The notes below the pieces were generated by a model, which made no database searches, was not told the DNA's origin, and saw only the letters and a list, made by a program, of their open reading frames with translations. Positions 1 through 64,000 of a stretch of 64,000 bases of DNA are shown here, piece after piece. Positions within the stretch are counted from its first letter, which is position 1, and the number at the start of each line of letters is the position of its first letter. The DNA is from Candidatus Bathyarchaeota archaeon (GTDB lineage Archaea; Thermoproteota; Bathyarchaeia; Bathyarchaeales; Bathycorpusculaceae). The stretch is taken from NCBI GenBank assembly GCA_963827165.1, contig CAWGZR010000003.1, positions 128,001 through 192,000 on the forward strand, given 5' to 3'. Made by a program: the position numbers and the translations under genes.

Positions 1-568
1 AGATTCCTTGTACACTGGATGCGGAATTACCGATGACACCCATTAAAGCAAATATCCAACTGATACACCAGGCAGCCAGAATAACCAGAAGGCCGCCAGC
101 AACAACGCCTCCAATACTAGCCCATCGGAAACCAAGGATATAACCCATGACTAGTACCAGAGAGGTGGCGATGCTGTAGCGTAGCAGGTCTGCTATCGCT
201 GCCCCGGTTATGGGGGTTTCGTGTGAGATTGGAAGGGATTTGAAACGATTGAACACGCCCTTCTCCATATCCTCGCGGAGTTGAACGCCCATAGCGCTGG
301 TAGCAGTCAACGCAGTCTGGACCATGATGCCTGGCACAATTATTGGTAGATAACTAGTGATGTTGCCAGAGATTGCGCCTCCAAAGAGGAAGGTAAACAA
401 TAGCGTGAATAAAATGGGTTGTACGATAACGTCAAAAAGTTGTTCTGGGTTTCGGCGAATTAGAAGCAGATGGCGATAAGCCATGGTTAATGAGTTCCGG
501 ATAGTCATAGGGATGCTTGTGCGGTTCTTTAGTTTGCGTTCGATGCCTGGAACAATTTTTGTTGTCAT
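1..568 (-). CDS. ABC-2 type (DrrB-like) permease, runs off window start
   Basis: ATG at 568 overlaps the ATPase TGA (ATGA); translation includes RRNPEQLFDVIVQPILFTLLFTFLFGGAI and GVFNRFKSLPIS. Confidence 0.85.
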   Translation of the reverse strand, partial: MTTKIVPGIERKLKNRTSIPMTIRNSLTMAYRHLLLIRRNPEQLFDVIVQPILFTLLFTFLFGGAISGNITSYLPIIVPGIMVQTALTATSAMGVQLREDMEKGVFNRFKSLPISHETPITGAAIADLLRYSIATSLVLVMGYILGFRWASIGGVVAGGLLVILAAWCISWIFALMGVIGNSASSVQGI

Positions 569-1629
569 TGTTTGTTCGCTCCTTTTTGGGTTTGCTTACT
601 TTCATGTTCATTTTTGTTTTCGCCGGTAAGGGTGAGGAAAACTTCGTCTAGGGATGGTTCTTGCACGTTCACTCTAGAAAGGCGGATGTTTTCTTGACGC
701 AGAGCGAGGAGTAAATCGGTTACTCGTTCAGGGTCTGCTATGAGGGCTGTGATGAGGTTGGGCTCGTTTGTCGATGCTTTTGCGTTGAGTACGGTTTGAA
801 CGATGTTCATTGCTTTGGCGTTATCTTTCTCGTTTTCGAGTCGTAGATGCAACGTTGCGCTTCCGACTTTGGCTTTTAACTCGTTAGGTGTACCTTCAGC
901 CACTACACGTCCATGGTCGATAACGACGATTCGGTCAGCAAGTTGGTCGGCTTCATCGAGATACTGAGTCGTTAAGAGAATCGTGGACCCAGATGAAGCA
1001 ATTTCTCGGATAATTTTCCACATTTGATTTCTGGTCCGTGGGTCAAGTCCGGTTGTGGGCTCATCCAGAAAAATGAGCGGTGCTTGCACAATGAGACTTG
1101 CCGCGAAATCGAGCTTGTGTCTCATACCTCCCGAGAATTTCTCGACTGGTCGGTTGGCAGCTTCGGTTAACCCAAATTCTTCTAGCAACTCTGTGGTTCT
1201 TTTGCGTGCTTCAGATGTACTTAAGCCAAGTAACATTCCAAAGATTCTCAAGTTCTCGGCTGCGGATAGTTTTTCGTCAAGAGCGGCATCTTGGTCAGTT
1301 ACACTGATTAGCTGACGGACGATTTGTGCCTCACGCTGTACGTCATGGCCAAATATTTTAGCGGTTCCGCCGTCTGGCTTTAGCAGTGTCGCAAGCATAT
1401 TGATGGTAGTTGTCTTACCTGCACCGTTTGGTCCAAGCAAGCCATATATGCTGCCTGTCGGTATGGCTAAATCCACGCCATCAACTGCATGATTATCGCC
1501 AAATATCTTTACGAGTCCCTTGGCTTCTACGGCAAGTGTGCCTAGTTCTATTTTTTTGGATGGGTTCTTCGGGGTTTCAACCTGAATGTCTAACTGTTTC
1601 GACATTTTTTTACTTCCCTTTATTTTCAC
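565..1629 (-). CDS. ABC transporter ATP-binding protein (DrrA-like)
   Basis: GPNGAGKT Walker A, FSGGM signature, LDEPTTGLD Walker B, PSLDEVFL C-terminus. Confidence 0.95.
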   Translation of the reverse strand: MKIKGSKKMSKQLDIQVETPKNPSKKIELGTLAVEAKGLVKIFGDNHAVDGVDLAIPTGSIYGLLGPNGAGKTTTINMLATLLKPDGGTAKIFGHDVQREAQIVRQLISVTDQDAALDEKLSAAENLRIFGMLLGLSTSEARKRTTELLEEFGLTEAANRPVEKFSGGMRHKLDFAASLIVQAPLIFLDEPTTGLDPRTRNQMWKIIREIASSGSTILLTTQYLDEADQLADRIVVIDHGRVVAEGTPNELKAKVGSATLHLRLENEKDNAKAMNIVQTVLNAKASTNEPNLITALIADPERVTDLLLALRQENIRLSRVNVQEPSLDEVFLTLTGENKNEHESKQTQKGANKQ

Positions 1630-2248
1630 TCATAGTTTTGCCTTTAATCTTGTTCCTTATTTCTTCAAGTTTCGCTGATGCATCATCAAGTGCTTTTAGT
1701 GCTTCATCTAATTCTTTCTCTGAATAGTTTTCTCTCAAAGCTTTACTTAGCTCAATTGACGCGTGGAAAAGGTGCTCCACCGAAGCATGGATTTGGCGAG
1801 ATTTTTCTTGAGGTATATCGCTAAAGAACCTGTCAAAGAAGGGATGGGTCATAAATCCTCCGTCTTGAGTGAATTTTTCTCTAATTTTGGCTTGTTCTTC
1901 AAGTAATTCTTTGCCGCTTTGTGTTAACTCATAGCGTTTGAACCCGTTTTCGGTGGGTAGTTCTTTTACGTACGCATTATCTTGTAGATAGGCGAGCAGT
2001 GGGTAGATTGAGCCTGGACTGGGTTTCCATACGCCGCCGGTGTGTTTTCCGATTTGATCCATTAGTTCTGAGCCTGACATTGGGTGTTCGTTGAGCGCTT
2101 CAAGCACATGGTAGCGGAGGAAGCCTTTTGGCACCATGGCGTTATGCCGGAGCCAGTTTCGCCTGTGGAACATCATGTGTTTTTTGTGTTTTTCTTCGCG
2201 CATTTCCTTTTCCATTTCTTTTTTTTCGTCTCTTTCTTCTTTATCCAT
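1610..2248 (-). CDS. PadR family transcriptional regulator
   Basis: PMSGSELM...WKPSPGSIYPLL...YELTQSG; start placed at MDKEE because the upstream ORF extension overlaps the operator-like repeat. Confidence 0.9.
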   Translation of the reverse strand: MDKEERDEKKEMEKEMREEKHKKHMMFHRRNWLRHNAMVPKGFLRYHVLEALNEHPMSGSELMDQIGKHTGGVWKPSPGSIYPLLAYLQDNAYVKELPTENGFKRYELTQSGKELLEEQAKIREKFTQDGGFMTHPFFDRFFSDIPQEKSRQIHASVEHLFHASIELSKALRENYSEKELDEALKALDDASAKLEEIRNKIKGKTMSENKGK

Positions 2249-2250
2249 AA

Positions 2251-2302
2251 ATATCACTATAGATATCATTATTGACTTCACATGTGATATCATAAGTGAT
2301 AT
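2251..2302. promoter_or_regulatory. Inverted repeat, candidate PadR autoregulatory operator
   Basis: ATATCACTATAGATATCA (2251-2268) and TGATATCATAAGTGATAT (2285-2302) are near-perfect inverted copies directly upstream of padR. Confidence 0.55.
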
Positions 2303-2587
2303 TTAAGTTTATTGCGACCACTTGGGCAATTAAAATATATCCTTCGGGAATTTAGCTTAAAAATGGGTTAATATAGACGTCAAGTTGTTATCGAACAAAT
2401 TGCTTACGGGTGTGACTGACCCGGAAATTTGCGGCTGATGAGGTTTTTTAGCTTTTAGATTAAGCTTTAACAATACTATACTCTTCTCAGAACTATCGAT
2501 TCTGATCTGCTGGCCCCAAAAAACTAAAGCTGAAGCGCTCAACATTGGTTGTGTACCGCAGAAGAGACATCGCCATTGGGGTACTCA

Positions 2588-3862
2588 TTATAGTTCGGTT
2601 TCTTTATACCTCAGAGTATCTATTGTATCTCTAATGAAGGTTTTACCCTTACTCGTCAACGAGTAAACGCCGTTTGTTAAAACAATATATGCCTCCTCGG
2701 TTAAGGGCTTGATAAGGTCAGAAAAGTTATCTTCGAAGTCAACGCCTGTTCCAACCCTAAATTCATTAAAAACTGCTGGCATATAGCTGGGTCGGAAAGT
2801 TTCTTCCAACGAATCCACAAGCTCCTGCTTAGTGCTTAATTTGCCTTTGTAAATTGAGTATAAAATCCAGTTTCGGAAGTTGTCCAAGCGGCGCTGCTCA
2901 AATCGTTTTTCAATTGGCAACTTGAACTTTGAAAACTCGGGCTGTTGCCCCTTCATTGATTTGCTAACTTCTCGGGTTAAACTTACTCCATCAATGCTGA
3001 TTCTAACAGCTATGAATACTCCAACTATCGCATCTACCCAGTATATGCCAAATATAGAGAAGATTACGCCCACAATAACAGCTGCCGAGGAGTAAACGCT
3101 GTTTTTGGAGTCGATAGATTGGGATATGAGTGCAAGGCTCTGGTTTCTGTTTCCCACAACCCGCTGATAAAGCGAAAGGACAAACATCGATAGCATAGCT
3201 ATGAGTTCTATGACGATTACCACCATAGGCATAGATATGGGCAAGAATGTTCCATGTACCCGGTGAATTATGGAATTTGCTGAGTCATAAAACAGAATAG
3301 CAGCTGTTAGAAACATCAACCCAAGTATGATAACCGTGCCCAAGGTGTCTTTTTTGAATTTTATGCCCGCCCAAACAATCCCAGAAGACGCTGTATCGAC
3401 TGTCGTGTCTGCACCATCAGCGATCAAGCCGACACTACCACTAAAAAAACCAGCCGACATTTTCAGCACTGCTAAAACAAGGTAACCGGCGGTCGCGTTC
3501 CTCGCAGCAGCAGAGGGACTTGAAATCTGGGTTTCAATCCTGTGGACCAAACTTTCCATGTCACTGGCGATTTCTTCCGCTTGCACCCTGCCTACAGCCG
3601 TTAACTCATACGCAGCATTATCTGAAAGTTTTATCAATTCTTTTCGTACCAGGTCATCGCATGTCGATGCTACACACAACGTTTCTGAACGTGCACGTCG
3701 TTCTCCAGTCTGGTTGTGTAAACCTGAGGTTTGCAGGGCAGTTTTTTCTTGGAGTTGTAGCAGGGGTTGGGCGCCTTCTTTGCGAAGAATCAGTAGGATG
3801 CATTGAGCTAAATCGCCACTTATCCTTAGTTTCCTGTTTCGTGCCAAGCAAATCACATTCAA
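2588..3862 (-). CDS. Cation diffusion facilitator-like membrane protein flanked by two wHTH-like domains
   Basis: LKMSAGFFSGSVGLIADGADT, SLALISQSIDSKNS and WVDAIVG CDF-type TM motifs; YELTAVG and YSLTSKG wing motifs. Confidence 0.75.
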   Translation of the reverse strand: MNVICLARNRKLRISGDLAQCILLILRKEGAQPLLQLQEKTALQTSGLHNQTGERRARSETLCVASTCDDLVRKELIKLSDNAAYELTAVGRVQAEEIASDMESLVHRIETQISSPSAAARNATAGYLVLAVLKMSAGFFSGSVGLIADGADTTVDTASSGIVWAGIKFKKDTLGTVIILGLMFLTAAILFYDSANSIIHRVHGTFLPISMPMVVIVIELIAMLSMFVLSLYQRVVGNRNQSLALISQSIDSKNSVYSSAAVIVGVIFSIFGIYWVDAIVGVFIAVRISIDGVSLTREVSKSMKGQQPEFSKFKLPIEKRFEQRRLDNFRNWILYSIYKGKLSTKQELVDSLEETFRPSYMPAVFNEFRVGTGVDFEDNFSDLIKPLTEEAYIVLTNGVYSLTSKGKTFIRDTIDTLRYKETEL

Positions 3863-3988
3863 TATCTGATGTTAACTTTTTGATCTTGCCAAGCAAATGA
3901 TAAAAAAAATTGTATCACTGATTACATATTTGGAAGTCACAAAAAAGGTGGATGTTTAAGCATTATAATTTTTCCTCTGGGACGTCAA

Positions 3989-4003
3989 TCCCGTCGGACC
4001 CGC
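3989..4003 (+). repeat. tRNA 3'-end-like direct repeat (outer att-like site, left)
   Basis: TCCCGTCGGACCCGC is identical to 30509-30523; both copies are followed shortly by TTTATACTGA. Confidence 0.7.
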
Positions 4004-4277
4004 CTTCCCACGTACACTTTTATACTGAAAACAATACTTCCCCTTTTTCTTTTTTGGTTAAATTAGTAGGTCCGGGAGAGACCTATGCATATGCTCACAT
4101 ATACCATTTTTTTGACCAGTTAAGGTTCATAAAAACGTAAGGCAGCTACACCATTTTTTTGTTGAATTGTCTACGCGAGAGCAATCTGAATGGTTTTCTT
4201 AGATTGTAGAATATCCACAAAGAAAAATCCTCTATTACGCCCCAGCAGGTTGACCAGTTCCCACCTTTGCCACAAAC

Positions 4278-4610
4278 TCAGTAGTTGTCGTACGCATTGG
4301 ATCTGTGTATAATGTCAAAAAACACGACAGCGTCGTCGTCTTTGCGATTGCAGTCCAAGCAAGAGTTGATTTTTCCATAGCCTTTTGCTCGACATTCCTT
4401 ACAAACGCTGTAAATGAGTCGATACCCAGCTTTGCCTATGTACATCCTTCGTTTGCCTTTGAACGCTGCTGTGAGTTCCTCTGAGTTTCTACATGGGTCT
4501 TCCATCATGTCTTTTATCTTTGATTCAACTCGCTGTTTTAGAAGAGCGTCTTTCTTAACGAGTTTCGCAAAGTGTTTTTGAAAATCCTGTGAGAAAAAAG
4601 GCGTGTACAC
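4278..4610 (-). CDS. RelE/ParE-family toxin with CxxC..CxxC insertion
   Basis: FQKHFAKL...EELTAAFKGKRRMYIG...YRLIY...FFDIIHRSNAY; starts immediately after the antitoxin stop. Confidence 0.75.
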   Translation of the reverse strand: MYTPFFSQDFQKHFAKLVKKDALLKQRVESKIKDMMEDPCRNSEELTAAFKGKRRMYIGKAGYRLIYSVCKECRAKGYGKINSCLDCNRKDDDAVVFFDIIHRSNAYDNY

Positions 4611-5285
4611 TTAGAACACTTCGTCGAAGCCCAGTAGCGGTTTCGTTCGTGCAGATTCTACCGCTTTTGTTAGTGAATCGAAGGTGTCCTTTTCGAGGTA
4701 TATTTCCAAAGTGGCAATTTCGGAAGGTGTGAGGGTAAAGACTTTGGTTGCTGCATTTTCTTGGATTGGTTTCAGCAGGGGGGCTCTGAGAGGATAACGA
4801 GCGATTGTTTTGGTTCTCTCTGCCGTTTCACTCAAGGCTAAAGGACTTTGCATTCGGTAAACAGAATTCAACAGTTTCTTGAATTCCAATGGTGCATACT
4901 GTCTATTTACTTCGGTTACGGTTTTCAAGAAAGCTCTATTTCGTAAAGAAATAGACCCAAAATCTTGGAGAATACGCGTGCATTTTTCCGTCGGAATTAT
5001 CTTGGTTCCTACCTCAGCCTTCTCAGTTTCCACGATCTTTGATTCGACAAAGCTTTTTAGGTCATTTCTAAGACCTTGGCTGTAGGGGCCATAGTAGAGC
5101 TTGATGAAATAGTAGCCGAAACCCCTTTCGTTCGTCTTAGTCATTTCCTTCTCTGAAATGAATGCGAGCTTCTGGAGTTTGGTTTCAGAGAGGAAATTCG
5201 TTCTTTTGCAAGCGTCGCCAATCGAGTACGCCAGCAAGAACTGATCAATCAACCTGTTAACTGTGGTTCTGACCACTTGAATCAA
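4611..5285 (-). CDS. Panacea/SocA-like (DUF4065) antitoxin
   Basis: TKLQKLAF and F-x4-YGPYS motifs; located directly upstream of the toxin. Confidence 0.7.
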   Translation of the reverse strand: MIQVVRTTVNRLIDQFLLAYSIGDACKRTNFLSETKLQKLAFISEKEMTKTNERGFGYYFIKLYYGPYSQGLRNDLKSFVESKIVETEKAEVGTKIIPTEKCTRILQDFGSISLRNRAFLKTVTEVNRQYAPLEFKKLLNSVYRMQSPLALSETAERTKTIARYPLRAPLLKPIQENAATKVFTLTPSEIATLEIYLEKDTFDSLTKAVESARTKPLLGFDEVF

Positions 5286-5382
5286 TCCAACAATAGGAGT
5301 AGATTCATCACAGCTATAAGATTTTTATTCCTTCTAACCATAAATTGATCAGTCAGCTCGTGGCGGACTACGGCGTGAATGA

Positions 5383-6177
5383 ATGGCGAAACCTTGGGCA
5401 ACCCCGCAATGGAAGAAGAAGCGTCTTGAATTCATACAGGACAAAACTTGTGAATGGCGCGGCTCAGCGGAGAACCTCGCAATTCACCACGTTGAACACT
5501 TTAACGGGTTGCAAGAATACAAGAAACTCTTAACCCGAACGATAAGTCAACATTTTGCTGCAGGGAAGAACAAAGATGAAAAGCTTGATTTGCTCGCCGA
5601 AGCCAATCAGAAAGTCCAGGTAAGGTATGTTAATTTATGTCCCAAGTGTGGCTCCCAAGTTTATTCCCGAAAAACCATTACTCCGAAATACAAATGCAAG
5701 AACTGCAGTACCGAAACCAACAACCCAGCGAAGAAACTAAGTCCTGACTCCCAGAAAGCATTACGCAGAGAATTCCGCAAATCCTTCCTGCAGAGCCACA
5801 AAGAAACAATCGACAAAACTTTCAAGGAGTTGAAGGAGAACTCAAATAAGGAGTACCTCGATTTCAAAAACGTGAACGTTCTGTGCAGAAAATGTCATTA
5901 CGCAAGAGAAAAGGGCTTGGTCATTTGCGAAGTCTGCCACAAAAGCTACCACAAACCCAAATACGAAAAATGCTGGAAGTGTTTCAAAAAAACTACTGAC
6001 GGCAAGACGGTTGCTCAGTTGAGTGAATTCTCACCATATATAAATCCGTGGTGTGGCAAAACTTTCCAGATTAAGAGAAAACTGTGGGCAGTTGAAGCCA
6101 ACCCAAGAACGTGTTGTATCTCTTATTGCGAAGAAGATCCTGAAAGTTGCATCAAAGCCAAAAGCAACTGGAGTTAA
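5383..6177 (+). CDS. HNH-like, multi zinc-finger protein
   Basis: QWKKKRLE..CEWRGSAENLAIHH...VLCRKCH plus several further CxxC pairs. Confidence 0.6.
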   Translation: MAKPWATPQWKKKRLEFIQDKTCEWRGSAENLAIHHVEHFNGLQEYKKLLTRTISQHFAAGKNKDEKLDLLAEANQKVQVRYVNLCPKCGSQVYSRKTITPKYKCKNCSTETNNPAKKLSPDSQKALRREFRKSFLQSHKETIDKTFKELKENSNKEYLDFKNVNVLCRKCHYAREKGLVICEVCHKSYHKPKYEKCWKCFKKTTDGKTVAQLSEFSPYINPWCGKTFQIKRKLWAVEANPRTCCISYCEEDPESCIKAKSNWS

Positions 6178-6202
6178 CACTCTAACTTAGAATTTCATCT
6201 CT

Positions 6203-6340
6203 TCAATCATTGCGTTTTAGCAAGAAGAAAATGATTAGAATTATTACTGCGATGACAGCACCAGCAATGAAATACCATAATACATTGTTAGCCCAGATGC
6301 CTCCCCAATTGTACGGTGTTGATGTTGGACCCTCGGCCAT
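6203..6340 (-). CDS. 45-aa single-pass membrane protein (absent from ORF track)
   Basis: MAEGPTSTPYNWGGIWANNVLWYFIAGAVIAVIILIIFFLLKRND; GAGG and a TTTTAAAT box upstream. Confidence 0.6.
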   Translation of the reverse strand: MAEGPTSTPYNWGGIWANNVLWYFIAGAVIAVIILIIFFLLKRND

Positions 6341-6441
6341 TAGACTGACCTCAATTGCACTCAACTTACCCAACTACTATTTAAAATATGCACAACGGAA
6401 ATTGCCCAGAAAAAGGTTGGAAAGTACATATTAGCCCCTGG

Positions 6442-6525
6442 GGGTTCAAATCCCAGCTTGGTTCATAATTAGATTCGAACCCAATATAGTATACTTCCTC
6501 CAAATTGTTTTTGGGGTTCAAATCC
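6442..6525. repeat. Cluster of tRNA T-loop-like half sites
   Basis: GGGTTCAAATC 6442, inverted GATTCGAACCC 6472-6482, GGGTTCAAATCC 6514. Confidence 0.55.
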
Positions 6526-6966
6526 TCGGCATGCTTCGTCAGACGCGAATTTTTAACGTTAATATTATCCTTCTTTTTTTTGTCGCCAATTACGATAACC
6601 AACATGCATAGCAGTTATTTAGTGACACTAGCGACGAGCGGAGAACAAACAGAATGCCTGATGTGGCTGCTGATTGTCACCGTTACGATCACGGAATGAT
6701 GTTTATTAGCTGCTTGCTTTTAAAATTGAATTGGAGAAGGTAGAAGTGAATGTTATTATTGATAAATGTTGGAAGATTTTGAGGAGCGAGTTCTCCGAGT
6801 ATTATTTCGCGATTTTTTCTAGAAAGGAAGGACCTCCAATCTGCATTATCTTGTGTTTGTTAACAATTTTGTCTTACACGTTATTGCACGCGTAAGCTAT
6901 CTTAAAGTATTGTTTAGAAAAATTGAAAAATAAAAAAAGAGAGTTGTTTGTTGACTTTTGCTTTTT

Positions 6967-9834
6967 CTATTCTAACGGCGTTTTGGTTGAGCGCTTTCTT
7001 CTTCGCACTATCCCGATGATGACTGCTCCAAGCAAGATCATAGCTGCTGCAATGGTAACGTATTGACCCATTGTTGCAAACATTGTTGTTGGAGCTGAGG
7101 TTGGATTGGTAGTTGGTCTAAGTGTAGCTGTTGGTGTAGGCGGAATTGTGGGAGTTGGTATTGTTGTTGGATTTGGCAGGGTAATTGAGGTTTGGCTTTG
7201 TGCCCAAGTGGCTATTGGTATTGGAATATATGGGTTTGATTCGGTTGTGAACAAGATTTCTATTTGGTGGGTGCTGAAATGAGTAGTGAACGCTAGGTAA
7301 AAATTGTCAGAGTCTTGGGTGAATGATTGGTTTTCAGCCACTATGCCGTCGATGTAAACAACTGGGTTTGTTCCAAAGGGTATGGCGATTTTTGGAATGG
7401 TTAGGTTGCAGAATCCCTCTGTTCCGTTGGGTCCTGTTAGTGTAAAATCTACTGTGGTTATTCTTGTGTCTTGATTTGGGGTAATGGTCATGTTTGAGAA
7501 CTGTTCTGTAGTTACGTTTCCGCCTATTTCTACGGGGTAGGTTTCGCATGTATTAGTATCTGTTGCAGTTATTGTGTTGGTTGTAAAGTTAGCAGAGATA
7601 GAGTGATCATCCTGAACGTTTGAGAAAGTGTACGTTGATGCAACTGTGACTGCGGAACCATCGACTACTAAAGAGGAAATATGGTAACCCACTTGCGGTG
7701 TTATAACGAAAACTTGACTTCCACCATAGGAAACTGTTGAAGTTGATGGGGCAACAGTTCCATGATCACCTTGAGTAACCGTGATTGTGTAGGTGTTAAT
7801 CGCGAAAGTCACATCGATAGTGGTAGCTCCCGTAATGGTCGGGTTATAGCTTGAAACAGAACCTAAATGAATAGTTCCATTAACCACAACATCTGCTACA
7901 TTATAGCCTACGACAGGAGTGAAAGTGAAGTTAAGCGGAGTATTCCAATCAACAGTCTGATTAGCCAAATTAGATGCACCATTAGCGCTCACTGTAACCG
8001 TTATTGGGTAGTTATTTACGACAAAAGTAGGTGTTAACGTGTGGTTTGCATACATTGTTAACTCTAGAGGGTTGTTATTGCCTGATGGGTTGTTGTCAAC
8101 TGTCCAGAATGCGAGATTGTAGCCATCTGCTGGTGTAGCAACAACTTCTGCGGTATCGCCGTAGGTGTATGATTGGTTACCGTTCGTGGGATTGGTTGTT
8201 CCGCCCGATGCTGAGTTGATAGTTAGTTGGAAGGTAGTTGGGATCACGTATGCTTTTATGAGGTGATTTTGGTTCATAGTGACTGTGACAGAACTGTTTG
8301 TTCCTGTTACGCCGTCGAGGATCCAATGGTCAAGTGTTAATTGAGGAGGTAACCCTAAGTAATCAGCTGAAAGGTTCTTAATTGTACCTGAAGTGTAAGT
8401 CCATGATTGGTTATTCTGGAAAATATTGTTTAAGTAAATTTCAGCTGTTAAGTTGTATGTGTTAATCGCAAAAGTTGCACTAATGGATCCGTTATCTGAA
8501 ATTTCATTGAACTGGTATTCTTGACCTGCAGGGTTAGTGACAGTTACTGGTTCATCATTGACAGTTATGTTGGCGATGTGGTAGCCAGAATTTGGTGTTA
8601 TTGTGAAAATTGGTGTATCACCATAATTAACAGTGGATGTACCGGGTGAAATTTGGCCGTTATCACTCTGAGTAACCGTGACCGTGTAAATCGAAGGTGA
8701 AGTTAATCTTATCACCGAAATAGAACTGCTTTCATAACCTCCGATTGAAGTATAGACGTATTCACCGTTGGGTGTTACTGCTAAACCGCCAGATCCTCCA
8801 AAAAAATAATACATGCCGCCAAGGGATATTGTTTCTGTTACGGTGTTTGTAGCTGTGCTAATTACTGAAAACGAATTCCCGATATCCATACTGCTGTACG
8901 TAGCGTAGATGGATTCGCCGTTGGGTGCAACTGCAACGCTGCCAGTTCCGCCTTCTTCTGGATCTACCATCCCTCCGAGGATTATTGTTTGTGTTACTGA
9001 GTTTGTGGTTGTGCTAATTACTGAAACCAAATTCCCGTTCTGCCAATCGATACTTGTGACATAGACTGATTCGCCGTTGGGTGCAACTGCTATTCCACCA
9101 GTTCCACCTTCTGAAAAATCAGGGTAGCCGTTAAGGGTTATTGTTGCTGTTACTGTGTTTGTGGCTGTGCTTATTACTAAAACCGAAGTATCGTCGTAGC
9201 TCTCTTTGACGTAGATGGAACTCCCGTCAGGTGCCATTGCAACATCTTCAGGATTATTTAAGCCCGTTATTGTTGCTGTTACTGTGTTTGTGGCTGTGCT
9301 AATTACTGAAACTGTGTTGCCGCCGTAATTTGTAACGTAGACTACTTGGCCGTTAGGTGATACGACCACGCCTTCAGGATAGTTAAAACCAGTTATCGTT
9401 GCAGTTACCGTATTTGTAGCCGTGGTAATAACTGAAACAGTATTGTCGGAATAATTAGGAATGTAAACGTATTCACCATTAGGTGTTATAGCTGCGCCTA
9501 TAGGTTGGTTTCCAACAGTTATTGTCGTCACCACGGTATTTGTTAACGTGTTTATGACCGAGACTGTGCCATCGAATCTGTTGGTAGAGTAGACGTATTG
9601 ACCGTTGGGTGTTACTGCTATGCCGCCGACACCGTTTCCAACATTTATGGTTGTTGTTAATGTGGATGCTTGAGCTAATTGAGGTAATAATGCTAATGCA
9701 AATGATATCAAGAGAATAGCGGAAAAGATGCCTACAACTCTTATCGTTTTTGTTGTTTTATGCTGTTTATTGTGAATTCCTTGTTCAGTACTTGCTTTTT
9801 TCAGAAATTTATAATTCTTCATGGTTTGACTCAA
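6967..9834 (-). CDS. Surface protein: YVTN beta-propeller, InlB-B/Flg_new-like repeats, PT linker, C-terminal TM
   Basis: Repeated YVTNYGGNTVSVISTATNTVTATI; TP-x-x-GYHI repeats; signal peptide; TM followed by RRRKR. Confidence 0.9.
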   Translation of the reverse strand: MSQTMKNYKFLKKASTEQGIHNKQHKTTKTIRVVGIFSAILLISFALALLPQLAQASTLTTTINVGNGVGGIAVTPNGQYVYSTNRFDGTVSVINTLTNTVVTTITVGNQPIGAAITPNGEYVYIPNYSDNTVSVITTATNTVTATITGFNYPEGVVVSPNGQVVYVTNYGGNTVSVISTATNTVTATITGLNNPEDVAMAPDGSSIYVKESYDDTSVLVISTATNTVTATITLNGYPDFSEGGTGGIAVAPNGESVYVTSIDWQNGNLVSVISTTTNSVTQTIILGGMVDPEEGGTGSVAVAPNGESIYATYSSMDIGNSFSVISTATNTVTETISLGGMYYFFGGSGGLAVTPNGEYVYTSIGGYESSSISVIRLTSPSIYTVTVTQSDNGQISPGTSTVNYGDTPIFTITPNSGYHIANITVNDEPVTVTNPAGQEYQFNEISDNGSISATFAINTYNLTAEIYLNNIFQNNQSWTYTSGTIKNLSADYLGLPPQLTLDHWILDGVTGTNSSVTVTMNQNHLIKAYVIPTTFQLTINSASGGTTNPTNGNQSYTYGDTAEVVATPADGYNLAFWTVDNNPSGNNNPLELTMYANHTLTPTFVVNNYPITVTVSANGASNLANQTVDWNTPLNFTFTPVVGYNVADVVVNGTIHLGSVSSYNPTITGATTIDVTFAINTYTITVTQGDHGTVAPSTSTVSYGGSQVFVITPQVGYHISSLVVDGSAVTVASTYTFSNVQDDHSISANFTTNTITATDTNTCETYPVEIGGNVTTEQFSNMTITPNQDTRITTVDFTLTGPNGTEGFCNLTIPKIAIPFGTNPVVYIDGIVAENQSFTQDSDNFYLAFTTHFSTHQIEILFTTESNPYIPIPIATWAQSQTSITLPNPTTIPTPTIPPTPTATLRPTTNPTSAPTTMFATMGQYVTIAAAMILLGAVIIGIVRRRKRSTKTPLE

Positions 9835-10178
9835 ACCTTTACGATAATGCTATTTTCTTGAGTCTTATTATATAAAATATGAGAAGCAGTAATTCATGTT
9901 TTAAGATTTTTTTAATGTTTCTATTGTTATTGATTCATATTAAAGACAAATTTCGAAAATCTAATAGATCCAAGAACTAAAAGATGATTTTACCAGGTAA
10001 ATTGTTGCTATTATCCCTCGTCAGCGCCTGTCAGACTCCTGAAGATTAGGGACTAATACTGGGTAGGGGTTAAGCCCGGTACGACTCATCCTCGTCTCAA
10101 AGAAGTTTGTTTAAGTGATATTTTCAGGGTGATTCAAATTAATTTTACTCTTTTGGTCATTGTGGTTTGAACCCAATT

Positions 10179-11822
10179 CAGACTGTGTTAAAACTCAGCT
10201 AAATCCTAAGTGCATTTAGCATTAGAGCTATTGTCTGCAAGTCTTTTTTACTTGTTTTCTCTTTTTTACTTCTTCATCAAATTTATTATCGTCCTAACTC
10301 CAAAAATGTTGATGACTCGTCTCATGTTGTAAGCAAGCATCGTAAACCCAACCTCTCCCTTAACGTTCCTCAGACCCTTCAAGAGCACGTAACCCTGATT
10401 GAAAGCACGCTTAATCGTTCCAAACGGATGCTCAACTATCTGCCTCCTCAAACGAAGCTTCTGTCTGCCTTCACAACTCTGCAACCTTACTCTGAGACGT
10501 TCAACTGCGCCATAATACTTGGACCTAACCATAGTCCTTCCACGTTTGTTCCTCGTACACTTGCTCCTAAAAGTGCAGACAGCACAACCAACCGTCCTGT
10601 AAACCCTGCCTCGCAGGGGGTCATTTCTATACACGCACTTACAAAATGTCAGATCTTTGCCTGTGGGACAAACATACAGGTCTTTAGAAGCATTGTAAAC
10701 GAATCGGTCGGAATAGAACTCAGGCTCGGGAACTCCAATGCTTTTGTATGGGCTAAAAACATTAGGAATGGGCATAAACACCGTTACGCCATTCCCTTCA
10801 CAGTCAGCGATGTCTTTCTCAACGTAGAAGCCCTTATCGCTCAAAACCTCAAGCGTATCCACACCCAAAGTGTCCTTTGCCGCTAACGCATCCTTTGTGA
10901 GTTGATGATGGTCAGTTGAGTTATTTATCACGTCATAATCAACGATTAAGTGTTGTTTTGCATCAACCGACGTTTGAATGTTATAGCCGACTTCAAGCCG
11001 TTGACTATCCACTCTCATCAAGCGGCTATCCGGATCTACAAGAGAAACCTCGTTTTGGCCTGTGGCCTTCATCTGCTCCTGAATATGCTCGTACTGCCGC
11101 TTCTTGTCTTCCAACTGGCTTATTTTTTCCTTGAGCTCATCAGTCTTGACTGTTTCATCTTCGTCTGAATCGTCCGCATCATTGTGGTCCAATTCATTGA
11201 GATATTGTGCTATCTTTTCCTCTGTCTGCTTGAGTCTTTGAGCAACTGTTTTCTCATTGAGGTTGTTGCTTTTGGAATTTACTGCTTTGAATTTGGTGCC
11301 ATCAATCGCCACTAGTTGAGCTCCATAAAGATTTAGGCTTCTGCAGAGATACACAAATTCTTTGAATACTCCTTTGATGCAGTCGTCGTTGTCTTTCCTG
11401 AAGTCAGCGATGGTTTTATGGTCTGGAGTCAGCTTCTTCATGAGCCACATGACCTCAACGTTTCGGTGGCACTCTTTCTCGAGTTTTCTGCTGGATCTTA
11501 CTTGGTTGAGGTAACCGTAAACGTAGAGTTTTAGTAGGTCTGAGGGGTTGTAGGAAGGTCGTCCAGTGTCAGATAGTACCGAGTGTTTGAAACCAAGCTT
11601 TTCCAGGTTGAGGCTTCCTACAAAAACGTCGATGAATCTGACGGGGTTTTCTTTGTCAACATACTGGTCGATCGTGTCTGGGAAGAGTACCGTTTGGCTT
11701 CTGTAAGTGCCTATTACGTGTTCGCTCATGGCTTTTCAGCTCTTGCTGTTGTTTTAAAAGCCGTCTAGATTTAAGGCTAACGGTAAATAGCTATCAAAGA
11801 AAGAGACTTTTCACACAGTCTG
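10179..11822 (-). mobile_element. IS1182-family element, intact copy
   Basis: TIRs CAGACTGTGTTAAAACTC / GAGACTTTTCACACAGTCTG; AATT duplicated at 10175-10178 and 11823-11826. Confidence 0.9.
10266..11729 (-). CDS. IS1182 family DDE transposase
   Basis: GRPSYNP, SSRKLE, PDHKTIADFR, IDGTK, DPDSRLM, GYN, DKGF, VEHPFGTIK. Confidence 0.95.
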   Translation of the reverse strand: MSEHVIGTYRSQTVLFPDTIDQYVDKENPVRFIDVFVGSLNLEKLGFKHSVLSDTGRPSYNPSDLLKLYVYGYLNQVRSSRKLEKECHRNVEVMWLMKKLTPDHKTIADFRKDNDDCIKGVFKEFVYLCRSLNLYGAQLVAIDGTKFKAVNSKSNNLNEKTVAQRLKQTEEKIAQYLNELDHNDADDSDEDETVKTDELKEKISQLEDKKRQYEHIQEQMKATGQNEVSLVDPDSRLMRVDSQRLEVGYNIQTSVDAKQHLIVDYDVINNSTDHHQLTKDALAAKDTLGVDTLEVLSDKGFYVEKDIADCEGNGVTVFMPIPNVFSPYKSIGVPEPEFYSDRFVYNASKDLYVCPTGKDLTFCKCVYRNDPLRGRVYRTVGCAVCTFRSKCTRNKRGRTMVRSKYYGAVERLRVRLQSCEGRQKLRLRRQIVEHPFGTIKRAFNQGYVLLKGLRNVKGEVGFTMLAYNMRRVINIFGVRTIINLMKK

Positions 11823-11826
11823 AATT

Positions 11827-11850
11827 GGGTTCAAATCCCGCCCGGTCCAC
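11827..11850 (+). repeat. tRNA-Ala-like 3' fragment (inner att-like site, left)
   Basis: GGGTTCAAATCCCGCCCGGTCCAC; near-identical copy at 30285-30309 ends in CCA. Confidence 0.75.
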
Positions 11851-11891
11851 TCCCAACAGGGTTCAGGTCACAACAATACTTATTAGCCCAC

Positions 11892-13214
11892 ATGGCTGTT
11901 TCTTTAATTATGTCTGCTGCCCCGCAGAAGAATAAGTATCTCTACTTGTTTGAAGACCCCGACGTTAAGCGCTGGTATAATAACCTGGCAAGGGGGTCGC
12001 AAGGCACAGCTGACGTGTACCTAAGACGGATAGGTTCATTCTGTAAGAACCTTGATACAAACCCCAAGAAACTTGCCGCTTTAAGCGAACTTGAAATTTA
12101 CAATCTAATGCTTGATCACGTTTCTTCAATGGAAAAATCAGGATACACTGGAAGCTATATAGAATCAGTGATTAAATGTGTCAAATCATGGCTCGCTCAC
12201 AATGGAAAAGAAATCAGACGAAAAATCAAGATAAAGGATGCAAGAGAGTCGCCTTCACTTAAAAATGAGAGAGTTCCTACAAAGGAAGAGCTAAAAAGAG
12301 TATTCCTTTCGGGCGACAAGAAAGCGAGAGTAGCAAGCGTCCTAGTTGCTCATTCTGGGCTAAGGCTAGAGGTTCTAGGAAACTACACGGGAAAAGACGG
12401 ACTGACAATTGGTGACATGCCAGAAATTAAAATCCAGAACGGCATTGTTACCTTCGAGCGAAAACCCACCGTTATTGTTGTACGCAGAGAATTGAGTAAA
12501 GCAGGACATCAATACTTCACGTTTCTTAGCGAGGAAGGGTGCGGATACCTTCAAGATTACTTGGAAGAACGAATAAGAGAGGGAGAGGGACTATCACCAG
12601 AGTCTCCTGTGATAACGCCCAAGCTTAAAATGAAGCCATTCATACGTTCCACCAACATAGGCGACACAATTCGAGTGCCCCTGAGGGCTGCTGGCTTTGA
12701 TTGGCGGCCGTATGTCTTAAGGTGCTATTTTGATACACAATTAATGTTGGCCGAATCAAAAGGTTTAGTGCTTAGGGATTATCGGGGTTTTTGGATGGGG
12801 CATAAAGGAGATATTGAAAACCGCTACACTACTAACAAGCAGAGGTTGCCCGAGTCTGTTGTTGAGGATATGCGGGCGGCTTATGCGAGAAGCGAAGAGT
12901 TTTTGCAAACCAAAATGAGCGAAGAAACCACAGAGGAGAAGCTAAAGGGCATTTTTAGGCGACAATTTTTGTCGGTCGCCGGTTTTGGTAAAGGCGAGAT
13001 AGAAGACATGGATGTGATCTCTTTTAGTGAAGAGGAGCTGCAGAACCTCGTCAGAAAGAAACTACTGGGAGCTCCAACATCTGACAACTTCAAGCAGAAA
13101 GTCGTAACCATAGACGAAGCCGATAGCTATTTGTCCAAAGGCTGGGAATATGTTGCAAAACTTTCAAATAATAAAGTTGTTGTCAAAATTAGCTCTGAAT
13201 CAAAAAAAAACTGA
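11892..13214 (+). CDS. Tyrosine recombinase / site-specific integrase
   Basis: HSGLR, LSK, YVLR, MGH, RY catalytic pattern; adjacent to att-like site. Confidence 0.9.
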   Translation: MAVSLIMSAAPQKNKYLYLFEDPDVKRWYNNLARGSQGTADVYLRRIGSFCKNLDTNPKKLAALSELEIYNLMLDHVSSMEKSGYTGSYIESVIKCVKSWLAHNGKEIRRKIKIKDARESPSLKNERVPTKEELKRVFLSGDKKARVASVLVAHSGLRLEVLGNYTGKDGLTIGDMPEIKIQNGIVTFERKPTVIVVRRELSKAGHQYFTFLSEEGCGYLQDYLEERIREGEGLSPESPVITPKLKMKPFIRSTNIGDTIRVPLRAAGFDWRPYVLRCYFDTQLMLAESKGLVLRDYRGFWMGHKGDIENRYTTNKQRLPESVVEDMRAAYARSEEFLQTKMSEETTEEKLKGIFRRQFLSVAGFGKGEIEDMDVISFSEEELQNLVRKKLLGAPTSDNFKQKVVTIDEADSYLSKGWEYVAKLSNNKVVVKISSESKKN

Positions 13215-13243
13215 GTGAAAAGGAGAAGCTCGCACGCCGCGTG

Positions 13244-14030
13244 CTAAAAGAGAACGAAACAGGTACGACTACGAAACCCTGATACTAAACCAAGCATGCC
13301 TGATCCGAGTTCATTCTGCCACATGGTTAGACCTGTTTTCTTGGTCGGGTTGGGTTTTGTGAAACCGTTCAGATCGTAAACATATTCAACCGATTTAGTC
13401 CATGTTTTAGTCCTTTTCACTTTTAGGCAAATGCGAAGTTCATTTCTGTCAAAGGATTTTTTGAAATCGATGGTTAAATCGCCGGCCATGAATTGCAGCC
13501 AGCTATTATCGGTTTTTGAAAGTGCACGCAACAATGTCTCCCATTCAGGCGTTTTGAATCCTAGCAACTCTCTGATTTCCTCGATCGCGGCGTACCGGTT
13601 AGTGGCGAGCCATCTGACAGATTCCAATGTGATTTACACCCCGATTCCTCTGTCCGCTGCTAATTGAAGCCATTCTTTCTCTTCGGATTGAACTTGCTCG
13701 ACTGTGCCTCTTGCTTTGCTTGCACTTTCCATAATCATTGCTGTGGCAACTAGTATGGGTCTAAAATTAAAGGCACCGTTCCTGTTTATTGTAATTCTTG
13801 GATTCAATATTTGGTTGCGTAAAAGAGCTAGAGATTTTTTCGTTGAGTCGGCTACTGTTAGGAAATTATGAATGGCTTGCTGTTCATCATTTACACGAAT
13901 GATCCAGTCAAGCAACAAGTTATTTTGGCACGCATCTTCATGTGAGAAGTTTATCGTGGACGTGCTCTCATCAGCATATTTGTTCAGATAAGAACTGGTT
14001 TCTTGAATATTTTTTACTGTTAACGCTTTT
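13244..14030 (-). pseudogene. Hypothetical gene remnant (two consecutive ORF pieces)
   Basis: ORFs 13634..14125 and 13244..13627; the apparent N-terminus of the first lies inside the IS91. Confidence 0.3.
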
Positions 14031-14039
14031 ATATACTTG

Positions 14040-15205
14040 AGCCGCTGACCTGTAGAAAGGGCAGCGGCTACCAAAATTACCATCAAAAGTATCCTGCTGA
14101 GTAATGATAACTGGGTAAGGTTCAAAGCAGAAAACCCTAACCTGTCACCGTACGTTATAAGTGAAATTGAGAAGATGCTTCACTGCAGAGACCCCGAATG
14201 TGGCTTTTTAACTTTCAAGTGTCCGAATTGCGGTACATCCAAGATTGTCCCGCTTGCCTGTAAGAGCCGTATTTGTCCTCGATGCGGTAAGAAGTATACA
14301 GATGAGTGGACTGATGAGCTTTGCCATTCGCTGTATGCGGTGTCGCATAGGCATATGGTGTTCACTTTGCCTATGCAGCTAAGGGATGTGGTTGGTGCTG
14401 ATCATGGCATTTTCAAGGTTATGACGGATGCGGTCAGTAAGACGCTAAAGCAGGTGGTTAAGATGTGGGGCGGCGCAGTTCCAGGCGTGATCTGTGTGCT
14501 TCATCCGTTTGGGGATGACTTGAAGCTGAATCCTCATGTGCATGTGCTGGTGACTGAGGGTGGATTAAACCGGAAGAATGAGTGGGTGCCTGTAACCTTC
14601 TTTGAGTATGGTGCACTTAGGCGGATTTGGCAGTATCATATGTTGAAGTCTGTTAAGGCGCATTTGCCCTGGTCAGTGGAGAATAGTCGGTTGATTGATG
14701 GGTTGTTTGCTGATTACTCTGAGGGCTTTTACGTGCACGCTAAGCGCAGGGTGGCCTCTCCTAAGGGTGTTGCTAAGTATGTGGCAAGGTATGTGCGTCA
14801 CCCTGCGATTGCTGAGTCGCGTATTTCAGAGTTTAACTTGTTGACTGACTCTGTTACTTTTTGGCATGATGTTAAGGATAAGTATGGGAAGAAGGTTGAG
14901 CGGAAGTGGGTTACTCTGTCTGCTTTTGAGTTTATTGGGCGGTTGGTGCGTTTGATTCCGGATAGGAACATGAAGATTATCCGTTACTATGGATTGTATG
15001 CTAGGCGCACGAAGGCTAGGCTCCAGAAAATGCTAACACCTTTGAGTAAGGAAAAAGTCCGTTATGCGCCTAAAAAGGAAGTTATCAAGTGTCCAGAATG
15101 TGGTCAAATCATGGATTTGGTAGGTGTAACTAGGCCGGGGTATGATGAGGATATACCGTATGCATGGTTAACATAGTTTTTTGCGCCCGAAGGGCGCATT
15201 TCTTG
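14040..15205 (+). mobile_element. IS91-family rolling-circle element
   Basis: CTTG at 14036-14039 and 15202-15205; terminal hairpins AGCCGCTG/CAGCGGCT and TGCGCCC-GAA-GGGCGCA. Confidence 0.8.
14175..15176 (+). CDS. IS91 family HUH Y2 transposase
   Basis: Zn domain CPNC...CKSRICPRCG, HRHMVFTLP, NPHVH (HUH), YVARY, RYYGLYA; frame is open upstream to 14049 with no ATG. Confidence 0.9.
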   Translation: MLHCRDPECGFLTFKCPNCGTSKIVPLACKSRICPRCGKKYTDEWTDELCHSLYAVSHRHMVFTLPMQLRDVVGADHGIFKVMTDAVSKTLKQVVKMWGGAVPGVICVLHPFGDDLKLNPHVHVLVTEGGLNRKNEWVPVTFFEYGALRRIWQYHMLKSVKAHLPWSVENSRLIDGLFADYSEGFYVHAKRRVASPKGVAKYVARYVRHPAIAESRISEFNLLTDSVTFWHDVKDKYGKKVERKWVTLSAFEFIGRLVRLIPDRNMKIIRYYGLYARRTKARLQKMLTPLSKEKVRYAPKKEVIKCPECGQIMDLVGVTRPGYDEDIPYAWLT

Positions 15206-15446
15206 TTCGGAATGTCAAAAGCATTACTAAAACGGATGCTGCAGCTAAGATCCCTGCTACACCTATCCAAAGCAGCCCTGCAAAGAGTTCGGATAATACG
15301 GAATTTCCAGGACCAGAGTACAAGATTATTGTACTTGGATTATTCACTTGAGGAAAAAGGAGATAGCTTATTAGGGCCAATATGCTCGCTAAGACTAACG
15401 CCAGAGCTAAAGCAAGTGCACATTTTTTTCTCGTACTTAATTGCAT
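15206..15446 (-). CDS. Small 2-TM membrane protein, extreme 3' end displaced by IS91
   Basis: Removing 14040-15205 restores ...LLTFRTSI-stop. Confidence 0.65.
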
Positions 15447-15667
15447 CGATTTATACTAAAGGTTTTTTTACCTTAATAATCTTCCTAAATTTTTCTTTCA
15501 TATACTGCATTTTTCTCGCCAGGACTTCACCATTCTGTCAATTTTCAGGCAAAAGTTCAAATGGAGTGTTAAGTATTATAGAGCGTTAACGACTCGCTGG
15601 TGATATAATTTCCGAAGACGAAACAAAGGATGTCCTAAGGGGAACCACTCTTGATATATACCGTCTT

Positions 15668-16030
15668 TTGCTAAAAACCGACAAACCGCTCGGGATCAGA
15701 GAAATTCAAAGGCAACTAAAGCTTAGCACTCCATCTTTAGTTCAATATCACCTTTTCAAGCTAGAGCAAGCCGATCTTGTAAAAAGAGAGGGAGGTTGCT
15801 TTGTCGTTAGCAAAGTTGTGTTGGAAAGTTGTGTGAAGATTAGTCGTTTTATTGTTCCAAAATATTTTTTTTATTCAGCATTCGTAGTTGCTATTTTGAT
15901 AATCGAGTTAACGTTTCTCAGGCCTGATCCCCTGGACAGCGAATATTTTTTGTCCACCGTTGGAACCGCAATATCTGCCGTAATTTTCTGCTATGAGACC
16001 GTTAAAATCTGGGGCAAAGACTCTCTTTAG
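15668..16030 (+). CDS. wHTH regulator with two C-terminal TM helices
   Basis: PLGIREIQRQLKLSTPSLVQYHLFKLE; frame extends upstream (DVLRGTTLDIYRL) to ATA/ATT codons just after GGTGA near 15605. Confidence 0.8.
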   Translation: MLKTDKPLGIREIQRQLKLSTPSLVQYHLFKLEQADLVKREGGCFVVSKVVLESCVKISRFIVPKYFFYSAFVVAILIIELTFLRPDPLDSEYFLSTVGTAISAVIFCYETVKIWGKDSL

Positions 16031-16085
16031 ATATCATCGCAAGGTTTTTTGCTACAACTAAAGCAAGACGTTGGCCTAAGTCGCT

Positions 16086-16156
16086 TGTCCTAAGTTTAGG
16101 ACAGGTTGTCCAAAAACATAGAGCTAAATGAGATTAGGACATACCGATTAGGACAT
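16086..16156. promoter_or_regulatory. TTAGGACA operator-like repeats
   Basis: Palindrome TGTCCTAA-GT-TTAGGACA plus two GATTAGGACAT copies upstream of the secreted protein gene. Confidence 0.6.
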
Positions 16157-16157
16157 T

Positions 16158-17375
16158 GTGGAGGTGAATGTAATGAACAAAAAGTATCTTGTAAGCTTAT
16201 CAGTTGCTCTTATGATATTAATGTCCATCACCATGGTGGGAAACTTAAGTCCAAAGGCTCAAGCGCAAACAGTCAATTTTAGTCCCGTGCCAGTGCCGCT
16301 TTCAGCAGCCGATATTCATGCAAGTTATCCAGCTCTCCCGACAGCAGCTCAGTTGTGGAGTCCGGAAGGGTGTGGTTTTTTAGATACTAGATATTATGAC
16401 AACGCTACTTCAGGTCTCATAAGCAACAGCACTTCATATGAACCGAACCTTCTGACTGGTGGAATCATGAAAAACGTTTGTATTTGGCTTCAATATAATG
16501 CTACAGTATGGGTTGAAGTCCCGCCATCTTATTTGACCTCTTCTCAAACATCTGTGTCACCAGCGACTGCCACTACTTGGGCAATAGGCGCCGAAGCTGA
16601 TCCAAACGACATTGCAAGCGGTATTTACGTTACTGGAGCATGCACTTACGGCGAGTGGACTGGTTGGGCGGGTTCCCAAACTAATGATTTCGTATGCACC
16701 GTTCTATCTATTTACGATGGCACGTATATTTACCAGATAGGTATTGCAGACATTACCGGTTATGGGACTTACTTACTTTGTCAATACTGGAAAAACGGAG
16801 TTGAGCAACCAAATCCAGGATCAACTCATTTGGAGCCAACCCTCGACCAGCAATATCCGGAGTACATCCAATATAATTCAGCTGAATCAGCTTGGTCATT
16901 TAGTCTACAACAAAATCAATACTACACGGTCTCATCAGTAATTGGCTCCATCTTTAAAGGACTCCAGCCTAACGTCGTTATCGAATCAAATGACCTTACG
17001 TCCGGCGACTTTAAGAACTTTGCGAGAACAGTTGGTGGAGATTACCCATTTGGCAATGGCACAATTGCTTACGAGGCAGCCCTGACATACCAGTTTGTCG
17101 ACAGTAGTTACCATACGCCCGGTAACTGGCATCCCTATATCGAACAATACTCAAGCACCAATCATGGTCACGACCCAATAACAGGTGCAGATGTTTATGA
17201 AGGCTCGACTGCATGCCCAGCTTGGAATAATCAATGGGTAGGTGGTGAGTCTCCTTCAACAGCTGGTGTGAAAGTAGGAATACAAAATCCCGCATCTACT
17301 GCAGAAATCTTGCAGATAGGTTCAAGCTATAGCGATCCAACAACCGGCACATCACTTTGGAGCGCCAGCCAGTAA
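16158..17375 (+). CDS. Secreted beta-rich protein, possibly G1/neprosin-like peptidase fold
   Basis: Signal peptide ending AQA; YQIG and VVIES motifs. Confidence 0.6.
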   Translation: MEVNVMNKKYLVSLSVALMILMSITMVGNLSPKAQAQTVNFSPVPVPLSAADIHASYPALPTAAQLWSPEGCGFLDTRYYDNATSGLISNSTSYEPNLLTGGIMKNVCIWLQYNATVWVEVPPSYLTSSQTSVSPATATTWAIGAEADPNDIASGIYVTGACTYGEWTGWAGSQTNDFVCTVLSIYDGTYIYQIGIADITGYGTYLLCQYWKNGVEQPNPGSTHLEPTLDQQYPEYIQYNSAESAWSFSLQQNQYYTVSSVIGSIFKGLQPNVVIESNDLTSGDFKNFARTVGGDYPFGNGTIAYEAALTYQFVDSSYHTPGNWHPYIEQYSSTNHGHDPITGADVYEGSTACPAWNNQWVGGESPSTAGVKVGIQNPASTAEILQIGSSYSDPTTGTSLWSASQ

Positions 17376-17479
17376 ACGATTTTAGGCTTAAAGATTATCT
17401 CCTTCTCTTTTTTTGAAAGATTCATCAACCGATGTAGCATTGGCAATCTCAAAATTGTTCTCCATCGTCAGTATTTGTT

Positions 17480-18000
17480 TTGAAAGTTCCAGAAGTAAAA
17501 AACTGGGTTCTAAATTCTCCATTTTGGGAAGCAATCAAGGCAATATGCCGAATAACATGGAAGGATTACACCCTTGAAGAAATATGGGGCAAAATAGTCA
17601 TATCAAACCTTGTAAAATGTAGCGCTTCAAAATCCAATGATAGAACTTCTCCTGAGATGAAGAAGAATTGCATTGAACCAATGAGGTTTTTTGAAAATGA
17701 AGTTATACTGGCTAAGCCTACACAACTAGTAATATTTTCCGGCTCGGACAAACCAAAATATTATGACCAATATCTTAGCAATTTGAGCTATGGATATAAC
17801 CAGAAACCAGTCTTCGAAATAGATAGAGACTTTTGTAAGTATGATGTTGCTTGGTGGCACCAGAAGTTCATTGAAATGGACTAGGTTAAATACATGTCTT
17901 AAGAACATATCATCCTAGCAGTCGCAGGTCACCAAAGGACCAGCAATCCTTCTGTAATGGCATTGCTCAATGGTTACATGAAAACCCTGTAGAATTATGA
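17480..18000 (+). pseudogene. Uracil-DNA glycosylase-superfamily-like remnant
   Basis: SPFW, SNLVKC, EVILAKPTQLVIFSG; TYHPS follows out of frame after a stop. Confidence 0.45.
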
Positions 18001-18111
18001 CGCGCGCAGTTCACTGTAGAGTAAAACGACAATCCCGAAAGCGATCCAGCTAAGTTGGCGGGGATCCCAGCACCATTTTACCAGTAAAAATGAATTTTGA
18101 TAAGTATATTG

Positions 18112-18138
18112 AGGAGCAGGTCCATGGGATTTGAACCC
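18112..18138 (-). repeat. Inverted degenerate tRNA 3'-end-like site
   Basis: Minus strand GGGTTCAAATCCCATGGACCTGCTCCT resembles TCCCGTCGGACCCGCTCCT at 30509. Confidence 0.6.
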
Positions 18139-19409
18139 AAAACAGACTGTGTCAAAACTCAGAGCTAATGCCTAAGAGTATCTGGCACTCAAGCCCTTGT
18201 AGAGGCTCGTTGTTCACTTGTTTTTTCTTTTTAGACCCTCATCAAACCCATTAGCGTACCAACTCCAAGAATATTGATAGCCCTTCGCATGTTGTAAGCC
18301 AGCATAGTAAAGCCTACTTCTCCTTTGACTTTTCTAAGACCCTTCAAGAGCAAATAGCCCTGATTAAACGCTCGCTTAATAGTTCCAAACACATGCTCCA
18401 CTATTTCACGTCTCAAATTCAACTTCGCTCTTCCATCATAACTGCTCACTCTCGCCCTTAACCTATCCACAGCGTCTTGATATTCCGGCCTGAACACACG
18501 TCTGCCACGCCTGTTTTTGGTGCACCTGCACCTGAAAAAACAAGACCGACATAATTTCGTCCCATAAAGACCACCCCAACATTCCTCTTTTCCTCGATAA
18601 CTTTGCCTCAAAAGCTCCAACCCGTTTCCGCCAGGACAAACATAAGCATCTCGCTCAACATGATAGACAAACTTGCCTAGAGAAAAACTCGGGCTCAGGT
18701 ACGCCTACATTCTTTGTAGGATTGAAAGCTGGAATCGGCATAAACACCGTTATCCCAGCTTCCTCACATTCAACCAGGTCATTTGCAACGTAGAATCCTT
18801 TGTCACTCAAAACGTCCAGCTGATCAACGTCAAGCACCTGTTTCGCAGCCTTAGCATCAGTCGCTAGCTGGTGATGATCAGTCGAATTATTGATAACATC
18901 GTAATCCACTATTAGGTGCTGCTTCGCATCCACGGATGTCTGAGTGTTGTAGCCGACTTCAGGCCTTTGACTGTCGACTCGCATCAAACGGCTATCCGGA
19001 TCCACAAGCGAAACTTCCTTCTGGCCAGTTGCCTTCATTTGACCTTGAATCTGCGCATATCGCTGTTTTTCCTCTTCAAGCTTGCATATTTTCTGCTTGA
19101 GCTCATCGACATTGACGCTTTCATCTTCAGCTGAATCTGCTGTATCGTTTTGGTCCAATTCTTTGAGGTAGTCTGCTATCTTTTCTTCTGTTTGTTTAAG
19201 CCTCAACGCGACCGTTTTCTCGTTAAGGTTGTTGCTTTTTGAGTTTACGGCTTTGAATTTTGTGCCATCTATCGCCACTAGTTGAGCGCCGTAAAGATCC
19301 AGGCTCCTGCAGAGATAGACGAATTCTTTGAATACTCCTTTGATGCAGTCTACATTGTTTTTTCTGAAGTCAGCGATGGTTTTGAAGTCTGGAGTCAGCT
19401 TTTTCATCA

Positions 19410-21340
19410 GTAGGGTAAAGGGCAGGATTGCTCCTGTCCCTCCCGCATCGAACCGTGCTTGCGATTTTCCCGCACACGGCTCTCCGAGATGCTTCACCAC
19501 ACAGCACACGGCGGATTTACAGCATGAAAGATTCTGCCGTTTAGCTTCGCAAGCCCATACTTTTAACACTCCAGAAAGCCGCCCAGCGCATACGACAACC
19601 TTGTATAGTGATGCCTAAAACACATGAATTTAGCGAATTTCCACTCGATAAATCGTTGAAGATGATTGTACGTCTCCGCAGCATTGGAATGGTTAAAATA
19701 ATTCGACCAGCCAAATATCAGCCTGTTAAGCTCCAAAGCTAACTTCTCCTCATCCTTCAGATGAACTACACTTTTCGATGTCAAAGCGCCAACTTTACCT
19801 TTGAACCGCTTAACCGCATCCTTAGACGGGAAGAACAAAGTCACCATCTTCCCACGCCTTGCCCTGTATCGCCTAATGAAGTGAAAGCTAAGAAAATCAA
19901 ACCCTTCCGCCGCCTTAGCAATCCGCGATTTCTCCTTATTCAACTCCAAACCTAACTCGCCTAAAAGATACTCCAAAACGTACCAGATGTACCCCGCTTC
20001 CTCCCCGCTCGTAAAGATAACCATGTCGTCAGCGTACCTAACCATCTGCGCGTTCTCCCTACACCTGTCATTCATGCCAAGCTCAGTCCATCTTCTATCA
20101 AGCCTATCAAGGAAAATATTCGCCAAGAGCGGCGAGACAACCCCGCCCTGAGGAGTCCCCTCATCAGGAAACTCCACGCTTCCATATGGACAACTCCCGC
20201 CCTAAGCCATTCCTTGATAAGCTTAAGCACGTAGCCGTCAGCCACTCTATCCCCGACAAAGCAGAGCAGCCGCTCATGATTGACGTGGTCGAAGAACCCC
20301 CTGATATCCACATCAACAACGTTGCATAGACCATAATGGAGCCACTTGCGAATCTCAACCGTTGCATGCTTCGCTGACCTCCCTGGCCTGTACCCGTAGC
20401 TAAAGTCCGCAAAGTCCGCCTCGAAGATAGGCTCCACTACGAGCCTAACTGCCTGCTGCACCACCCTATCCTTCACTGTTGGAATGCCCAAAGGACGCAT
20501 CCCACCACTACGCTTCGGAATAAACACCCTCTTAACGCATTGTACCATGTACGTTTCTGTTAAGAGCTCACGCTTTATCTCCGCAAGAAACTGTTCTTCA
20601 CCGCTTTTCTTTATGTCGTCAATTGTCTGTTTGTCTACGCCTGCCGCGCCATAGTTGTCTTTAACTCTTTTCCATGCTTCTTTCAGTAAGTCCGTCCTGC
20701 ACACCTTATCATGCAGACTGTAGAACTTCCTGTTCTTATCCGCCTTCGCCGCTTGGTAAAGACTGCTCTGAAGTTCTCTAACGGACTTCAAACGAAGCAT
20801 AACCTCCTACTCCCTTGCGGGAGAATGGACTCGTTTATGAACTCAGAGCAGTCACGCACACAAGTAAGGCTCCTTCTCTTAGGCAGCGTTGTGCTGTCGC
20901 CGCCCTCACCGATACTGTGAGCCTCTCCGACTCCCCATGATGCATTGCCAGACCCTTCGCTCAAAGAGCTTATAGCCTGAACTACCAGAACCGTCAAGCA
21001 TGATAGCTGGGGTAACGGCTCTGGACAAAGTGGGGTCTCCCAAGTTACCCTGTATGGCTTTCCCCGCATGCGACCGCCGTGACACCGAAGAAGCAGCACC
21101 ACAAGTGGACTGCGGGTGTGGTACTGTAATAGTCTTCGCATAATTGGCACTAGCTCGACCTTCTTTCAAGGAACTCACGGTGCTACATTGCGTTCGCTTT
21201 CGCTGCCGCCTGCGGTTTTGCTTCTGGGCAGCTTCAGCCAGAGGATTGCTCCCGCTAACTGTGCCCATAGCTACTCGGGCAAATCCACCATTCCCGAGAC
21301 CAAACTCACATCGGTTAGTCATACAGCTTCCTTGGCGCAC
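19410..21340 (-). mobile_element. Group II intron (1931 nt)
   Basis: 5' GTGCG at 21340; domain V GAGCCGTGTGCGGGAAAATCGCAAGCACGGTTC; ends CCCTAC at 19410; ligated exons restore NVEVMWLMKKLTPD. Confidence 0.95.
19563..20800 (-). pseudogene. ltrA: Group II intron reverse transcriptase/maturase, frameshift near 20180, no endonuclease domain
   Basis: GAAGVD, RPLGIPTVKDRVVQ, SYGYRPGRS, GTPQGGVVSPLLANI, RYADD, GWSNYF. Confidence 0.9.
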
Positions 21341-21807
21341 ACCACATGACCTCAACGTTTCGATGGCACTCACGTTCCAGCTTTCTGCTTGAACGAACCT
21401 GATTCAGGTATCCGAAACATAGAGTTTTAGAAGATCCGCGGGGTCGTATGAGGGTCTTCCAACCTCAGCCGGTACAGATGCTTGAAGCCGAGTTTCTCCA
21501 AGTTGAGGCTGTCAGCGAAGGCGCCAATGAACCTGATTGGGTTTTCTTTATCCACATATTCTTCGAGCGTTTCTGGGAAGAGGGCTTTCTGGTTTCTGTT
21601 GAGGTCTTCTACATGTTCGCTCATGGCTCATCAGTTGCTTTAAAGCTCAGTCTAGATTTAAGGTTAACGGTAAATAGCAAGCAAAGAAAGAGACTTTTCA
21701 CACAATCTCAACAACAATGCGCGTTTTCTTGACCTAATAAATGCTTTAGGGCGGTTACACCTAATGGTGAAAAGTTCAGCTCGGAAAAAAATAGCAAATC
21801 AACACAT

Positions 21808-22110
21808 TCAGTTTCCAGGCTTTTTTTTGGTTTCAAGATACCATACAATAAAGACGTTAAATACTATGATGGCTATCATTACCAAAAGGGGCGTATTATC
21901 AACAACAGAAAGAACGCCAACAGGTGGCTCGGAAGAATTTGGAATTGCCCAAATAGTAATAGACAAAATCTTGTAATCAACCCCGCCTGCGTGAATTGAA
22001 AGCCACGCATACATATCTGCAACAACATAGAAACTTGCCATAAGTATGTTAAGAAGAACTGCTTTAATCCAAATCTTCAATCTGTCGCCTACATTTTTAT
22101 TTCTGTGCAA
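21808..22110 (-). CDS. Small 2-TM membrane protein
   Basis: Two hydrophobic segments and a basic C-terminus. Confidence 0.6.
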   Translation of the reverse strand: MHRNKNVGDRLKIWIKAVLLNILMASFYVVADMYAWLSIHAGGVDYKILSITIWAIPNSSEPPVGVLSVVDNTPLLVMIAIIVFNVFIVWYLETKKKPGN

Positions 22111-22144
22111 AGATATTTTAGGTTTTTGGTCTAGTTTTTTTTGT

Positions 22145-23072
22145 TGTTCTATCTAGAAAATGCCTTACACTCTTGCATCGTAATATAACGCGAGAGTGGA
22201 GAGGGTTTGGACAGAGATTCAGATCAGTTAAAAGCGTGGATCATAAAGAAGAGATTGCAAGGTTGGTCGGTTACAAAAATTTGTGCATCTGCAAGGATAA
22301 GCAGGGACATGTTTTATCGTTGGTGGAGGCGCTATCAAGCAGAAGGCAAAGATGGCCTGAAAGGAAAAGCCAGAGGCAGGCCAAAGGGTTTGGACGTTGA
22401 AGACTCACTTAAAAAGAAAGTCGTCAAGCTGCGAGAAAGATATGAGTGGGGACCCAAAAAGATTGCTGGAAGCCTCAGACTCAAGGGTTACAAAGTAGAC
22501 AACAATGAGGCCTACCGGATCATCTGCCAAGCAGGTTTAAACCACCGCATAACGGAGCCTAGAAAGACCTGGGGAACCAAACGTTTCCAAAGGGAGCATT
22601 GCAACAGCCTCTGGCAAGCTGATTTCAAATTGTGCAATGACGACTGGTGGATGATAAGCTATCTCGATGACCATTCCAGGTTCATCACTGGATCGGTTAA
22701 GATTTGGAGTCCTACGGGTGAGAACGCTATGTTGCTGCTTGACAGGGCGGTTAAGCGGTATGGTGCTCCAAAGCAGATTCTCACAGATCAGGGAACTCAG
22801 TTTAAGCCTGCAAGAGGAGAAACATCCGCTTTTGACATTCACTGCACTGACCTGGGCATTGAGCATATTTGTGCCAGCGTTCGCAGGCCAACTACTTGTA
22901 GCAAAATTGAGGCTTTCCATAAAGCCTACGAGCTGGAGTCTCACCTCTTCAAAGAGCACTGGAGCTTCATCCGCTACTACAATTACACCAGACCACACGA
23001 AGGAATAGGCTATTTAACTCCAGCTGAAATATACCTAAAAGAGAAAGTGTAAGGCTATTTCTAAATAGAACA
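22145..23072 (+). mobile_element. IS481-family element
   Basis: TGT...ACA 27-bp imperfect TIRs (TGTTCTATCTAGAAAATGCCTTACACT); TTGT duplicated on both flanks. Confidence 0.9.
22207..23052 (+). CDS. IS481 family transposase (rve domain)
   Basis: FYRWWRRY HTH, WGPKKI, WQAD, DDHSR, TDQGTQF, KIEAFH, YNYTRPH. Confidence 0.92.
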   Translation: MDRDSDQLKAWIIKKRLQGWSVTKICASARISRDMFYRWWRRYQAEGKDGLKGKARGRPKGLDVEDSLKKKVVKLRERYEWGPKKIAGSLRLKGYKVDNNEAYRIICQAGLNHRITEPRKTWGTKRFQREHCNSLWQADFKLCNDDWWMISYLDDHSRFITGSVKIWSPTGENAMLLLDRAVKRYGAPKQILTDQGTQFKPARGETSAFDIHCTDLGIEHICASVRRPTTCSKIEAFHKAYELESHLFKEHWSFIRYYNYTRPHEGIGYLTPAEIYLKEKV

Positions 23073-23256
23073 TTGTTTTTTTGTCTTTTCCCAAGTTTTT
23101 ATAGATATAGCTTTTCTACAGGAACTTAGTGACGAAGCCTCAATACACATTCCTGTTTCTCGCGCATTTGAAAAAGTGGATCGCCATGAAAATCCTAGTT
23201 CGTCCGCTAAATTCGTCCATCTTTGGAATTAATCTTAATAATCGATGTGCTACTTT

Positions 23257-24541
23257 CATAAAAAAAGACGGGATGTAAAGGCTTTTTTCTGGATAGACCT
23301 CCGATAAGCCATATAATATCGGAGGATACGTGAAATGAGTGGAGTGGTAGTCGGATTAGATGTTCACCTGAAGAATACTCAGGTAACAGTCATGAAATTG
23401 AATGGGGAAGTAGTGAAAACAGAAAGAGTTAGAACCAACAAAGCTGACCTTCGAAGGTCATTGGAGTCGGTTCCTAAAGGAAGCAAAGTAGCATTGGAAT
23501 CTGTTGGTTTCTGTTGGCCTTGGATTGATTTTCTACATCAGCTTGAGTATGAGCCGCTGCTTGCTAACCCAGTGAAGGTAAAGTATCGAGCGGAAGATGT
23601 TAAAACAGATCGAGTAGATAGTAAGTTGTTGGCTGACTTAACGAGGATGAATTGGTTGCCAACGTGTTATGTTCCACCTGAAGAGTTAAGATGGCTACGA
23701 AACCTGCTCAGACACCGAGCTTACCGGACCAAACTTTGTACAGCTATGAAGAATAGAACCAAGTCCGAATTTAGAAAACGCGATATTGACCTGGAGACTA
23801 ATTTGGGTACGTTGAAAGGAAGAAAGCAGCTTCTAATCTTGGCATTTTTGAAGTGAATCAGAACGTGGAGCTGCTGGATCTGATGGACAGGCAAACTAAG
23901 GAGATTGAAGCCATGCTTAGAAGGAAATATGGGCAGGTGAAGCCTGTTTTGCTGCTTATGACTATTCCCGGGATTGGTTTTCTGTCTGCATTAACTTTGT
24001 ACGCTGAGATCTGCGACATTAAACGGTTTAGTAATCCTGAGAAGCTTGCGCATTATGCGGGTTTGGTGCCTCGTGTTCATCAATCAGGTGAGCATGCGTT
24101 TACGGGTAAGGAAACGAAGGGTGATGCTTGGTTGAAGTGGATTTTGACTGAAGCTTCTTGGTCGCATGTTCATTTTTGTCCTGAGGGTCATCTTGCTCAG
24201 GTGTTTAAGGATGCTCGGCGGAGGAAGGGGAATAGCAAGGATGCGATTAAGATTGTGGCTCGTAAATTGGTGAATGTGGTTTGGGCTGTTTGGGCGTATG
24301 AGAGAGAGTTCATGGTAAAGTAAGACAAGCAGCTAAGGAGATCTCCTGCCTTTTTCTGCGGCTTGACCGCTTAAAAAAGAATGGGGTGTTTCTTTGCTGT
24401 TGGCTGAAGCCGTATTGCGATTTGGTTCGCTGATAAGAGAATGTTGTCTGAAATACAGTTGTAGAAAAGGATTTAAGAAAAAAAGGAGGTTGAGGTAGTA
24501 GAGGTCTGTTCGGTTAGGGCTTTCGTCGTCTTCTTACATAA
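23257..24541 (+). mobile_element. IS110/IS1111-type element (ends approximate)
   Basis: CATAA at both junctions; imperfect subterminal IRs AAGACG..AGACCTC / GAGGTCT..CGTCTT; ~200-bp 3' non-coding region. Confidence 0.7.
23335..24323 (+). pseudogene. IS110 family transposase, frameshift near 23830-23856
   Basis: GLDVH, ALES, KTDRVD (DEDD domain); TIPGIG, YAGLVP..QSG, ARKL. Confidence 0.88.
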
Positions 24542-24604
24542 GAGAAAAAAGAATGGTTCTTAGGATGCTATAATGTCCAAATTAGCAAAAGCATCATTGA
24601 ATCA

Positions 24605-26572
24605 TTACCAATACAGGTATTGTGCAGTGATTGTCGTGTCAGAAGTTATGGGAATAGATGCTCCATCCGCGTAGTAAGCGCCTCCATCTTGCAGGTCAAG
24701 AAACTGCAGGTAACCGCCAGAGCCAGGGACTGCAATAGTGTGATATCCCAATGATATCGGTATAGACAATGGTGTGTATCCAACCAAGTTACCGTCAATA
24801 CCGACAGGCACACTGCCCTGCCCGTATTGATCCGTAGCGTACATCGTCAATGTGTAAGTCGGGATATAATTATAATACGCCGTTATCGTCATGGCCTCCA
24901 AGGTTGTTATGTCTGCGGGATTTCCATACCAATCAGTGCCGTCGTAGAAGCCGATGAAAGCGCCTCCACCGTCTGCGTCTGGCGCTTGAAATACGTGATC
25001 GAGATCCGACAAATCAAAAACGTTACCGCTTGAAACCCAGTTGCCATCTATCGAAATCGGAATGCCATTAACATAGTTACCACTAGACTCATCAAATACG
25101 AGCACCGTCACTTCGGGATCAGCGCCTATTGCAACCGCGTCTACATACAGATTCACAGGATTGTTGCCTGGATCGTAGCCTGCTATGGAGATCCAATTGA
25201 AATCGCCCATATATTGGCCTACAGATATCCAATAATCGCTATTTTGTGTGATTGTTATGCTGTTTCCAATTTGAACCCAATGCTGGTCATCATTAGATAC
25301 ATAAACGTAGAGATCGCTGGAGTACCCTGGTGCTGAAGAACCGCGGATATAGATATTGCCGCCAGAAGGAGCGTTCATCTGTCCCGTTATATATCCCCCG
25401 CTGCCATAAACCGACCCGTATATTTCCGCGTCATCACCGTCCTTTGTACCTACGATATTGTATGGGTTGTTCACAACGCCATTTCCATAAGGACCCCACT
25501 GATTTGAAACAACACTTGACACGTATGTTTGACTGTGCATTTCCCAGTAAATGTCGTATTGATTGCCCTGTGTATAACAGCAATCTGGTCTTACTCCCGT
25601 TGGAGGATGCCCGTCATCTCCAAAAAGAATAGAGCCGCCATAGTGTTCAAAGGGATATGAGAATTCTAAATACGTTTGGAAGAATGGCACATTTGTAATT
25701 TGGGTAGTGCTAGGTCGCATGAGTCCTTCGACGCAACTCGCCGGAGAGTAGGCAGAGGAATCACATACGATAAAGTTAGTTGTCGGAACATTAATTGTGA
25801 CTGGTGCACAATGGTTGTCATATGTTGAGCTTATGTCTTCAAGAGTAAAAGTGACAGTATTGCTTGACGATGAATACAATGAAAATTGGTATTGGTCATA
25901 TGGAATATAAGTTGCATTAATTGATGGCCAGTAGTAATATCCGCTTGGAGAGTCTTGACAATAAAGAGTCCAAGTAGGTAAATCGTCTTCTGCGTCGAAG
26001 ATCACAACAAATTGGATCCATCGGTAGTTATTAGTCGTTCCCCAAGCAATGTTCAGGGGTTCATAGAACAGTTTGTCATCATATGATCCTGTAGTCATGC
26101 CTTGGATCGTATTTGGGACAGCTATGAACGTTCCACTGATCGTTAGTGGAGGGGCGTCGTATGGCAAAATTGACGGTTGCTGCCAAAAATCAGTCAAATG
26201 CCAATATTGTCGGGGGTCGTCTAAAGGAGAAAAACCGTTAGCTGAGACATTTGAATTGGTTGAAGGATCTGGTGTATTTTGCATTTGTCCTTGACTTAGG
26301 TTTAAGACCCTTTGAGGCAGAACCGTTACATTTGTTTCTGTATGACCTGTTATTATCGAGCCCGGTCCAAGATTAGCCGGGCCGCCGGTGGTGATCGGAG
26401 TCACATTATTAGTGAAGGCATTTCTCAAGGAGATCGTCGTATTGATGTTTGAATTTGTTGAATTACTTTCAGCCTTTGCTTGTGGTACGTACTTTGTGCA
26501 AGCGATAGAAGTAAGTAGAATAATGAGGATAATTGATGCTACTGCGAAAACTTTTATAGATTTTTTTATCAT
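24605..26572 (-). CDS. Large secreted multi-domain protein
   Basis: Signal peptide (AKA); beta-rich domain with WIQF and CVEG; C-terminal PEGA-like repeats (IDGNLVGYTP). Confidence 0.75.
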   Translation of the reverse strand: MIKKSIKVFAVASIILIILLTSIACTKYVPQAKAESNSTNSNINTTISLRNAFTNNVTPITTGGPANLGPGSIITGHTETNVTVLPQRVLNLSQGQMQNTPDPSTNSNVSANGFSPLDDPRQYWHLTDFWQQPSILPYDAPPLTISGTFIAVPNTIQGMTTGSYDDKLFYEPLNIAWGTTNNYRWIQFVVIFDAEDDLPTWTLYCQDSPSGYYYWPSINATYIPYDQYQFSLYSSSSNTVTFTLEDISSTYDNHCAPVTINVPTTNFIVCDSSAYSPASCVEGLMRPSTTQITNVPFFQTYLEFSYPFEHYGGSILFGDDGHPPTGVRPDCCYTQGNQYDIYWEMHSQTYVSSVVSNQWGPYGNGVVNNPYNIVGTKDGDDAEIYGSVYGSGGYITGQMNAPSGGNIYIRGSSAPGYSSDLYVYVSNDDQHWVQIGNSITITQNSDYWISVGQYMGDFNWISIAGYDPGNNPVNLYVDAVAIGADPEVTVLVFDESSGNYVNGIPISIDGNWVSSGNVFDLSDLDHVFQAPDADGGGAFIGFYDGTDWYGNPADITTLEAMTITAYYNYIPTYTLTMYATDQYGQGSVPVGIDGNLVGYTPLSIPISLGYHTIAVPGSGGYLQFLDLQDGGAYYADGASIPITSDTTITAQYLYW

Positions 26573-26616
26573 TTTCCTATATCTCCTTTGTTAATTTGGT
26601 TTTTATGACTGTCCTC

Positions 26617-26760
26617 TTTCTGCCCTTCCCTTAGGGCTAGGCGGTGACACGCCCCCAAGACAATTCAGCCTTGGCTTTTAATGGGGATGACTATAAACTG
26701 CCTGCCTTTAAGGCAGAGAAGTCACCTTTAGCATCTCCTCAGCGGTATTTCCTTATATTA
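26617..26760 (-). promoter_or_regulatory. Structured 5' leader behind a TATA-like box
   Basis: TAATATAAG at 26760-26752; stems GGTGAC/GTCACC, CTGCCT/AGGCAG, CCCCA/TGGGG, GCCCT/AGGGC. Confidence 0.45.
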
Positions 26761-26799
26761 TTTCTTATGTATTCCTATTCCTATTAGGATTAAGAATAC

Positions 26800-28145
26800 C
26801 AGTAGATGCGAATAATTAGCGCAATTTCGCTTCAGGGGCCTTTTGATTTGGTTGAATAGGCGCGCTGAAGACTTTGGCTGCGCATTATTTTAAAGAGCTA
26901 ACAGTTGAGTGGCGCCCTCAAGCCTGTAGAAACAGACGGCAAGACAAAACATAAACAAAAAACCTTCAGAAAAAGAAAACGTCACCTATCATTCCGCCTT
27001 AAACTTCACACTACACCTCAACGGTGCCAGTTATCCAAACGAATCTGACAGTCTGCATAAAACAGCAGGCGAAGACCACAAGCAAGAAAACTTCAGCCTC
27101 ACCACGATAACATGATCCTTTGCCCGAACGTTTAGAAGAACCCACACGTTATACAGCAAAACAGCCAAAACAAAATACCAGACCCTAACAGAGTAGTCAT
27201 CGCAAGTCGTCTTAGCAAAAAACTGGCCAATCATCCTATAACTGGTCTCAATCCCCCAACGCTTCTTATACAGCTTCAAAATACGCTTTGGCCGACCCGG
27301 CAGATTGGTGCCCAAAAAATACTGCATACCTTTACAGTCAACAGCCTCAACCACGTCAACCCAGACGCCTTTAGTGCAGTACGTGAAGCGTTTTTGGTAG
27401 CGTTTCCACCTCCAACGCCTACGGAGCTTAACTGTGTCACGCAAAGGAATGATGAAGCCAATGTTGCGGTCGATAAGCGCCTGCAGAAGCTTGACATCTT
27501 GGAAACCGTTGTCAAAGGCCACGTAAGAAACTGATTCAATGTTCTGCAATACTTGGTCAAGCAGCAAAAGAACTATTTGCCAGAGGTTATCTCTTGATAG
27601 CAGCGGAACGACTGCAAGCACAAGACGTTTGCCGGGCGTGATGATGCTGACGGTAAGGTAGCAGTAGGCATAGCTTGTTCCACGTTCAGGCTTGGTGCCT
27701 ACTACTCCTTCCTTACTGTGTTTTCCGTAGAATCGCACATCATGCCAATCAAACGCTACAGCGACGTTAGCTGTAACTAGTCGTTTTTTGGCAAGAATTG
27801 TTACGCATTTTGCAATCTGAGCTCTGGCGACTTGGAGGGTGTCGTTGATGGTTTGCGTTTTAAGGTAGGCTAGGACGGTTTCAGAGGTTGGTGTGCTTTT
27901 TCTTTTGGCTTTTTGTTTTCGGAGTGCGTTTGTGAGTCCTTCAGCGTAGCAGTTCATGAGGGCTATTCTGAGCATTACATCAATGATGTCGGTTTTTTGG
28001 TACCATGCGTGCTGCTTCATCTGGAAAGTGAAGATCGGCGAAACAAGTTCTTGAACAAAGCTCTTGAACTTCAAGAAGGCATTATCCAAATTTGTCCCAG
28101 GAAGATATCAGGCAAAAAGCTAGCCATAAGTATTCGCATCTACTG
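26800..28145 (-). mobile_element. ISH3-family element
   Basis: TIR CAGTAGATGCGAATA / TATTCGCATCTACTG; ATAC duplicated at 26796 and 28146. Confidence 0.9.
27031..28089 (-). CDS. ISH3/IS4-like DDE transposase
   Basis: AFDWHDVRFYG, GTSYAY, FDNGF, YKKRWGIETSYR (YREK). Confidence 0.92.
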   Translation of the reverse strand: MDNAFLKFKSFVQELVSPIFTFQMKQHAWYQKTDIIDVMLRIALMNCYAEGLTNALRKQKAKRKSTPTSETVLAYLKTQTINDTLQVARAQIAKCVTILAKKRLVTANVAVAFDWHDVRFYGKHSKEGVVGTKPERGTSYAYCYLTVSIITPGKRLVLAVVPLLSRDNLWQIVLLLLDQVLQNIESVSYVAFDNGFQDVKLLQALIDRNIGFIIPLRDTVKLRRRWRWKRYQKRFTYCTKGVWVDVVEAVDCKGMQYFLGTNLPGRPKRILKLYKKRWGIETSYRMIGQFFAKTTCDDYSVRVWYFVLAVLLYNVWVLLNVRAKDHVIVVRLKFSCLWSSPAVLCRLSDSFG

Positions 28146-28289
28146 ATACAGCTAAACTCCAATGCAATCGCATTATGATATTTTGTATAGGTGTTAAACA
28201 GTTCTTGGGTTGGGCTACATTTCAGATATTCCTTTATACTATCTATTGTTTCTGCGTATGCTTGATAGTATTCCATAGAAGGTGTTAGC

Positions 28290-28610
28290 TTGAATGTGAG
28301 CTTTAAACCAAGTGTCCAAGAACGAATGCTAAAAGCCTTCTTGGACTTGACAGTCCTGCAAATGCTAAAACAGCAATCCATGACCGCTTACCAGATTGAC
28401 AATTTAATTATGGAAAAGTACCACAGCAAAATAAGCCCAAGCGTAATCTATGCGAAGTTAGCGATTATGGAAAGACAGGCGTTAATAGAATGTCATCCAC
28501 ATCATGGAAAAACATATAGCCTTGCCGAAAAAGGCCAAGATCTTTTAGCTAACAAACATGAGATAATTAAAGAAATTCACAACTGTACAATAATTTTATT
28601 TGAAAGCTAA
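28290..28610 (+). CDS. PadR family regulator
   Basis: FLDLTVLQML..MTAYQI..ISPSVIY..YSLAEKG. Confidence 0.8.
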   Translation: MNVSFKPSVQERMLKAFLDLTVLQMLKQQSMTAYQIDNLIMEKYHSKISPSVIYAKLAIMERQALIECHPHHGKTYSLAEKGQDLLANKHEIIKEIHNCTIILFES

Positions 28611-28674
28611 CGAAGAAATGAAAGTAACTCTAATTTTCTGCCGTCTCTTTTTGATTGGCATTGGCCAAAATTTT

Positions 28675-29992
28675 CGTGCCGTTCCTTTGTAGGTTAGAAT
28701 TATAGGCTTACTCTCGCCTCTGTTGTGCTGTAAAAGCGAAACAGCTACGCGGAGGTGAAAGTAAGCCTGGAATACAATGATACACCTTTTAATTTAGACT
28801 TAGCTGAAATCATCCGGAACATCAGCATCCAGTCAAAGCTGCAACTTACCCGGCAAATCGAGGAATACCAACAACAAATCATAGCTTATCAGTGTGGTCC
28901 AAAGTACTCTCGTAATCATTCATTCAAGAGAGCAGGCGCTTACACAAAAGAGTTAACGACGCCGCTTGGAACTATTCGCTTCAAAGCCCAAAAAGTCAGA
29001 AGAAGACCGACAACACTGTCACTTGCCCTATCATTGAATGTTTAGACGTTAAACGACGTAAATACTCAACAGACCTAAGGATTAAACTGGCTGAATATGC
29101 GTCAAAAATGAGTTACCAAGACGCAAGCTTAGAATTTGAAACAGCCACAGGCATACGTGTTCCAAAAAGAACCATACACCGTTTCGTCCATGAAATAGCA
29201 CCAAGGCTGCTGAAAGCAAACAACCCACAAAATCAGCCTGAAGTTAAACTGACAAAGCTAATGGGAGACTCAACAGAAGTCCGAGCATTAGCAAGCCGAG
29301 AAATGAACATGGTCCACGTCCTCATATCACCCGACAACGGACAACTCCTCCATCTAGACGTTAACTGCGAATGGCCAAACTGCGAGACAGACACGCTCAT
29401 ATCAGACAAAGAACCTGCCCTAACAAACGCTGTAAACGCCAACCATCTTCAGCTCTGCATTCTACACGCAATTAAGTACTTGCTATTCACTTTGTGGGGA
29501 GAAGGCATGAGCAAAGATGACCGAGCAAAAGTCAAAGTTGCAGTAAAAGAAGCACTCCTCACTCTGGTAAACTCCACTAAGAAGCATCTGCAAGACAAAG
29601 ACTACGATAGTCTGCAAGAGAGAATCAACAAAACTCTAAAGATACTTAACGAAGTTGCCAGGCAACTACAAGAAGACGGCTACAGTAGAGCGGGAGAATT
29701 TCTTAAAAAGAACAGCCGATTCGTCGTTACCTTTGCGCAACTTGCTCTGCAGGGCATCAAAATACCCTACACCACCAACAGGATCGAGCGTCTCATGGGA
29801 GAAGTCTCTAAACGCTGCAAGCACAAATGGATGCACTGGTCAACACAAGGTCTCAAAGACATCCTCACAATAGTGCTCGTCAGGTATACAAACAAACAGC
29901 TCTACGAAGACTTCAAAAAAACATATATCCACAACACAATCATTCACTAGAACAGCATACAGCACAACTCTAACCTACAACTGCACAGCACC
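28675..29992 (+). mobile_element. ISH6-family element
   Basis: Imperfect TIRs containing TTGTAGGTTAGA; 8-bp AAAATTTT duplicated at 28667 and 29993. Confidence 0.88.
28755..29950 (+). pseudogene. ISH6/UPF0236-type transposase, frameshift near 29005
   Basis: CGPKYSR, TPLG, MSYQDA, QLCILH, TTNRIERLMGEV..WS. Confidence 0.8.
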
Positions 29993-30263
29993 AAAATTTT
30001 TGATGCTTTTCAGTCAATATTTAAAGTTAAGGATTTGCATTTGCAAATGACCCAAAAGTTAAAGCCAATGAAAAATCTTTTATCTCAAAAACAAGCGCAT
30101 AACCTTTGATCATGTCGCTTCAAAGCCTAAGATTGGTTCTGATGATTAGGTTAAACCAGAAAAAACTCTTTCTCTATACGGGGCGCAGATTTTGATAGGT
30201 CTTGGTAGATTAGTAAATATATACGAAAATAGTCTGATTTAGAAAATTTTTGACAAATTGAGA

Positions 30264-30309
30264 GTTGTGGTTTGAACCCTGCACGGTTCAGATCCCGCCC
30301 GGTCCACCA
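30264..30309 (+). repeat. Palindromic att-like site with tRNA-Ala-like 3' end (inner, right)
   Basis: GTTGTGGTTTGAACC-CTGCAC-GGTTCAGATCCCGCCCGGTCCACCA. Confidence 0.75.
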
Positions 30310-30508
30310 GACTAAAATTAGCTCCGAATTGCTGTAAGGCATAAGTTGTTTCAAATTTGTTCCTTGTAGCCGACTAGCGCGTTCGATAAAACTTTTTTCT
30401 TGACTCTAAAAAAGAAATAGTCTGCAGAATAAATTCTTGCACTTGTAAAAATAGACAAAAAAGAAAAAGGGAGATTGAGGAATGAAATCGCCCGCATGTA
30501 GAGGTGAC

Positions 30509-30523
30509 TCCCGTCGGACCCGC
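30509..30523 (+). repeat. tRNA 3'-end-like direct repeat (outer att-like site, right)
   Basis: TCCCGTCGGACCCGC is identical to 3989-4003. Confidence 0.7.
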
Positions 30524-30640
30524 TCCTGTACATCAGTCATTTATACTGATGCTTCATTTTTTGGTAGTTGTGTCTTTGATTTGCCCGTTCTTTTTTGTTT
30601 AAAACCAAGAAGTTTAGAGTATTGAAAAAAAAACAGTTGC

Positions 30641-31582
30641 CTAATCAGGCAACTCAAGATTTAGTTGCTTTTTTAGTGTTTTGTAGCGATTACGTACGGT
30701 TACTTCAGTTACACCAGCAGCTTCAGCGATGTCCTTTTGGGTCTTTTTCTCGCAGTTCTGTAAGCAAGCAAGGTAGTGGGCGGCAGCAGCTAACCCCATC
30801 GGGTCTTTTCCAGCGGCAGCACGTTTGCGTCTTGCATCTAAGAGAATTTGGATTGCTGTACCTTGGGTTGTGCCTGAAATGCCCGTTTTTTCTGCGATTT
30901 TAGATACGTACGTCCGTGCATCAGCGATAGGCACATGCAAATCAAGCTGACACAACAATAGTCTATAGCACCTCGAAACGTCTTTCTTATCAACGAGGCT
31001 AGCTTCAGCAATTTCATTCAATGAGCGTGGTGTTCCGCTTCCACGGCAAGCGGCATAAAGCGAAGCAGCAGCGATAGCGGCAATTGATCTTCCTCTAACA
31101 AGACCTTTATCTAACGCTTTTCGATAAACCACTGCTGCCTTTTCTTTGACTGACGGTGAAATGTAGACCTTGTCTGAGAGTCTATCAAGTTCTGCCATGG
31201 CTTGAGCAAGGTTTCTGTCGATAGATGAATGCACTCGACTGCGTATTTGCCATTTGCGAAGACGCCACATCTGCAGCCTTGTCGCCAAGGGCAGTTTTCT
31301 CCCAAACGCATCTCGGTCGACCTGGCTAATGGCTGTTGATAATCCTTTGTCATGAACAGAGTATGATGTTGGAACTCCAACACGGCTTCTCGAAGCCTTC
31401 TCCTCTTGGGTAAACGCGCGCCATTCCGGTCCTTTATCCATCATTTGCTCATAGAGAACCAAGCCGCAGTCACCGCATACAGTTTCGCCGGTGTCATAAT
31501 CGTGAACCAAGTTCTCGCTACCGCACCCTGGGCATTTGTCGGACAAGCGGGCCTGTGCTTTAGTTGCTTCTCTTTTGCTCAT
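30641..31582 (-). CDS. tfb: Transcription initiation factor IIB
   Basis: Zn ribbon CPGC..CGDCG, GPEWRAF, RGRSI, GKDPMG, VTEVTVRNRY. Confidence 0.97.
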   Translation of the reverse strand: MSKREATKAQARLSDKCPGCGSENLVHDYDTGETVCGDCGLVLYEQMMDKGPEWRAFTQEEKASRSRVGVPTSYSVHDKGLSTAISQVDRDAFGRKLPLATRLQMWRLRKWQIRSRVHSSIDRNLAQAMAELDRLSDKVYISPSVKEKAAVVYRKALDKGLVRGRSIAAIAAASLYAACRGSGTPRSLNEIAEASLVDKKDVSRCYRLLLCQLDLHVPIADARTYVSKIAEKTGISGTTQGTAIQILLDARRKRAAAGKDPMGLAAAAHYLACLQNCEKKTQKDIAEAAGVTEVTVRNRYKTLKKQLNLELPD

Positions 31583-31860
31583 TTTTTTACCTCCTTTTCA
31601 ACAGGCATAGAATCGTCTAGAGAGTCGTCTATGCAATAATCTTGCTAGAAAACAGTATATCCATACTAAATAGTTTAAAGGAATTTACTGTTTTGCTACT
31701 ATCATGTAAATGGTTTGGCGATTAATATGCAAGTGTACCTGATATTTTCAAATTATCATGAACAATATTTCAATGTGCTGTAATTTATGTAAGCGTTGAG
31801 GGGTGCGCCTTGAGCCTAAACTTGTCAGGATAAGAGGCTGTAGAGCCGCTCTGTTGTTCA

Positions 31861-32529
31861 TCAAGCGTTTTTTATTATTCGAGTTAAGAGGCGTTGCTCT
31901 GCTTTTCTTCTGTGCTCTACTATTGTGGCGCTGTTGAGCTTTAGTTTTTTGGATAGTTCTTGGTTGCTGATTCTTCGGGGCGTTTCATAGTATCCATGCT
32001 CAAACGCTGAAACAAGCACAGTTCGCTGCTTTTCTGTCAAGTAGGTGAGAGGCGATTCGGGTGAAAACTTGGCGTCAATGAGTGAAACCACTTTGTAACG
32101 AATGCCCGTTTTGTCTATGTTTTCTAGGAGATTTTTTACCTGCTTCTCGTCGCCAAGAAAGACAATTTTGAGTTTGCCCTCTCTTAATCCAAATGGCGGG
32201 GATAGGTAAACGTCAAATGGCATGATGCCCTGCTCTTCGGTGTGCCTTCGCATTTTATCATTGATGAAATAAGTGAATACTCCGTTCTTATCTTGTTCAA
32301 GAAGTTGTATTTTTGCCCCCTTGAGAAATAAGTCCTCGACTTTAACTGAGGGATCTTTGAATTCTACCTTGACTATGTAAGCGAACTCTTCATGGTCGAA
32401 CCTGAGCATATACAGTACCTCGAAGGATTTTATCTTTTGAAGAGGCATGTCTTTTTCGATTTTGCTTAATTCTTCCTCTAAAATCTCCAAAACTAATCTG
32501 CGCATAAAAATGAGCCTGTTAAACATCAA
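31861..32529 (-). CDS. HTH-10 (Bat-like) transcriptional regulator
   Basis: LTEKQRTVLVSAFEHGYYETPRR...EHRRKAE. Confidence 0.9.
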   Translation of the reverse strand: MMFNRLIFMRRLVLEILEEELSKIEKDMPLQKIKSFEVLYMLRFDHEEFAYIVKVEFKDPSVKVEDLFLKGAKIQLLEQDKNGVFTYFINDKMRRHTEEQGIMPFDVYLSPPFGLREGKLKIVFLGDEKQVKNLLENIDKTGIRYKVVSLIDAKFSPESPLTYLTEKQRTVLVSAFEHGYYETPRRISNQELSKKLKLNSATIVEHRRKAEQRLLTRIIKNA

Positions 32530-32713
32530 TAATAATTTTTTCCTAAAAAACTAAAGCCTATCCTGTGTGGTACAAAGTTAATCCGTGTCGGGAACATTTG
32601 ATGTAGAAAACGGGAAGAGGAAAACACGATCAACAAAAGTCAAAATCACATTGGAAAAGCCAATGAACTTTACAGTATATCTCTAACAGTGAAGTTGGTG
32701 GGTTAAGTACAGC

Positions 32714-33193
32714 ATGAAGTCTCTGATAGTTTGTTATTCTTTTCATCACAATAATACTCAGAAAGTAGCTCAATCTATGGCAAAAATTCTCGATGCACCA
32801 GTCAATACTCCACAACAAACTAACCCAGTGGAGCTTCAACTGTTTGACTTAGTGGGGTTTGGGTCAGGAATATTTGGAGAAAAACACCACGAAATTCTGC
32901 TTGAATTTGCCGATAAACTCCCACAAGTCACCAACAAGAAAGCATTCATTTTCTCAACGAGTTTCGTTGGTGTTGATTCACTGTTCTTTGGGAAAGTTAC
33001 AGGTAAATTTCACACAGCACTTAGAGAGAAACTGCAATCTAAAGGCTACACAGTTGTTGGGGAGTTTAATTGCAAGGGCTTTAACACTAATCGTATCTAT
33101 GGTCGGTTTGGTGGAATGAATAAAGGCAGACCTAACGCCGAAGACCTCAAACATGCAGAAGAGTTTGCCTTGAAAATTACGCAATCCACATAA
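32714..33193 (+). CDS. Flavodoxin family protein
   Basis: SFHHNNTQKVA, DLVGFGSGIF, FNCKGF, KGRPN. Confidence 0.9.
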   Translation: MKSLIVCYSFHHNNTQKVAQSMAKILDAPVNTPQQTNPVELQLFDLVGFGSGIFGEKHHEILLEFADKLPQVTNKKAFIFSTSFVGVDSLFFGKVTGKFHTALREKLQSKGYTVVGEFNCKGFNTNRIYGRFGGMNKGRPNAEDLKHAEEFALKITQST

Positions 33194-33306
33194 TTTGTCG
33201 ACCAGCATCTTCCTACGTCTCAAATCTCTTTAAAAACTCATACGTCGACAAGAGCTTGACTCTCTTATTCCTTACATATAGCTATCAAAAGTAGTGAAGG
33301 CTGTTC

Positions 33307-34172
33307 TTACTCGTTTAACATTTCAGCGAGTAGTCGCCTCTCCGCTCGCCTCAAGTGAACAGCTAACGTGGAACTTGAAAGGCCAAGCTTTTGTGCAAGT
33401 TCGTCTGCGCTTATTTTTCGGGGCGTATCAAAGTAGCCGAGCCTAAACGCTAAGGAAATGGCTTCTTGCTGTTTTTCGGTCAAGCGACTAATCGGCGAAT
33501 TAGGCGAGAATTTAGCATCCGTTAACGATAGCACCTTATAGTTAACCCCTCGGTTTTCAAGCAACGCCTTGACCTGCTCGCTATCCCCGACAAGGGTAAC
33601 CCTAACTTTTCCATCCTTGACACCAAAAGGCAACATAGGGTACATCCCTCTTCTGCTCGCTGTTCCTGAACCTGACTGAAGCGTTTTTCCCTTGATAAAA
33701 TAGATGCAAGCGCCTCTATCCTGTTCTAAAAGCTGACATTCGAAGTTGAGGTTTTGAAGGAGTGATTTTAAAAGTTCTTCAACCTTCAAAGAGTTATCCT
33801 CGGGCTCTAATCTGAATATTGCTGCCGTTTCAGAGGAATCAAATCTTAAAATGTGAAGCACCTCAAATGATTTGATTTTTTTAATTGTCTCAAGCCTGTC
33901 TAATTCAGTAAATTCAGCTTTTTTGATTAGTTTTGAATCGTCCTGTTCTCCGGACTTTTTCGAGTTTCTAGATTTCTCTATCCTTAATTTGTTTGATTGC
34001 TTCGTTGATTGACATCTCACATAACTTCAAGCCTGTCTAATTCAGTAAATTCAGCTTTTTTGATTAGTTTTGAATCGTCCTGTTCTCCGGACTTTTTGAG
34101 TTTCTCGATTTCTCTATCCTTAATTTGTTTGATTGCTCCGTTGATTGACCACTCTACAACTAGCCTGCGCAT
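33307..34172 (-). pseudogene. HTH-10 regulator with N-terminus disrupted by a tandem duplication
   Basis: ATG at 34172 (MRRLVVE, like paralog MRRLVLE) stops at 34017; ORF 33307..34020 carries GYFDTPR..HLRRAE. Confidence 0.75.
33890..34149. repeat. Tandem duplication, period ~137 bp
   Basis: TCAAGCCTGTCTAATTCAG...TTGATTGAC at 33890-34013 and 34027-34149 with few differences. Confidence 0.95.
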
Positions 34173-34282
34173 GTGATTACATTACAACTAATCAATAAAT
34201 AAATGTTGTAACGAATATGCTCGCTACAAGCTTAATCCGAAACCGCAACCATGTATCAGGAAATTACATGAAGTGAAAAATA

Positions 34283-35284
34283 ATGGAACCATTGGATATT
34301 ATTTCGGTCGAAAACCTCGTAGAGATCTATGCTGACGGCACAAGAGCACTTGAAGGGATCTCTTTTAATGTGAAAGAGGGCGAGTTTTTCGGGTTTCTGG
34401 GGCCGAATGGCGCAGGAAAAAGCACCACAATCAAAATCCTCACCACGCTCCTCAAAAAGACTTCAGGGCACGTGCAAGTAGCTGGTTACGATTTAGAAAA
34501 ATCGCCAAAAGAAATCCGAAAAGTCATCGGAGTCCTCACACAAGAAACCATAATAGACGTTGATCTAACAGGCAAAGAAAACCTCCGTCTTCAAGGTCGT
34601 CTCCAACAAATGCATGGTAGCGCCTTAGAGAAACAAGTGGATAAGTTGCTGAAAACTGTGCAGCTTGAGGAATTCGCAAACAAACCTGCTGGTCGATATT
34701 CAGGCGGCATGAAAAAAAGGCTTGACCTCGCCTCTGCTCTAATCCATAAGCCTAAATTACTTTTCCTTGATGAGCCGACGACTGGGCTTGATCCTCAAGC
34801 TCGTGCGTCAATATGGGATTACCTGGACGAGCTAAACAGAGAAGAAGGCATTACGATATTTTTGACGACTCAGTACTTGGAGGAGGCAGACAAACTCTGC
34901 CGGCGGCTCTCAATAATTGATCACGGGAAGATTGTTGCTGGTGGTTCGCCAGCAGAACTCAAGCAAGCAATCGGACATGACACCATAACTCTTTCACTAA
35001 AGAACCCAAAAGATTCCTTGTTGAGATCCGAAACAAAAAGGATTTTGCAAGAAATTCCGGGAGTAGTGGATGTTACTGATTCAGACGGCGGCATTGCTGC
35101 TCATGCTAAGAACGCAGACGAAATAATAGCTGACGTAGTTACAGCGTTGGACCGCAACAACATTCGCCCGACTTCTTTGAACATGTCCTCTCCAACACTT
35201 GATGATGTTTTCCTGCACCATACGGGCCGAAGAATAAGACCCGAAGAACTCGGCAGAAAAGTCACCGAACAAATATTAATGTGA
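34283..35284 (+). CDS. ABC transporter ATP-binding protein (DrrA-like)
   Basis: GPNGAGKST, YSGGM, LDEPTTGLD. Confidence 0.95.
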   Translation: MEPLDIISVENLVEIYADGTRALEGISFNVKEGEFFGFLGPNGAGKSTTIKILTTLLKKTSGHVQVAGYDLEKSPKEIRKVIGVLTQETIIDVDLTGKENLRLQGRLQQMHGSALEKQVDKLLKTVQLEEFANKPAGRYSGGMKKRLDLASALIHKPKLLFLDEPTTGLDPQARASIWDYLDELNREEGITIFLTTQYLEEADKLCRRLSIIDHGKIVAGGSPAELKQAIGHDTITLSLKNPKDSLLRSETKRILQEIPGVVDVTDSDGGIAAHAKNADEIIADVVTALDRNNIRPTSLNMSSPTLDDVFLHHTGRRIRPEELGRKVTEQILM

Positions 35285-35296
35285 GGTAAACTGAAA

Positions 35297-36058
35297 ATGA
35301 CTCTATTTTATGACATTCAATCCTTGTTCCAAAGAGCTTTAACAAAACTTCGGAGAAACCCTACTTTACTGTTTGTCCACCTCTTCACGCCATTACTGTT
35401 TCTGATCCTTTTCTCGCAGTTACTTCAAAAACTCGGCATTTTTCTAGGGCCCACTGGGAGTTACCTTGCTTACCTTACGCCTGGGATATTGGTATTGAAT
35501 TTAGTAATTGGTATGCCCTCGGGCCAGTCGATTGTGAGTGATCTTAACTCGGGGTTTCTTCAGAAAGTGCTTTTAACTCCCGCTAGCAGATCGGCCATTT
35601 TGCTTGGTCGCTTGATAAGCGACATACTCGTGCTCATGGCACAATCAGCCATAATAATAGGAGTCGCAGTGCTGCTGGGTCTTAGAATCGCGACCGGAGT
35701 CGGTGGACTTTTACTCATTTTCGTGACTTTTGCCTTCTTCGGACTTGCTTGGTTTGGGCTTTCACTTGCCTTAGGCTTGAAGACAAAGAACGCAGAAACT
35801 CTATCAGCAATGTCCAATATTATAGCCTTACCACTTTTGTTCATTAGCAGTGGTCTCTTTCCCACATCAATCATGCCTCTTTGGGCACGAACCATTTCTG
35901 ACTACAACCCATTAAGTTACGTCGCAAACGTAACAAGGAGCTTAGTCGAGGGAGGGTTGACGTGGAGTACATTTGCCTCTGCTTACGCTGTAATCGGACT
36001 GATTGCAATTGTGACTTTCAGCGCCACCTTGTACCTATTCAGGAAGGTGGTCAGCTAA
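35297..36058 (+). CDS. ABC-2 type permease
   Basis: Six TM segments; YLTPG, GRL, NPLSY. Confidence 0.9.
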   Translation: MTLFYDIQSLFQRALTKLRRNPTLLFVHLFTPLLFLILFSQLLQKLGIFLGPTGSYLAYLTPGILVLNLVIGMPSGQSIVSDLNSGFLQKVLLTPASRSAILLGRLISDILVLMAQSAIIIGVAVLLGLRIATGVGGLLLIFVTFAFFGLAWFGLSLALGLKTKNAETLSAMSNIIALPLLFISSGLFPTSIMPLWARTISDYNPLSYVANVTRSLVEGGLTWSTFASAYAVIGLIAIVTFSATLYLFRKVVS

Positions 36059-36216
36059 TAGGACTGAAAAATGACAACAGAAAACCTATTTCTATTTTAC
36101 CGCCGAAGCTGAATTGAGTTTTCGCAAATGCGATGAGGCTTTAGCGGTTGAATGCCCTATATATAGATGCTTTATATACCCCTGTGTATTTAAATACTCA
36201 AGCGTGTGAATTCACC

Positions 36217-36783
36217 ATGAGCAAACGAAAACCAATTATAAACATTCAAAATATCGTTGCTTCTGTTTCACTTAATCAGAAAATAGACTTGCAGAAAATC
36301 GTTGAAAAGTTTCCACAGACGGAGTACAACCCGAGCGTTTTCCCAGGCTTAGTTTTCCGACTGAAAAAACCTAAAACTGCAACTTTGATTTTCGGCACAG
36401 GCAAAATGGTTTGCACAGGCGCCAAATCTGAGAAAGAATCACGCAGCGCTGTAGAAAAAGTTGTGAAGGAACTTCGCGGCGAAGGCATCCAAATCACAGA
36501 GAAACCAATCGTTAACATCCAAAACATTGTTGCTTCCGCAGAATTGGGCGGCGAAATTGACCTCGAAAGCCTTGTCTATAAGTTAAGCCGCGTAATGTAT
36601 GAGCCCGAGCAGTTTCCAGGAGCGGTGTTCCGCATGGACGAACCCAAAGTTGTGTTCCTGATATTCTCAGCCGGCAAATTGGTCTGCGTGGGAGCCAAAA
36701 AAGAAGAGCAGGTTTACGAAGCGGTCGACAAAATCCAAGCGCTCCTCGAAGAAAAAGAACTCATCTACTACCCAACCGCCTAA
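36217..36783 (+). CDS. tbp: TATA-box binding protein
   Basis: Two NIQNIVAS...YxPxxFPG...IFxxGKxVC repeats; TATTTAAATA box upstream. Confidence 0.98.
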   Translation: MSKRKPIINIQNIVASVSLNQKIDLQKIVEKFPQTEYNPSVFPGLVFRLKKPKTATLIFGTGKMVCTGAKSEKESRSAVEKVVKELRGEGIQITEKPIVNIQNIVASAELGGEIDLESLVYKLSRVMYEPEQFPGAVFRMDEPKVVFLIFSAGKLVCVGAKKEEQVYEAVDKIQALLEEKELIYYPTA

Positions 36784-37118
36784 AATCGTCCTTTAATTTT
36801 TTTCTTTCCCTTGGCTGGCAGCTAAATCGATAATTGTTGCCATGACGCAAGGGTGAATAACTGGTTTTTTCGAAGAAATTTGTTTTTTTCGTGTTGAAAA
36901 CAGTTGATTTCATAATTGATTAATGAGGTATCGGTTGATTGGGCAAAACATTGCTAAGGTTCAGGGGAACCCATTTAGAAAAAACATTAAACTGGAAACA
37001 AAGCTTTCTTTAGACTTCTGATTGCTTATCCGCTTGCTGGCTGTTCCACCAGCGGAACAGTTTGTTCCATACGGAGAGCTAAATATCGCATCAACTTATG
37101 GCTTCTCGATGAACGGCG

Positions 37119-38000
37119 ATGGTTAACAAAACAAAAATCACATGTTTAGCTACTGTAAGCTTGATTGTTTTAGCTTTGGGGTCATTTCTCATTGTCCAAG
37201 GCGGCTTGTCATCTGCCCAGTCTTCAGAGCAGAATCAGGCATATTCTTGCTTAACGAAGGTTTTGAACATAGACCTAAGCCACTACCAAGTTCAAGCGGA
37301 ACCCATCTTGACGCTTCCTTCGGAACCAAACGACAATTCTGTGACCGAGCAAGTCAGCTACAACCTGACGTCAACCGACAGCAACCTCCTAGTCGTCTTC
37401 CTCTACAAAGACAGCGCCCTATACCAACTCGCTCTTACCACCCTGTCAGGTTCAGTCGTTACTGCACGCAACTACACAAACCTAAATGATGCAGCCGTAG
37501 ATTTCCTGTCAAGGTACGAAACGGTAAGCGCAGTGGATTTGGCACCGCTTATACGACTTGTTGCGACACTCAACAGCACCGAGGGTACGGCGCACGCAGG
37601 AAACCTGACGTTTTCCGCCAGCAGCGGTCCCCTCTTACCCGGCCACACTGTGGCAAGCTACCGTTGGTTTTACTCATCCGACAACGCCACTGTTAGCCTC
37701 GACTTCGACAACGGAGTTTTTCACGGCTTCGAGTACTTCGGCTTCACCTCTCAGGACAGCAAAGCAGCCATGAATGCACTGCCCTCGCCGACGCAGACCA
37801 TGTCGACAGCCGTGCCACCCAATTCAGCAGTTGAATCCCAGCCTTCAGCAATGCCGCCTCAGAACCAAGAGAATCAGTCAGAGAAAACCCTATTCTACAT
37901 CATTGCCCTTCTTAGCCGCCGTTATAGTTGCGGCAAGCATAGTAGCAGTTTATCAGCTGAGAAGCACCCGCAAAACAAAGGCAACCGGCTAAATTACTGA
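37119..38000 (+). CDS. Exported protein with probable C-terminal TM anchor (frameshift near 37905)
   Basis: Signal peptide; FLAAVIVAASIVAVYQLRSTRK lies in the adjacent frame. Confidence 0.6.
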   Translation: MVNKTKITCLATVSLIVLALGSFLIVQGGLSSAQSSEQNQAYSCLTKVLNIDLSHYQVQAEPILTLPSEPNDNSVTEQVSYNLTSTDSNLLVVFLYKDSALYQLALTTLSGSVVTARNYTNLNDAAVDFLSRYETVSAVDLAPLIRLVATLNSTEGTAHAGNLTFSASSGPLLPGHTVASYRWFYSSDNATVSLDFDNGVFHGFEYFGFTSQDSKAAMNALPSPTQTMSTAVPPNSAVESQPSAMPPQNQENQSEKTLFYIIALLSRRYSCGKHSSSLSAEKHPQNKGNRLNY

Positions 38001-38701
38001 GAATTAATTCTGCGGCGAACAGCCGGGTTTTGCTCAGACAGTTTTTTCAGAGCCAGCTCAAACGTTTCGTCGGGAGCTAATTCTCTTTTAACAAAAACCC
38101 CTGTCCGCCCAACCGTATCTCGCTTAATTAATGTGTGCACGCGGTCCAGCACAGTCTCAGCTGAGACGCCCAGAATTTTGGCGGCAACCTGTTCCCTGCC
38201 GATAACACTGCTTTCCACATGACCCGTCTCCGTCGGTTCAATAAGCATAAGCCGCTTATCCACACCTGGAAACCGTGCATCCGCTTTGAGCTGGGATAGG
38301 TTTGCTTCTCCTCCGAAGCGGTAAAACTCGCGTTCAACTCTGCGCATCTCCATCAAGGGGAACGAAACCGAGATTCGTTCGCTGACTTCGATATGAGCTT
38401 TCATGGCGTAAGTTGGGGTAGCTTGAACGATTAACCTGTTGTTGATGGGCACAGAGGCTTTTTCCATTGCGGTTTCAACGAGGAAGCTGTTCTGCACTTC
38501 GCTGATGAAAATGTCAACGTCGCTTCCCTTCTTGACATCGCCTCTTGCGATGCTTCCATGAGTAATCGATGACAAGTGAAACGCTTCTAAAGCTGTCATA
38601 ACCTTGACTGCTTCGCCTCTGAGTTCCTCAAGTAGAGCCCACCGTGCAGTGGTGTACGTTACTTCATTGTAGTCTGCAGGTTTAGTGGGCTTAACAGCCA
38701 T
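37994..38701 (-). CDS. DNA polymerase beta-like nucleotidyltransferase (COG2413-like)
   Basis: HGSIARGDV..SDVD, EREFYRFGG, GVDKRL, GRTGVF. Confidence 0.88.
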   Translation of the reverse strand: MAVKPTKPADYNEVTYTTARWALLEELRGEAVKVMTALEAFHLSSITHGSIARGDVKKGSDVDIFISEVQNSFLVETAMEKASVPINNRLIVQATPTYAMKAHIEVSERISVSFPLMEMRRVEREFYRFGGEANLSQLKADARFPGVDKRLMLIEPTETGHVESSVIGREQVAAKILGVSAETVLDRVHTLIKRDTVGRTGVFVKRELAPDETFELALKKLSEQNPAVRRRINSQ

Positions 38702-38780
38702 GTTCTCGAGCCTTTCTAGTCTTTAAGACTGCACTCTTTATTTACCTTAACAGTCAATCAACATTTGATTGAGCTAAACC

Positions 38781-39731
38781 TTGGGAAAATCGTTGTCTGG
38801 TCCTTTGTGCAGTGCATGCAAAACTCGAGAAGCCTTCTTTCACAGGCAATACTCAGGGGAAACACTGTGCAGTAAATGCTTCACAGAATCCATCGAAGAT
38901 AAAGTACGGGCAACCATCACGCGTTACCATATGCTCAGCTTTAACGATCATTTGGCTGTGGCAGTTTCAGGCGGCAAAGACAGCTTGAGCTTGCTCCATA
39001 TCTTGGCGAAGATGAAGCATCACCGCCCCAAAACCATGCTTACCGCCGTGACCGTTGACGAAGGCATCGCAGGATACCGAAACGAAGCTTTAACGGTTGC
39101 AGCTGAAAGTTGCACAGCTCTTAAAATTCCCCATCACATCGTCTCCTTCAAAGATCTCTTCGGATTCACGCTTGACGAAATGATACAAAAAACCCGCGCT
39201 AAAGGCAACACGGAGCTCACAGCCTGCGCGTATTGCGGGGTTCTTCGGCGAAAAGCGATCAACATCGGCGCAAGACAAGTCAATGCAAACAAGGTTGCAA
39301 CAGCCCACACTCTTGACGACGAAGATCAAACCGTGTTGATGAACATTTTCCGCGGCGACATCTCGCGTCTCGCAAAAGAGAAACCCGTCACAAGCCAAGT
39401 GCATCCCCTATTGGTTCAGAGAATCAAGCCTTTCTGCGAGATTCCGGAGAACGAAAGCGCCCTTTACGCATACGTGAAAAAAATCAAATTCCAAGATACA
39501 CCATGCCCCTACGCATCTGAAGCATTACGCAACGACATGCGTTGGATGCTGAACCGCATGGAAGCGAAGCATGCAGGAACCAAATTCACATTGCAGCGAG
39601 CTATCGAGAGGTTGAGGCCAGCACTGGAGGAAACCGCGTCTAAAGAAGAATTCAAATTATGTGTTGAATGTGGCGAGCCGTCCTCTGGTAATTTGTGCAT
39701 GGCATGCAGCATGCTGCGTCAGATACGTTAG
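38781..39731 (+). CDS. tRNA 2-thiolation protein (NcsA/TtuA, TIGR00269-like)
   Basis: SGGKDS PP-loop, CAYCGVLRR, AHTLDD, CPY, terminal Zn fingers. Confidence 0.9.
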   Translation: MGKSLSGPLCSACKTREAFFHRQYSGETLCSKCFTESIEDKVRATITRYHMLSFNDHLAVAVSGGKDSLSLLHILAKMKHHRPKTMLTAVTVDEGIAGYRNEALTVAAESCTALKIPHHIVSFKDLFGFTLDEMIQKTRAKGNTELTACAYCGVLRRKAINIGARQVNANKVATAHTLDDEDQTVLMNIFRGDISRLAKEKPVTSQVHPLLVQRIKPFCEIPENESALYAYVKKIKFQDTPCPYASEALRNDMRWMLNRMEAKHAGTKFTLQRAIERLRPALEETASKEEFKLCVECGEPSSGNLCMACSMLRQIR

Positions 39732-39934
39732 GGTGTTTTCGAGAATCCTTTTTCGCTTTTGAGCTTTCGAAGTAAGTTCGAAGCTTCGAAGGCGTTCTCT
39801 GCCGAAGCCACTTTTTTTGCTTTGGAGAGGTTTACATGTGCGCCACAGTATGGACAGATTTTGGTTTTCTGCAGTTTCGTGGTCAACATTAAGCCTTGAC
39901 ATTGGGTGCATTTGACGATTTGGGTAGGCTTCAT
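39728..39934 (-). CDS. DUF1922-like zinc ribbon protein
   Basis: CTQC..KTKICPYCG. Confidence 0.7.
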   Translation of the reverse strand: MKPTQIVKCTQCQGLMLTTKLQKTKICPYCGAHVNLSKAKKVASAENAFEASNLLRKLKSEKGFSKTP

Positions 39935-40004
39935 TAATTTGGCATCCGAAAGCCTTTTCCCCACACGGGTTGATAAGGGTATGCAGGGAAAAGGGTGCGA
40001 GAGC

Positions 40005-40367
40005 ATGAGTGAGGATAAAGTAACGGTGAAGCCTAGGGCACACCTCATAGGGTTGGCTGTTAAGTATTTCAAAAAGGAAGGCTACAAAGTTAACAGAGAA
40101 GAAGCCACATTGGAAGGCTACAGCGGAGAAACCCGCCACTTCGATTTAATCGTTCAGAAAGGCCGTCAAGAACAGGGCGTCTGGGTTCGAGATTGGAACC
40201 GAACCGTCGGCGTCAACCTAATCATAGGATTGGACACCGCTTCAGAAGACGTCGGCTTAGGCAGCCCAATCATGATAGCGGACAAATTCAGCGACCACGC
40301 CAAAAGCTACAGCAACCGCCGAAAAATCACGCTGCTCACAAAGCAGAAAATGGGCAGCTTCATGTGA
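40005..40367 (+). CDS. Mrr-like restriction-fold protein
   Basis: YFKKEGYKV, LEGYSG..HFDL, FSDHAKSY..ITLL. Confidence 0.7.
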   Translation: MSEDKVTVKPRAHLIGLAVKYFKKEGYKVNREEATLEGYSGETRHFDLIVQKGRQEQGVWVRDWNRTVGVNLIIGLDTASEDVGLGSPIMIADKFSDHAKSYSNRRKITLLTKQKMGSFM

Positions 40368-40393
40368 CGCTCATCGCTTACGGTCTTTGTTTA

Positions 40394-40801
40394 TCATTTT
40401 TCTGGTTGTTCAAGTAGTTCTATGTAGCCAAACACAGGCAGTTCCAAATCTTCCCGTCTATACCCTTTGAATTTAACATGTTTTTCCCGTTTGCCCGGTT
40501 CAACCATAACTGTTTGATGGTCAACGTAGATGAGTTTTTCAAAAGGAACAATTTTTTCAGAAACGGGTTTGTCGGGTAATTCTTCGCCAAGTTTACATCG
40601 TTCCATTGCCCAACTTTTGGCTTCTTCTTCAGTCAATTTAAAACCGCTAATAGTGTCAATTCCTATTTCCTCATTTAGTATCCAGCCTTTTATGGGTCCT
40701 TTAATCTGGTGTACATGCCCTGTTTTGGAGTATTCTTCAAGGTCAATGTCTCTACAGTCATCTATAACTAACAGTAGATAGATTTTATTCATAATTTCCA
40801 C
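40394..40801 (-). CDS. Hypothetical protein
   Basis: 135-aa ORF with no recognised motif. Confidence 0.55.
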   Translation of the reverse strand: MEIMNKIYLLLVIDDCRDIDLEEYSKTGHVHQIKGPIKGWILNEEIGIDTISGFKLTEEEAKSWAMERCKLGEELPDKPVSEKIVPFEKLIYVDHQTVMVEPGKREKHVKFKGYRREDLELPVFGYIELLEQPEK

Positions 40802-40825
40802 TCTATCGCGGCATTTCTATATGCT

Positions 40826-41122
40826 TTAGTAGTGGAGTTTTTGCAGTTCCTCAAAGATTTTGGGCAGAATATCGAAGGATACTATTGGCTGTATGTCCAG
40901 TTTGGCAACGTCATAGAAAGGTGCTAACAACTTCCATAGCCCTTCGGCTGAATCTGACTCGATTATGAAGAACCCTTTTCGGTCGTCAATAAGGAGCCCC
41001 GATTCTTTGACTTTCCCCGTTTTCAGTATTTTTTGCACCGTGTCACCTATTCTATTTTGCACACTAGTTATTTCAGACAACGAAATTGATTCTCTTACAG
41101 TAAATGTTACAAGAAATTGCAT
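40826..41122 (-). CDS. DUF3303-like ferredoxin-fold protein
   Basis: MQFLV..RKGFFIIESDSAE..IQPIVS. Confidence 0.6.
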   Translation of the reverse strand: MQFLVTFTVRESISLSEITSVQNRIGDTVQKILKTGKVKESGLLIDDRKGFFIIESDSAEGLWKLLAPFYDVAKLDIQPIVSFDILPKIFEELQKLHY

Positions 41123-41340
41123 GATGCTTACCTGTGTCCCTTAAACTAACTCAATCTAATAACGATATGTGACTGCAATAAGCTACAACGGTTTTTTACT
41201 AATTGACCTTTTTGCTTTTTTTTTTGATTCTTTCGAGTTTTGACTGATTCCGTTCGCCTCGTTTCACGTTTTCGGCAGGGGAAATTTTTTTGTTTGCATT
41301 TTGGATTGCTTTCTTGCGGGGAAGCTTGAATCATTGGCAG

Positions 41341-41440
41341 GTCGAGTCATAATAATACAATAAAAGACACAAAAAGACAGCGTTATTCTCTCTTATACAC
41401 TTTCAGACAATCTGAGACACTCTCAGACAATATTTTACAA
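41341..41440. repeat. Ten 10-bp-phased repeats, core AGACA
   Basis: AGTCA, ATACA, AGACA, AGACA, ATTCT, ATACA, AGACA, AGACA, AGACA, TTACA at 41345+10n. Confidence 0.65.
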
Positions 41441-41517
41441 TCCTAAAATTAATGGAAGGATCAACGCGCCGAACACAAAGCATAACTTAGGCGACAGCCC
41501 GACGGAAAAATGCAGAC

Positions 41518-42105
41518 TCAGACTTTGAGGTACTGGTCAGTTAAGCCTTCCCGCTCTAGCATGCCAAGCCAATCCACAATTCCCACGAAGCAGGTTTTGC
41601 GTTTCTCCAAAACATCCAAAATTTCGGCCACGACTTCCTCAACAGGTTTGCCCGTGACATCCAACTCGCAAACCCTTCCCGCATGCACCTCAACCGCCTC
41701 GCCCAAAACAACATCGATGATTTCAGCCTGCAAATTCTCCCAAAGCTTACTGCCCGTGTACCCACACTTCTCCATGAACTGCTTGAGCTCTCTGGGATCG
41801 CGACGCAGAACAAAGACTTGAGCGACATGCTCGGCTGGCGCAACGGCGCTGGCATAGTGTCCGTCGATGATGATGTTCTCGTTTTCCGACGCGTTTATGG
41901 TTTCGCCGAGTTTTTCCTGCATGCCTTCCTCGTTGATTATCAAGGTGTTGCGCTCTTTATCTTCACCTGAAATCAAGTTGTTGGTTTTTGCGTAGTCTGT
42001 GAGGTTGATGTATTGGCTGTTGGGGAGTTTGGCGGCTAAGGCCTTGGCGGTGGTTGTTTTTCCCGTGCAGGGCGTTCCTGTGATGAGTATGACTCTTTTG
42101 TTCAT
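41518..42105 (-). CDS. Adenylate kinase AK6/Fap7 family
   Basis: ITGTPCTGKTT, IIDGH, ENLQAEI. Confidence 0.9.
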   Translation of the reverse strand: MNKRVILITGTPCTGKTTTAKALAAKLPNSQYINLTDYAKTNNLISGEDKERNTLIINEEGMQEKLGETINASENENIIIDGHYASAVAPAEHVAQVFVLRRDPRELKQFMEKCGYTGSKLWENLQAEIIDVVLGEAVEVHAGRVCELDVTGKPVEEVVAEILDVLEKRKTCFVGIVDWLGMLEREGLTDQYLKV

Positions 42106-42166
42106 GAGGATGTGTTGTTTGAGGAAAGTTTTATCCGTTCCGCTTAACTAAGCGCTTATTGCAACA

Positions 42167-43066
42167 ATGGAAAAGGCGGTTAAGATGAGCAGTTTAACGT
42201 TTTATTTGGTTGATGTTTTTGGGCAGGAAAAATACGCGGGCAACCAGCTGGCGGTCTTCGTAAACGCAGGTAACTTGTCGACGACGCAGATGCAGAAGTT
42301 AGCAAACGAGATGCATTTCTCTGAAACAACATTCATACTCGGAAATGATAAGTACATGGGAGGCTACGACGTTCGCATCTTCACACCCACCTCCGAAATC
42401 CCCTTCGCAGGTCACCCCACGTTGGGAACCGCATGGGTAATCAAAAATTTCGTTGCAGATGAAAAAGAAGACAAGGTAGTCTTGAACCTCAGGGTTGGGC
42501 AGATACCCGTAAGCTTCGAAAACGACGGTGATCAAGAGACGCTTTGGATGAAGCAGGTTCCCCCTGTTTTCGGAGAAATATTCGCTACTTCGCGCCTGGC
42601 TAAAGTTCTGCAGCTTAAAGAAGAGGATTTTGACCCTCGTTTCCCAATCCAAGAAGTCTCCACCGGCGTGCCATTCATAATTGTACCCCTGAAAACCTTG
42701 GATGCGGCCAAACGAGCGAATGTAAACATTGCTCATCTCCGCGAAATGGCGAGCCAAGTCCGCGGCGGCATTTTGATTTTTTGCGCCCAAACCATCAATG
42801 GCGGTACCGACCTGCATGTTCGCGTGTTCGTAAATCTGTTTGGTATCCCTGAGGATCCAGCAACAGGTTCAGGAAACGGTTGCCTTGCAGGTTACCTATC
42901 ACGCTACCGCTACTTCGGCAACGACGAGATCGACGCCACGGTTGAACAGGGCATTGAGCTGGGGCGTCCCTCGCTGCTCTTACTGAAAGCCCACAAATCG
43001 GGTGACTCCTTTCAAGTGGAAATCGGCGGCAGAGTATTCTTCGTCGCTGAGGGTAAACTTGCATAG
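42167..43066 (+). CDS. PhzF family epimerase
   Basis: GNQLAV, SETTF, EIPFAGHPTLG, EDPATGS, QGIELGRPS. Confidence 0.93.
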   Translation: MEKAVKMSSLTFYLVDVFGQEKYAGNQLAVFVNAGNLSTTQMQKLANEMHFSETTFILGNDKYMGGYDVRIFTPTSEIPFAGHPTLGTAWVIKNFVADEKEDKVVLNLRVGQIPVSFENDGDQETLWMKQVPPVFGEIFATSRLAKVLQLKEEDFDPRFPIQEVSTGVPFIIVPLKTLDAAKRANVNIAHLREMASQVRGGILIFCAQTINGGTDLHVRVFVNLFGIPEDPATGSGNGCLAGYLSRYRYFGNDEIDATVEQGIELGRPSLLLLKAHKSGDSFQVEIGGRVFFVAEGKLA

Positions 43067-43110
43067 GGCTTTGTCGAAATTCTTATTGCCTGCCCATGTG
43101 CATTCATGTG

Positions 43111-43426
43111 TGGGCTGGCGAGTTGGTGTGTGGCTTTCGGACCCAAATTGATGGGTCTGAGGAAACTCCGCCCACGTGTAGAATTGCAGCTCCCCGAAGG
43201 GGCAACGCGAGAGCGTTGGCAACGGAGCAGAAACGAAACGTCCAGTTGGACTTGTCGATGACGCGTTTGTGACGCTGAGTGCGCCAACTTGGAAGCGGTG
43301 AAACGGCCGTCCTGCAAGTGGAAAGGGCAAACAGTCGCCGATGCGGAATCTACCCAAGGCGCGGGTAGCCCGATTAGCCGAATGCCACAATAACAGAAGG
43401 CGGGTTACAGCCAACACACCAGCCTA
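43111..43426 (+). ncRNA. rnpB: RNase P RNA
   Basis: GAGGAAACTCCGCCC, CAGAAAC, TGAAACGGCC, AACAGAAGGCGGGTTA; 5' and 3' ends pair as P1. Confidence 0.93.
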
Positions 43427-43454
43427 TTTCACTAATACACCAGCCTTTTTGATT

Positions 43455-44118
43455 ATTCAGTAGGTTTTTTTGCCTTCCTAAACATATTATTCCTTGAGGA
43501 GTTGTGCAGACATACTGTCAAGCCTGCTCGATCAATTCACCTGCTTCCTTTGCATCTTTGGCGGTTGCATGGTGATAGTTTTCAGCGTCATCATCAACTG
43601 GAACCAAGTGAGTGTAAACGAGGGTGATGTTTATGTTCCGATGGCCAAGAAGCTCCTTGACATTAAGAATGTTTCTTAGTCATAGCGTATTCTTTGGTAG
43701 CTTTGAAGTGCCTGAGCGAGTGAAACTTGATTTGCTTTAGTCGTGGATTCTGAATTCTCTGAGCGATGGAGGCTTTTTGTCGGTCATATTTCCAGCGAAA
43801 AGCAATCAGATTACTGTGGCCGAATATGTAGTCGTTTGTTTTCGGGAGCATTAGTAATCTGGCTGTCAGTTGGCTTGAGAGTTTTTCCTGTCTTGGGTTG
43901 CCATGCTTTTCTGCTACGCATTTCAGAGTGAAGTTCTCTTCATCAAGATCTGTCCACTTGCATTGCCATAGTTCGCTTATTCTGAATCCTGTTTCTTTGA
44001 AGGCTAAAACGCATGTTCCGACTTTTTTTGTGCTGGCGGCAACTAACGCATCAACTTCTTTTTCTGTCGGGATGAAGGGCAGCGATTTCTCTTGTTCTCG
44101 TAATATGCCGGTTCCCAA
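43455..44118 (-). pseudogene. Tyrosine integrase remnant
   Basis: ETGFRISE, HSLRH, then after a frameshift LLGHRNINITLVYTHL; N-terminus missing; internal stop. Confidence 0.85.
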
Positions 44119-44298
44119 GGTATTTTTGGCATTTCAGCGAAAATATCATAGACGCTGACAAAATCCCGGTCTTACAAAAATTCACTAATGTTTCAAAATT
44201 CTGACTTGTTGTGTCTTCGTGTAATCACATACATAAATATAACAAAATCTAATCAATCTCAAACAAGCAAGCATGCAAAATTTTGGCGTGAAAGAAAA

Positions 44299-45073
44299 TT
44301 GTCAAAAACAACGAAGAATTTAAAGATTCTTGCATTGTTTCTGCTGACTTCGGGGCTTTTTATTGCAGCGTTAAATTCATGTGTGCCAAACGTGAAAGCT
44401 CAGGGAACGGACACTGTTGTTGTTTTTTCATCAATAGGTGGAACAACAGATCCAGATGTAGGCTCTTATAACTATAGTGATGGGTCTACTCAAACATTCA
44501 CAGCAACCGCAGGAGATGGCTTTATTTTCCAAAACTGGGAGATTGCCACTGCTTCAGGATCCTACTCAGACACAGATAACCCCCTCTCACTCACCCTTAA
44601 CGAAACTCAATACGCTATACAAGCAAACTTCCAAACTGTCGTATTTACCGGTCCGGTCAACGTTACATTGAACATGGCTACCGACGCAATCGTTGTTGTA
44701 TTAGGAGCTGTCGGAGGAACCGTAAGCCCCACACCGGGAACGTATGCATTAGCAAGTGCTACAACACTTAATTTGGTTGCGACTCCAGACTAGCGGATGG
44801 ATTTTTAGCCACTGGGTTATCGGTGGCTCTCCAATGAACCATGGCGCATATTCATTCACAGATACTCCGACAGACAACCCATACAACGTTAACCACGGGT
44901 ACGGAAACACTTACACTTACCAGGCTGTCTTCACTCCGGTCAGCTCATCGACTTCCCCAACACCAACATCTACAGTGCCTGAATATTCGTCTGCCGCCGC
45001 AGTTCTGGTCGCCGCCATACTACTCGTAGTTGCATTCGGGGTATTTTCCTACAGCAAGAAAGCAAGAAAATAA
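44299..45073 (+). CDS. Surface protein with repeat domains and PEF-CTERM-like sorting tail (frameshift near 44790)
   Basis: Signal peptide, GGTTDP/GGTVSP repeats, VPEYS-TM-KKARK. Confidence 0.7.
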
Positions 45074-45506
45074 AATCTCTTTTTCTTTTTTTTGGTGCGC
45101 GCTTAAAATTGCTTTTGTTACCGCATGCTGGGCAGGTTACTTTGGTCTGTGCGATTCGACATAATTGAGCGCTTTTTGGAGATAATTTTGCCGCAATGTG
45201 GGCAGTTGATGATGCAGTGGTCCAACCTTTCGTCTCCTCGGTTTCTGCCGGCTATGTGCCCGAACAAAAAAGATGGAAACTGTGGAAATTTGCCAATGTC
45301 GGTGTATTAGAGCCAATACACCAGCCCACAAATAACAGATTTTTGAAAAAAGTGAAAAGATGAATCTGGGTTTTGTATTAGAGCTTACAAATAAGACGAT
45401 GTTGTCTTCCCCGCCTCGCGGTCGCCTCAAGTTCCCCTTCCTTTGAAAAGCGTGGGATTTAAGAAGAAGGAGGGCGGTAAATAGTCTCAATGTCGGCCAC
45501 TTCGCA

Positions 45507-45755
45507 CTAGTCTTTGAGAGAGCGGAAAATTACGTTGCCGTCTTGTTCTTTTATGTACAGTTCATTTCTTTTTAGTACCCCGTTTAATGCTTCTTTTGAA
45601 GTGTTGTCTAATTCGCATTTTATCTTTATTTCGTATCCGCCAGTGGATACATGAGATACTTGTGAGCCGTCAAGGAAAACGCAGTTTAAGGCTTCCGATT
45701 TCTTTAAAGCGTCACGAATCTCATTCAACACCGCTAAGGCTTCTGATTTGTTCAT
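45507..45755 (-). CDS. Small hypothetical protein, probable paralog of 51618..51863
   Basis: Shared pattern: M..EA..L.EI, GY.I.IK, terminal VI. Confidence 0.65.
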   Translation of the reverse strand: MNKSEALAVLNEIRDALKKSEALNCVFLDGSQVSHVSTGGYEIKIKCELDNTSKEALNGVLKRNELYIKEQDGNVIFRSLKD

Positions 45756-46092
45756 AAAAATAGATGTGTAACAAGTAGTTTTAATAATTTATGCAAGCGT
45801 TATGACTGAAATTGCTTTGGCATCCAAGCAGCATCATATTTTACCAGACTAAACCGTTTTATTCGCGGAGCAGAAGCCCTAATTTGCTGCGAGGCGAAAT
45901 AGGAGAAATGGTCCCCAGATATGTTTCAATGAATGGCGGGTTACAACCAACACACCAAGCCTTTTTTACTAACAAACAAGCTTTCCGTTTACTATTTCAC
46001 TACTAAGTTAGGGGTCAAACTTGATTTTGGTAAAAAGATTTATTAAAAGAGCCTATTCTTAGTAAAATGTAAATTTTTTGGTGGTTGTTAAA

Positions 46093-46482
46093 ATGGAAGA
46101 CCGAAAAAACATAATTGCAGAGTATTTTAAGTTAATTGAGTCGGGAAAATTCAAGGAAGGTTTGCGTTTTTTTGCGCCGGAATGCAAAACGCACAACCCG
46201 TTCGTTTTTGGCGATATGAGTGCCCTAACTGACGCAATGATTGCTGCGAACAAAGAGTATTCTCCGAAATATCCGGAGGCTCAGTTTGCGGTGAGGTATT
46301 TGCTTGCAGATGGGGATTATGTTGTTGCCTACACTCAACTTATGGCTTCTCCAAGCAAACCAAGTGAAGGCGGGCTCCGCCAAATGCACCTGTTTCGTTT
46401 TGAAGGAGACAAAATTGTCGAGTCCTGGGATATCACTCAACAAATAATGCCAAATATGCCAAATGCTGCTGGCTCTTTCTAA
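46093..46482 (+). CDS. SnoaL/NTF2-like protein
   Basis: HNP, ADGDYV, HLFRFEGDKIVESWD. Confidence 0.85.
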   Translation: MEDRKNIIAEYFKLIESGKFKEGLRFFAPECKTHNPFVFGDMSALTDAMIAANKEYSPKYPEAQFAVRYLLADGDYVVAYTQLMASPSKPSEGGLRQMHLFRFEGDKIVESWDITQQIMPNMPNAAGSF

Positions 46483-46558
46483 AAGAGGCCAAGTTTTTCA
46501 CCAGATTTCAATCTTTTCTGAAAGCCAACAATGCAATCGAAGCTATAGTAATCGGAAG

Positions 46559-47190
46559 TCAACTTTTCTTGATTGGTTGCCTAATTATTGTTTTCATTTT
46601 TTCAGGAGTAGTTCTTGTTGCGTCAGTCAGGTAAATCTCGTGATGTTTTCCATTAAACTCGTAACCATTCTGTTTGATGAAAGTATGGATATTTTCTATT
46701 GTCGGCGACTCTGCGGAAAAGGGACCAACGTATAGAATCTGTGCGGCTAGAGCCTTCTTTGAAGTTCTGGAAGCGCAGTTTAGAGAGAGCGATAGGGCTT
46801 TTTTTCTTTTTAACTTGTTCTAAAGCTTCATTGACCAAGGCATCAGTGATAAACTTTGGTTGCATAATCAATTGCTGTCCAGTTCCAATTGGATTTGTTT
46901 TCTGAACTGAATCGCGTAGGCTCGTCTGCCCACCATAAGCTCTCAAGAGGCAAAACCCCATAATCTATCGCCATTTTCCCTTTCTTAATCATAAATTTTA
47001 GAGTGTATGAAGTGGAAAACAAACCTTCAATGGCATCTTTGTAATCCTGAGAAGTATTCGGGTCTCCTCTACCATCCGCCATCAGAAAATCGAATTCAGG
47101 AACATCAACAATACAGAACTCTTTCTTTGACGAGTTGTAAAAGTCCCTGAATTTTTTCTTAAGGTCCTCTTTCTCCAAAACTGACCACAA
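46559..47190 (-). pseudogene. GyrI-like small-molecule-binding protein, frameshifted
   Basis: DGRGDPN, PLESLWW, HHEIYL..PEKMKTIIRQP spread over frames. Confidence 0.8.
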
Positions 47191-47306
47191 AATGTCCGTA
47201 ACATACTCTGTTATTTGAAGTTAATGAATTATCAATCATTGTCTTTCGACAGGCAATTGCGTTTTGATATGTTCAAGTAATTTAGTAACTCGGCGAAGGT
47301 TAGAGA

Positions 47307-47813
47307 TCAAAGATTTCCGTTTTTATTTGGTCGCTTATTTGTCGGTAAGAGGGCTATTGAGATGTCTTGGCAGTTGCTTTGAAGGGTCGAAATTTCTATA
47401 TGAAGAACTTCAATCGCTTTTTTCTTGTTATATATTTCTTTTAACATTCTTGCTCGAAGGTCTTGCTCCATTGAAAGTAAGTCCTGTTTGTGGTCTTTGA
47501 GTTCTTGTTCCTCCGCCTTAACTTTCTGGTAAGACAAGTAAAGTTCTGAAACATCGATTGAATTCATTGTCTCACAAAGGGCTGATGGTTTTGTTTGATT
47601 GAATTCATCAGTTGATTCCAACTGTTCAGGCTCTTTGGTTATCTCAAAGTCAGCGTGCATTTTTCTTAATTGATCAATAACGGAGACATCTTTTTGGTCC
47701 ATTAGTTGGATGGTTTTTTCAGAAATGTCAATTCCCCCGTTTTGGGCCTGTTTGGTCGCTTTGTAATCCTGATCTATTATGTGTAAGAATATGTTTTTGT
47801 TTTCTTTTTTCAT
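47307..47813 (-). CDS. Coiled-coil hypothetical protein
   Basis: Heptad-rich C-terminal half. Confidence 0.6.
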   Translation of the reverse strand: MKKENKNIFLHIIDQDYKATKQAQNGGIDISEKTIQLMDQKDVSVIDQLRKMHADFEITKEPEQLESTDEFNQTKPSALCETMNSIDVSELYLSYQKVKAEEQELKDHKQDLLSMEQDLRARMLKEIYNKKKAIEVLHIEISTLQSNCQDISIALLPTNKRPNKNGNL

Positions 47814-48099
47814 TCTTGTGCCCGATTTTGCTCTTTGTAGCTTTGTTCTCGAACTATATCTGCAGTATTAATACACCTCATATTGTTGTTGTGAAATATA
47901 AACTATAAGAAAAGGAAGTTTTGGCTTTAATGCCCCTTTGCACTTATGTTATCTCCAACAGGCGCCAGGTTACCACGAACCGCCGTCCAAAAAGCCTAAT
48001 AAGAAGACTTTTATCGAAAACCGGTTCTAGAGTAATTATGAATAGTTTCAGTAAGGTTTTCGCTTTTGCTTTTGTCGTTTTTTCATCGCCTCTTTAGTT

Positions 48100-48615
48100 A
48101 TGGTGCCCGCTGTGAAAGTCAACGCAGATTCAAGTGAACCCCTGACGTTTTCTTCCGGATTGACTCTTTATTCGCCAGTAAACACAACTTACAGTTCTAA
48201 TACCCTGGAATGTAACGGCACATTTGTTGGCCCAAGCGAATACGAAGTCTCCTTAAACTACAGCGTCGATGGAAACTATCAAGGTTACGTACCTTGGACT
48301 CTCAATCAGAATTCAAGCAGCTTAGCAACTTACACGTTAGATTGGTCATTTCAGTTGCCTCATCTGGCTAATGGATCGCATCAATTAAGCATCGGAATCG
48401 AAAAACAACTATACAACAGTAATGCTACTCTAACCAGTCAAACGACATTGGTAAACATCGCTTACTTCACAATAAGCCCAAGTTTTCAATCGATCCCAAC
48501 AGCGATAGAGGTTTCTTTGTTAGCAGTTGTGCTCTTGATACTTGTAGCGATTCTTATCGTATTATATTTGAGGCATCGAAAACCCGTAACTAAGAAAAAG
48601 GGCAACAAAGTTTGA
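48100..48615 (+). CDS. Ig-like exported protein with C-terminal TM
   Basis: SPVNTTY, YSVDG, LANGSH, TM followed by RHRK; signal peptide likely starts at ATG 48038 in another frame. Confidence 0.7.
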   Translation: MVPAVKVNADSSEPLTFSSGLTLYSPVNTTYSSNTLECNGTFVGPSEYEVSLNYSVDGNYQGYVPWTLNQNSSSLATYTLDWSFQLPHLANGSHQLSIGIEKQLYNSNATLTSQTTLVNIAYFTISPSFQSIPTAIEVSLLAVVLLILVAILIVLYLRHRKPVTKKKGNKV

Positions 48616-48663
48616 CTGGGTTAATAGTTCGCCACAGCAAGCAAATTGCGATAAGAAAAGGTC

Positions 48664-49380
48664 CTATTTCTGCTTGCCTTTTAAGCTCTTACCTTCAGAA
48701 AAGCTTGTGACGTATTTCCAATCTATGTTCTTTTCCCAAAATTCTTTGAATGACTTTCTGTACTTTGGCAGTCGTGATCTTCCTCTCCAAGTGCTCTTGT
48801 CCGCGAATTTCTTTATCTCAGCGGACGGTTTGAAATAGGCAATTGCGTTTTTGGGGCTTAGAACGAAGGGTGGGTACCCATAGTACATGTTGATCCAACT
48901 GGCGATTAAGCTGCCTGCTCTGTGGTTACCTTCGATAAAGAGTTGAGGGTACCCCAGTATTGCGACGTAAATTTCAGCCGCCACCTTCAGTGGATGGGGC
49001 TCTTTTTCCATGTGGTTTTGGTACCATTTTATTATGGGATCGATGTTTCGAAAGTATTTTTCTTCATTGGCTCTAATTGCCTTAACGTATTCTTGGCGCA
49101 GCTTGAAGTCCAGGCCATAATGAACCAGATTATTCAGTTCACATATATCTTCGAGGCTTTCAATTGAGAATGGTTCAACGCCTTTTCCCAGTAATTCATC
49201 TAGCAGCCCGTAGGCGTTCATCATCCTCGATTTAACCACGGCGTTGAACGGAGTATCCTTTCTCCCAATCTTTTCTAAATCAAGTTCGTCGTCAATCTTT
49301 TCCCAGTTATTTTCAACCAGGGTCAAAGACTGTTCAACCTTTGGCAAATTTATTCTCAGTATGTCTTTTTGCTTAGGCAT
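48664..49380 (-). CDS. Fic/Doc-like protein with non-canonical motif
   Basis: PQLFIEGNHRAG. Confidence 0.7.
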   Translation of the reverse strand: MPKQKDILRINLPKVEQSLTLVENNWEKIDDELDLEKIGRKDTPFNAVVKSRMMNAYGLLDELLGKGVEPFSIESLEDICELNNLVHYGLDFKLRQEYVKAIRANEEKYFRNIDPIIKWYQNHMEKEPHPLKVAAEIYVAILGYPQLFIEGNHRAGSLIASWINMYYGYPPFVLSPKNAIAYFKPSAEIKKFADKSTWRGRSRLPKYRKSFKEFWEKNIDWKYVTSFSEGKSLKGKQK

Positions 49381-49585
49381 TTACCTAATTGTAACTCTCA
49401 AATCTAAAATAGATTACTTTATTCGTCTAGCAGATGGTTGGAGCACGACGCTGTTTGCTCGGGAAAAGGCGTTCCATAAATCTGAAAAATATCTCATAAA
49501 AAAGATTAGGCAGTTCACCAAAAGATTGTTGATGCTTTTTTACAGTCACATATCCTTAAGTGGCTGGAGTTATTGTGGTTTGTAG

Positions 49586-49996
49586 GTGATTTTGTTGAGG
49601 TTTTTAGTGATTGGTAGAGGTATTGACTATGGTGGTCCGATGGATCCCGCGGATTTTGTGGCCGCTGCGGAATACATTATTTTGCCGAGCATTCAGATGC
49701 TGAAGGATTGGGAAGACAAAAAAGTGATTGTCGGCGGATTATTCGCGGGTCAAAGAGCCGGAGTAATGATTATAGAATCCCCGTCTGCCGAAGAGCTAAG
49801 CAAGAAGATGAATAGCTTGCCGTTTTGGAGCCAAAATAGCTGGGAAGTTATTCCCCTTCAGACATTGCAGTCAGGAGTAGACGATGTTAAAGCGCAAATT
49901 GCTCGCGCGAAAAAGATGGCTGAAATGGCGCAGGCTGCCAACGTTTCTCCGATGCCCACTGAAAAAGAAACAGGCGGAGTTATGCCGCAATTTTGA
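49586..49996 (+). CDS. Muconolactone isomerase-like protein
   Basis: GVMIIESPSAEEL..SLPFW..WEVIPL. Confidence 0.65.
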   Translation: MILLRFLVIGRGIDYGGPMDPADFVAAAEYIILPSIQMLKDWEDKKVIVGGLFAGQRAGVMIIESPSAEELSKKMNSLPFWSQNSWEVIPLQTLQSGVDDVKAQIARAKKMAEMAQAANVSPMPTEKETGGVMPQF

Positions 49997-50121
49997 AACT
50001 ACCGATTATCAGTCGCCTGCCTGAAATATTAGGCTACGATTAGGTCGGCTCCTTTTTTCTTTCGCAGATGCCTCACACATTTGGCCCGATTTTTCTCAGA
50101 AAAAGCGCAAAAACAGCGTAT

Positions 50122-50634
50122 CTATAATTGCAGGTTTGCCATTTCTATTTTTCTACGAAGTATTCTTGACCGAGTTTCAAAATGAACCCTCTTGTCACTT
50201 AATGGGAGGTCCATATCCTCAGCGGTTACCGCCAAGATTTTCTGCACCATAACTTGAGCGGCTTTCACGGTCTCCTTGTCAGGCGAGATTTCTGTTTTCT
50301 CACAACACCCGGCGCAGCAGCTTGAAAACGGAAAATTTAATTCCAGCTCAACTACGCTTTTCTCGTAATCGTAATCCGTGACGGTAAACGGCTCCAACCT
50401 GCAAACTGCGGGTCTGACGCTGTAGATAGCGCATCTATTATTCTTGTCTAAAAAATAGCAGCCACCGTCTTTTTTTCTGCGGATCCAAAGAATCCCTGTT
50501 TCATCAGGGGACTCCAAGAAATTCTTGAATCCCCGCGCTTCTATTCGTTTCCTTTCCGCATTATCTACGTCAGGCGGCTGCATGCGGCAACAAACTCCGC
50601 AGCCGCGGCATTGGAAAACCATAGGAACAGACAA
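50122..50634 (-). CDS. YkgJ/FliB-like cysteine cluster protein
   Basis: CRGCGVCC, CYFL..CAIYSVRPAVCRLEPF. Confidence 0.88.
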   Translation of the reverse strand: MSVPMVFQCRGCGVCCRMQPPDVDNAERKRIEARGFKNFLESPDETGILWIRRKKDGGCYFLDKNNRCAIYSVRPAVCRLEPFTVTDYDYEKSVVELELNFPFSSCCAGCCEKTEISPDKETVKAAQVMVQKILAVTAEDMDLPLSDKRVHFETRSRILRRKIEMANLQL

Positions 50635-51090
50635 TTATGCAATCCTCAAAGTTCAAGTTCATCGCTTGATTAGGGAAAATTAGTTTATTTAGGTTGTGCG
50701 AGAAACGTAAGGATTTGAGAGAAAATTAGTTGTTTATATGGGCGGTTTTTTGATTTTGAGGAGAATCAATATGAGAGTCGGTTGACATTTTCTTTTTTTG
50801 CTTACGCCTTATTGGAGTTTGAAGGTTTTGACGACTAAGACATTGCTTTGCGGTTGTGTTTATGAGGAAAACGAGTGGATGCTTGTCCGAATAAAAGAAT
50901 GCGAAAAGCACCATAAACAGCGAACCAAAAAAGTGGAATACCGGCCAAAAGCAGAGTGCAACAGAAACGACACACGTGGCGAATGAGCCGCTTATCCATT
51001 AATCAACGGATAGACTTTATAGCAAGTTCAACATTAGGCAAGAGTGCAAAGCGATTTGCAAAGTAACGTAATAGGAAGTGAAAAAACAAA

Positions 51091-51234
51091 ATGTCATACG
51101 GTAGCAAAGAGATGCACAAGGCAACCTGCGCTGACTGTGGAAAAGAATGTGAAGTTCCTTTCAAACCAGACGGAAGCAGGCCAGTATATTGCCGTGAGTG
51201 CTATTCAAAACGCAGACCACCAAGAAGATATTAA
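51091..51234 (+). CDS. CxxC-x17-CxxC zinc protein, 47 aa (absent from ORF track)
   Basis: MSYGSKEMHKATCADCGKECEVPFKPDGSRPVYCRECYSKRRPPRRY. Confidence 0.9.
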   Translation: MSYGSKEMHKATCADCGKECEVPFKPDGSRPVYCRECYSKRRPPRRY

Positions 51235-51374
51235 GCTAATCAGCTGAACATCTTAACCCAAATTAACAATTTTCTTTTTTCTTTATTTTAAACCCGAATT
51301 TTTTGCTAAAAGCAAATAGATACGAAAAATGTTTTAACCTGTACGTTATTCTTAACTTTATATTGGGTGACTTA

Positions 51375-51503
51375 ATGCCAAGTGTAGCAAAACGAAAAGC
51401 AAAAAATACTCAGAATGAACAAAGAAAGAAAATCGATCGCGAAAAAGAAGCGAAAAAGAAACAGATGAGGCAGCAGCTTCCGGCTAAGGGCCAAAAACGT
51501 TAA
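51375..51503 (+). CDS. Small basic protein
   Basis: GGTGA RBS, then MPSVAKRKAK... Confidence 0.5.
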   Translation: MPSVAKRKAKNTQNEQRKKIDREKEAKKKQMRQQLPAKGQKR

Positions 51504-51617
51504 AGCCTTAAGCCAAAGTTCGCAGCTGGTTTCGAATCCTTGAAAGAAATCATGTTTTTTCAGGGTGACTACTGAAAGTTTTTATTTAGTTGTTCCAGTA
51601 ATAGATAACGATCGTTT

Positions 51618-51863
51618 ATGAAGTTGGCTGAAATCGCTATATTGCTTAGAGAAATTGTTGACAGGTGTCCAAATCTAGAAGGAAGCACTTTTACTTTGAT
51701 TCCTCAGAAAGCCATGTACCCCTTGTACAATGGATACCACATAAACATCAAGACCAACATTTCGAAGGAAAGCATAGGCTGCTTGAGAAAAATAGTTGAA
51801 GGGCACGACTTGGTAATGCAGATTAAAGCTGACGCGGTAATAGTCTATGAAACCCGAGGTTAA
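51618..51863 (+). CDS. Small hypothetical protein
   Basis: Resembles 45507..45755. Confidence 0.65.
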   Translation: MKLAEIAILLREIVDRCPNLEGSTFTLIPQKAMYPLYNGYHINIKTNISKESIGCLRKIVEGHDLVMQIKADAVIVYETRG

Positions 51864-52766
51864 CGCTTAAAATCCCTGAATTTATAATGAAACCACCAAA
51901 AAATCAAAAAAACTGCTTTTCAGGCCAAACACTTTTCCATGAATCCTTTGAAATACATAGTAAGGTTTTTGAGCGCCAAATCCAATGGGCTTGTAAGGTT
52001 GATCAACTTTGTCTAGACGAGATAAAAAAGCTGAGGGTTTAGAGCAACACAAGAAACTGCAACGCGAAAAAGATCAGAAACGAAAAGAGCGTAAGCAGGT
52101 ATCACTCCCAGCGAAACACCAGAAAGGCAAAAAATAACTGGACGCCCAAACAGCGTTTTTCCCTTTTTTAAGCAAATATAGCCGCGCTAAGATCCCGGTC
52201 GTACTCTTTTAGGAATATTAAATGCCGAATAGTTTGTACGTAATTCGGGGTCAACCCTGTGATTCTAAATGTTCTCTGATTTGCGCCCAACCAACAGCCA
52301 AACTGAGAGACAACCAACTGATTTTGGTTGTCAACCTGTCTATTTTTTCGAAAATTATTAAAGCGCTAACTTGCATTACATTACACTTGGAGAACAAAAA
52401 ATGCCGAAGAAAGATAAACCCTTAACTAAAAAAGAAAGAGACGAGAAAAGAAAAGCCCGTAAAGAAAAGAAGAGTAAAACACAGACTTAAAACTTCGACC
52501 GAAAAAAATAGGGTCCTTTTTTTCACCCTTAATTTTATTTGATTCGACGCAGAAATCGTGTTTGCGTGTTTTACTTAAATGAGAATGAATTTTCACAGGT
52601 ATCCCTCTTTTCAATCAGCCGGCGGCATCGAACCTCAAGATTAAGACATAGAAAATATTGTAGGTGACAATCGGGCTGCTGAAAAAGAGTTTTTTCAACA
52701 AAATATAAAAAGAAATGTTGGTTTATATAGGCAGTGTGTGAGGCTTAGGTTAGAGGAGAAGTTTGT

Positions 52767-54587
52767 ATGGGTACTCATAAATTTGTAAGCAGGAAGACTG
52801 CTTTGGGCGTCATTGGTTTGTGCATTATTCTTTCGGTTGTTGTGATTGGTGTTTTGATGCAGAATTCAAATGCTAATCTTAAGAATCAAGCTGCATCGAA
52901 GGACTTGGTTATTCAATCCTTGAACTCGACTGTCGGCACCCTGAATGCGACTGTTAACAAGGATAATTCAACGATTGACGCCCTGAACGCCCAAATAGCA
53001 ACTCTCCAGAAACAAGTTAAATCTGAGAACCAAAACAACTCGGCCCTTCAGTCTGAATTTACAGCGACAACTTCTCAACTTACTTCCCAGCTTAGTACCG
53101 CAAATAATGAAGTAAGCTCGCTTCAAAATCAGATTAACTCAAATGCGCAGGCGATAGTTCTTCAAAATCAGCTGACAGCCGCACAGGCGCAAGTAACAAG
53201 CCTGCAAAACCAAATCGGTTCATATCAATCAACAATCACCTCGTTGAACTCAAAGGTGGTAAACTTGGATTCAACGATGGCAAACTGGGATAGCCCCGTC
53301 CAAAATGGGTTTAGTCTTATGCAAATCACAGATACTCAGTTTCTAAGTGAGTCTAACCCAAGCCTATTCAACACGTTGACCAGCTGGATAGTAAACAACA
53401 GTGAAGCCCTGAAAGTTGCAATGGTTATCCATACGGGCGACATTGTAAATGACCCGACTAACTTAACTGAATGGCAAGCCGCCAACACCTCCATGATGCA
53501 GCTCAAAAATAACGGAGTTCCTTACAGTTGGTGCGCAGGAAACCATGATATTTTAGGAGAAACCCTTCCGAACGGGAATGCTAATGGCGAATGGCTAGGC
53601 GGAGAAGGCTTCTCAGCCTTCGACGTAGGGGCTATGCAACAAGAACCTTATTGGGTTGCAAGCATTTTCAACGGAACAAGCACAGCGGTACAATTTAACT
53701 ACGGCATTTACCATTTCTTGGTCATTAATGTCGCTTATGATGCCAACCAAACTGTCATAGACTGGATGCAAGCGCTTATCAAGAGTAATCCCACAGCAAA
53801 CGTGATTGTCACAACTCACAACTTTCTCAATGGGGAAGGTGGATACGGATATCCGTACAGTCAAGCAGACGTCGACTGGGCAGCTGCTTTTAACAATACT
53901 TTATGCACCGACCCTAACGTGTTTTTGACCTTAAGCGGACACGCGATCGGCGAAGGTACAGCGTCCTGGGTGAGGAATGGAAACAGGACAGATATTTTCT
54001 TTAACAGACAGCAAGAAGACAATTTTCAGGGTGGCGCCAGTGTGAGGATCTACACTTTCAATATGACTAATGCAGCAAACCCCACCATAAACGTTTACAC
54101 ATATCTGACGTACCCAACCGGATCAGCAGCAACACCAATGTACCTAACTGATTCGTCCGATGAGTTCAGCTTCACCTCAAACCTTACTGCTTATTCACCA
54201 TCCACGGTTAGTTTCCCTAGCGGCACTAACTTCTGGGGGGCAAGCGGCTTTTCAACAAGCTTTACGAACCCAATAACTCTAACGAGCTACAACCAGACAG
54301 GAGACCTGCTTAGATTCTACAATTTAACATTCAACGGCTTAACTTCAAACCTGACTATGAGCTCCGTTGGCTCCAACATTGTAATAAGCAACTATAACTC
54401 CACAAGCATAACGTACGCGGTTGGCGGAGGAAACAGCACCCAAACATTCCTAACCAACGTAATTCCAACATCGGTAACCGTTGACGGTAATCCAGCAGAA
54501 ACATCTCAAGGCACCCACTGGAACTACATAAATGGAGTCATCACAGTCACAGGCGCCACCACATCAGTGACCATAAATTTCACCTAA
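52767..54587 (+). CDS. Membrane-anchored calcineurin-like metallophosphoesterase with coiled-coil stalk
   Basis: TDTQ, HTGDIV, GNHD, TH, SGH; N-terminal TM. Confidence 0.88.
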   Translation: MGTHKFVSRKTALGVIGLCIILSVVVIGVLMQNSNANLKNQAASKDLVIQSLNSTVGTLNATVNKDNSTIDALNAQIATLQKQVKSENQNNSALQSEFTATTSQLTSQLSTANNEVSSLQNQINSNAQAIVLQNQLTAAQAQVTSLQNQIGSYQSTITSLNSKVVNLDSTMANWDSPVQNGFSLMQITDTQFLSESNPSLFNTLTSWIVNNSEALKVAMVIHTGDIVNDPTNLTEWQAANTSMMQLKNNGVPYSWCAGNHDILGETLPNGNANGEWLGGEGFSAFDVGAMQQEPYWVASIFNGTSTAVQFNYGIYHFLVINVAYDANQTVIDWMQALIKSNPTANVIVTTHNFLNGEGGYGYPYSQADVDWAAAFNNTLCTDPNVFLTLSGHAIGEGTASWVRNGNRTDIFFNRQQEDNFQGGASVRIYTFNMTNAANPTINVYTYLTYPTGSAATPMYLTDSSDEFSFTSNLTAYSPSTVSFPSGTNFWGASGFSTSFTNPITLTSYNQTGDLLRFYNLTFNGLTSNLTMSSVGSNIVISNYNSTSITYAVGGGNSTQTFLTNVIPTSVTVDGNPAETSQGTHWNYINGVITVTGATTSVTINFT

Positions 54588-55001
54588 CTCCCTATAAAAA
54601 ATCTAGGCCAAAAAAACATTTGGACAAAACGACAGGGAGAATCGCCCTACATCAGGGGTTTCTCCATTTGTTCCGCTCCTTGATTGCGAGCCAGTGCATG
54701 GCTGATGTAGGTTTTTTTTGAATTAAAAGATGCGTTGCACATCGTGCATGGAATTTGCCTTTCTCAAGCATTTTGGGCTCGAGGATATTCTGATTCTGCA
54801 TGCCGGGTGTTGTAGCGCGGAGGTCGTTGTGTCCGTTGCGTTTGAGCCGGGATTGATTTTACTCAAAAGTTTAACCTACACTTGAACCCTATGATAATTG
54901 ACACATTTTTCAAAGCTGCAATTCACATTTAAAGTTGTGTGACTGTGCAAAGCAAGCTACAAACAAACTGATCGAGAATGAATTGAGTGGAAAAGCGTCT
55001 T

Positions 55002-55343
55002 CTAAGAGTATTCTCGGAAGGTGTGACCGCATTTAGTGCAGCGCATGAATTGGGTTGATGCTTCGTCGCCGCCGCGGGTCTGAACTTGCCACACGAACAC
55101 TTCGTTGTTTTCGCATTTCTCGCATTTCATTCTGATGGTCTGCATGGTTTTGACGTTTTGTTCTTCTTCGCTTATGACGGTCATGAATGGCTGAGATGTA
55201 GGTTGAATAACCCTAACGACCTTTGCTTGCTCTCTGTTGGTGGAAGGTGCCTTAGTGAAACCGCATTTACAGCAGACAAGTGCCACTGTACCCTCTGATT
55301 TTTTGGGTTCGAGACGAACGCCGCAAGTTGGGCAAAACTCCAT
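55002..55343 (-). CDS. tfs: Transcription factor S
   Basis: FCPTCG; QTRGGDEASTQFMRCTKCGHTFREY. Confidence 0.92.
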   Translation of the reverse strand: MEFCPTCGVRLEPKKSEGTVALVCCKCGFTKAPSTNREQAKVVRVIQPTSQPFMTVISEEEQNVKTMQTIRMKCEKCENNEVFVWQVQTRGGDEASTQFMRCTKCGHTFREYS

Positions 55344-55530
55344 TTACAAAAACCCCTCTCGATATTCCCCATTCAAAAGGAACATACCCAATATAAGTCT
55401 TGTTAGATTTCCACCGACAATTTCAGGCAAGAAGAATGAAGGGCTCAAAATTCGATCAAATCTTCAAAGTATTCAAACGCAAATTAAAAATATCTCGACG
55501 CTTGTAGAAGGCGATGGATGGAATTTAAAA

Positions 55531-56169
55531 ATGGAAGGAACGCCTAAGAGCGAATGGCAAACAATTGACCATGTACTTGCTTACCTGGCGAGAGCCGATA
55601 AGCTTCCGCATAGGACGGAAGGCGAACGAGTCTTGCTTGAACAGATCCCATCGCATACCAAACGTATTTTGGATTTAGGAACAGGCGATGGCAGACTGCT
55701 TTCACTGGTTAAAATGAGCCGACCAAATGCTGAAGGCGTAGCGGTGGATTTCTCTGACCCGATGCTTGAACGCGCAAGAAAACGTTTTGCAGACGACAAA
55801 AACGTAACCGTGGTTAAACACGATTTTGGTTCTCCGCTTCCAGCTAAGCAACTCGGCTGCTTCGACGCCGTTGTATCAAGTTTGGCAATTCACCATTTAA
55901 CCCATCCGAGAAAGAAGCAACTGTACACCGAAATATTCAACCTTCTAAACTCCGAAGGCGTATTCTGCAACCTGGAACGAGTGGCGTCCTCAACAGAAAA
56001 TCTCCATCACAAATTTGTTGTAGCCACAGGAACCGAAGTAGAGGACCCTTCGAATAAGCTTTTAGATGTTGAAACACAGCTTAAATGGCTGAGAGAGATA
56101 GGGTTCAGCGACGTTGATTGCTACTGGAAATGGTTGGAAATAGCGCTCTTGATAGGTTTCAAACCTTAA
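55531..56169 (+). CDS. Class I SAM-dependent methyltransferase
   Basis: ILDLGTGDG, DFS, FDAVVSSLAIHHL. Confidence 0.9.
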   Translation: MEGTPKSEWQTIDHVLAYLARADKLPHRTEGERVLLEQIPSHTKRILDLGTGDGRLLSLVKMSRPNAEGVAVDFSDPMLERARKRFADDKNVTVVKHDFGSPLPAKQLGCFDAVVSSLAIHHLTHPRKKQLYTEIFNLLNSEGVFCNLERVASSTENLHHKFVVATGTEVEDPSNKLLDVETQLKWLREIGFSDVDCYWKWLEIALLIGFKP

Positions 56170-56262
56170 ACCTGCCTCTTTTTGGCATCTAATCACCAAA
56201 ACGGAAAATAGAAAACGATAATAATGCGCTTGTACAACATTCTAGTTAGAGGTTTTTATCAA

Positions 56263-56787
56263 ATGACAACTAGCAATAGTAGTGGACAGATTGACCTTAT
56301 GCATTGGCTAATTCGCTTAATCGCTTACATCATCGACGCAATAATAATCTTCGTGGTAACAACTATACTAGGCATCATAATAGCAATAATAGCTGTCGCA
56401 GCAATAGCCACCGGCTCCGTGCTTTTCTACGGCGGACTATGGCTAACTTTTGGGCTCTTTGGATTACTCTCGATACTATACTTCATCATCTTGGACGTCG
56501 TCTGGGGCGGAACAATTGGAAAAAGACTCATGGGCTTAGACGTGCAACTGGAAAAAGGCGGAAGAATATCAATTGGCAAATCATTCATCCGCAACATAAG
56601 CAAAATCTTCGCGCTTTTCCTATTTCTCGACTGGTTGATAGCCGTTGTAACTGCTGGAAACGACAGGCGCCAAAAATTGACCGACCGCTGGGCAGGAACC
56701 ACCGTTGTCCAAGTAAAGCAAGTATTCCAAACTAGCCAACCATCCCCAACACCAGCTCCACCGCCGCCTCCGCCACCAGCCGCTTAA
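56263..56787 (+). CDS. RDD family membrane protein
   Basis: RLIAYIID, TIGK, RN, DRWAGTTVV. Confidence 0.9.
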   Translation: MTTSNSSGQIDLMHWLIRLIAYIIDAIIIFVVTTILGIIIAIIAVAAIATGSVLFYGGLWLTFGLFGLLSILYFIILDVVWGGTIGKRLMGLDVQLEKGGRISIGKSFIRNISKIFALFLFLDWLIAVVTAGNDRRQKLTDRWAGTTVVQVKQVFQTSQPSPTPAPPPPPPPAA

Positions 56788-56882
56788 ATCAAAAAACCCT
56801 TTCTTTTTTTTGAATTAATTCTTCACCTAATAATGAACTTGCAATAATCATTGATAAAGTCAAACGGCTATTTCGATGGCTT

Positions 56883-57221
56883 TTAGGCGTTGAGTTCTTC
56901 AAGCCAAACTACGAGTTGCTTTTCACTTAACCCCACACCGAATTTTCCGTCGAGACGTTTGGCAATCTTGCCTTTTTCGAAGAGAATTACTGTTGGAACA
57001 GCATCTATTTCGTAGTCATCCCACATTGGATTATCGTAGTCGTCAATTACGACGTGAACAACTGCTCCGCCGCGAAAGCTGCCGGCTTTCTTTTTGAAAA
57101 CTGGGACAAACCTCATGCAATGAGGGCACCAAGTGGCATAGAACAAAGCGAGAACTTTTTCGTTCTTTTTTAATTCTTCAGTAAAGTTTTCTTTGTTGTC
57201 AACTTCGACCATAAGTATCAT
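56883..57221 (-). CDS. Thioredoxin family protein
   Basis: FYATWCPHC, VPT. Confidence 0.92.
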   Translation of the reverse strand: MILMVEVDNKENFTEELKKNEKVLALFYATWCPHCMRFVPVFKKKAGSFRGGAVVHVVIDDYDNPMWDDYEIDAVPTVILFEKGKIAKRLDGKFGVGLSEKQLVVWLEELNA

Positions 57222-57328
57222 TTAAAATCGACTTTTCGTTATTCATAAACATACCGTTCTAAACCCTTCAGACATGCATCCGAAAGGAAGCCTAAATAAA
57301 GCAAACCCAAATCAATAGCTGGGATACA

Positions 57329-58051
57329 ATGTCGCGGAAAGCTTATAGAAGAGGTTATCCGGTTGCAGTTTTGATTGGAATCGAGGTTGACCATGCTGCT
57401 TTATGGCAGATCTTTAGTCAAGTTGCAAAGCAACTGCAGATAATTCCACTTAATGGGAGCAGAAACGATGCAAAAGCCGTCTATAACTTTCATGAATCCT
57501 TAGTAAACGCGTTGCGGCCGACGCTAAAAGAAGGTCTGAGAAGCGTTATTGTTGCGTCTACCCCTAAGACCACTTACGCGCAAGAATTCACAAACCACAT
57601 AAAAGCGCATCACAGTTGGCTAATGCAAGGCGCAAACAGAGCAGCTATCTCAACCATAACGAGTTCCGCCAGTTCCCCTCAACAAGTCGCCGCCTTAACC
57701 AAAACAACGGCATTTAAAGAGCTAATCAACCAAACAACAGCGCAGGAAACAGAAAACCTGCTTGAAATCCTCGAAAAACGACTAAACGCTACCGACAACA
57801 TGGTGCTTTTCTCTTTGCAAGAAGCCGAAAACCTCATCCTTAATACCCAAGGCGAAGGCAAGCCAAAACCCGAATACCTTATGCTTACCGACGAATACCT
57901 TTCAAAAAGCCGGCAAAAATACCGCTTGCAAAGGCTTATGCAGGTTGCGGCAAATAGGGGCGTTAAAACACGTGTTATCAGTGCCGATTCAACTGCAGGA
58001 AAGCGCCTCACTCAGTTAGGCGGAATTGTCTGCTTGGCAAAACGCGACTAG
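57329..58051 (+). CDS. Pelota/aRF1 domain 2-3-like protein
   Basis: Terminal STAGKRLTQLGGIVCL; lacks the N-terminal domain. Confidence 0.55.
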   Translation: MSRKAYRRGYPVAVLIGIEVDHAALWQIFSQVAKQLQIIPLNGSRNDAKAVYNFHESLVNALRPTLKEGLRSVIVASTPKTTYAQEFTNHIKAHHSWLMQGANRAAISTITSSASSPQQVAALTKTTAFKELINQTTAQETENLLEILEKRLNATDNMVLFSLQEAENLILNTQGEGKPKPEYLMLTDEYLSKSRQKYRLQRLMQVAANRGVKTRVISADSTAGKRLTQLGGIVCLAKRD

Positions 58052-58053
58052 GA

Positions 58054-58794
58054 TCATTTGAGTAGCTTTGCTTTTCTTAATTCTTCAACTGAAATCTTGC
58101 CAGAATGCAAAGCAGAAGCCACCAAAACACCTGAAACACCCAGATTTTTCAGCTCAACTAAATCGGAGATACCTCGAACTCCGCCGCCAACATAAACATT
58201 GAGGGTTAAGGATTTTTGGACTTTGCCCAGAAAATCAACGTTGACTCCTTCACCACTGCCCACCCTCGCCAAATCCAAAACAATCACCTGCGAAACACCC
58301 AAAGATTTGAATTCCCTCAGAAGGCACAAAGGATCCGCGCAGCCGTCGAACCCTGGCTTTGCAAGAACTTTATCGCCATTCAAATCTAAACTGACGATGA
58401 GGCGTTCACTCCCAAATCTCTTGACAGCTTCACCGACGAAGCCCTTGTTTTGAAGAGTCTCCGTTCCGACAACCAATTTCGAAACTCCTTTCGACAGCAA
58501 ACTCTCTGCCCTATCCATTGACGTTACGCCCGCATCAACCATCAAATTAAGACCCGATCCATCAGCAAGTCGTTTAAGTGCTTGAAAGTTCGAGGAGCAA
58601 TCGATAATTGCGTCTAAATCAGCCACGTACAACTCCCCGAAACCAAGTGCTTTGAATGCTTGAGCAACTTGCAAGGGGACTGAGGAATCGCACACAACAC
58701 TTTGGATGGGTCGATACTCGCTTCTTTTGCCCTTGACCGCATGCACCACAGCGCCGTTCAAAATGTCGATTACCGGAATAATTTTCAGGTTCAT
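58054..58794 (-). CDS. HisA/HisF-related TIM barrel protein (C1-cofactor associated)
   Basis: IPVIDILNGAVVHAVKGKRSEYRP, YVADLDAI, RVGSGEG. Confidence 0.85.
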   Translation of the reverse strand: MNLKIIPVIDILNGAVVHAVKGKRSEYRPIQSVVCDSSVPLQVAQAFKALGFGELYVADLDAIIDCSSNFQALKRLADGSGLNLMVDAGVTSMDRAESLLSKGVSKLVVGTETLQNKGFVGEAVKRFGSERLIVSLDLNGDKVLAKPGFDGCADPLCLLREFKSLGVSQVIVLDLARVGSGEGVNVDFLGKVQKSLTLNVYVGGGVRGISDLVELKNLGVSGVLVASALHSGKISVEELRKAKLLK

Positions 58795-58893
58795 TCACCA
58801 TCTTTGGAATGATTGTGAACAAATAGAAAAACATAGCCGTTACTGAGCAAAACTTTTAAAGCCTTCATTAATGCGCTTGATAATGACCCAAGA

Positions 58894-59634
58894 TTGAAGC
58901 TGCTAATTAGTCCCGCCAACGTAGAGGAAGCCTCTGAAGCCATTGCTGGAGGCGCTGACATTGTGGATGTAAAGAACCCACAGGAAGGCGCATTAGGTGC
59001 TAATTTTCCGTGGGTAATCAAGCAGATAAGAGATCTTGCACCGAAAAACGTTGAGGTAAGCTGCGCCCTTGGCGATGTTTCAAATTTTCCTGGTTCTGTG
59101 TCGTTGGCTGCTTTTGGCGCTGCAACGCTAGGTGTTGATTATGTTAAAGTTGGGTTGTACGGATTCAAAACCGAAGCAGAAGCGATTTACCTACTGCAGA
59201 ACGTTAAGAGAGCAGCTAAGGGATGCAACCCTACAATCAAGGTGGCAGCCGCCGGGTATGCGGACGCACAAAGAATCGACGCACTCGACCCGTTGTTGAT
59301 TCCTCAGATAGCGTTCAAAGCTCAAGTGGACGTTGCAATGCTTGACACAGGAGTCAAAGACGGCAAAAACCTCTTCAACTACCTGTCGGAGACGCAAATC
59401 AAAAAATTTGTTGATGACAGCCACCATTTTGGCCTTGAAGCGGCTTTGGCTGGGTCGCTACAGAAAGAAGATTTGCCAGTTATCTACCAGTTAGGTGCTG
59501 ACATCGCAGGTTTACGCGGTGCCGCCTGCACAAAAGGTGACCGCGTCAAAGGCAAAATGAAAAAAGCTCTCGTACAAGAACTTGCAAAAGTCATAAAGCG
59601 AGCTGAAGAGCAAGCTAAAAAGCCGAGGGCTTAA
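58894..59634 (+). CDS. mfnB: (5-formylfuran-3-yl)methyl phosphate synthase
   Basis: LLISP..GGADIVDVKNPQEGALGANFPW, DYVKVG, LAGSL, RGAAC. Confidence 0.95.
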   Translation: MKLLISPANVEEASEAIAGGADIVDVKNPQEGALGANFPWVIKQIRDLAPKNVEVSCALGDVSNFPGSVSLAAFGAATLGVDYVKVGLYGFKTEAEAIYLLQNVKRAAKGCNPTIKVAAAGYADAQRIDALDPLLIPQIAFKAQVDVAMLDTGVKDGKNLFNYLSETQIKKFVDDSHHFGLEAALAGSLQKEDLPVIYQLGADIAGLRGAACTKGDRVKGKMKKALVQELAKVIKRAEEQAKKPRA

Positions 59635-59636
59635 AT

Positions 59637-60776
59637 GTGCTATCAAGCGGCTTAAGCAAAAGACAGGTGCTGGCTGAACTAAAAAAAATCCGATGCTTAG
59701 ACCAACAATACAATGACGGCAAAATTCTGTGTTCAATGTGCACCAAATCGCACCCGACAGCTGAAAAAGCGTACAGGCTGTTTTTAAACTCTAACTTAGG
59801 CGACCCAGGGCTCTTTCGAGGAAGCGTTCAACTGGAAAAAGAGGTCGTCAACGCTCTAACCAGGCTTCTTCACGGCGAAAACTGCGTTGGCCACATTGTT
59901 TCCGGAGGTACCGAGGCTAATTTGACGGCGCTCTTGGCGGCAATTAAAAAGGCGAGTGTTCGAGTTCCCGAGGTGGTTTTGCCTGAATCAGCTCATTTCT
60001 CGTTCACAAAAATCTGCAGCATCTTAAACCTCAAACCGGTTTATGCTGGCTTAGACGACTCTTTTAAGGCTGATCCAAAGCAGGTTGAAGAATGCATCGG
60101 AGAAAACACTGTCGCTTTAGTAGGGACGGCTGGGTCTTCTGAGCTAGGAATTGTCGATCCGATCGAGGCACTTTCTCAAATCGCAGCTCGGCATAATGTT
60201 TGGTTGCATGTCGATGCAGCCTTTGGCGGCTTGGTCATCCCGTTCCTCGCTGACGCTCAACGCCCCTTTGACTTCGGATTGGAGGCTGTGGAATCCATGA
60301 CTGTCGACCCACATAAGATGGGCATGGCGGCGATCCCAGCGGGCGGAATCCTTTTCAGGCACGCCGAAGCGTTGAATTCCCTCAAGACTGAAACGCCTTA
60401 CTTAACTGACCAGTTCCAAAACACTTTTACGGGAACAAGATCTGGCGCCGCCGTAGCTTCGACATGGGCAGCCTTCAGGTCGATCGGCTTTAATGGCTAC
60501 AGAAAAATCGTAGGCAAATGCATGAAGACTACAAGATTTTTTGCTGATGGGCTGACAGAGAGAGGTTGCGCTCTCGTCACGAAACCAACCCTAAATATAG
60601 TGGCATTTCGCAGCAACAACGGCAGCAAACGCTTAGCTGAGAAACTTCGGGAACAAGGCTGGTTCATCTCATACGTGCCACGCTACGACTGCTTAAGAAT
60701 AGTCGTCATGCCCCACGTCAAGAAACAGCATGCCATGGCTTTTTTAGAAGATGTAGCGAAAATCGAAAAGCTTTAA
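59637..60776 (+). CDS. mfnA: L-tyrosine/aspartate decarboxylase
   Basis: SMCT, NLGDPGLF, SGGTEAN, HVDAAFGG, DPHK, VVMPHV. Confidence 0.95.
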   Translation: MLSSGLSKRQVLAELKKIRCLDQQYNDGKILCSMCTKSHPTAEKAYRLFLNSNLGDPGLFRGSVQLEKEVVNALTRLLHGENCVGHIVSGGTEANLTALLAAIKKASVRVPEVVLPESAHFSFTKICSILNLKPVYAGLDDSFKADPKQVEECIGENTVALVGTAGSSELGIVDPIEALSQIAARHNVWLHVDAAFGGLVIPFLADAQRPFDFGLEAVESMTVDPHKMGMAAIPAGGILFRHAEALNSLKTETPYLTDQFQNTFTGTRSGAAVASTWAAFRSIGFNGYRKIVGKCMKTTRFFADGLTERGCALVTKPTLNIVAFRSNNGSKRLAEKLREQGWFISYVPRYDCLRIVVMPHVKKQHAMAFLEDVAKIEKL

Positions 60777-60816
60777 GGTCACGCGTTGTTTCCATCGACT
60801 CTAAAAGGACGATACT

Positions 60817-62049
60817 TTGAAAATTTTAGTTTATGAACATGTTTCAGGTGGCGGGTACGCAGGGCAACCCTTGGACCCAAGCGTTTTGTCAGAAGGATTT
60901 GCTATGCTTAGCTGTCTTGCCAAAGATTTTAAGGCGGCAGGGCACGAAGTAACCGTTTTACTTGACGCGCGCCTCTCAAAGTTCAATGCTTCTTTGGATA
61001 CTGATTGCATAGTACGGGTTTTTTACGCCAAGGAAAACGAAGAATTGTTTGAAGGCGCCGCCAAAATCAACGATGCTGTCTACGTTATTGCGCCTGAAAC
61101 GGAACAAATCCTTCAATCATTCGTTGATCTTGAGGGAAAGACGGGTAAGCTTTCGCTTAATTGCGAAGCCGGCGCCATCCACAAGATTACTGATAAAGCT
61201 GTTTTGTATAATTCACTTAAAAAAAACGGGTTACTTACACCTCAAACCTTAATTTTTAATGTAGACGACGAACACACAAACATCCATAGTGAAATCAAAA
61301 ACAAGCTGGGTTATCCCGTTGTTTTTAAGCCGGTAGAAAGCACAGGCTGTGGCGGATTAAGTGTTATCCAAGAAGACAGCCAAATAGAGGCAGCCGTAGC
61401 GAAGATAAAGATTGTGTCATCCCGCAAAAAATTCTTGGTGCAAGAGTTTATCCGCGGTGGGGCTGCAAGCGTTAGTTTACTATGTGCGAAGGATAAGGCG
61501 CTCGCAATTAGCCTAAATAAACAAAATGTTCAGCTTGCACCGCCTGATGCAGCTTCAAGTTATGAAGGCGGCGTAGTTCCCTTTTATCATCCATTAAGGC
61601 CTGAAACGTTCGCTACAGCAGAAAAAGTCGCCATGTCTTTACCCGGGTTACGCGGTTATATCGGCATTGACTTTGTTTTAACGGAGGGCAAGCCATTTGT
61701 GGTGGATGTCAATCCTCGCTTAACAACTTCGTTTGTTGGGTTACGCGGGGTTGCAGGGTTCAACGTAGCGGAGGCAATTGTAAACGCTGTGCTTAAGGAC
61801 AAACTTCCAGCACCACCAGAAAATAGAGATTTCAGTTACTTCTCGAAAGTGAAAACCGCAAACCCGTCACTTCAGGCCTTCCAAAAGACAACAAGAACCA
61901 AAGGGGTTATTTCGCCGCCGTTCCCTCTGGACGCCACTTCAGAAGCTGTTTCAATGGTTATTGGGCAGGGCGAATCCATGTCTGAGGCTCATCTGAGATT
62001 CGAAGAAGCTAAAAAGCGGCTGCTCAACATTATTCGCAGGGGAAAATAG
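60817..62049 (+). CDS. mfnD: Tyramine--L-glutamate ligase (ATP-grasp)
   Basis: EGFAML, IAPE, GYIGID, NPRLTTS; cluster context. Confidence 0.85.
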   Translation: MKILVYEHVSGGGYAGQPLDPSVLSEGFAMLSCLAKDFKAAGHEVTVLLDARLSKFNASLDTDCIVRVFYAKENEELFEGAAKINDAVYVIAPETEQILQSFVDLEGKTGKLSLNCEAGAIHKITDKAVLYNSLKKNGLLTPQTLIFNVDDEHTNIHSEIKNKLGYPVVFKPVESTGCGGLSVIQEDSQIEAAVAKIKIVSSRKKFLVQEFIRGGAASVSLLCAKDKALAISLNKQNVQLAPPDAASSYEGGVVPFYHPLRPETFATAEKVAMSLPGLRGYIGIDFVLTEGKPFVVDVNPRLTTSFVGLRGVAGFNVAEAIVNAVLKDKLPAPPENRDFSYFSKVKTANPSLQAFQKTTRTKGVISPPFPLDATSEAVSMVIGQGESMSEAHLRFEEAKKRLLNIIRRGK

Positions 62050-62050
62050 C

Positions 62051-63121
62051 TTGGCAAACGTGTTGGGACTCGACATTGGCGGCGCTAACACCAAAGCTGC
62101 GCTGCTGCGGACGAAAAAGGGCAAGCTGCAAGAAACAAAGTTGGAAGTCGTGTATTTTCCAGTTTGGAAGAACCCTGAAGGACTTGCTGAGGTCCTCTTA
62201 ACGCTGAGACACCGGTTGGTTGCCAACACTCTTGATGGTTTAGGTCTTACAATGACCGCCGAGCTGTCCGACGCTTACCAAACCAAGCGCGAAGGAGTAC
62301 GCAGGATTTTAATCAACGTAAAAAAATCGTTCCCGGACACACCTATTCAAGTTTTGAATAGCGACACCGAATTGGAATCCACTTCAGATGCAGAGCAGGA
62401 TCCGCTTGGGGTGGCTGCTGCTAACTGGGCTGCGACGGGTTGGTTAGTAGCCCAGCGAGTTGAGACTTGCGTGGTCCTTGACGTCGGAAGCACAAGCGCT
62501 AGTATAATCCCGGTTTCATCAGGTAGGGTGGCTCCTTTGGGCAAAACGGATTTGGACAAGCTCATATGCGGTGAATTGGTTTACACGGGAAGTTTAAGGA
62601 CGAATGTTGCAGCGATTGTCCAGTCGGTTCCAGTTAGGGGTGAAATGGCTGGGGTCGCGTCTGAATTGTTCGCGTTATCCGCTGATGTTCACCTCATCTT
62701 GGGAAACATCACCGAGGAGCAGTATACATGCGAGACAGCCGATGGAAGAGGCAAAACCAAGTCGGAATCGTTAGCACGCCTTGCCAGATTGGTCTGCGCA
62801 GACACGGAAATGTTGACTGAGAAGGAAATCACCCAAATTGCAAAGTATATCTACGGTAAGCAGGTTGCACAAGTAGCTGAAGGCTTAGCCAAAGTCTGTT
62901 CACACCTGCAAATGAAGACAACCAAAGATGTTCCCGTCGTAGTCACGGGTCTCGGGAAAGATTTTGTTGCTCGAAAAGCCGCTGAAAAAATCGGCGCAAA
63001 GACCGTTATCGATTTGGGAACGCTGATGCCGCTTAATGTTTCGATAGCCACGCCCGCTTTTGCCGTCGCCTTGATGACAGCCAATAAACTTGAAGGAGAA
63101 AAAATCAGTTGGATACAGTAG
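62051..63121 (+). CDS. mfnF: Methanofuran pathway MfnF (hydantoinase A-like)
   Basis: DIGGANTK, TMTAELSD, AAANW, DVGST, GELVYTG..RT, TADG. Confidence 0.9.
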   Translation: MANVLGLDIGGANTKAALLRTKKGKLQETKLEVVYFPVWKNPEGLAEVLLTLRHRLVANTLDGLGLTMTAELSDAYQTKREGVRRILINVKKSFPDTPIQVLNSDTELESTSDAEQDPLGVAAANWAATGWLVAQRVETCVVLDVGSTSASIIPVSSGRVAPLGKTDLDKLICGELVYTGSLRTNVAAIVQSVPVRGEMAGVASELFALSADVHLILGNITEEQYTCETADGRGKTKSESLARLARLVCADTEMLTEKEITQIAKYIYGKQVAQVAEGLAKVCSHLQMKTTKDVPVVVTGLGKDFVARKAAEKIGAKTVIDLGTLMPLNVSIATPAFAVALMTANKLEGEKISWIQ

Positions 63122-63786
63122 TTGTTAAGGTAGGTGGCAGTCTTGCATTGTTTCCTGATAAATTGAGAAGTCTCTGCATAAAACTGGTTGAGTTGTCACG
63201 CTGTTACAGTTTGGTCGTGGTGCCCGGCGGCGGGGAATTTGCCGATATCGTCCGCAATCTGGATATGCGACTTCATTTGTCACGCAAAGCTACCCATCGC
63301 ATGGCCATTTTGGCGATGGATCAGTACGGTTTACTTCTAGCTGATTTGATGCCCGATTCAATTCCCGTTGATAATCTTGAAAATGTGCAAGGCGTCTTGG
63401 ATTCAGGCAGGTTGTCAGTTTTTTTGCCTGCGGCAGCCTTATCTTTTGAAGATGAGCTTGAGAGCTCGTGGGACGTAACTTCTGACTCCATCGCTATCTA
63501 CATCGCAGAAAAATTGCATGCGCCCAAGGTCATTTTAGTGACTGACGTAGACGGCATCTACACCTGCGACCCCAAAAAGTTTTCCGATGCCAAATTGATC
63601 AGTCAGTTGTCTGCCAGTCGACTTTTAGAAATGGACCAGCGAACAAGCGTTGACAAATTCTTGCCTAAACTGCTTTTGCAGTTGAAAATCGACTGCTTCG
63701 TCGTCAACGGACTCCATCCACAACGCGTCGAAGCGATAATAAAAGAGAAAGAGACGGTCAGCACCCTAATAACTCGCAGTCCATAG
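63109..63786 (+). CDS. mfnE: 5-(aminomethyl)-3-furanmethanol phosphate kinase
   Basis: KVGGS, PGGGEFAD, HRMAILAMDQYG, SWDVTSDSI. Confidence 0.88.
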   Translation: MDTVVVKVGGSLALFPDKLRSLCIKLVELSRCYSLVVVPGGGEFADIVRNLDMRLHLSRKATHRMAILAMDQYGLLLADLMPDSIPVDNLENVQGVLDSGRLSVFLPAAALSFEDELESSWDVTSDSIAIYIAEKLHAPKVILVTDVDGIYTCDPKKFSDAKLISQLSASRLLEMDQRTSVDKFLPKLLLQLKIDCFVVNGLHPQRVEAIIKEKETVSTLITRSP

Positions 63787-63887
63787 AAATCAAAGTTACT
63801 TTCATCAAATCACAACTACTTGCATCGCCGAAACAACGGAAATAAGCAAAATAAAAAAAATAAAAAAAGAAAATTGGAAGCTATCGT

Positions 63888-64000
63888 TTAGATCTTTTTC
63901 TTATCGATGACTTCTCGGAAGGTTTTGTCGCAGCATTTGTAAAGTGCAATAGTGAGTTGTGTGCGTTTCCCTTTCTTGTCAGGTTTGCCGGCCATCTTCC
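63888..64000 (-). CDS. Cren7-like small chromatin protein, C-terminal part (runs off window)
   Basis: KMAGKPDKKGKRTQLTIALYKCCDKTFREVIDKKKI-stop. Confidence 0.55.
   Translation of the reverse strand, partial: KMAGKPDKKGKRTQLTIALYKCCDKTFREVIDKKKI

Follow-up and report, generated by a model that had tools for sequence, protein, structure and literature searches.

The region between positions 3989 and 30523 of the window, the 64-kb stretch of DNA analysed here, is probably (at a probability of about 0.8) a decayed and orphaned tandem array of tRNA-targeting integrative elements of one archaeal family, rather than an integron-like system. In this family, the recombinase would join an attP site carried by the element to the 3' end of a tRNA gene. 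The attP would begin with a P arm ending in one half of a GGTTYGAACCC palindrome, a spacer of 4–5 nt and a T-loop-like half; it would continue with 12–25 nt of identity with the T-stem-3'/acceptor part of the tRNA, followed by 6–10 nt, the motif GGTTCRRAACC and the integrase gene. Upon integration, the element's copy would restore the tRNA and the original 3' end would be pushed to the far side, leaving direct repeats of the tRNA tail on both sides of the element.

tRNA tails and element boundaries in the window

The last 24–25 nt of tRNA-Ala(CGC) occur in two copies on the plus strand, at 11827–11850 and 30285–30309, each preceded by TTGTGGTTTGAACCC, and these copies bracket an intact tyrosine recombinase of 440 amino acids (P0001, 11892–13214, plus strand). 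The first copy, the core of junction J1, matches positions 53–76 of the tRNA at 24 of 24 nt; the second, which includes the CCA end, matches positions 54–78 at 24 of 25 nt with an A>G change in the T-loop. The DNA between them (11851–30284) would be an Ala(CGC)-type element, E2, with the second copy as its attR. The P' arm of E2 (11851–11874, plus strand) consists of the spacer TCCCAACA and the motif GGTTCAGGTCA (11860–11870) and holds the left terminal inverted repeat; its P arm ends in TTGTGGTTTGAACCC + TGCAC (30265–30284, plus strand), the right terminal inverted repeat. The inverted ends of the integrase unit described in the initial annotation (11857–11874 and 30264–30281) are identical at 15 of 18 positions.

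The intact reference gene for tRNA-Ala(CGC) lies on a different contig, C6:98793–98870. This native locus has a conserved upstream neighbor that is kept in relatives, and neither an element of E2's integrase family nor a tail repeat was found there. No tRNA was detected in the 64-kb window by ARAGORN, by Rfam at the gathering score or by a search with RF00005 across the whole genome, which bears out the earlier statement that no intact tRNA lies near the array; on this contig, tRNA genes were called only at 197–199 kb, which lies beyond the right end of the window, downstream of the array. Elsewhere in the genome, three further tail repeats are canonically anchored (Leu, 18.4 kb; Arg, 5.8 kb; Ala-TGC, 14.8 kb).

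The left junction of E2, J1, is not itself a tRNA; the P arm found there would be the right end of E1, an element that integrated earlier and has no integrase. J1 would thus combine E1 and E2 in an attP-like hybrid, as tandem integration predicts. The P arm of E1 (10077–10178, plus strand), which is kept in the relative G023 at 89% identity over 120 nt, ends in TTGTGGTTTGAACCC + AATT. The cargo of E1 is a 955-aa YVTN beta-propeller/InlB-B-repeat protein (6967–9834, minus strand; YVTN repeat TIGR02276, 131.5 bits). Left of E1, there would be a truncated Arg-type junction, J0 (6419–6466, plus strand), composed of an arm, a CCCC-TG-GGGG palindrome, a T-loop and a tail that breaks off 6 nt in, after CCCAGC. 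J0 is 87% identical over 39 nt to L089:9876–9914, a sequence directly upstream of a homologous integrase. Two more T-loop-like half-sites follow (6474–6524), namely GATTCGAACCC at 6472–6482 and GGGGTTCAAATCC at 6513–6525, the tails of which match none of the tRNAs of the assembly. The tail types at the locus are mixed (Lys-like, Arg-like, Ala and one without assignment), a mixture that simple repeated integration into one tRNA leaves unexplained.

Within E2, the segment at 13244–17884 contains small ORFs and a wHTH gene (15668–16030), a backbone common to other elements of the family, together with an IS91-family transposase (14175–15176) and a predicted secreted protein of 405 aa (16158–17375). 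An inverted, orphan tRNA-like tail (18100–18142; TTTT-GGGTTCAAATCCCATGGACCTGC on the minus strand) adjoins the left end of the second IS1182-family copy (18143–21709, minus strand), which is split by a group II intron (19410–21340); the intron-less joint 19409>21341 is present in one metagenome contig. The remaining block of insertions and cargo (22207–30000) consists of an IS481-like element (22207–23052), an IS110 element (23335–24323), a predicted secreted protein of 655 aa (24605–26572), an ISH3-like IS (26797–28148), a PadR gene (28290–28610) and an ISH6-family remnant (28667–30000). IS or group II intron DNA accounts for about half of the 18.4-kb E2. The cargo labels given earlier hold, as the YVTN and IS1182 assignments are backed by profiles and the N-termini of the 405-aa and 655-aa ORFs resemble signal peptides by eye.

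The repeats on which the initial annotation was built are real. The half-site GGTTCAAATC occurs in the window in exactly four copies, at 6443, 6515 and 11828 on the plus strand and at 18128 on the minus strand, compared to 0.16 expected, and none of 100 shuffles reached four. The site at 30285, previously counted as the fourth half-site, is GGTTCAGATC, one mismatch from GGTTCAAATC; the half-site coordinates given there are one base low. TTYGAACCC has nine copies compared to 1.45 expected, again reached by none of 100 shuffles; these include all four inverted sites named earlier (ends 6482, 10174, 18138 and 30279) and two extra sites within ORFs, at 1937 and 25270, which are taken as chance. 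Both palindromes with tRNA-Ala-like tails were confirmed, one split by an IS, TTGTGGTTTGAACCC-AATT[IS1182 10179–11822]AATT-GGGTTCAAATCCCGCCCGGTCCAC, and one uninterrupted, TTGTGGTTTGAACCC-TGCAC-GGTTCAGATCCCGCCCGGTCCACCA. In the 3.13-Mb assembly, the genome-wide scan for the strict palindrome TTTGAACC-N6-GGTTCARA found a single intact copy, in addition to the IS-split one. The alternation of half-sites is partly a product of counting, because three of the eight sites (10174, 11827 and 18138) directly adjoin IS1182-family ends and the strict palindrome is intact once.

The recombinase family and its att sites

P0001 is a tyrosine recombinase of a large archaeal family. Across 26 sequences, the residues R158, K203, Y274-x-x-R277, H304 and Y312 do not vary. 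The best Foldseek matches of the AF2 model (pLDDT 81.5) are archaeal XerA (E 2e-7), IntI, Cre and lambda Int, with IntI at rank 7. At least 2292 homologs were found; among the 120 listed, 31 have PF00589, and some carry the NCBI name 'site-specific integrase'.

An intact tRNA lies just upstream of the integrase at 56 of the 69 evaluable loci of the family, 45 detected by ARAGORN (tRNA end ≤130 nt upstream of the integrase, same strand) and 11 by intron-tolerant or relaxed settings. The closest homologs (L052, L053 and L054; 82–85% identity) adjoin intact tRNA-Ala genes, and their P' arms are nearly identical to that of the window. The near-palindromic GGTTCRRAACC, searched with up to three mismatches, stands 6–10 nt past the tRNA end at 37 of 46 loci, compared to 3 of 46 control segments.

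In four bounded relatives (G001, L084, L101 and L119), the identity between attL and attR extends over 12–15 nt of the T-stem-3'/acceptor part only and excludes the T-loop, and each has its own palindrome, including a pseudo-T-loop, in the P arm. The palindrome is arm sequence borne by the element, and the differing spacers therefore reflect variation between elements, not crossover sites; the crossover would fall within the tail. The earlier proposal that the N6 spacer marks a Tn916-like, homology-independent crossover is hence not upheld. The proposal that the integrase recognizes the T-loop motif holds insofar as the sites are recombination sites of the neighboring tyrosine recombinase and do contain a conserved T-loop-like part. 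The attR of G016 is the same as that of the window, with the spacer AACAC. Among 46 loci with approximately 10 kb of downstream sequence, attR was recovered in only 4 plausible cases, so that few bounded elements underlie the attP model.

Tail-only junctions upstream of an integrase were found at L086, L089, L091, L111 and L125. The arrays of L089 and L086 are anchored on tRNA-Arg and have two and three tail copies, respectively; the anchoring tRNA lies 3.5–8.6 kb upstream of the tail-only junction at L086/G016 and L089, and no tRNA was found within 10 kb upstream at L091 and L111. PMC6563490 and PMC8371274 describe both the build-up of arrays through re-use of an att site and short att sites located in the 3' part of tRNA genes. 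The elements of the family do accumulate in tandem, as proposed earlier, but their reading as cassettes is not supported. The supposed 41-bp and 6.3-kb cassettes are bounded by unlike sites, namely the truncated Arg-type junction, an extra half-site and the inverted orphan tail at the IS end. No excised, circular or empty-site form of the elements was seen, and searches of IMG/VR, PLSDB and INPHARED recovered no free form of the family.

Alternative origins of the locus

The 15-nt direct repeat TCCCGTCGGACCCGC, with a left copy at 3989–4003 and a right copy at 30509–30523 (both plus strand), suggests another origin, in which the whole region is a larger, possibly former, element bounded by this Lys-like repeat, with the Ala and Arg att sites nested inside it and the chromosomal tRNA-Ala never involved at the locus. 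The two copies coincide with the start and end coordinates of the initial annotation. The repeat is exact, similarity continues for approximately 30 nt, and it matches the 3' tail of tRNA-Lys(CTT) at 14 of 15 nt (C11:56354). A perfect inverted repeat of 16 nt is located 37 nt inward from each copy, both flanks lack synteny across 30 genomes of the genus, and piggy-back integration is known in thaumarchaeal elements (PMC6563490). However, by our own arithmetic chance alone would give approximately 0.35 exact repeats of 15 nt in 27.5 kb, the inverted repeat is of low complexity, a T-rich run found at six places in the genome with at most one mismatch, and the left copy is neither followed by an integrase or GGTTCRRAACC nor preceded by the 5' part of a tRNA-Lys. 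This origin is unlikely, though it deserves more weight than the readings below.

It is very improbable that the integrase acts as an integron-like platform, using T-loop palindromes autonomously, with homology-independent crossover in the spacer, to build cassettes of surface or secreted proteins independently of tRNA genes. The conserved T-loop-like motif beside the integrase, several junctions of the same orientation in the window that have no tRNA, the junctions of L091 and L111 with none within 10 kb, the mixed tails, three cargo ORFs that look secreted or surface-exposed and the presence of IntI among the structural matches would fit such a platform. Against it stand the tRNA adjacency of 56 of 69 loci, the tRNA anchors of L086/G016 and L089 and the confinement of identity blocks in bounded relatives to the tail; location away from any tRNA gene is not supported as a design of the system. 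Moreover, the integrase is itself part of a unit, and related elements each bring their own; the gene content per unit ranges from none to many, with half of E2 being IS or intron DNA; the cargo of the bounded relatives consists of restriction-modification systems and no secreted proteins; the strict palindrome has one intact copy in the genome; and the J2 palindrome folds as single-stranded DNA no better than its shuffles (z = 0.12). Slightly less probable still is an artefact, in which the half-sites are mere IS1182 ends or target duplications, or a metagenomic mis-join parts the array from its tRNA: three half-sites do adjoin IS1182 ends and the assembly has 14 contigs with an estimated contamination of 3.9%, but the palindrome with its tail is IS-free at 30265–30309 and in G016, the IS ends start at CAGACTGTG, within the AATT duplication, a 24-nt tail repeat is in our judgement too short for a mis-join, and low-depth contigs from four public runs exactly match pieces of the region.

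Relation to known integrative systems and to IS1182 targeting

The classical archaeal tyrosine integrases compared here are those known as 'pNOB8-type' (type II). Like the array of the window, they have an intact integrase gene beside the att site, the tRNA 3' end as target, direct repeats of 12–25 nt, tandem arrays by site re-use and defence cargo, whereas the array of the window has no anchoring tRNA (PMC8371274 and PMC6563490, an archaeal integrase review and a thaumarchaeal element catalogue). In the portions of the two sources to which this comparison was confined, neither the conserved near-palindromic motif GGTTCRRAACC of the arm nor the palindrome of the P arm was found. PMC4383910, on the Islander database, describes tandem island accretion at tRNA and tmRNA genes with a restored target, displaced 3' fragments at the ends and head-to-tail islands, as here; however, the restored target gene is absent from the window and fragments of more than one tRNA type are present. 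Integrons (IntI, attI and attC) share the tyrosine recombinase, imperfect palindromic sites and arrays of units in one orientation. They differ in that here the integrase lies within a unit, the sites have a core identical to a tRNA, there are no single-ORF promoterless cassettes or signs of folded single-strand sites, and integration into tRNA genes is the norm for the P0001 family.

The missing anchor, the native tRNA-Ala(CGC) locus without an element of the family, the mixed tails and the lack of a nearby upstream tRNA at L091 and L111 weigh against the decayed array favored here. Its anchoring tRNA may have been lost by deletion, by rearrangement mediated by the integrase or an IS, or by import inside a larger element. 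The inversions catalyzed by Int-pTN3 in Thermococcales, as described in PMC5495485, are a known route by which att segments move off tRNA genes and att types become mixed; that integrase belongs to another family and host, and inversion in the window is a possibility only.

The decay would have begun with the insertion of palindrome-targeting IS1182-family elements into the 4-nt center of J1 and beside the inverted orphan tail, later followed by at least five other IS and the group II intron. The copy in the center of the att palindrome (10179–11822, minus strand; transposase 10266–11729; NF033551, 399 bits) is flanked by a 4-bp target duplication, AATT (10175–10178 and 11823–11826). The flanks of the IS1182 copies are att palindromes, and 18 of 28 flanks have CCC at a distance of 3–5 nt from the end of the IS, compared to 2.5% of random genome positions; G023 carries an insertion in the same spacer as J1 that is independent and oppositely oriented. 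This agrees with the targeting of palindromes and stem-loops by IS1182/IS1272 described in PMC5678879, where a transposase of the same family inserts into palindromes and loop duplication is among the modelled outcomes; here, however, the host is archaeal, the targets are the CCC-N4-GGG centers of integrase att palindromes, and the 4-bp duplication is kept while the stem-loop is not replaced. The IS1182-family element present at J1 repeatedly inserts in the 4-nt center of such att palindromes.

Tail repeats and palindromes around the integrase

The source assembly is archaeal (3.13 Mb, 14 contigs), and the closest relatives of the genes studied in the window are found in Bathyarchaeia MAGs. 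The repeated T-loop-like motifs described in the initial annotation are genuine and not due to chance: the window holds 4 copies of GGTTCAAATC against 0.16 expected, and 9 of TTYGAACCC against 1.45 expected. Of the eight half-sites named there, three are the flanks of IS1182-family ends.

Two sites delimit E2 (11851-30284), the element carrying the intact integrase P0001. J1 (10160-11850), the junction between E2 and the integrase-less element E1 on its left, reads TTGTGGTTTGAACCC-AATT[IS]AATT-GGGTTCAAATCCCGCCCGGTCCAC, and J2 (30265-30309), at the right end, reads TTGTGGTTTGAACCC-TGCAC-GGTTCAGATCCCGCCCGGTCCACCA. The tail common to both is the exact 3′ end of tRNA-Ala(CGC), and the direct repeats flanking E2 agree with this tRNA gene in 24/24 nt at 11827-11850 and in 24/25 nt at 30285-30309. 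The motif GGTTCAGGTCA at 11860 represents the integrase-family motif GGTTCRRAACC, and its inverted counterpart is TTGTGGTTTGAACCC at the right end, identical in 15 of 18 positions, which confirms the inverted ends previously ascribed to the integrase unit. Base composition shows no boundary.

The sole intact copy of tRNA-Ala(CGC) lies on another contig (C6:98793-98870). No tRNA was found in the window by ARAGORN, by Rfam, or by a genome-wide RF00005 search, so that the absence of an intact tRNA claimed from the sequence holds. For the tails at 6443, 6515 and 18128, no match to any tRNA of the assembly was found. Sites of the form (C)AATTG-TTTTT-GGGTTCAAATCC(A)TAGAG make up a small family, present at 6472-6525 in the window and at C3:22693, C4:88526, C5:970008 and C13:7608 in the same genome, whose tails likewise do not match tRNAs of the assembly.

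The recombinase P0001 and the sites of its family

The ORF of P0001 (11892-13214, 440 aa, full length) aligns end to end with its homologs, indicating that the integrase gene stays intact after integration, unlike the split SSV type. P0001 itself has no sequence match in Pfam (PF00589 included, at E ≤ 0.01), NCBIfam or PDB sequences. It has at least 2292 homologs; among the 120 listed, 31 carry a precomputed PF00589 match, and some homologs are named "site-specific integrase" at NCBI. As the sequence-only searches gave nothing useful, the family was settled by the fold search, in which the AlphaFold (AF2) model (pLDDT 81.5) matched archaeal XerA (4a8e, E 2.3e-7), IntI (2a3v, only at rank 7), XerH, Cre, Tn1549 Int and lambda Int in Foldseek with a probability of 1.00. 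The structural TM-scores are only 0.3-0.5, which is attributed to domain orientation and the C-terminal extension. The two-domain fold, core-binding and catalytic, is seen in the model, and the catalytic pattern R...K...H/Y-x-x-R...H/W...Y is present in the 26-sequence alignment A1, where R158, K203, Y274-x-x-R277, H304 and Y312 are invariant. P0001 is a tyrosine recombinase that carries about 90 additional residues at its C-terminus.

This extension beyond the catalytic tyrosine (about 350-440) is conserved, consists of helices and a small beta sheet with invariant G417 and W418, and had no counterpart noted in the structural matches. Identity to P0001 is 57-85% in homologs from Bathyarchaeia and Hadesarchaea and 39-56% in other archaeal classes. 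The genome holds one copy of P0001, and no relatives in free forms were found in IMG/VR viral contigs, PLSDB plasmids or INPHARED phages.

The habits of the family were examined in 80 fetched loci, one genome per species, of which 69 were evaluable. In 45 of the 69, ARAGORN placed a same-strand tRNA whose end is at most 130 nt upstream of the integrase, and intron-tolerant or relaxed settings added 11 more, bringing tRNA adjacency to 56/69; at least 3 of the remaining 13 resemble intron-containing tRNAs by eye. Many different tRNAs are used. The closest homologs of P0001 (82-85% identity) adjoin intact tRNA-Ala genes, which are followed by a sequence near to that of the window, TCCCAA-A-GGGTTCAGGTC-CAACAA. 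In 37 of 46 loci, the near-palindromic GGTTCRRAACC starts 6-10 nt past the end of the tRNA; among 46 control segments, it was present in 3.

The position of strand exchange can be derived from the few relatives bounded on both sides (a 34.8 kb element in genome G001, and loci L084, L101 and L119). In these four, attL and attR are identical over only 12-15 nt, which span the 3′ strand of T-stem and acceptor stem. Left of this block, attR contains a palindrome that belongs to the element, for instance GACCCC-TTTT-AGGGGCTAG, whose "T-loop" half differs from the real tRNA. Since the identity is confined to the tail and the palindrome half is unlike the tRNA, the palindrome is part of the P arm of the element, and strand exchange must therefore take place in the tail. 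The cleavage region predicted by this model would be the tail sequence TCCCGCCCGGTCCAC, not the N4-6 spacer. The spacers AATTG and TGCAC in the window and AACAC in genome G016 then simply differ as related elements do, and the fact that the two copies in the window differ by A/G in their T-loop half fits such variation. The homology-independent exchange proposed from the differing spacers is not borne out, because the attL/attR identity comprises the tail only and the palindrome is borne by the element.

An exact-repeat search for right boundaries (attR) covered 46 loci for which about 10 kb downstream was available, and nothing convincing was found in 39 of them; among the seven matches, L084, L101 and L119 were accepted and L065, L067, L074 and L106 are doubtful. 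For the locus of G019 and both loci of G003, a search over 38 kb gave no tail copy.

A probable decayed tandem array without its tRNA

We explain the locus as classical tRNA-targeting integrative elements in a tandem array, now decayed and orphaned, which a palindrome-seeking IS1182 element has reshaped further. A tail lacking the 5′ part of the tRNA precedes the integrase also in L086 (genome G016), L089, L091, L111 and L125. L089 has an intact tRNA-Arg bearing this tail 3.5 kb further upstream, and G016 shows three successive tail copies, the first within a tRNA-Arg-like sequence; these junctions in L089 and G016 are ordinary tandem arrays, which are described as a known result of att site re-use (PMC6563490, PMC8371274). 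J1 is built in the same way as the arrays of these relatives, with the P arm of E1, the tail, and then the P′ arm (spacer and GGTTCRRAACC motif) and integrase of E2. The E1 arm (10077-10174) was found again with 89% identity in genome G023, where this type of arm closes an element as a plain attR with an Ala tail and CCA. Further to the left, 6419-6457 matches the arm-palindrome-tail junction that precedes the L089 integrase with 87% identity and breaks off after CCCAGC; it is a third junction, of Arg type and decayed.

E2 has backbone genes in common with other elements of the family, namely a wHTH gene, small ORFs and a 134-aa ORF. About 9.1 of its 18.4 kb, computed from the coordinates of the parts, is mobile DNA, consisting of IS91, IS1182 with a group II intron, IS481-like, IS110, ISH3-like and ISH6-family sequence.

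In G016, the element of L086 has an Arg tail at its left end, so that tails are mixed there too. The stretch concerned (C5, about 107800-108710; region positions 27812-28710) holds an Ala-tail attR, then two small ORFs and, about 780 bp further along, a 5′-truncated tRNA-Ala(CGC) pseudogene. In the source assembly, contig C5 ends in a 30-kb stretch (940390-970008) with seven T-loop-like sites (GGTTCRAATC) that are not in tRNAs, several of them preceded by GATATC-like arms of another kind; integrated elements of a different integrase family have probably decayed there as well.

The regenerated intact tRNA, present beside the integrase in most related loci, is absent beside E2. Three other tail repeats of the genome (Leu, Arg, Ala-TGC) are anchored canonically, whereas the Ala(CGC) copies are not. 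The tRNA-Ala(CGC) locus on C6 is the native one, since relatives conserve the gene upstream of it; downstream it varies, and neither the family motif nor a tail repeat occurs at the locus. Integrase-mediated rearrangement between att sites, known in Thermococcales (PMC5495485), may account for the missing anchor and would also explain the mixed tails; a reciprocal partner was not found with the flanks in 30 genomes of the genus or with the C6 locus in relatives. In this synteny search (right flank 30330-34000, left flank 500-4000), the best TFB matches were orthologs of a paralog next to tRNA-Gln, and synteny of the flanks was too poor for an empty site to be reconstructed in any of the 30 genomes. 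When 11823-16000 was compared with sequencing runs, only six runs shared words with it, in small proportions (≤0.19). The contigs of four runs on 11000-30600 are short, low-depth pieces with joints 11834>12079, 19409>21341 and 27262>28535, and no joint for excision of E2 (11851>30285) is listed among them, which at this depth speaks neither for nor against excision.

The outer edges, 3989-4056 and 30456-30523, where the initial annotation began and ended its region, carry a 15-nt direct repeat, TCCCGTCGGACCCGC, resembling a tRNA-Lys(CTT) tail. A perfect 16-nt inverted repeat lies mirrored exactly 37 nt inside each copy, and a loose similarity continues past the repeat. The whole segment 3989-30523 may accordingly be a larger element carrying the array, a reading drawn from direct and inverted repeats that are both statistically weak. 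Just inside the left copy, at 4278-5285 (−), an ORF with a Panacea (SocA-like) domain (224 aa) is directly followed by a ParE-like toxin ORF (110 aa), likely a toxin-antitoxin pair. Elsewhere in the window, the archaeal RNase P RNA was found at 43118-43419 (+; 194.8 bits), and about 300 nt from it a short open frame of 156 aa at 43693-44067 (−) matches PF00589 with 28.8 bits and may be what is left of an integrase beside the gene for this RNA.

IS1182 insertions and the meaning of the locus

The IS1182 transposase scores 399.3 bits against NF033551 (cut-off 270), and the element has the terminal inverted repeats CAGACTGTGT and ACACAGTCTG with AATT on either side. At the copy of 10179-11822, the target duplication is AATT, the centre of the J1 palindrome. 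Further copies, in this genome and in the genus, show the same setting, ...CCC-NNNN|IS|NNNN-GGG..., and lie between a tRNA-like tail and an arm. Such insertions into att palindrome centres were recorded at 10175-11826 and 18139-18142 in the window, in loci L133-L157, and at C3:25124, C9:25337 and C9:14223 of the source assembly; genus-wide, the centres taken in CCC-N4-GGG palindromes are AATT, AAAA, ATTT, TAAT, TTGG and GAAA. CCC lies 3-5 nt from the IS end in 18 of 28 distinct flanks, compared with 2.5% of random genome positions, where the loose end pattern includes some false ends. These counts and the individual sites show a preference for palindromic targets, and palindrome and stem-loop targeting by IS1272 and other IS1182-family members is reported (PMC5678879). 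In G023, an IS1182 copy occupies the same spacer as in J1; it is an independent insertion because its orientation is opposite.

At the second copy in the window (18143-21709), the inverted orphan tail adjoins only the left end and the right flank has no match, which suggests a later rearrangement. A group II intron (19410-21340, −) lies inside this copy, with Rfam matches for D1-D4 and domain V/VI and with split RT/maturase ORFs; one metagenome contig joins 19409 to 21341 and represents an intron-less form of this copy or of a related IS.

A further reading is that the module of arm palindrome and tRNA tail left by each integration suffices as a landing pad for integrases of the family, whatever the source tRNA, giving a tRNA-independent accretion platform with IS1182 homing to the palindrome centres. 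We consider this improbable. If it were true, arrays could be extended and come to combine tails from different tRNAs, and they could survive or relocate once the tRNA gene is gone, and the homing IS1182 elements would lock elements in place.

The integron-like cassette system initially proposed finds no support, as the family normally adjoins tRNA genes and the att identity lies in the tail. An integron integrase stands outside the cassette array, next to attI and a promoter, whereas that of E2 lies between two like repeats and related elements each have their own. Integron cassettes consist of one promoterless ORF and an attC that folds as single-stranded DNA; in contrast, the proposed cassette units carry from zero to many genes plus IS, and the J2 hairpin (−5 kcal/mol) has z = 0.12 relative to shuffles.

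The locus itself is ordinary, consisting of old integrated elements in a Bathyarchaeia chromosome. Orphan tRNA tails of this kind are a source of false "tRNA fragments" and misleading repeat patterns. An IS1182 element in the centre of an att palindrome would separate the att site from its arm, splitting attR or attP-like sites, and such insertions could fix islands in the chromosome. As a by-product, a working attP/attL/attR model, including the GGTTCRRAACC arm motif, was obtained for a very large, pan-archaeal integrase family, and with it the ends of integrated elements could be set precisely in uncultured archaea, whose att repeats are only 12-25 nt long.

Follow-up and report, generated by a model that had tools for sequence, protein, structure and literature searches.

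Why does the 3′ end of an RNase P RNA gene (rnpB) recur some 2.5 kb downstream of that gene, and why does a broken tyrosine integrase gene lie against it? These questions are raised by a 64,000-nucleotide stretch of DNA (hereafter the window) from an uncultured soil archaeon of the Bathyarchaeia. An initial annotation, made from the sequence alone, attributed the arrangement to one integrative element at positions 43396 to 45984 and supposed that an rnpB-specific integrase clade exists. Based on comparisons with related genomes and metagenome contigs, we conclude that, in this genus of Bathyarchaeia, rnpB very probably offers its 3′ end as the attB site of small integrative elements, whose Xer-like tyrosine integrases form a clade of their own.

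The 3′ End of rnpB Is Repeated Downstream of the Gene

The rnpB gene occupies positions 43113 to 43424 of the forward strand. The Rfam model RF00373 matches positions 43118 to 43419 on this strand with 194.8 bits (gathering score 84) over model positions 1 to 288, and helix P1 is predicted to extend 5 bp beyond this match, with GGCUG (43113-43117) pairing with CAGCC (43420-43424). The 3.13-Mb genome yielded a single copy of rnpB. Across the whole window, ARAGORN detected neither tRNA nor tmRNA genes, and the target at this locus is rnpB, neither a tRNA nor a tmRNA gene. At occupied loci, rnpB matches the full model with scores of 170-199 bits.

The last 26 nt of the gene (43399-43424, forward strand) form the putative attL repeat. 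This 26-mer is repeated at 45935-45960 with three mismatches, and none of 100 shuffles of the window gave two matches. The degenerate recurrence described in the initial annotation is thus borne out, and the two 50-nt strings quoted there align at 43 of 51 columns. A third direct copy, absent from that annotation, is located at 45301-45326 with 5/26 mismatches. When both strands of the 3.13-Mb genome are searched for the 26-mer with up to five mismatches, five occurrences are found (approximately 0.024 are expected by chance), of which three are at this locus and two are on contig C13. One to three extra copies are present downstream of rnpB at 10 of 21 loci, comprising the window and 20 other rnpB loci from the same genus. 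No minus-strand copies occur in those 21 loci, and no inverted att core was found in them, in 10 further rnpB loci, or on contig C13.

The core itself, TTACAGCCAACACACCAGCC (43405-43424), consists of the end of the conserved single-stranded stretch before the last helix and the whole 3′ strand of P1. Its left limit is set by a pair of attP and attL sequences (loci L115 and L052) whose agreement stops just left of TTAC. An element-derived arm called P′ (43425-43466) separates the core from the end of the integrase gene; it begins with TATTTCACTAATACACCAGCC and holds a second ACACCAGCC as a direct repeat 21 nt past the first. The same P′ arm lies behind rnpB in every relative whose integrase of the window's clade (clade A) converges on rnpB.

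A Decayed Tyrosine Integrase Converges on rnpB

A clade-A tyrosine integrase pseudogene (43467-44168, reverse strand) ends 43 nt from rnpB, with the C-terminus of its product facing the RNA gene. Its identification in the initial annotation is confirmed by a match to PF00589 of 30.4 bits (cut-off 27.1), compared to 65.6 bits for an intact relative (L054). Alignment with a 430-amino acid intact relative accounts for residues 194-426 only, distributed over three frames with an in-frame stop, and residues 1-193, including the zinc ribbon, are missing. The lesions are two frameshifts, one near 44090 and one at 43676, and the stop at 43518-43520; in metagenome contigs, the frameshift seen at 43676 in the window lies at 43828 instead. 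Three motifs remain legible, namely, ETGFRISEL, FHSLRH, and LGHRNINITLVYTH.

Intact members of the clade carry an N-terminal zinc ribbon (DUF7838, IS1/IS1595-like). In the integrated state, full-length open reading frames (ORFs) of 382-430 amino acids adjoin rnpB, and the core lies beyond the stop codon. R213, K246, H300, R303, H326, and Y335 are invariant in five intact members, and we take these to be the catalytic R, K, H, R, H, and Y residues of the family. Archaeal integrases include the “suicidal” SSV type, in which attP is inside the ORF and the gene is split on integration, and the non-suicidal pNOB8 type. We considered and rejected an SSV-type split integrase, given that the 3′ end of the integrase gene rather than a break point faces rnpB and that intact relatives are whole when integrated. 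Identity with XerA (NF040815) was likewise rejected, based on a score of 88.8 bits against an equivalog cut-off of 220 and on up to 21 matches per genome among the matches listed.

Related Integrases Are Linked to rnpB

A survey of 120 genomes from the genus, conducted using the window integrase as the query, provided the 150 listed matches considered here, with 435 further matches beyond these. At least 15 loci in the genus encode integrases that are at least 60% identical to that of the window, and the next-best among the matches listed are at most 47% identical. The initial annotation had proposed examining whether homologs of the integrase adjoin rnpB. A full rnpB gene is indeed abutted, within about 30-100 nt, by 13 of the 15 loci with at least 60% identity, although these are not independent counts because the genomes are related, and every genome is a MAG. 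At one of the remaining loci the contig ends inside rnpB, and the other, on contig C13 of the window's own genome, lies against 63 nt that match the end of rnpB perfectly. This fragment on C13 sits beside housekeeping genes.

Among 20 loci taken from the next 22 matches listed (43-47% identity), the integrase adjoins tRNA-Cys(GCA) in 10 cases, tRNA-Ala(UGC) in one, and rnpB in none. No RNA gene was found at the other nine, two of which end within 45 nt of the integrase. In a tree of 43 integrases, all seven that converge on rnpB and three that are linked to the att core fall in one clade (100/100, branch length 1.06), whose sister is the tRNA-Cys/Ala group. A second, distant integrase lineage (G003, L088) is also found at rnpB.

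Metagenome contigs supplied 69 integrase loci, which overlap in part with the genome loci (e.g., L115 with L052, and L119, L120, and L128 with L072). Among the 25 that are at least 51% identical to the window integrase, 10 adjoin a full rnpB, four adjoin an rnpB cut by the contig end, eight pass from the att core into other DNA, and three leave no room to tell. The 44 loci with at most 43% identity include 13 at tRNA genes and none at rnpB. The genus loci, the tree, and the metagenome contigs therefore agree with the earlier proposal that an rnpB-specific integrase clade exists.

A Proposed Mechanism of Integration

Two of these loci, L115 and L052, share 99.3% identity along 1939 nt, and their sequences part exactly left of TTACGGCCAACACACCAGCC. 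From there, one of the pair runs on into rnpB (attL), and the other runs on into the element's own left end. This own-end junction of L115 could be either an attP or a junction between tandem elements. The latter may apply because no circular contig was found (terminal overlaps were seen in none of 10 candidate contigs) and no viral relative was found (none of 255 pattern hits in a viral collection is a relative). Junctions of the attP type were found at L115 and L071.

How the sequences are laid out, the association of the clade with its target, and the attP/attL pair are observations; they suggest the following model, in which the catalysis, the position of the crossover, and the order of events are proposals. 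The attP site would hold a core of approximately 20 nt, TTAC-NN-CCAACACACCAGCC, about 30-40 nt past the integrase stop codon, that is identical to the 3′ strand of P1 and the last bases of the conserved stretch before P1. Recombination with rnpB would then rebuild an intact rnpB gene at attL, with its terminal bases supplied by the element, and would leave the displaced copy of the gene end at attR. Later arrivals would use this restored site and displace earlier elements downstream. The evidence supports the earlier view of the repeats as an att layout, in that they appear to be scars left where an integrase inserted DNA into the rnpB 3′ end.

Remnants of More Than One Element Probably Lie Behind rnpB

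We propose that the window holds a decaying array. In this array, rnpB and its attL would be followed by a 1.9-kb remnant, with the broken integrase and a surface-protein gene, that reaches to an attR at 45301-45326, then by a 0.6-kb older remnant, and then by an even older attL scar at 45935-45984. The assignment of the middle copy as attR is based on its left arm. This copy (45256-45326, forward strand) is composed of a left arm (45256-45300) and a decayed core (45301-45326), and the arm resembles those of L054 and L040 with local scores of 20 and 17, respectively, neither of which was reached in 200 shuffles. One of these two relatives has an intact integrase and the other a broken one, and in both the element-end sequence precedes attR. 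Because the middle copy carries the element end found before attR in these relatives, it is likely the cognate attR of the integrase-bearing remnant, which extends about 1.9 kb from rnpB to this copy.

The second remnant (45327-45934) holds an 82-amino acid ORF (45507-45755, reverse strand) of no known family. The distal copy that follows it (45935-45984, forward strand) has the rnpB 3′ end with its 3/26 mismatches and then a P′ arm resembling that of class A1, CTTTTTTACTAAC. Its flank to the left of 45935 (…CCCCAGATATGTTTCAATGAAT) is like none of 13 arms compared, and on this comparison we rejected the distal copy as the cognate attR of the integrase. With attL the distal copy shares the arm on the right-hand side of the core, which derives from the element, and it is therefore best regarded as a former attL, left by an older element. 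Beyond it, the variable region continues (45985-50121) with a SnoaL-like gene at 46078-46482 and other ORFs, and a Pfam scan covered this gene and one of the ORFs (46843-47190). The nearest gene downstream that relatives also keep begins at 50122. Nothing in the array of the window can still move on its own.

A clean empty site for this insertion was not found among 20 relatives, and the native flank of rnpB is therefore uncertain. In soil metagenomes, loose ends of contigs at 43421-43445 show at least five different continuations behind rnpB. These may stem from other species with the same conserved rnpB end, and so they are not counted as empty sites. A joint of 44068 to 44423 in public contigs (run X3) was set aside as too weak, with 20 letters on its shorter side, and stretches that the public contigs leave uncovered carry no weight as evidence.

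Alternative Explanations

Could the two strings quoted in the initial annotation nevertheless be the attL and attR of one element spanning 43396-45984? They are the best-matching pair of copies, and the integrase pseudogene lies between them. However, the third copy divides the span, the middle copy rather than the distal one has a left arm that matches the attR arms of relatives, and the additional similarity of the distal copy is in the element-derived right arm that marks an old attL. Furthermore, the closest relative examined (G035) carries neither the integrase nor the surface-protein gene, yet it keeps the distal copy and the segment with the 82-amino acid ORF (80% identity over window positions 45498-45908). 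A single element is thus unlikely, and the third copy and the arm comparison do not support this part of the initial annotation. Relatives without the cargo that keep both repeats had been named there as evidence that would count against it; G035 is such a relative, and it speaks against the attL/attR pairing, not against the targeting of rnpB.

The preferred reading of rnpB as an attB site must also be weighed against common descent, because one ancient insertion in the ancestor of the genus would link integrase and rnpB by ancestry without any targeting. All full-length cases come from one class and mostly from one genus, whose related genomes are not independent, and the identities of rnpB and of the integrase show a weak positive correlation (r = 0.42). 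We nonetheless judge such a relic to be very improbable. The closest relative examined, an 82% complete genome, has no such integrase among the matches listed, and the two identities are incongruent both ways. Specifically, the 3′ parts of integrase genes are 94-95% identical between hosts whose rnpB genes are only 90% identical, and the rnpB nearest to that of the window among the integrase-bearing loci compared (L054, 95%) accompanies an integrase that is only 74% identical. Common descent also sits poorly with the unrelated cargo of the elements, with tandem arrays of up to four copies, with the 99.3% identity between an attP-type junction and an attL, and with the presence of the distant second lineage at rnpB. 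Yet another account would make the integrase a bystander to partial duplications of rnpB, left as segmental duplications or pseudogene stumps. Some copies do reach well past the 20-nt core into rnpB: the copy on C13 measures 63 nt and one in G002 about 56 nt, and run X1 has a loose end at 43370. The clade-A attP does not account for these longer copies. This account is barely credible given that every copy is direct and has the same core at its start or its end, that conserved element arms flank the copies, and that the copies follow the integrase clade.

Beyond the assignment of rnpB as an attB site, we speculate that the gene might be a standing integration hot spot for several integrase lineages in Bathyarchaeia. 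These would be the convergent form with the zinc ribbon, a shorter one from the same clade that is encoded on the rnpB strand, and an unrelated short clade. Each integration would replace the 3′ strand of P1, and therefore part of an essential ribozyme would be repeatedly rewritten by mobile DNA. Changes of the P1 sequence in the genus would be coupled to the host range of the elements because P1 must stay paired. The clade may also have arisen by a target switch from a tRNA-Cys-specific ancestor. We offer this broader scenario only tentatively.

Comparison with Known Integration Sites

The Islander type comprises genomic islands, prophages, and integrative plasmids that tyrosine integrases have inserted into the 3′ part of a tRNA or tmRNA gene (PMC4383910). 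Williams (2002) is reported to have described insertion of this kind. The elements described herein resemble this type in many respects: the integrase adjoins its target, a block of identity corresponds to the 3′ end of a stable RNA, the gene is rebuilt at attL, the displaced 3′ fragment marks attR, tandem accretion occurs, and target choice is clade-specific. The differences are that the target is the gene for the RNase P ribozyme and that helix P1 contributes its 3′ strand as the core. Like archaeal integrases of the pNOB8 type, those examined here are tyrosine recombinases of an archaeal host whose att core is outside the ORF and whose gene remains whole on integration, but they have the N-terminal zinc ribbon DUF7838 and belong to Bathyarchaeia. 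A parallel outside tRNA and tmRNA genes is Enterococcus phage phiEf11, which integrates into ffs, the 4.5S/SRP RNA gene, via a 27-nt core (PMC12540744). Both systems use a short core (about 20-26 nt here) near the end of the integrase gene, although phiEf11 is a bacterial phage and its RNA gene is different.

The phiEf11 paper lists tRNA/tmRNA and csRNA as earlier-known noncoding RNA targets, and rnpB is not among them (PMC12540744). Similarly, a TIGER/Islander paper sorts sites into tRNA/tmRNA genes, protein-coding sequences, and intergenic regions with no mention of “RNase P” or “rnpB” (PMC12424338), and neither term occurs in a review of archaeal integrases (PMC8371274). Our literature search, with supplementary site lists and subscription papers outside its scope, found no paper that names rnpB as an att site. 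If our assignment is correct, the RNase P ribozyme gene joins the short list of stable-RNA landing sites for mobile elements, and the case comes from an archaeal class in which mobile elements are almost unknown. Surveys that use the three site categories would probably call such islands intergenic and miss the target. Integrase clades at rnpB, tRNA-Cys, and tRNA-Ala also offer a compact set of natural cases in which to study target change by tyrosine integrases, and the attP, attL, attR, and core sequences make target switching directly testable in vitro. For annotation, such insertions would explain why the DNA that follows rnpB in this genus is variable and rich in pseudogenes.

The Surface-Protein Gene and the Cargo of Intact Elements

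The initial annotation had also placed a surface-protein gene between the repeats, and a match to PF18998 confirms this. The gene (44188-45073, forward strand) encodes a surface or membrane protein that carries InlB B-repeat domains; the hydrophobic anchor at its C-terminus has no NCBIfam match. A single extra base at 44789 splits the reading frame in the window. However, this base is not present in contigs from three of four public runs (X1, X2, and X4), and its removal yields one ORF of 294 amino acids. Thus, the frameshift is probably an assembly error. The protein family is present in 50 of the 120 genus genomes, and no integrase, att core, or tRNA was found within 1.5 kb at its five best other loci. 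Given this distribution, we rejected the family as a guide to an intact parent element with the same surface gene.

The cargo of four intact elements mostly belongs to no family. The exceptions are HTH proteins, one Rep-like protein (PF23343), and an MmeI-like restriction-modification enzyme, and a PRC-barrel match is weak (0.0028, below its cut-off). Comparison with PHROGs returned only methyltransferases and unknowns, and the cargo varies from element to element.

Copies of the rnpB 3′ terminus in the window and in relatives

A complete archaeal RNase P RNA gene is located at 43118-43419 on the plus strand (Rfam 194.8 bits, gathering score 84, model positions 1-288), and it is the only rnpB copy found in the 3.13-Mb, 14-contig genome. 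As read from the sequence, helix P1 is lengthened by 5 bp through pairing of GGCUG (43113-43117) with CAGCC (43420-43424), so the gene probably ends at 43424. With three mismatches, the 26-mer spanning 43399-43424 is found again at 45935-45960; none of 100 window shuffles yielded two matches to it. This agrees with the initial annotation, which reported that the rnpB 3′ end is repeated downstream and proposed aligning its two quoted 50-nt repeats; 43 of the 51 aligned columns agree. It overlooked a third direct copy between these two, at 45301-45326 (5/26 mismatches). Allowing up to five mismatches, the 26-mer occurs at five sites on both strands of the whole genome, three in the window and two on another contig (C13), against a chance expectation of about 0.024. 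The repeated core, TTAC-AG-CCAACACAC(CAGCC), comprises the last bases of a conserved single-stranded stretch lying immediately before the last helix of rnpB, plus the whole 3′ strand of P1 (Rfam structure line).

Among 61 related genomes, rnpB was detected in 52, and 20 same-genus loci were fetched with about 12 kb of downstream sequence and oriented. Counting the window there are 21 loci, and in 10 of them the locus-specific 26-mer is repeated downstream with no more than six mismatches. Such loci have between one and three additional copies each, 0.7-11 kb away and all on the rnpB strand; no inverted core was found in any locus scanned. Gene order is conserved upstream of rnpB and resumes downstream only after 2.8-11.6 kb, at 50122 in the window, and thus the whole of 43425-50121 is variable.

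Irregularities at rnpB were noticed in two genomes. In genome G020 (95% complete), no full rnpB was found, and an rnpB-like sequence in the usual gene neighborhood (C75:37880-38029; 72.7 bits, below the cut-off) retains only positions 1-23 and 182-302 of the window gene. The gene has undergone an internal deletion there, or else the assembly is faulty. In G023, contig C4 stops 2 nt past rnpB and a second rnpB with identical score is present at C13:2418-2718. That the assembly breaks precisely at the att site suggests that variants exist in the population.

A clade of integrases associated with rnpB

Using as query the 261-aa integrase that adjoins rnpB in genome G015, matches were obtained in 109 of 120 genus genomes, with up to 21 per genome. 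Among the 150 matches listed, beyond which there are 435 more, 15 loci are at least 60% identical to the query and the next-best are at most 47% identical, leaving a sharp gap. Full-length rnpB lies alongside 13 of these 15 listed loci, one is on a 2-kb contig that ends 108 nt into rnpB, and one, on C13 of the window’s own genome, is beside a 63-nt perfect copy of the rnpB end. In the next tier (20 loci fetched from the following 22 rows, 43-47% identical), rnpB adjoins none. There, tRNA-Cys(GCA) adjoins 10 loci and tRNA-Ala(UGC) one (own-genome contig C10), all in a convergent layout; ARAGORN detected no RNA gene at the remaining nine, including two where the sequence stops within 45 nt of the integrase.

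A collection of species-representative genomes yielded 30 integrase loci, including 17 that are at least 55% identical, 11 of them already present in the genus search. Of these 17, 13 adjoin full rnpB, two are on contigs ending inside rnpB, and two have the att core followed by non-rnpB DNA. The 13 lower-identity loci adjoin tRNA genes (six), rnpB (one) or nothing (four), or have a tRNA 0.76 kb off (one) or, for a bacterial match, a tmRNA gene 0.8 kb off (one). The lone rnpB-adjoining locus in this group has a 33%-identical integrase and probably belongs to another genus, because its rnpB is only about 70% identical to that of the window. Metagenome contigs contributed 69 loci. Among the 25 that are at least 51% identical, 10 have full rnpB adjacent, four have rnpB cut by the contig end, eight have the att core with other DNA beyond, and three leave no room to tell. 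Among the 44 that are at most 43% identical, none adjoins rnpB and 13 adjoin tRNA genes (six Arg, three Pro, three Cys and one Phe). These collections are not independent, since some metagenome contigs duplicate MAG contigs.

In a maximum-likelihood tree of 43 integrases, built without stop-containing pseudogenes or HSPs of less than 230 aa, all seven rnpB-convergent integrases fall within one clade (support 100/100) on a long branch of 1.06, together with those of G122, L071 and L072. This clade is sister to the tRNA-Cys/Ala group, and two integrases (G003 and L088) that are also directly behind rnpB form a separate, distant pair. The earlier suggestion that an rnpB-specific integrase clade exists, to be checked by the adjacency of homologs, is thus borne out, and comparative evidence gives good support to a predicted rnpB-targeting clade in an archaeon.

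Integrases linked to tRNA-Arg(GCG) or tRNA-Pro(GGG) (L075, L078, L079, L085, L131, L135, L149, L158 and others) are followed by the tRNA at a distance of 33-46 nt from the integrase stop and in the same orientation, so the tRNA 5′ end faces the integrase, unlike the convergent layout seen at tRNA-Cys, tRNA-Ala and rnpB. At four loci (L036 562-1749, L048 ~1049-1891, L038 952-1458 and L047 ~1745-1908), the rnpB strand also encodes another integrase of the same wide family, 1.3-2.8 kb upstream of the RNA gene. It is whole (395 aa) in one and fragmentary in the other three, and no target RNA gene was identified for it at these loci.

Attachment-site anatomy and evidence for mobility

Two layouts are found behind rnpB. 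In the first, a convergent integrase of 382-430 aa, with an N-terminal zinc ribbon (DUF7838) and a PF00589 domain, has its C-terminus toward rnpB. Conservation extends rightward from the core (CAGCC|TATTTTACTAA(T/C)…) into the integrase stop codon, about 30-40 nt further on. Four such elements (three with intact integrase) have at their opposite end, 4.2-6.5 kb away, a left arm that is conserved (AAAAAGGGAA.TGTGG…) and leads into a core copy whose six bases before TTAC are unlike rnpB. In the second layout, found at seven metagenome loci and in G122 and L086, rnpB is followed directly on its own strand by a shorter member of the integrase clade, which starts at approximately residue 80-115 of the long form and is flanked by different arms (…TCAGAACCC… right, AAATTACTAAGCCCAAA left).

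The most direct evidence for mobility is provided by metagenome contig L115 and MAG contig L052, which are 99.3% identical over 1939 nt spanning the integrase, right arm and core, and which part exactly to the left of TTACGGCCAACACACCAGCC. Beyond this point L052 continues into rnpB, whereas L115 continues into an element-type left arm; L071 has the same junction. We interpret this junction as a putative attP configuration or as two copies of the same element joined head to tail. Terminal overlaps, which would mark a circular form, were absent from all 10 candidate contigs. At L122 (~7876), the L056 attR and the third copy of L061, the left arm of one element class is joined to the right arm of another. 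These junctions represent mixed tandem arrays behind rnpB.

A single ancient insertion can be weighed against repeated targeting by comparing rnpB with the 3′ part of the integrase, and their identities are incongruent. The integrase part of L053 is 94-95% identical to those of L051, L059 and L061, while rnpB is only 90% identical. Conversely, rnpB is 95% identical between the window and L054 (integrase 74%) and 94% between L053 and L056 (integrase 72%). Cargo is wholly different between elements and includes HTH proteins, a Rep-like protein (PF23343), an MmeI-like restriction-modification enzyme, an MCM-like helicase (own-genome C13), and a 555-aa protein of no family that is common to two elements and the own-genome tRNA-Ala element. 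Taken with the attP-type junction and the tandem arrays, these observations argue for repeated, targeted integration and horizontal spread.

In the main articles of the searchable full text, rnpB is not named as an attachment site, and an earlier mention is possible. The terms “RNase P” and “rnpB” are absent from the searchable text of a 2021 review of archaeal tyrosine recombinases (PMC8371274). The accessible text of a 2025 paper on phage integration into ffs gives tRNA/tmRNA and csRNA as the ncRNA targets known earlier (PMC12540744), and that of the TIGER/Islander resource lists tRNA/tmRNA, protein-coding and intergenic site classes (PMC12424338). Because rnpB integration works like the tRNA/tmRNA type and departs from it only in the identity of the target gene, we rate it as a variant of that type.

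Probable layered remnants of insertions behind rnpB

As the initial annotation stated, an integrase pseudogene and a surface-protein gene lie between the copies. The pseudogene (44168-43467, minus strand; PF00589) retains only residues 194-426 of an intact 430-aa relative, split over three frames (194-221, 217-357, 357-426), with an in-frame stop at a position that is tryptophan in relatives. The N-terminal 193 residues, including the zinc ribbon, are absent. The surface-protein gene (44188-45073) encodes InlB B-repeat domains (PF18998) and a hydrophobic C-terminal anchor, and is broken by a frameshift in the window sequence.

Public contigs from four soil-metagenome runs (two studies) were compared with the window, and one is identical to it over 43663-45259 apart from three missing single bases (43676, 43828 and 44789); two of four runs show the first two deletions, and three show the third. 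Removing base 44789 in silico restores a single 294-aa ORF, so the surface gene is probably intact and its frameshift an assembly error. For the integrase, dropping 43676 mends one break and dropping 43828 creates another. For the frameshift near 44090 and the in-frame stop, both of which are spanned by contigs of run X1, the comparison with the public contigs reported neither indels nor base differences. Thus, the integrase is dead in either version. Single-base indels relative to near-identical public short-read contigs (43676, 43828, 44789, 45436, 45933, 45992) suggest errors in the window assembly, and other apparent frameshifts in the window, such as those of the overlapping ORFs at 46653-47190 (minus strand), therefore need caution.

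The surface gene occupies the place expected for the 5′ half of the integrase. Members of its family are present in 50 of the 120 genus genomes; at the five best loci apart from this one, neither an integrase nor an att core nor a tRNA lies within 1.5 kb. The gene may have arrived as cargo or by later replacement.

The earlier reading of 43396-45984 as one element needs correction. The arm at 45256-45300, left of the middle copy, is similar to the left arms found at attR in L054 and L040 (local scores 20 and 17, reached by 0/200 shuffles), whereas the arm left of the distal copy resembles none of 13 arms compared. The distal copy and attL are additionally alike on the right side of the core, within the element-derived arm (CTTTTTTACTAAC… versus TATTTCACTAAT…), which identifies this copy as a former attL. 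Moreover, G035, the closest of the 20 loci by rnpB (93.8% identity), lacks both integrase and surface gene, and its genome (82% complete) has no such integrase anywhere, yet it has its own distal copy and shares window positions 45498-45908 at 80% identity.

The simplest history of this region would be repeated insertion into a regenerated rnpB site. The oldest element would have left nothing but an attL scar (45935-45984), and a later one 45327-45934, with an 82-aa ORF of no known family. The youngest would be a 1.9-kb stump (43425-45326), compared to 5.3-6.5 kb in three relatives with intact integrase. The window copy is a dead relic, and its interest lies in the system that it reveals.

A second array and other features

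A second array of the same kind is present on C13 of the same genome (~53549-63695; L057 6350-16496), flanked by housekeeping genes (aEF-2) and with no rnpB upstream. It starts with an att copy (53549-53574) just past a flavoprotein gene, followed by a DUF234 ATPase gene and then by the 63-nt perfect rnpB-end copy, an element arm and a second broken integrase of the clade, whose DNA is 80% identical to that of the window pseudogene; the MCM-like helicase gene comes next. The C13 junction is also present as a loose end in run X1. Nearby, about 140 nt (52142-52285) are matched approximately 20 times across eight other contigs (70-91% identity) and may be a small dispersed repeat. Elsewhere in the window, 19410-21317 (minus strand) contains group II intron RNA domains (RF02003, 54.7 bits; RF00029, 49.1 bits).
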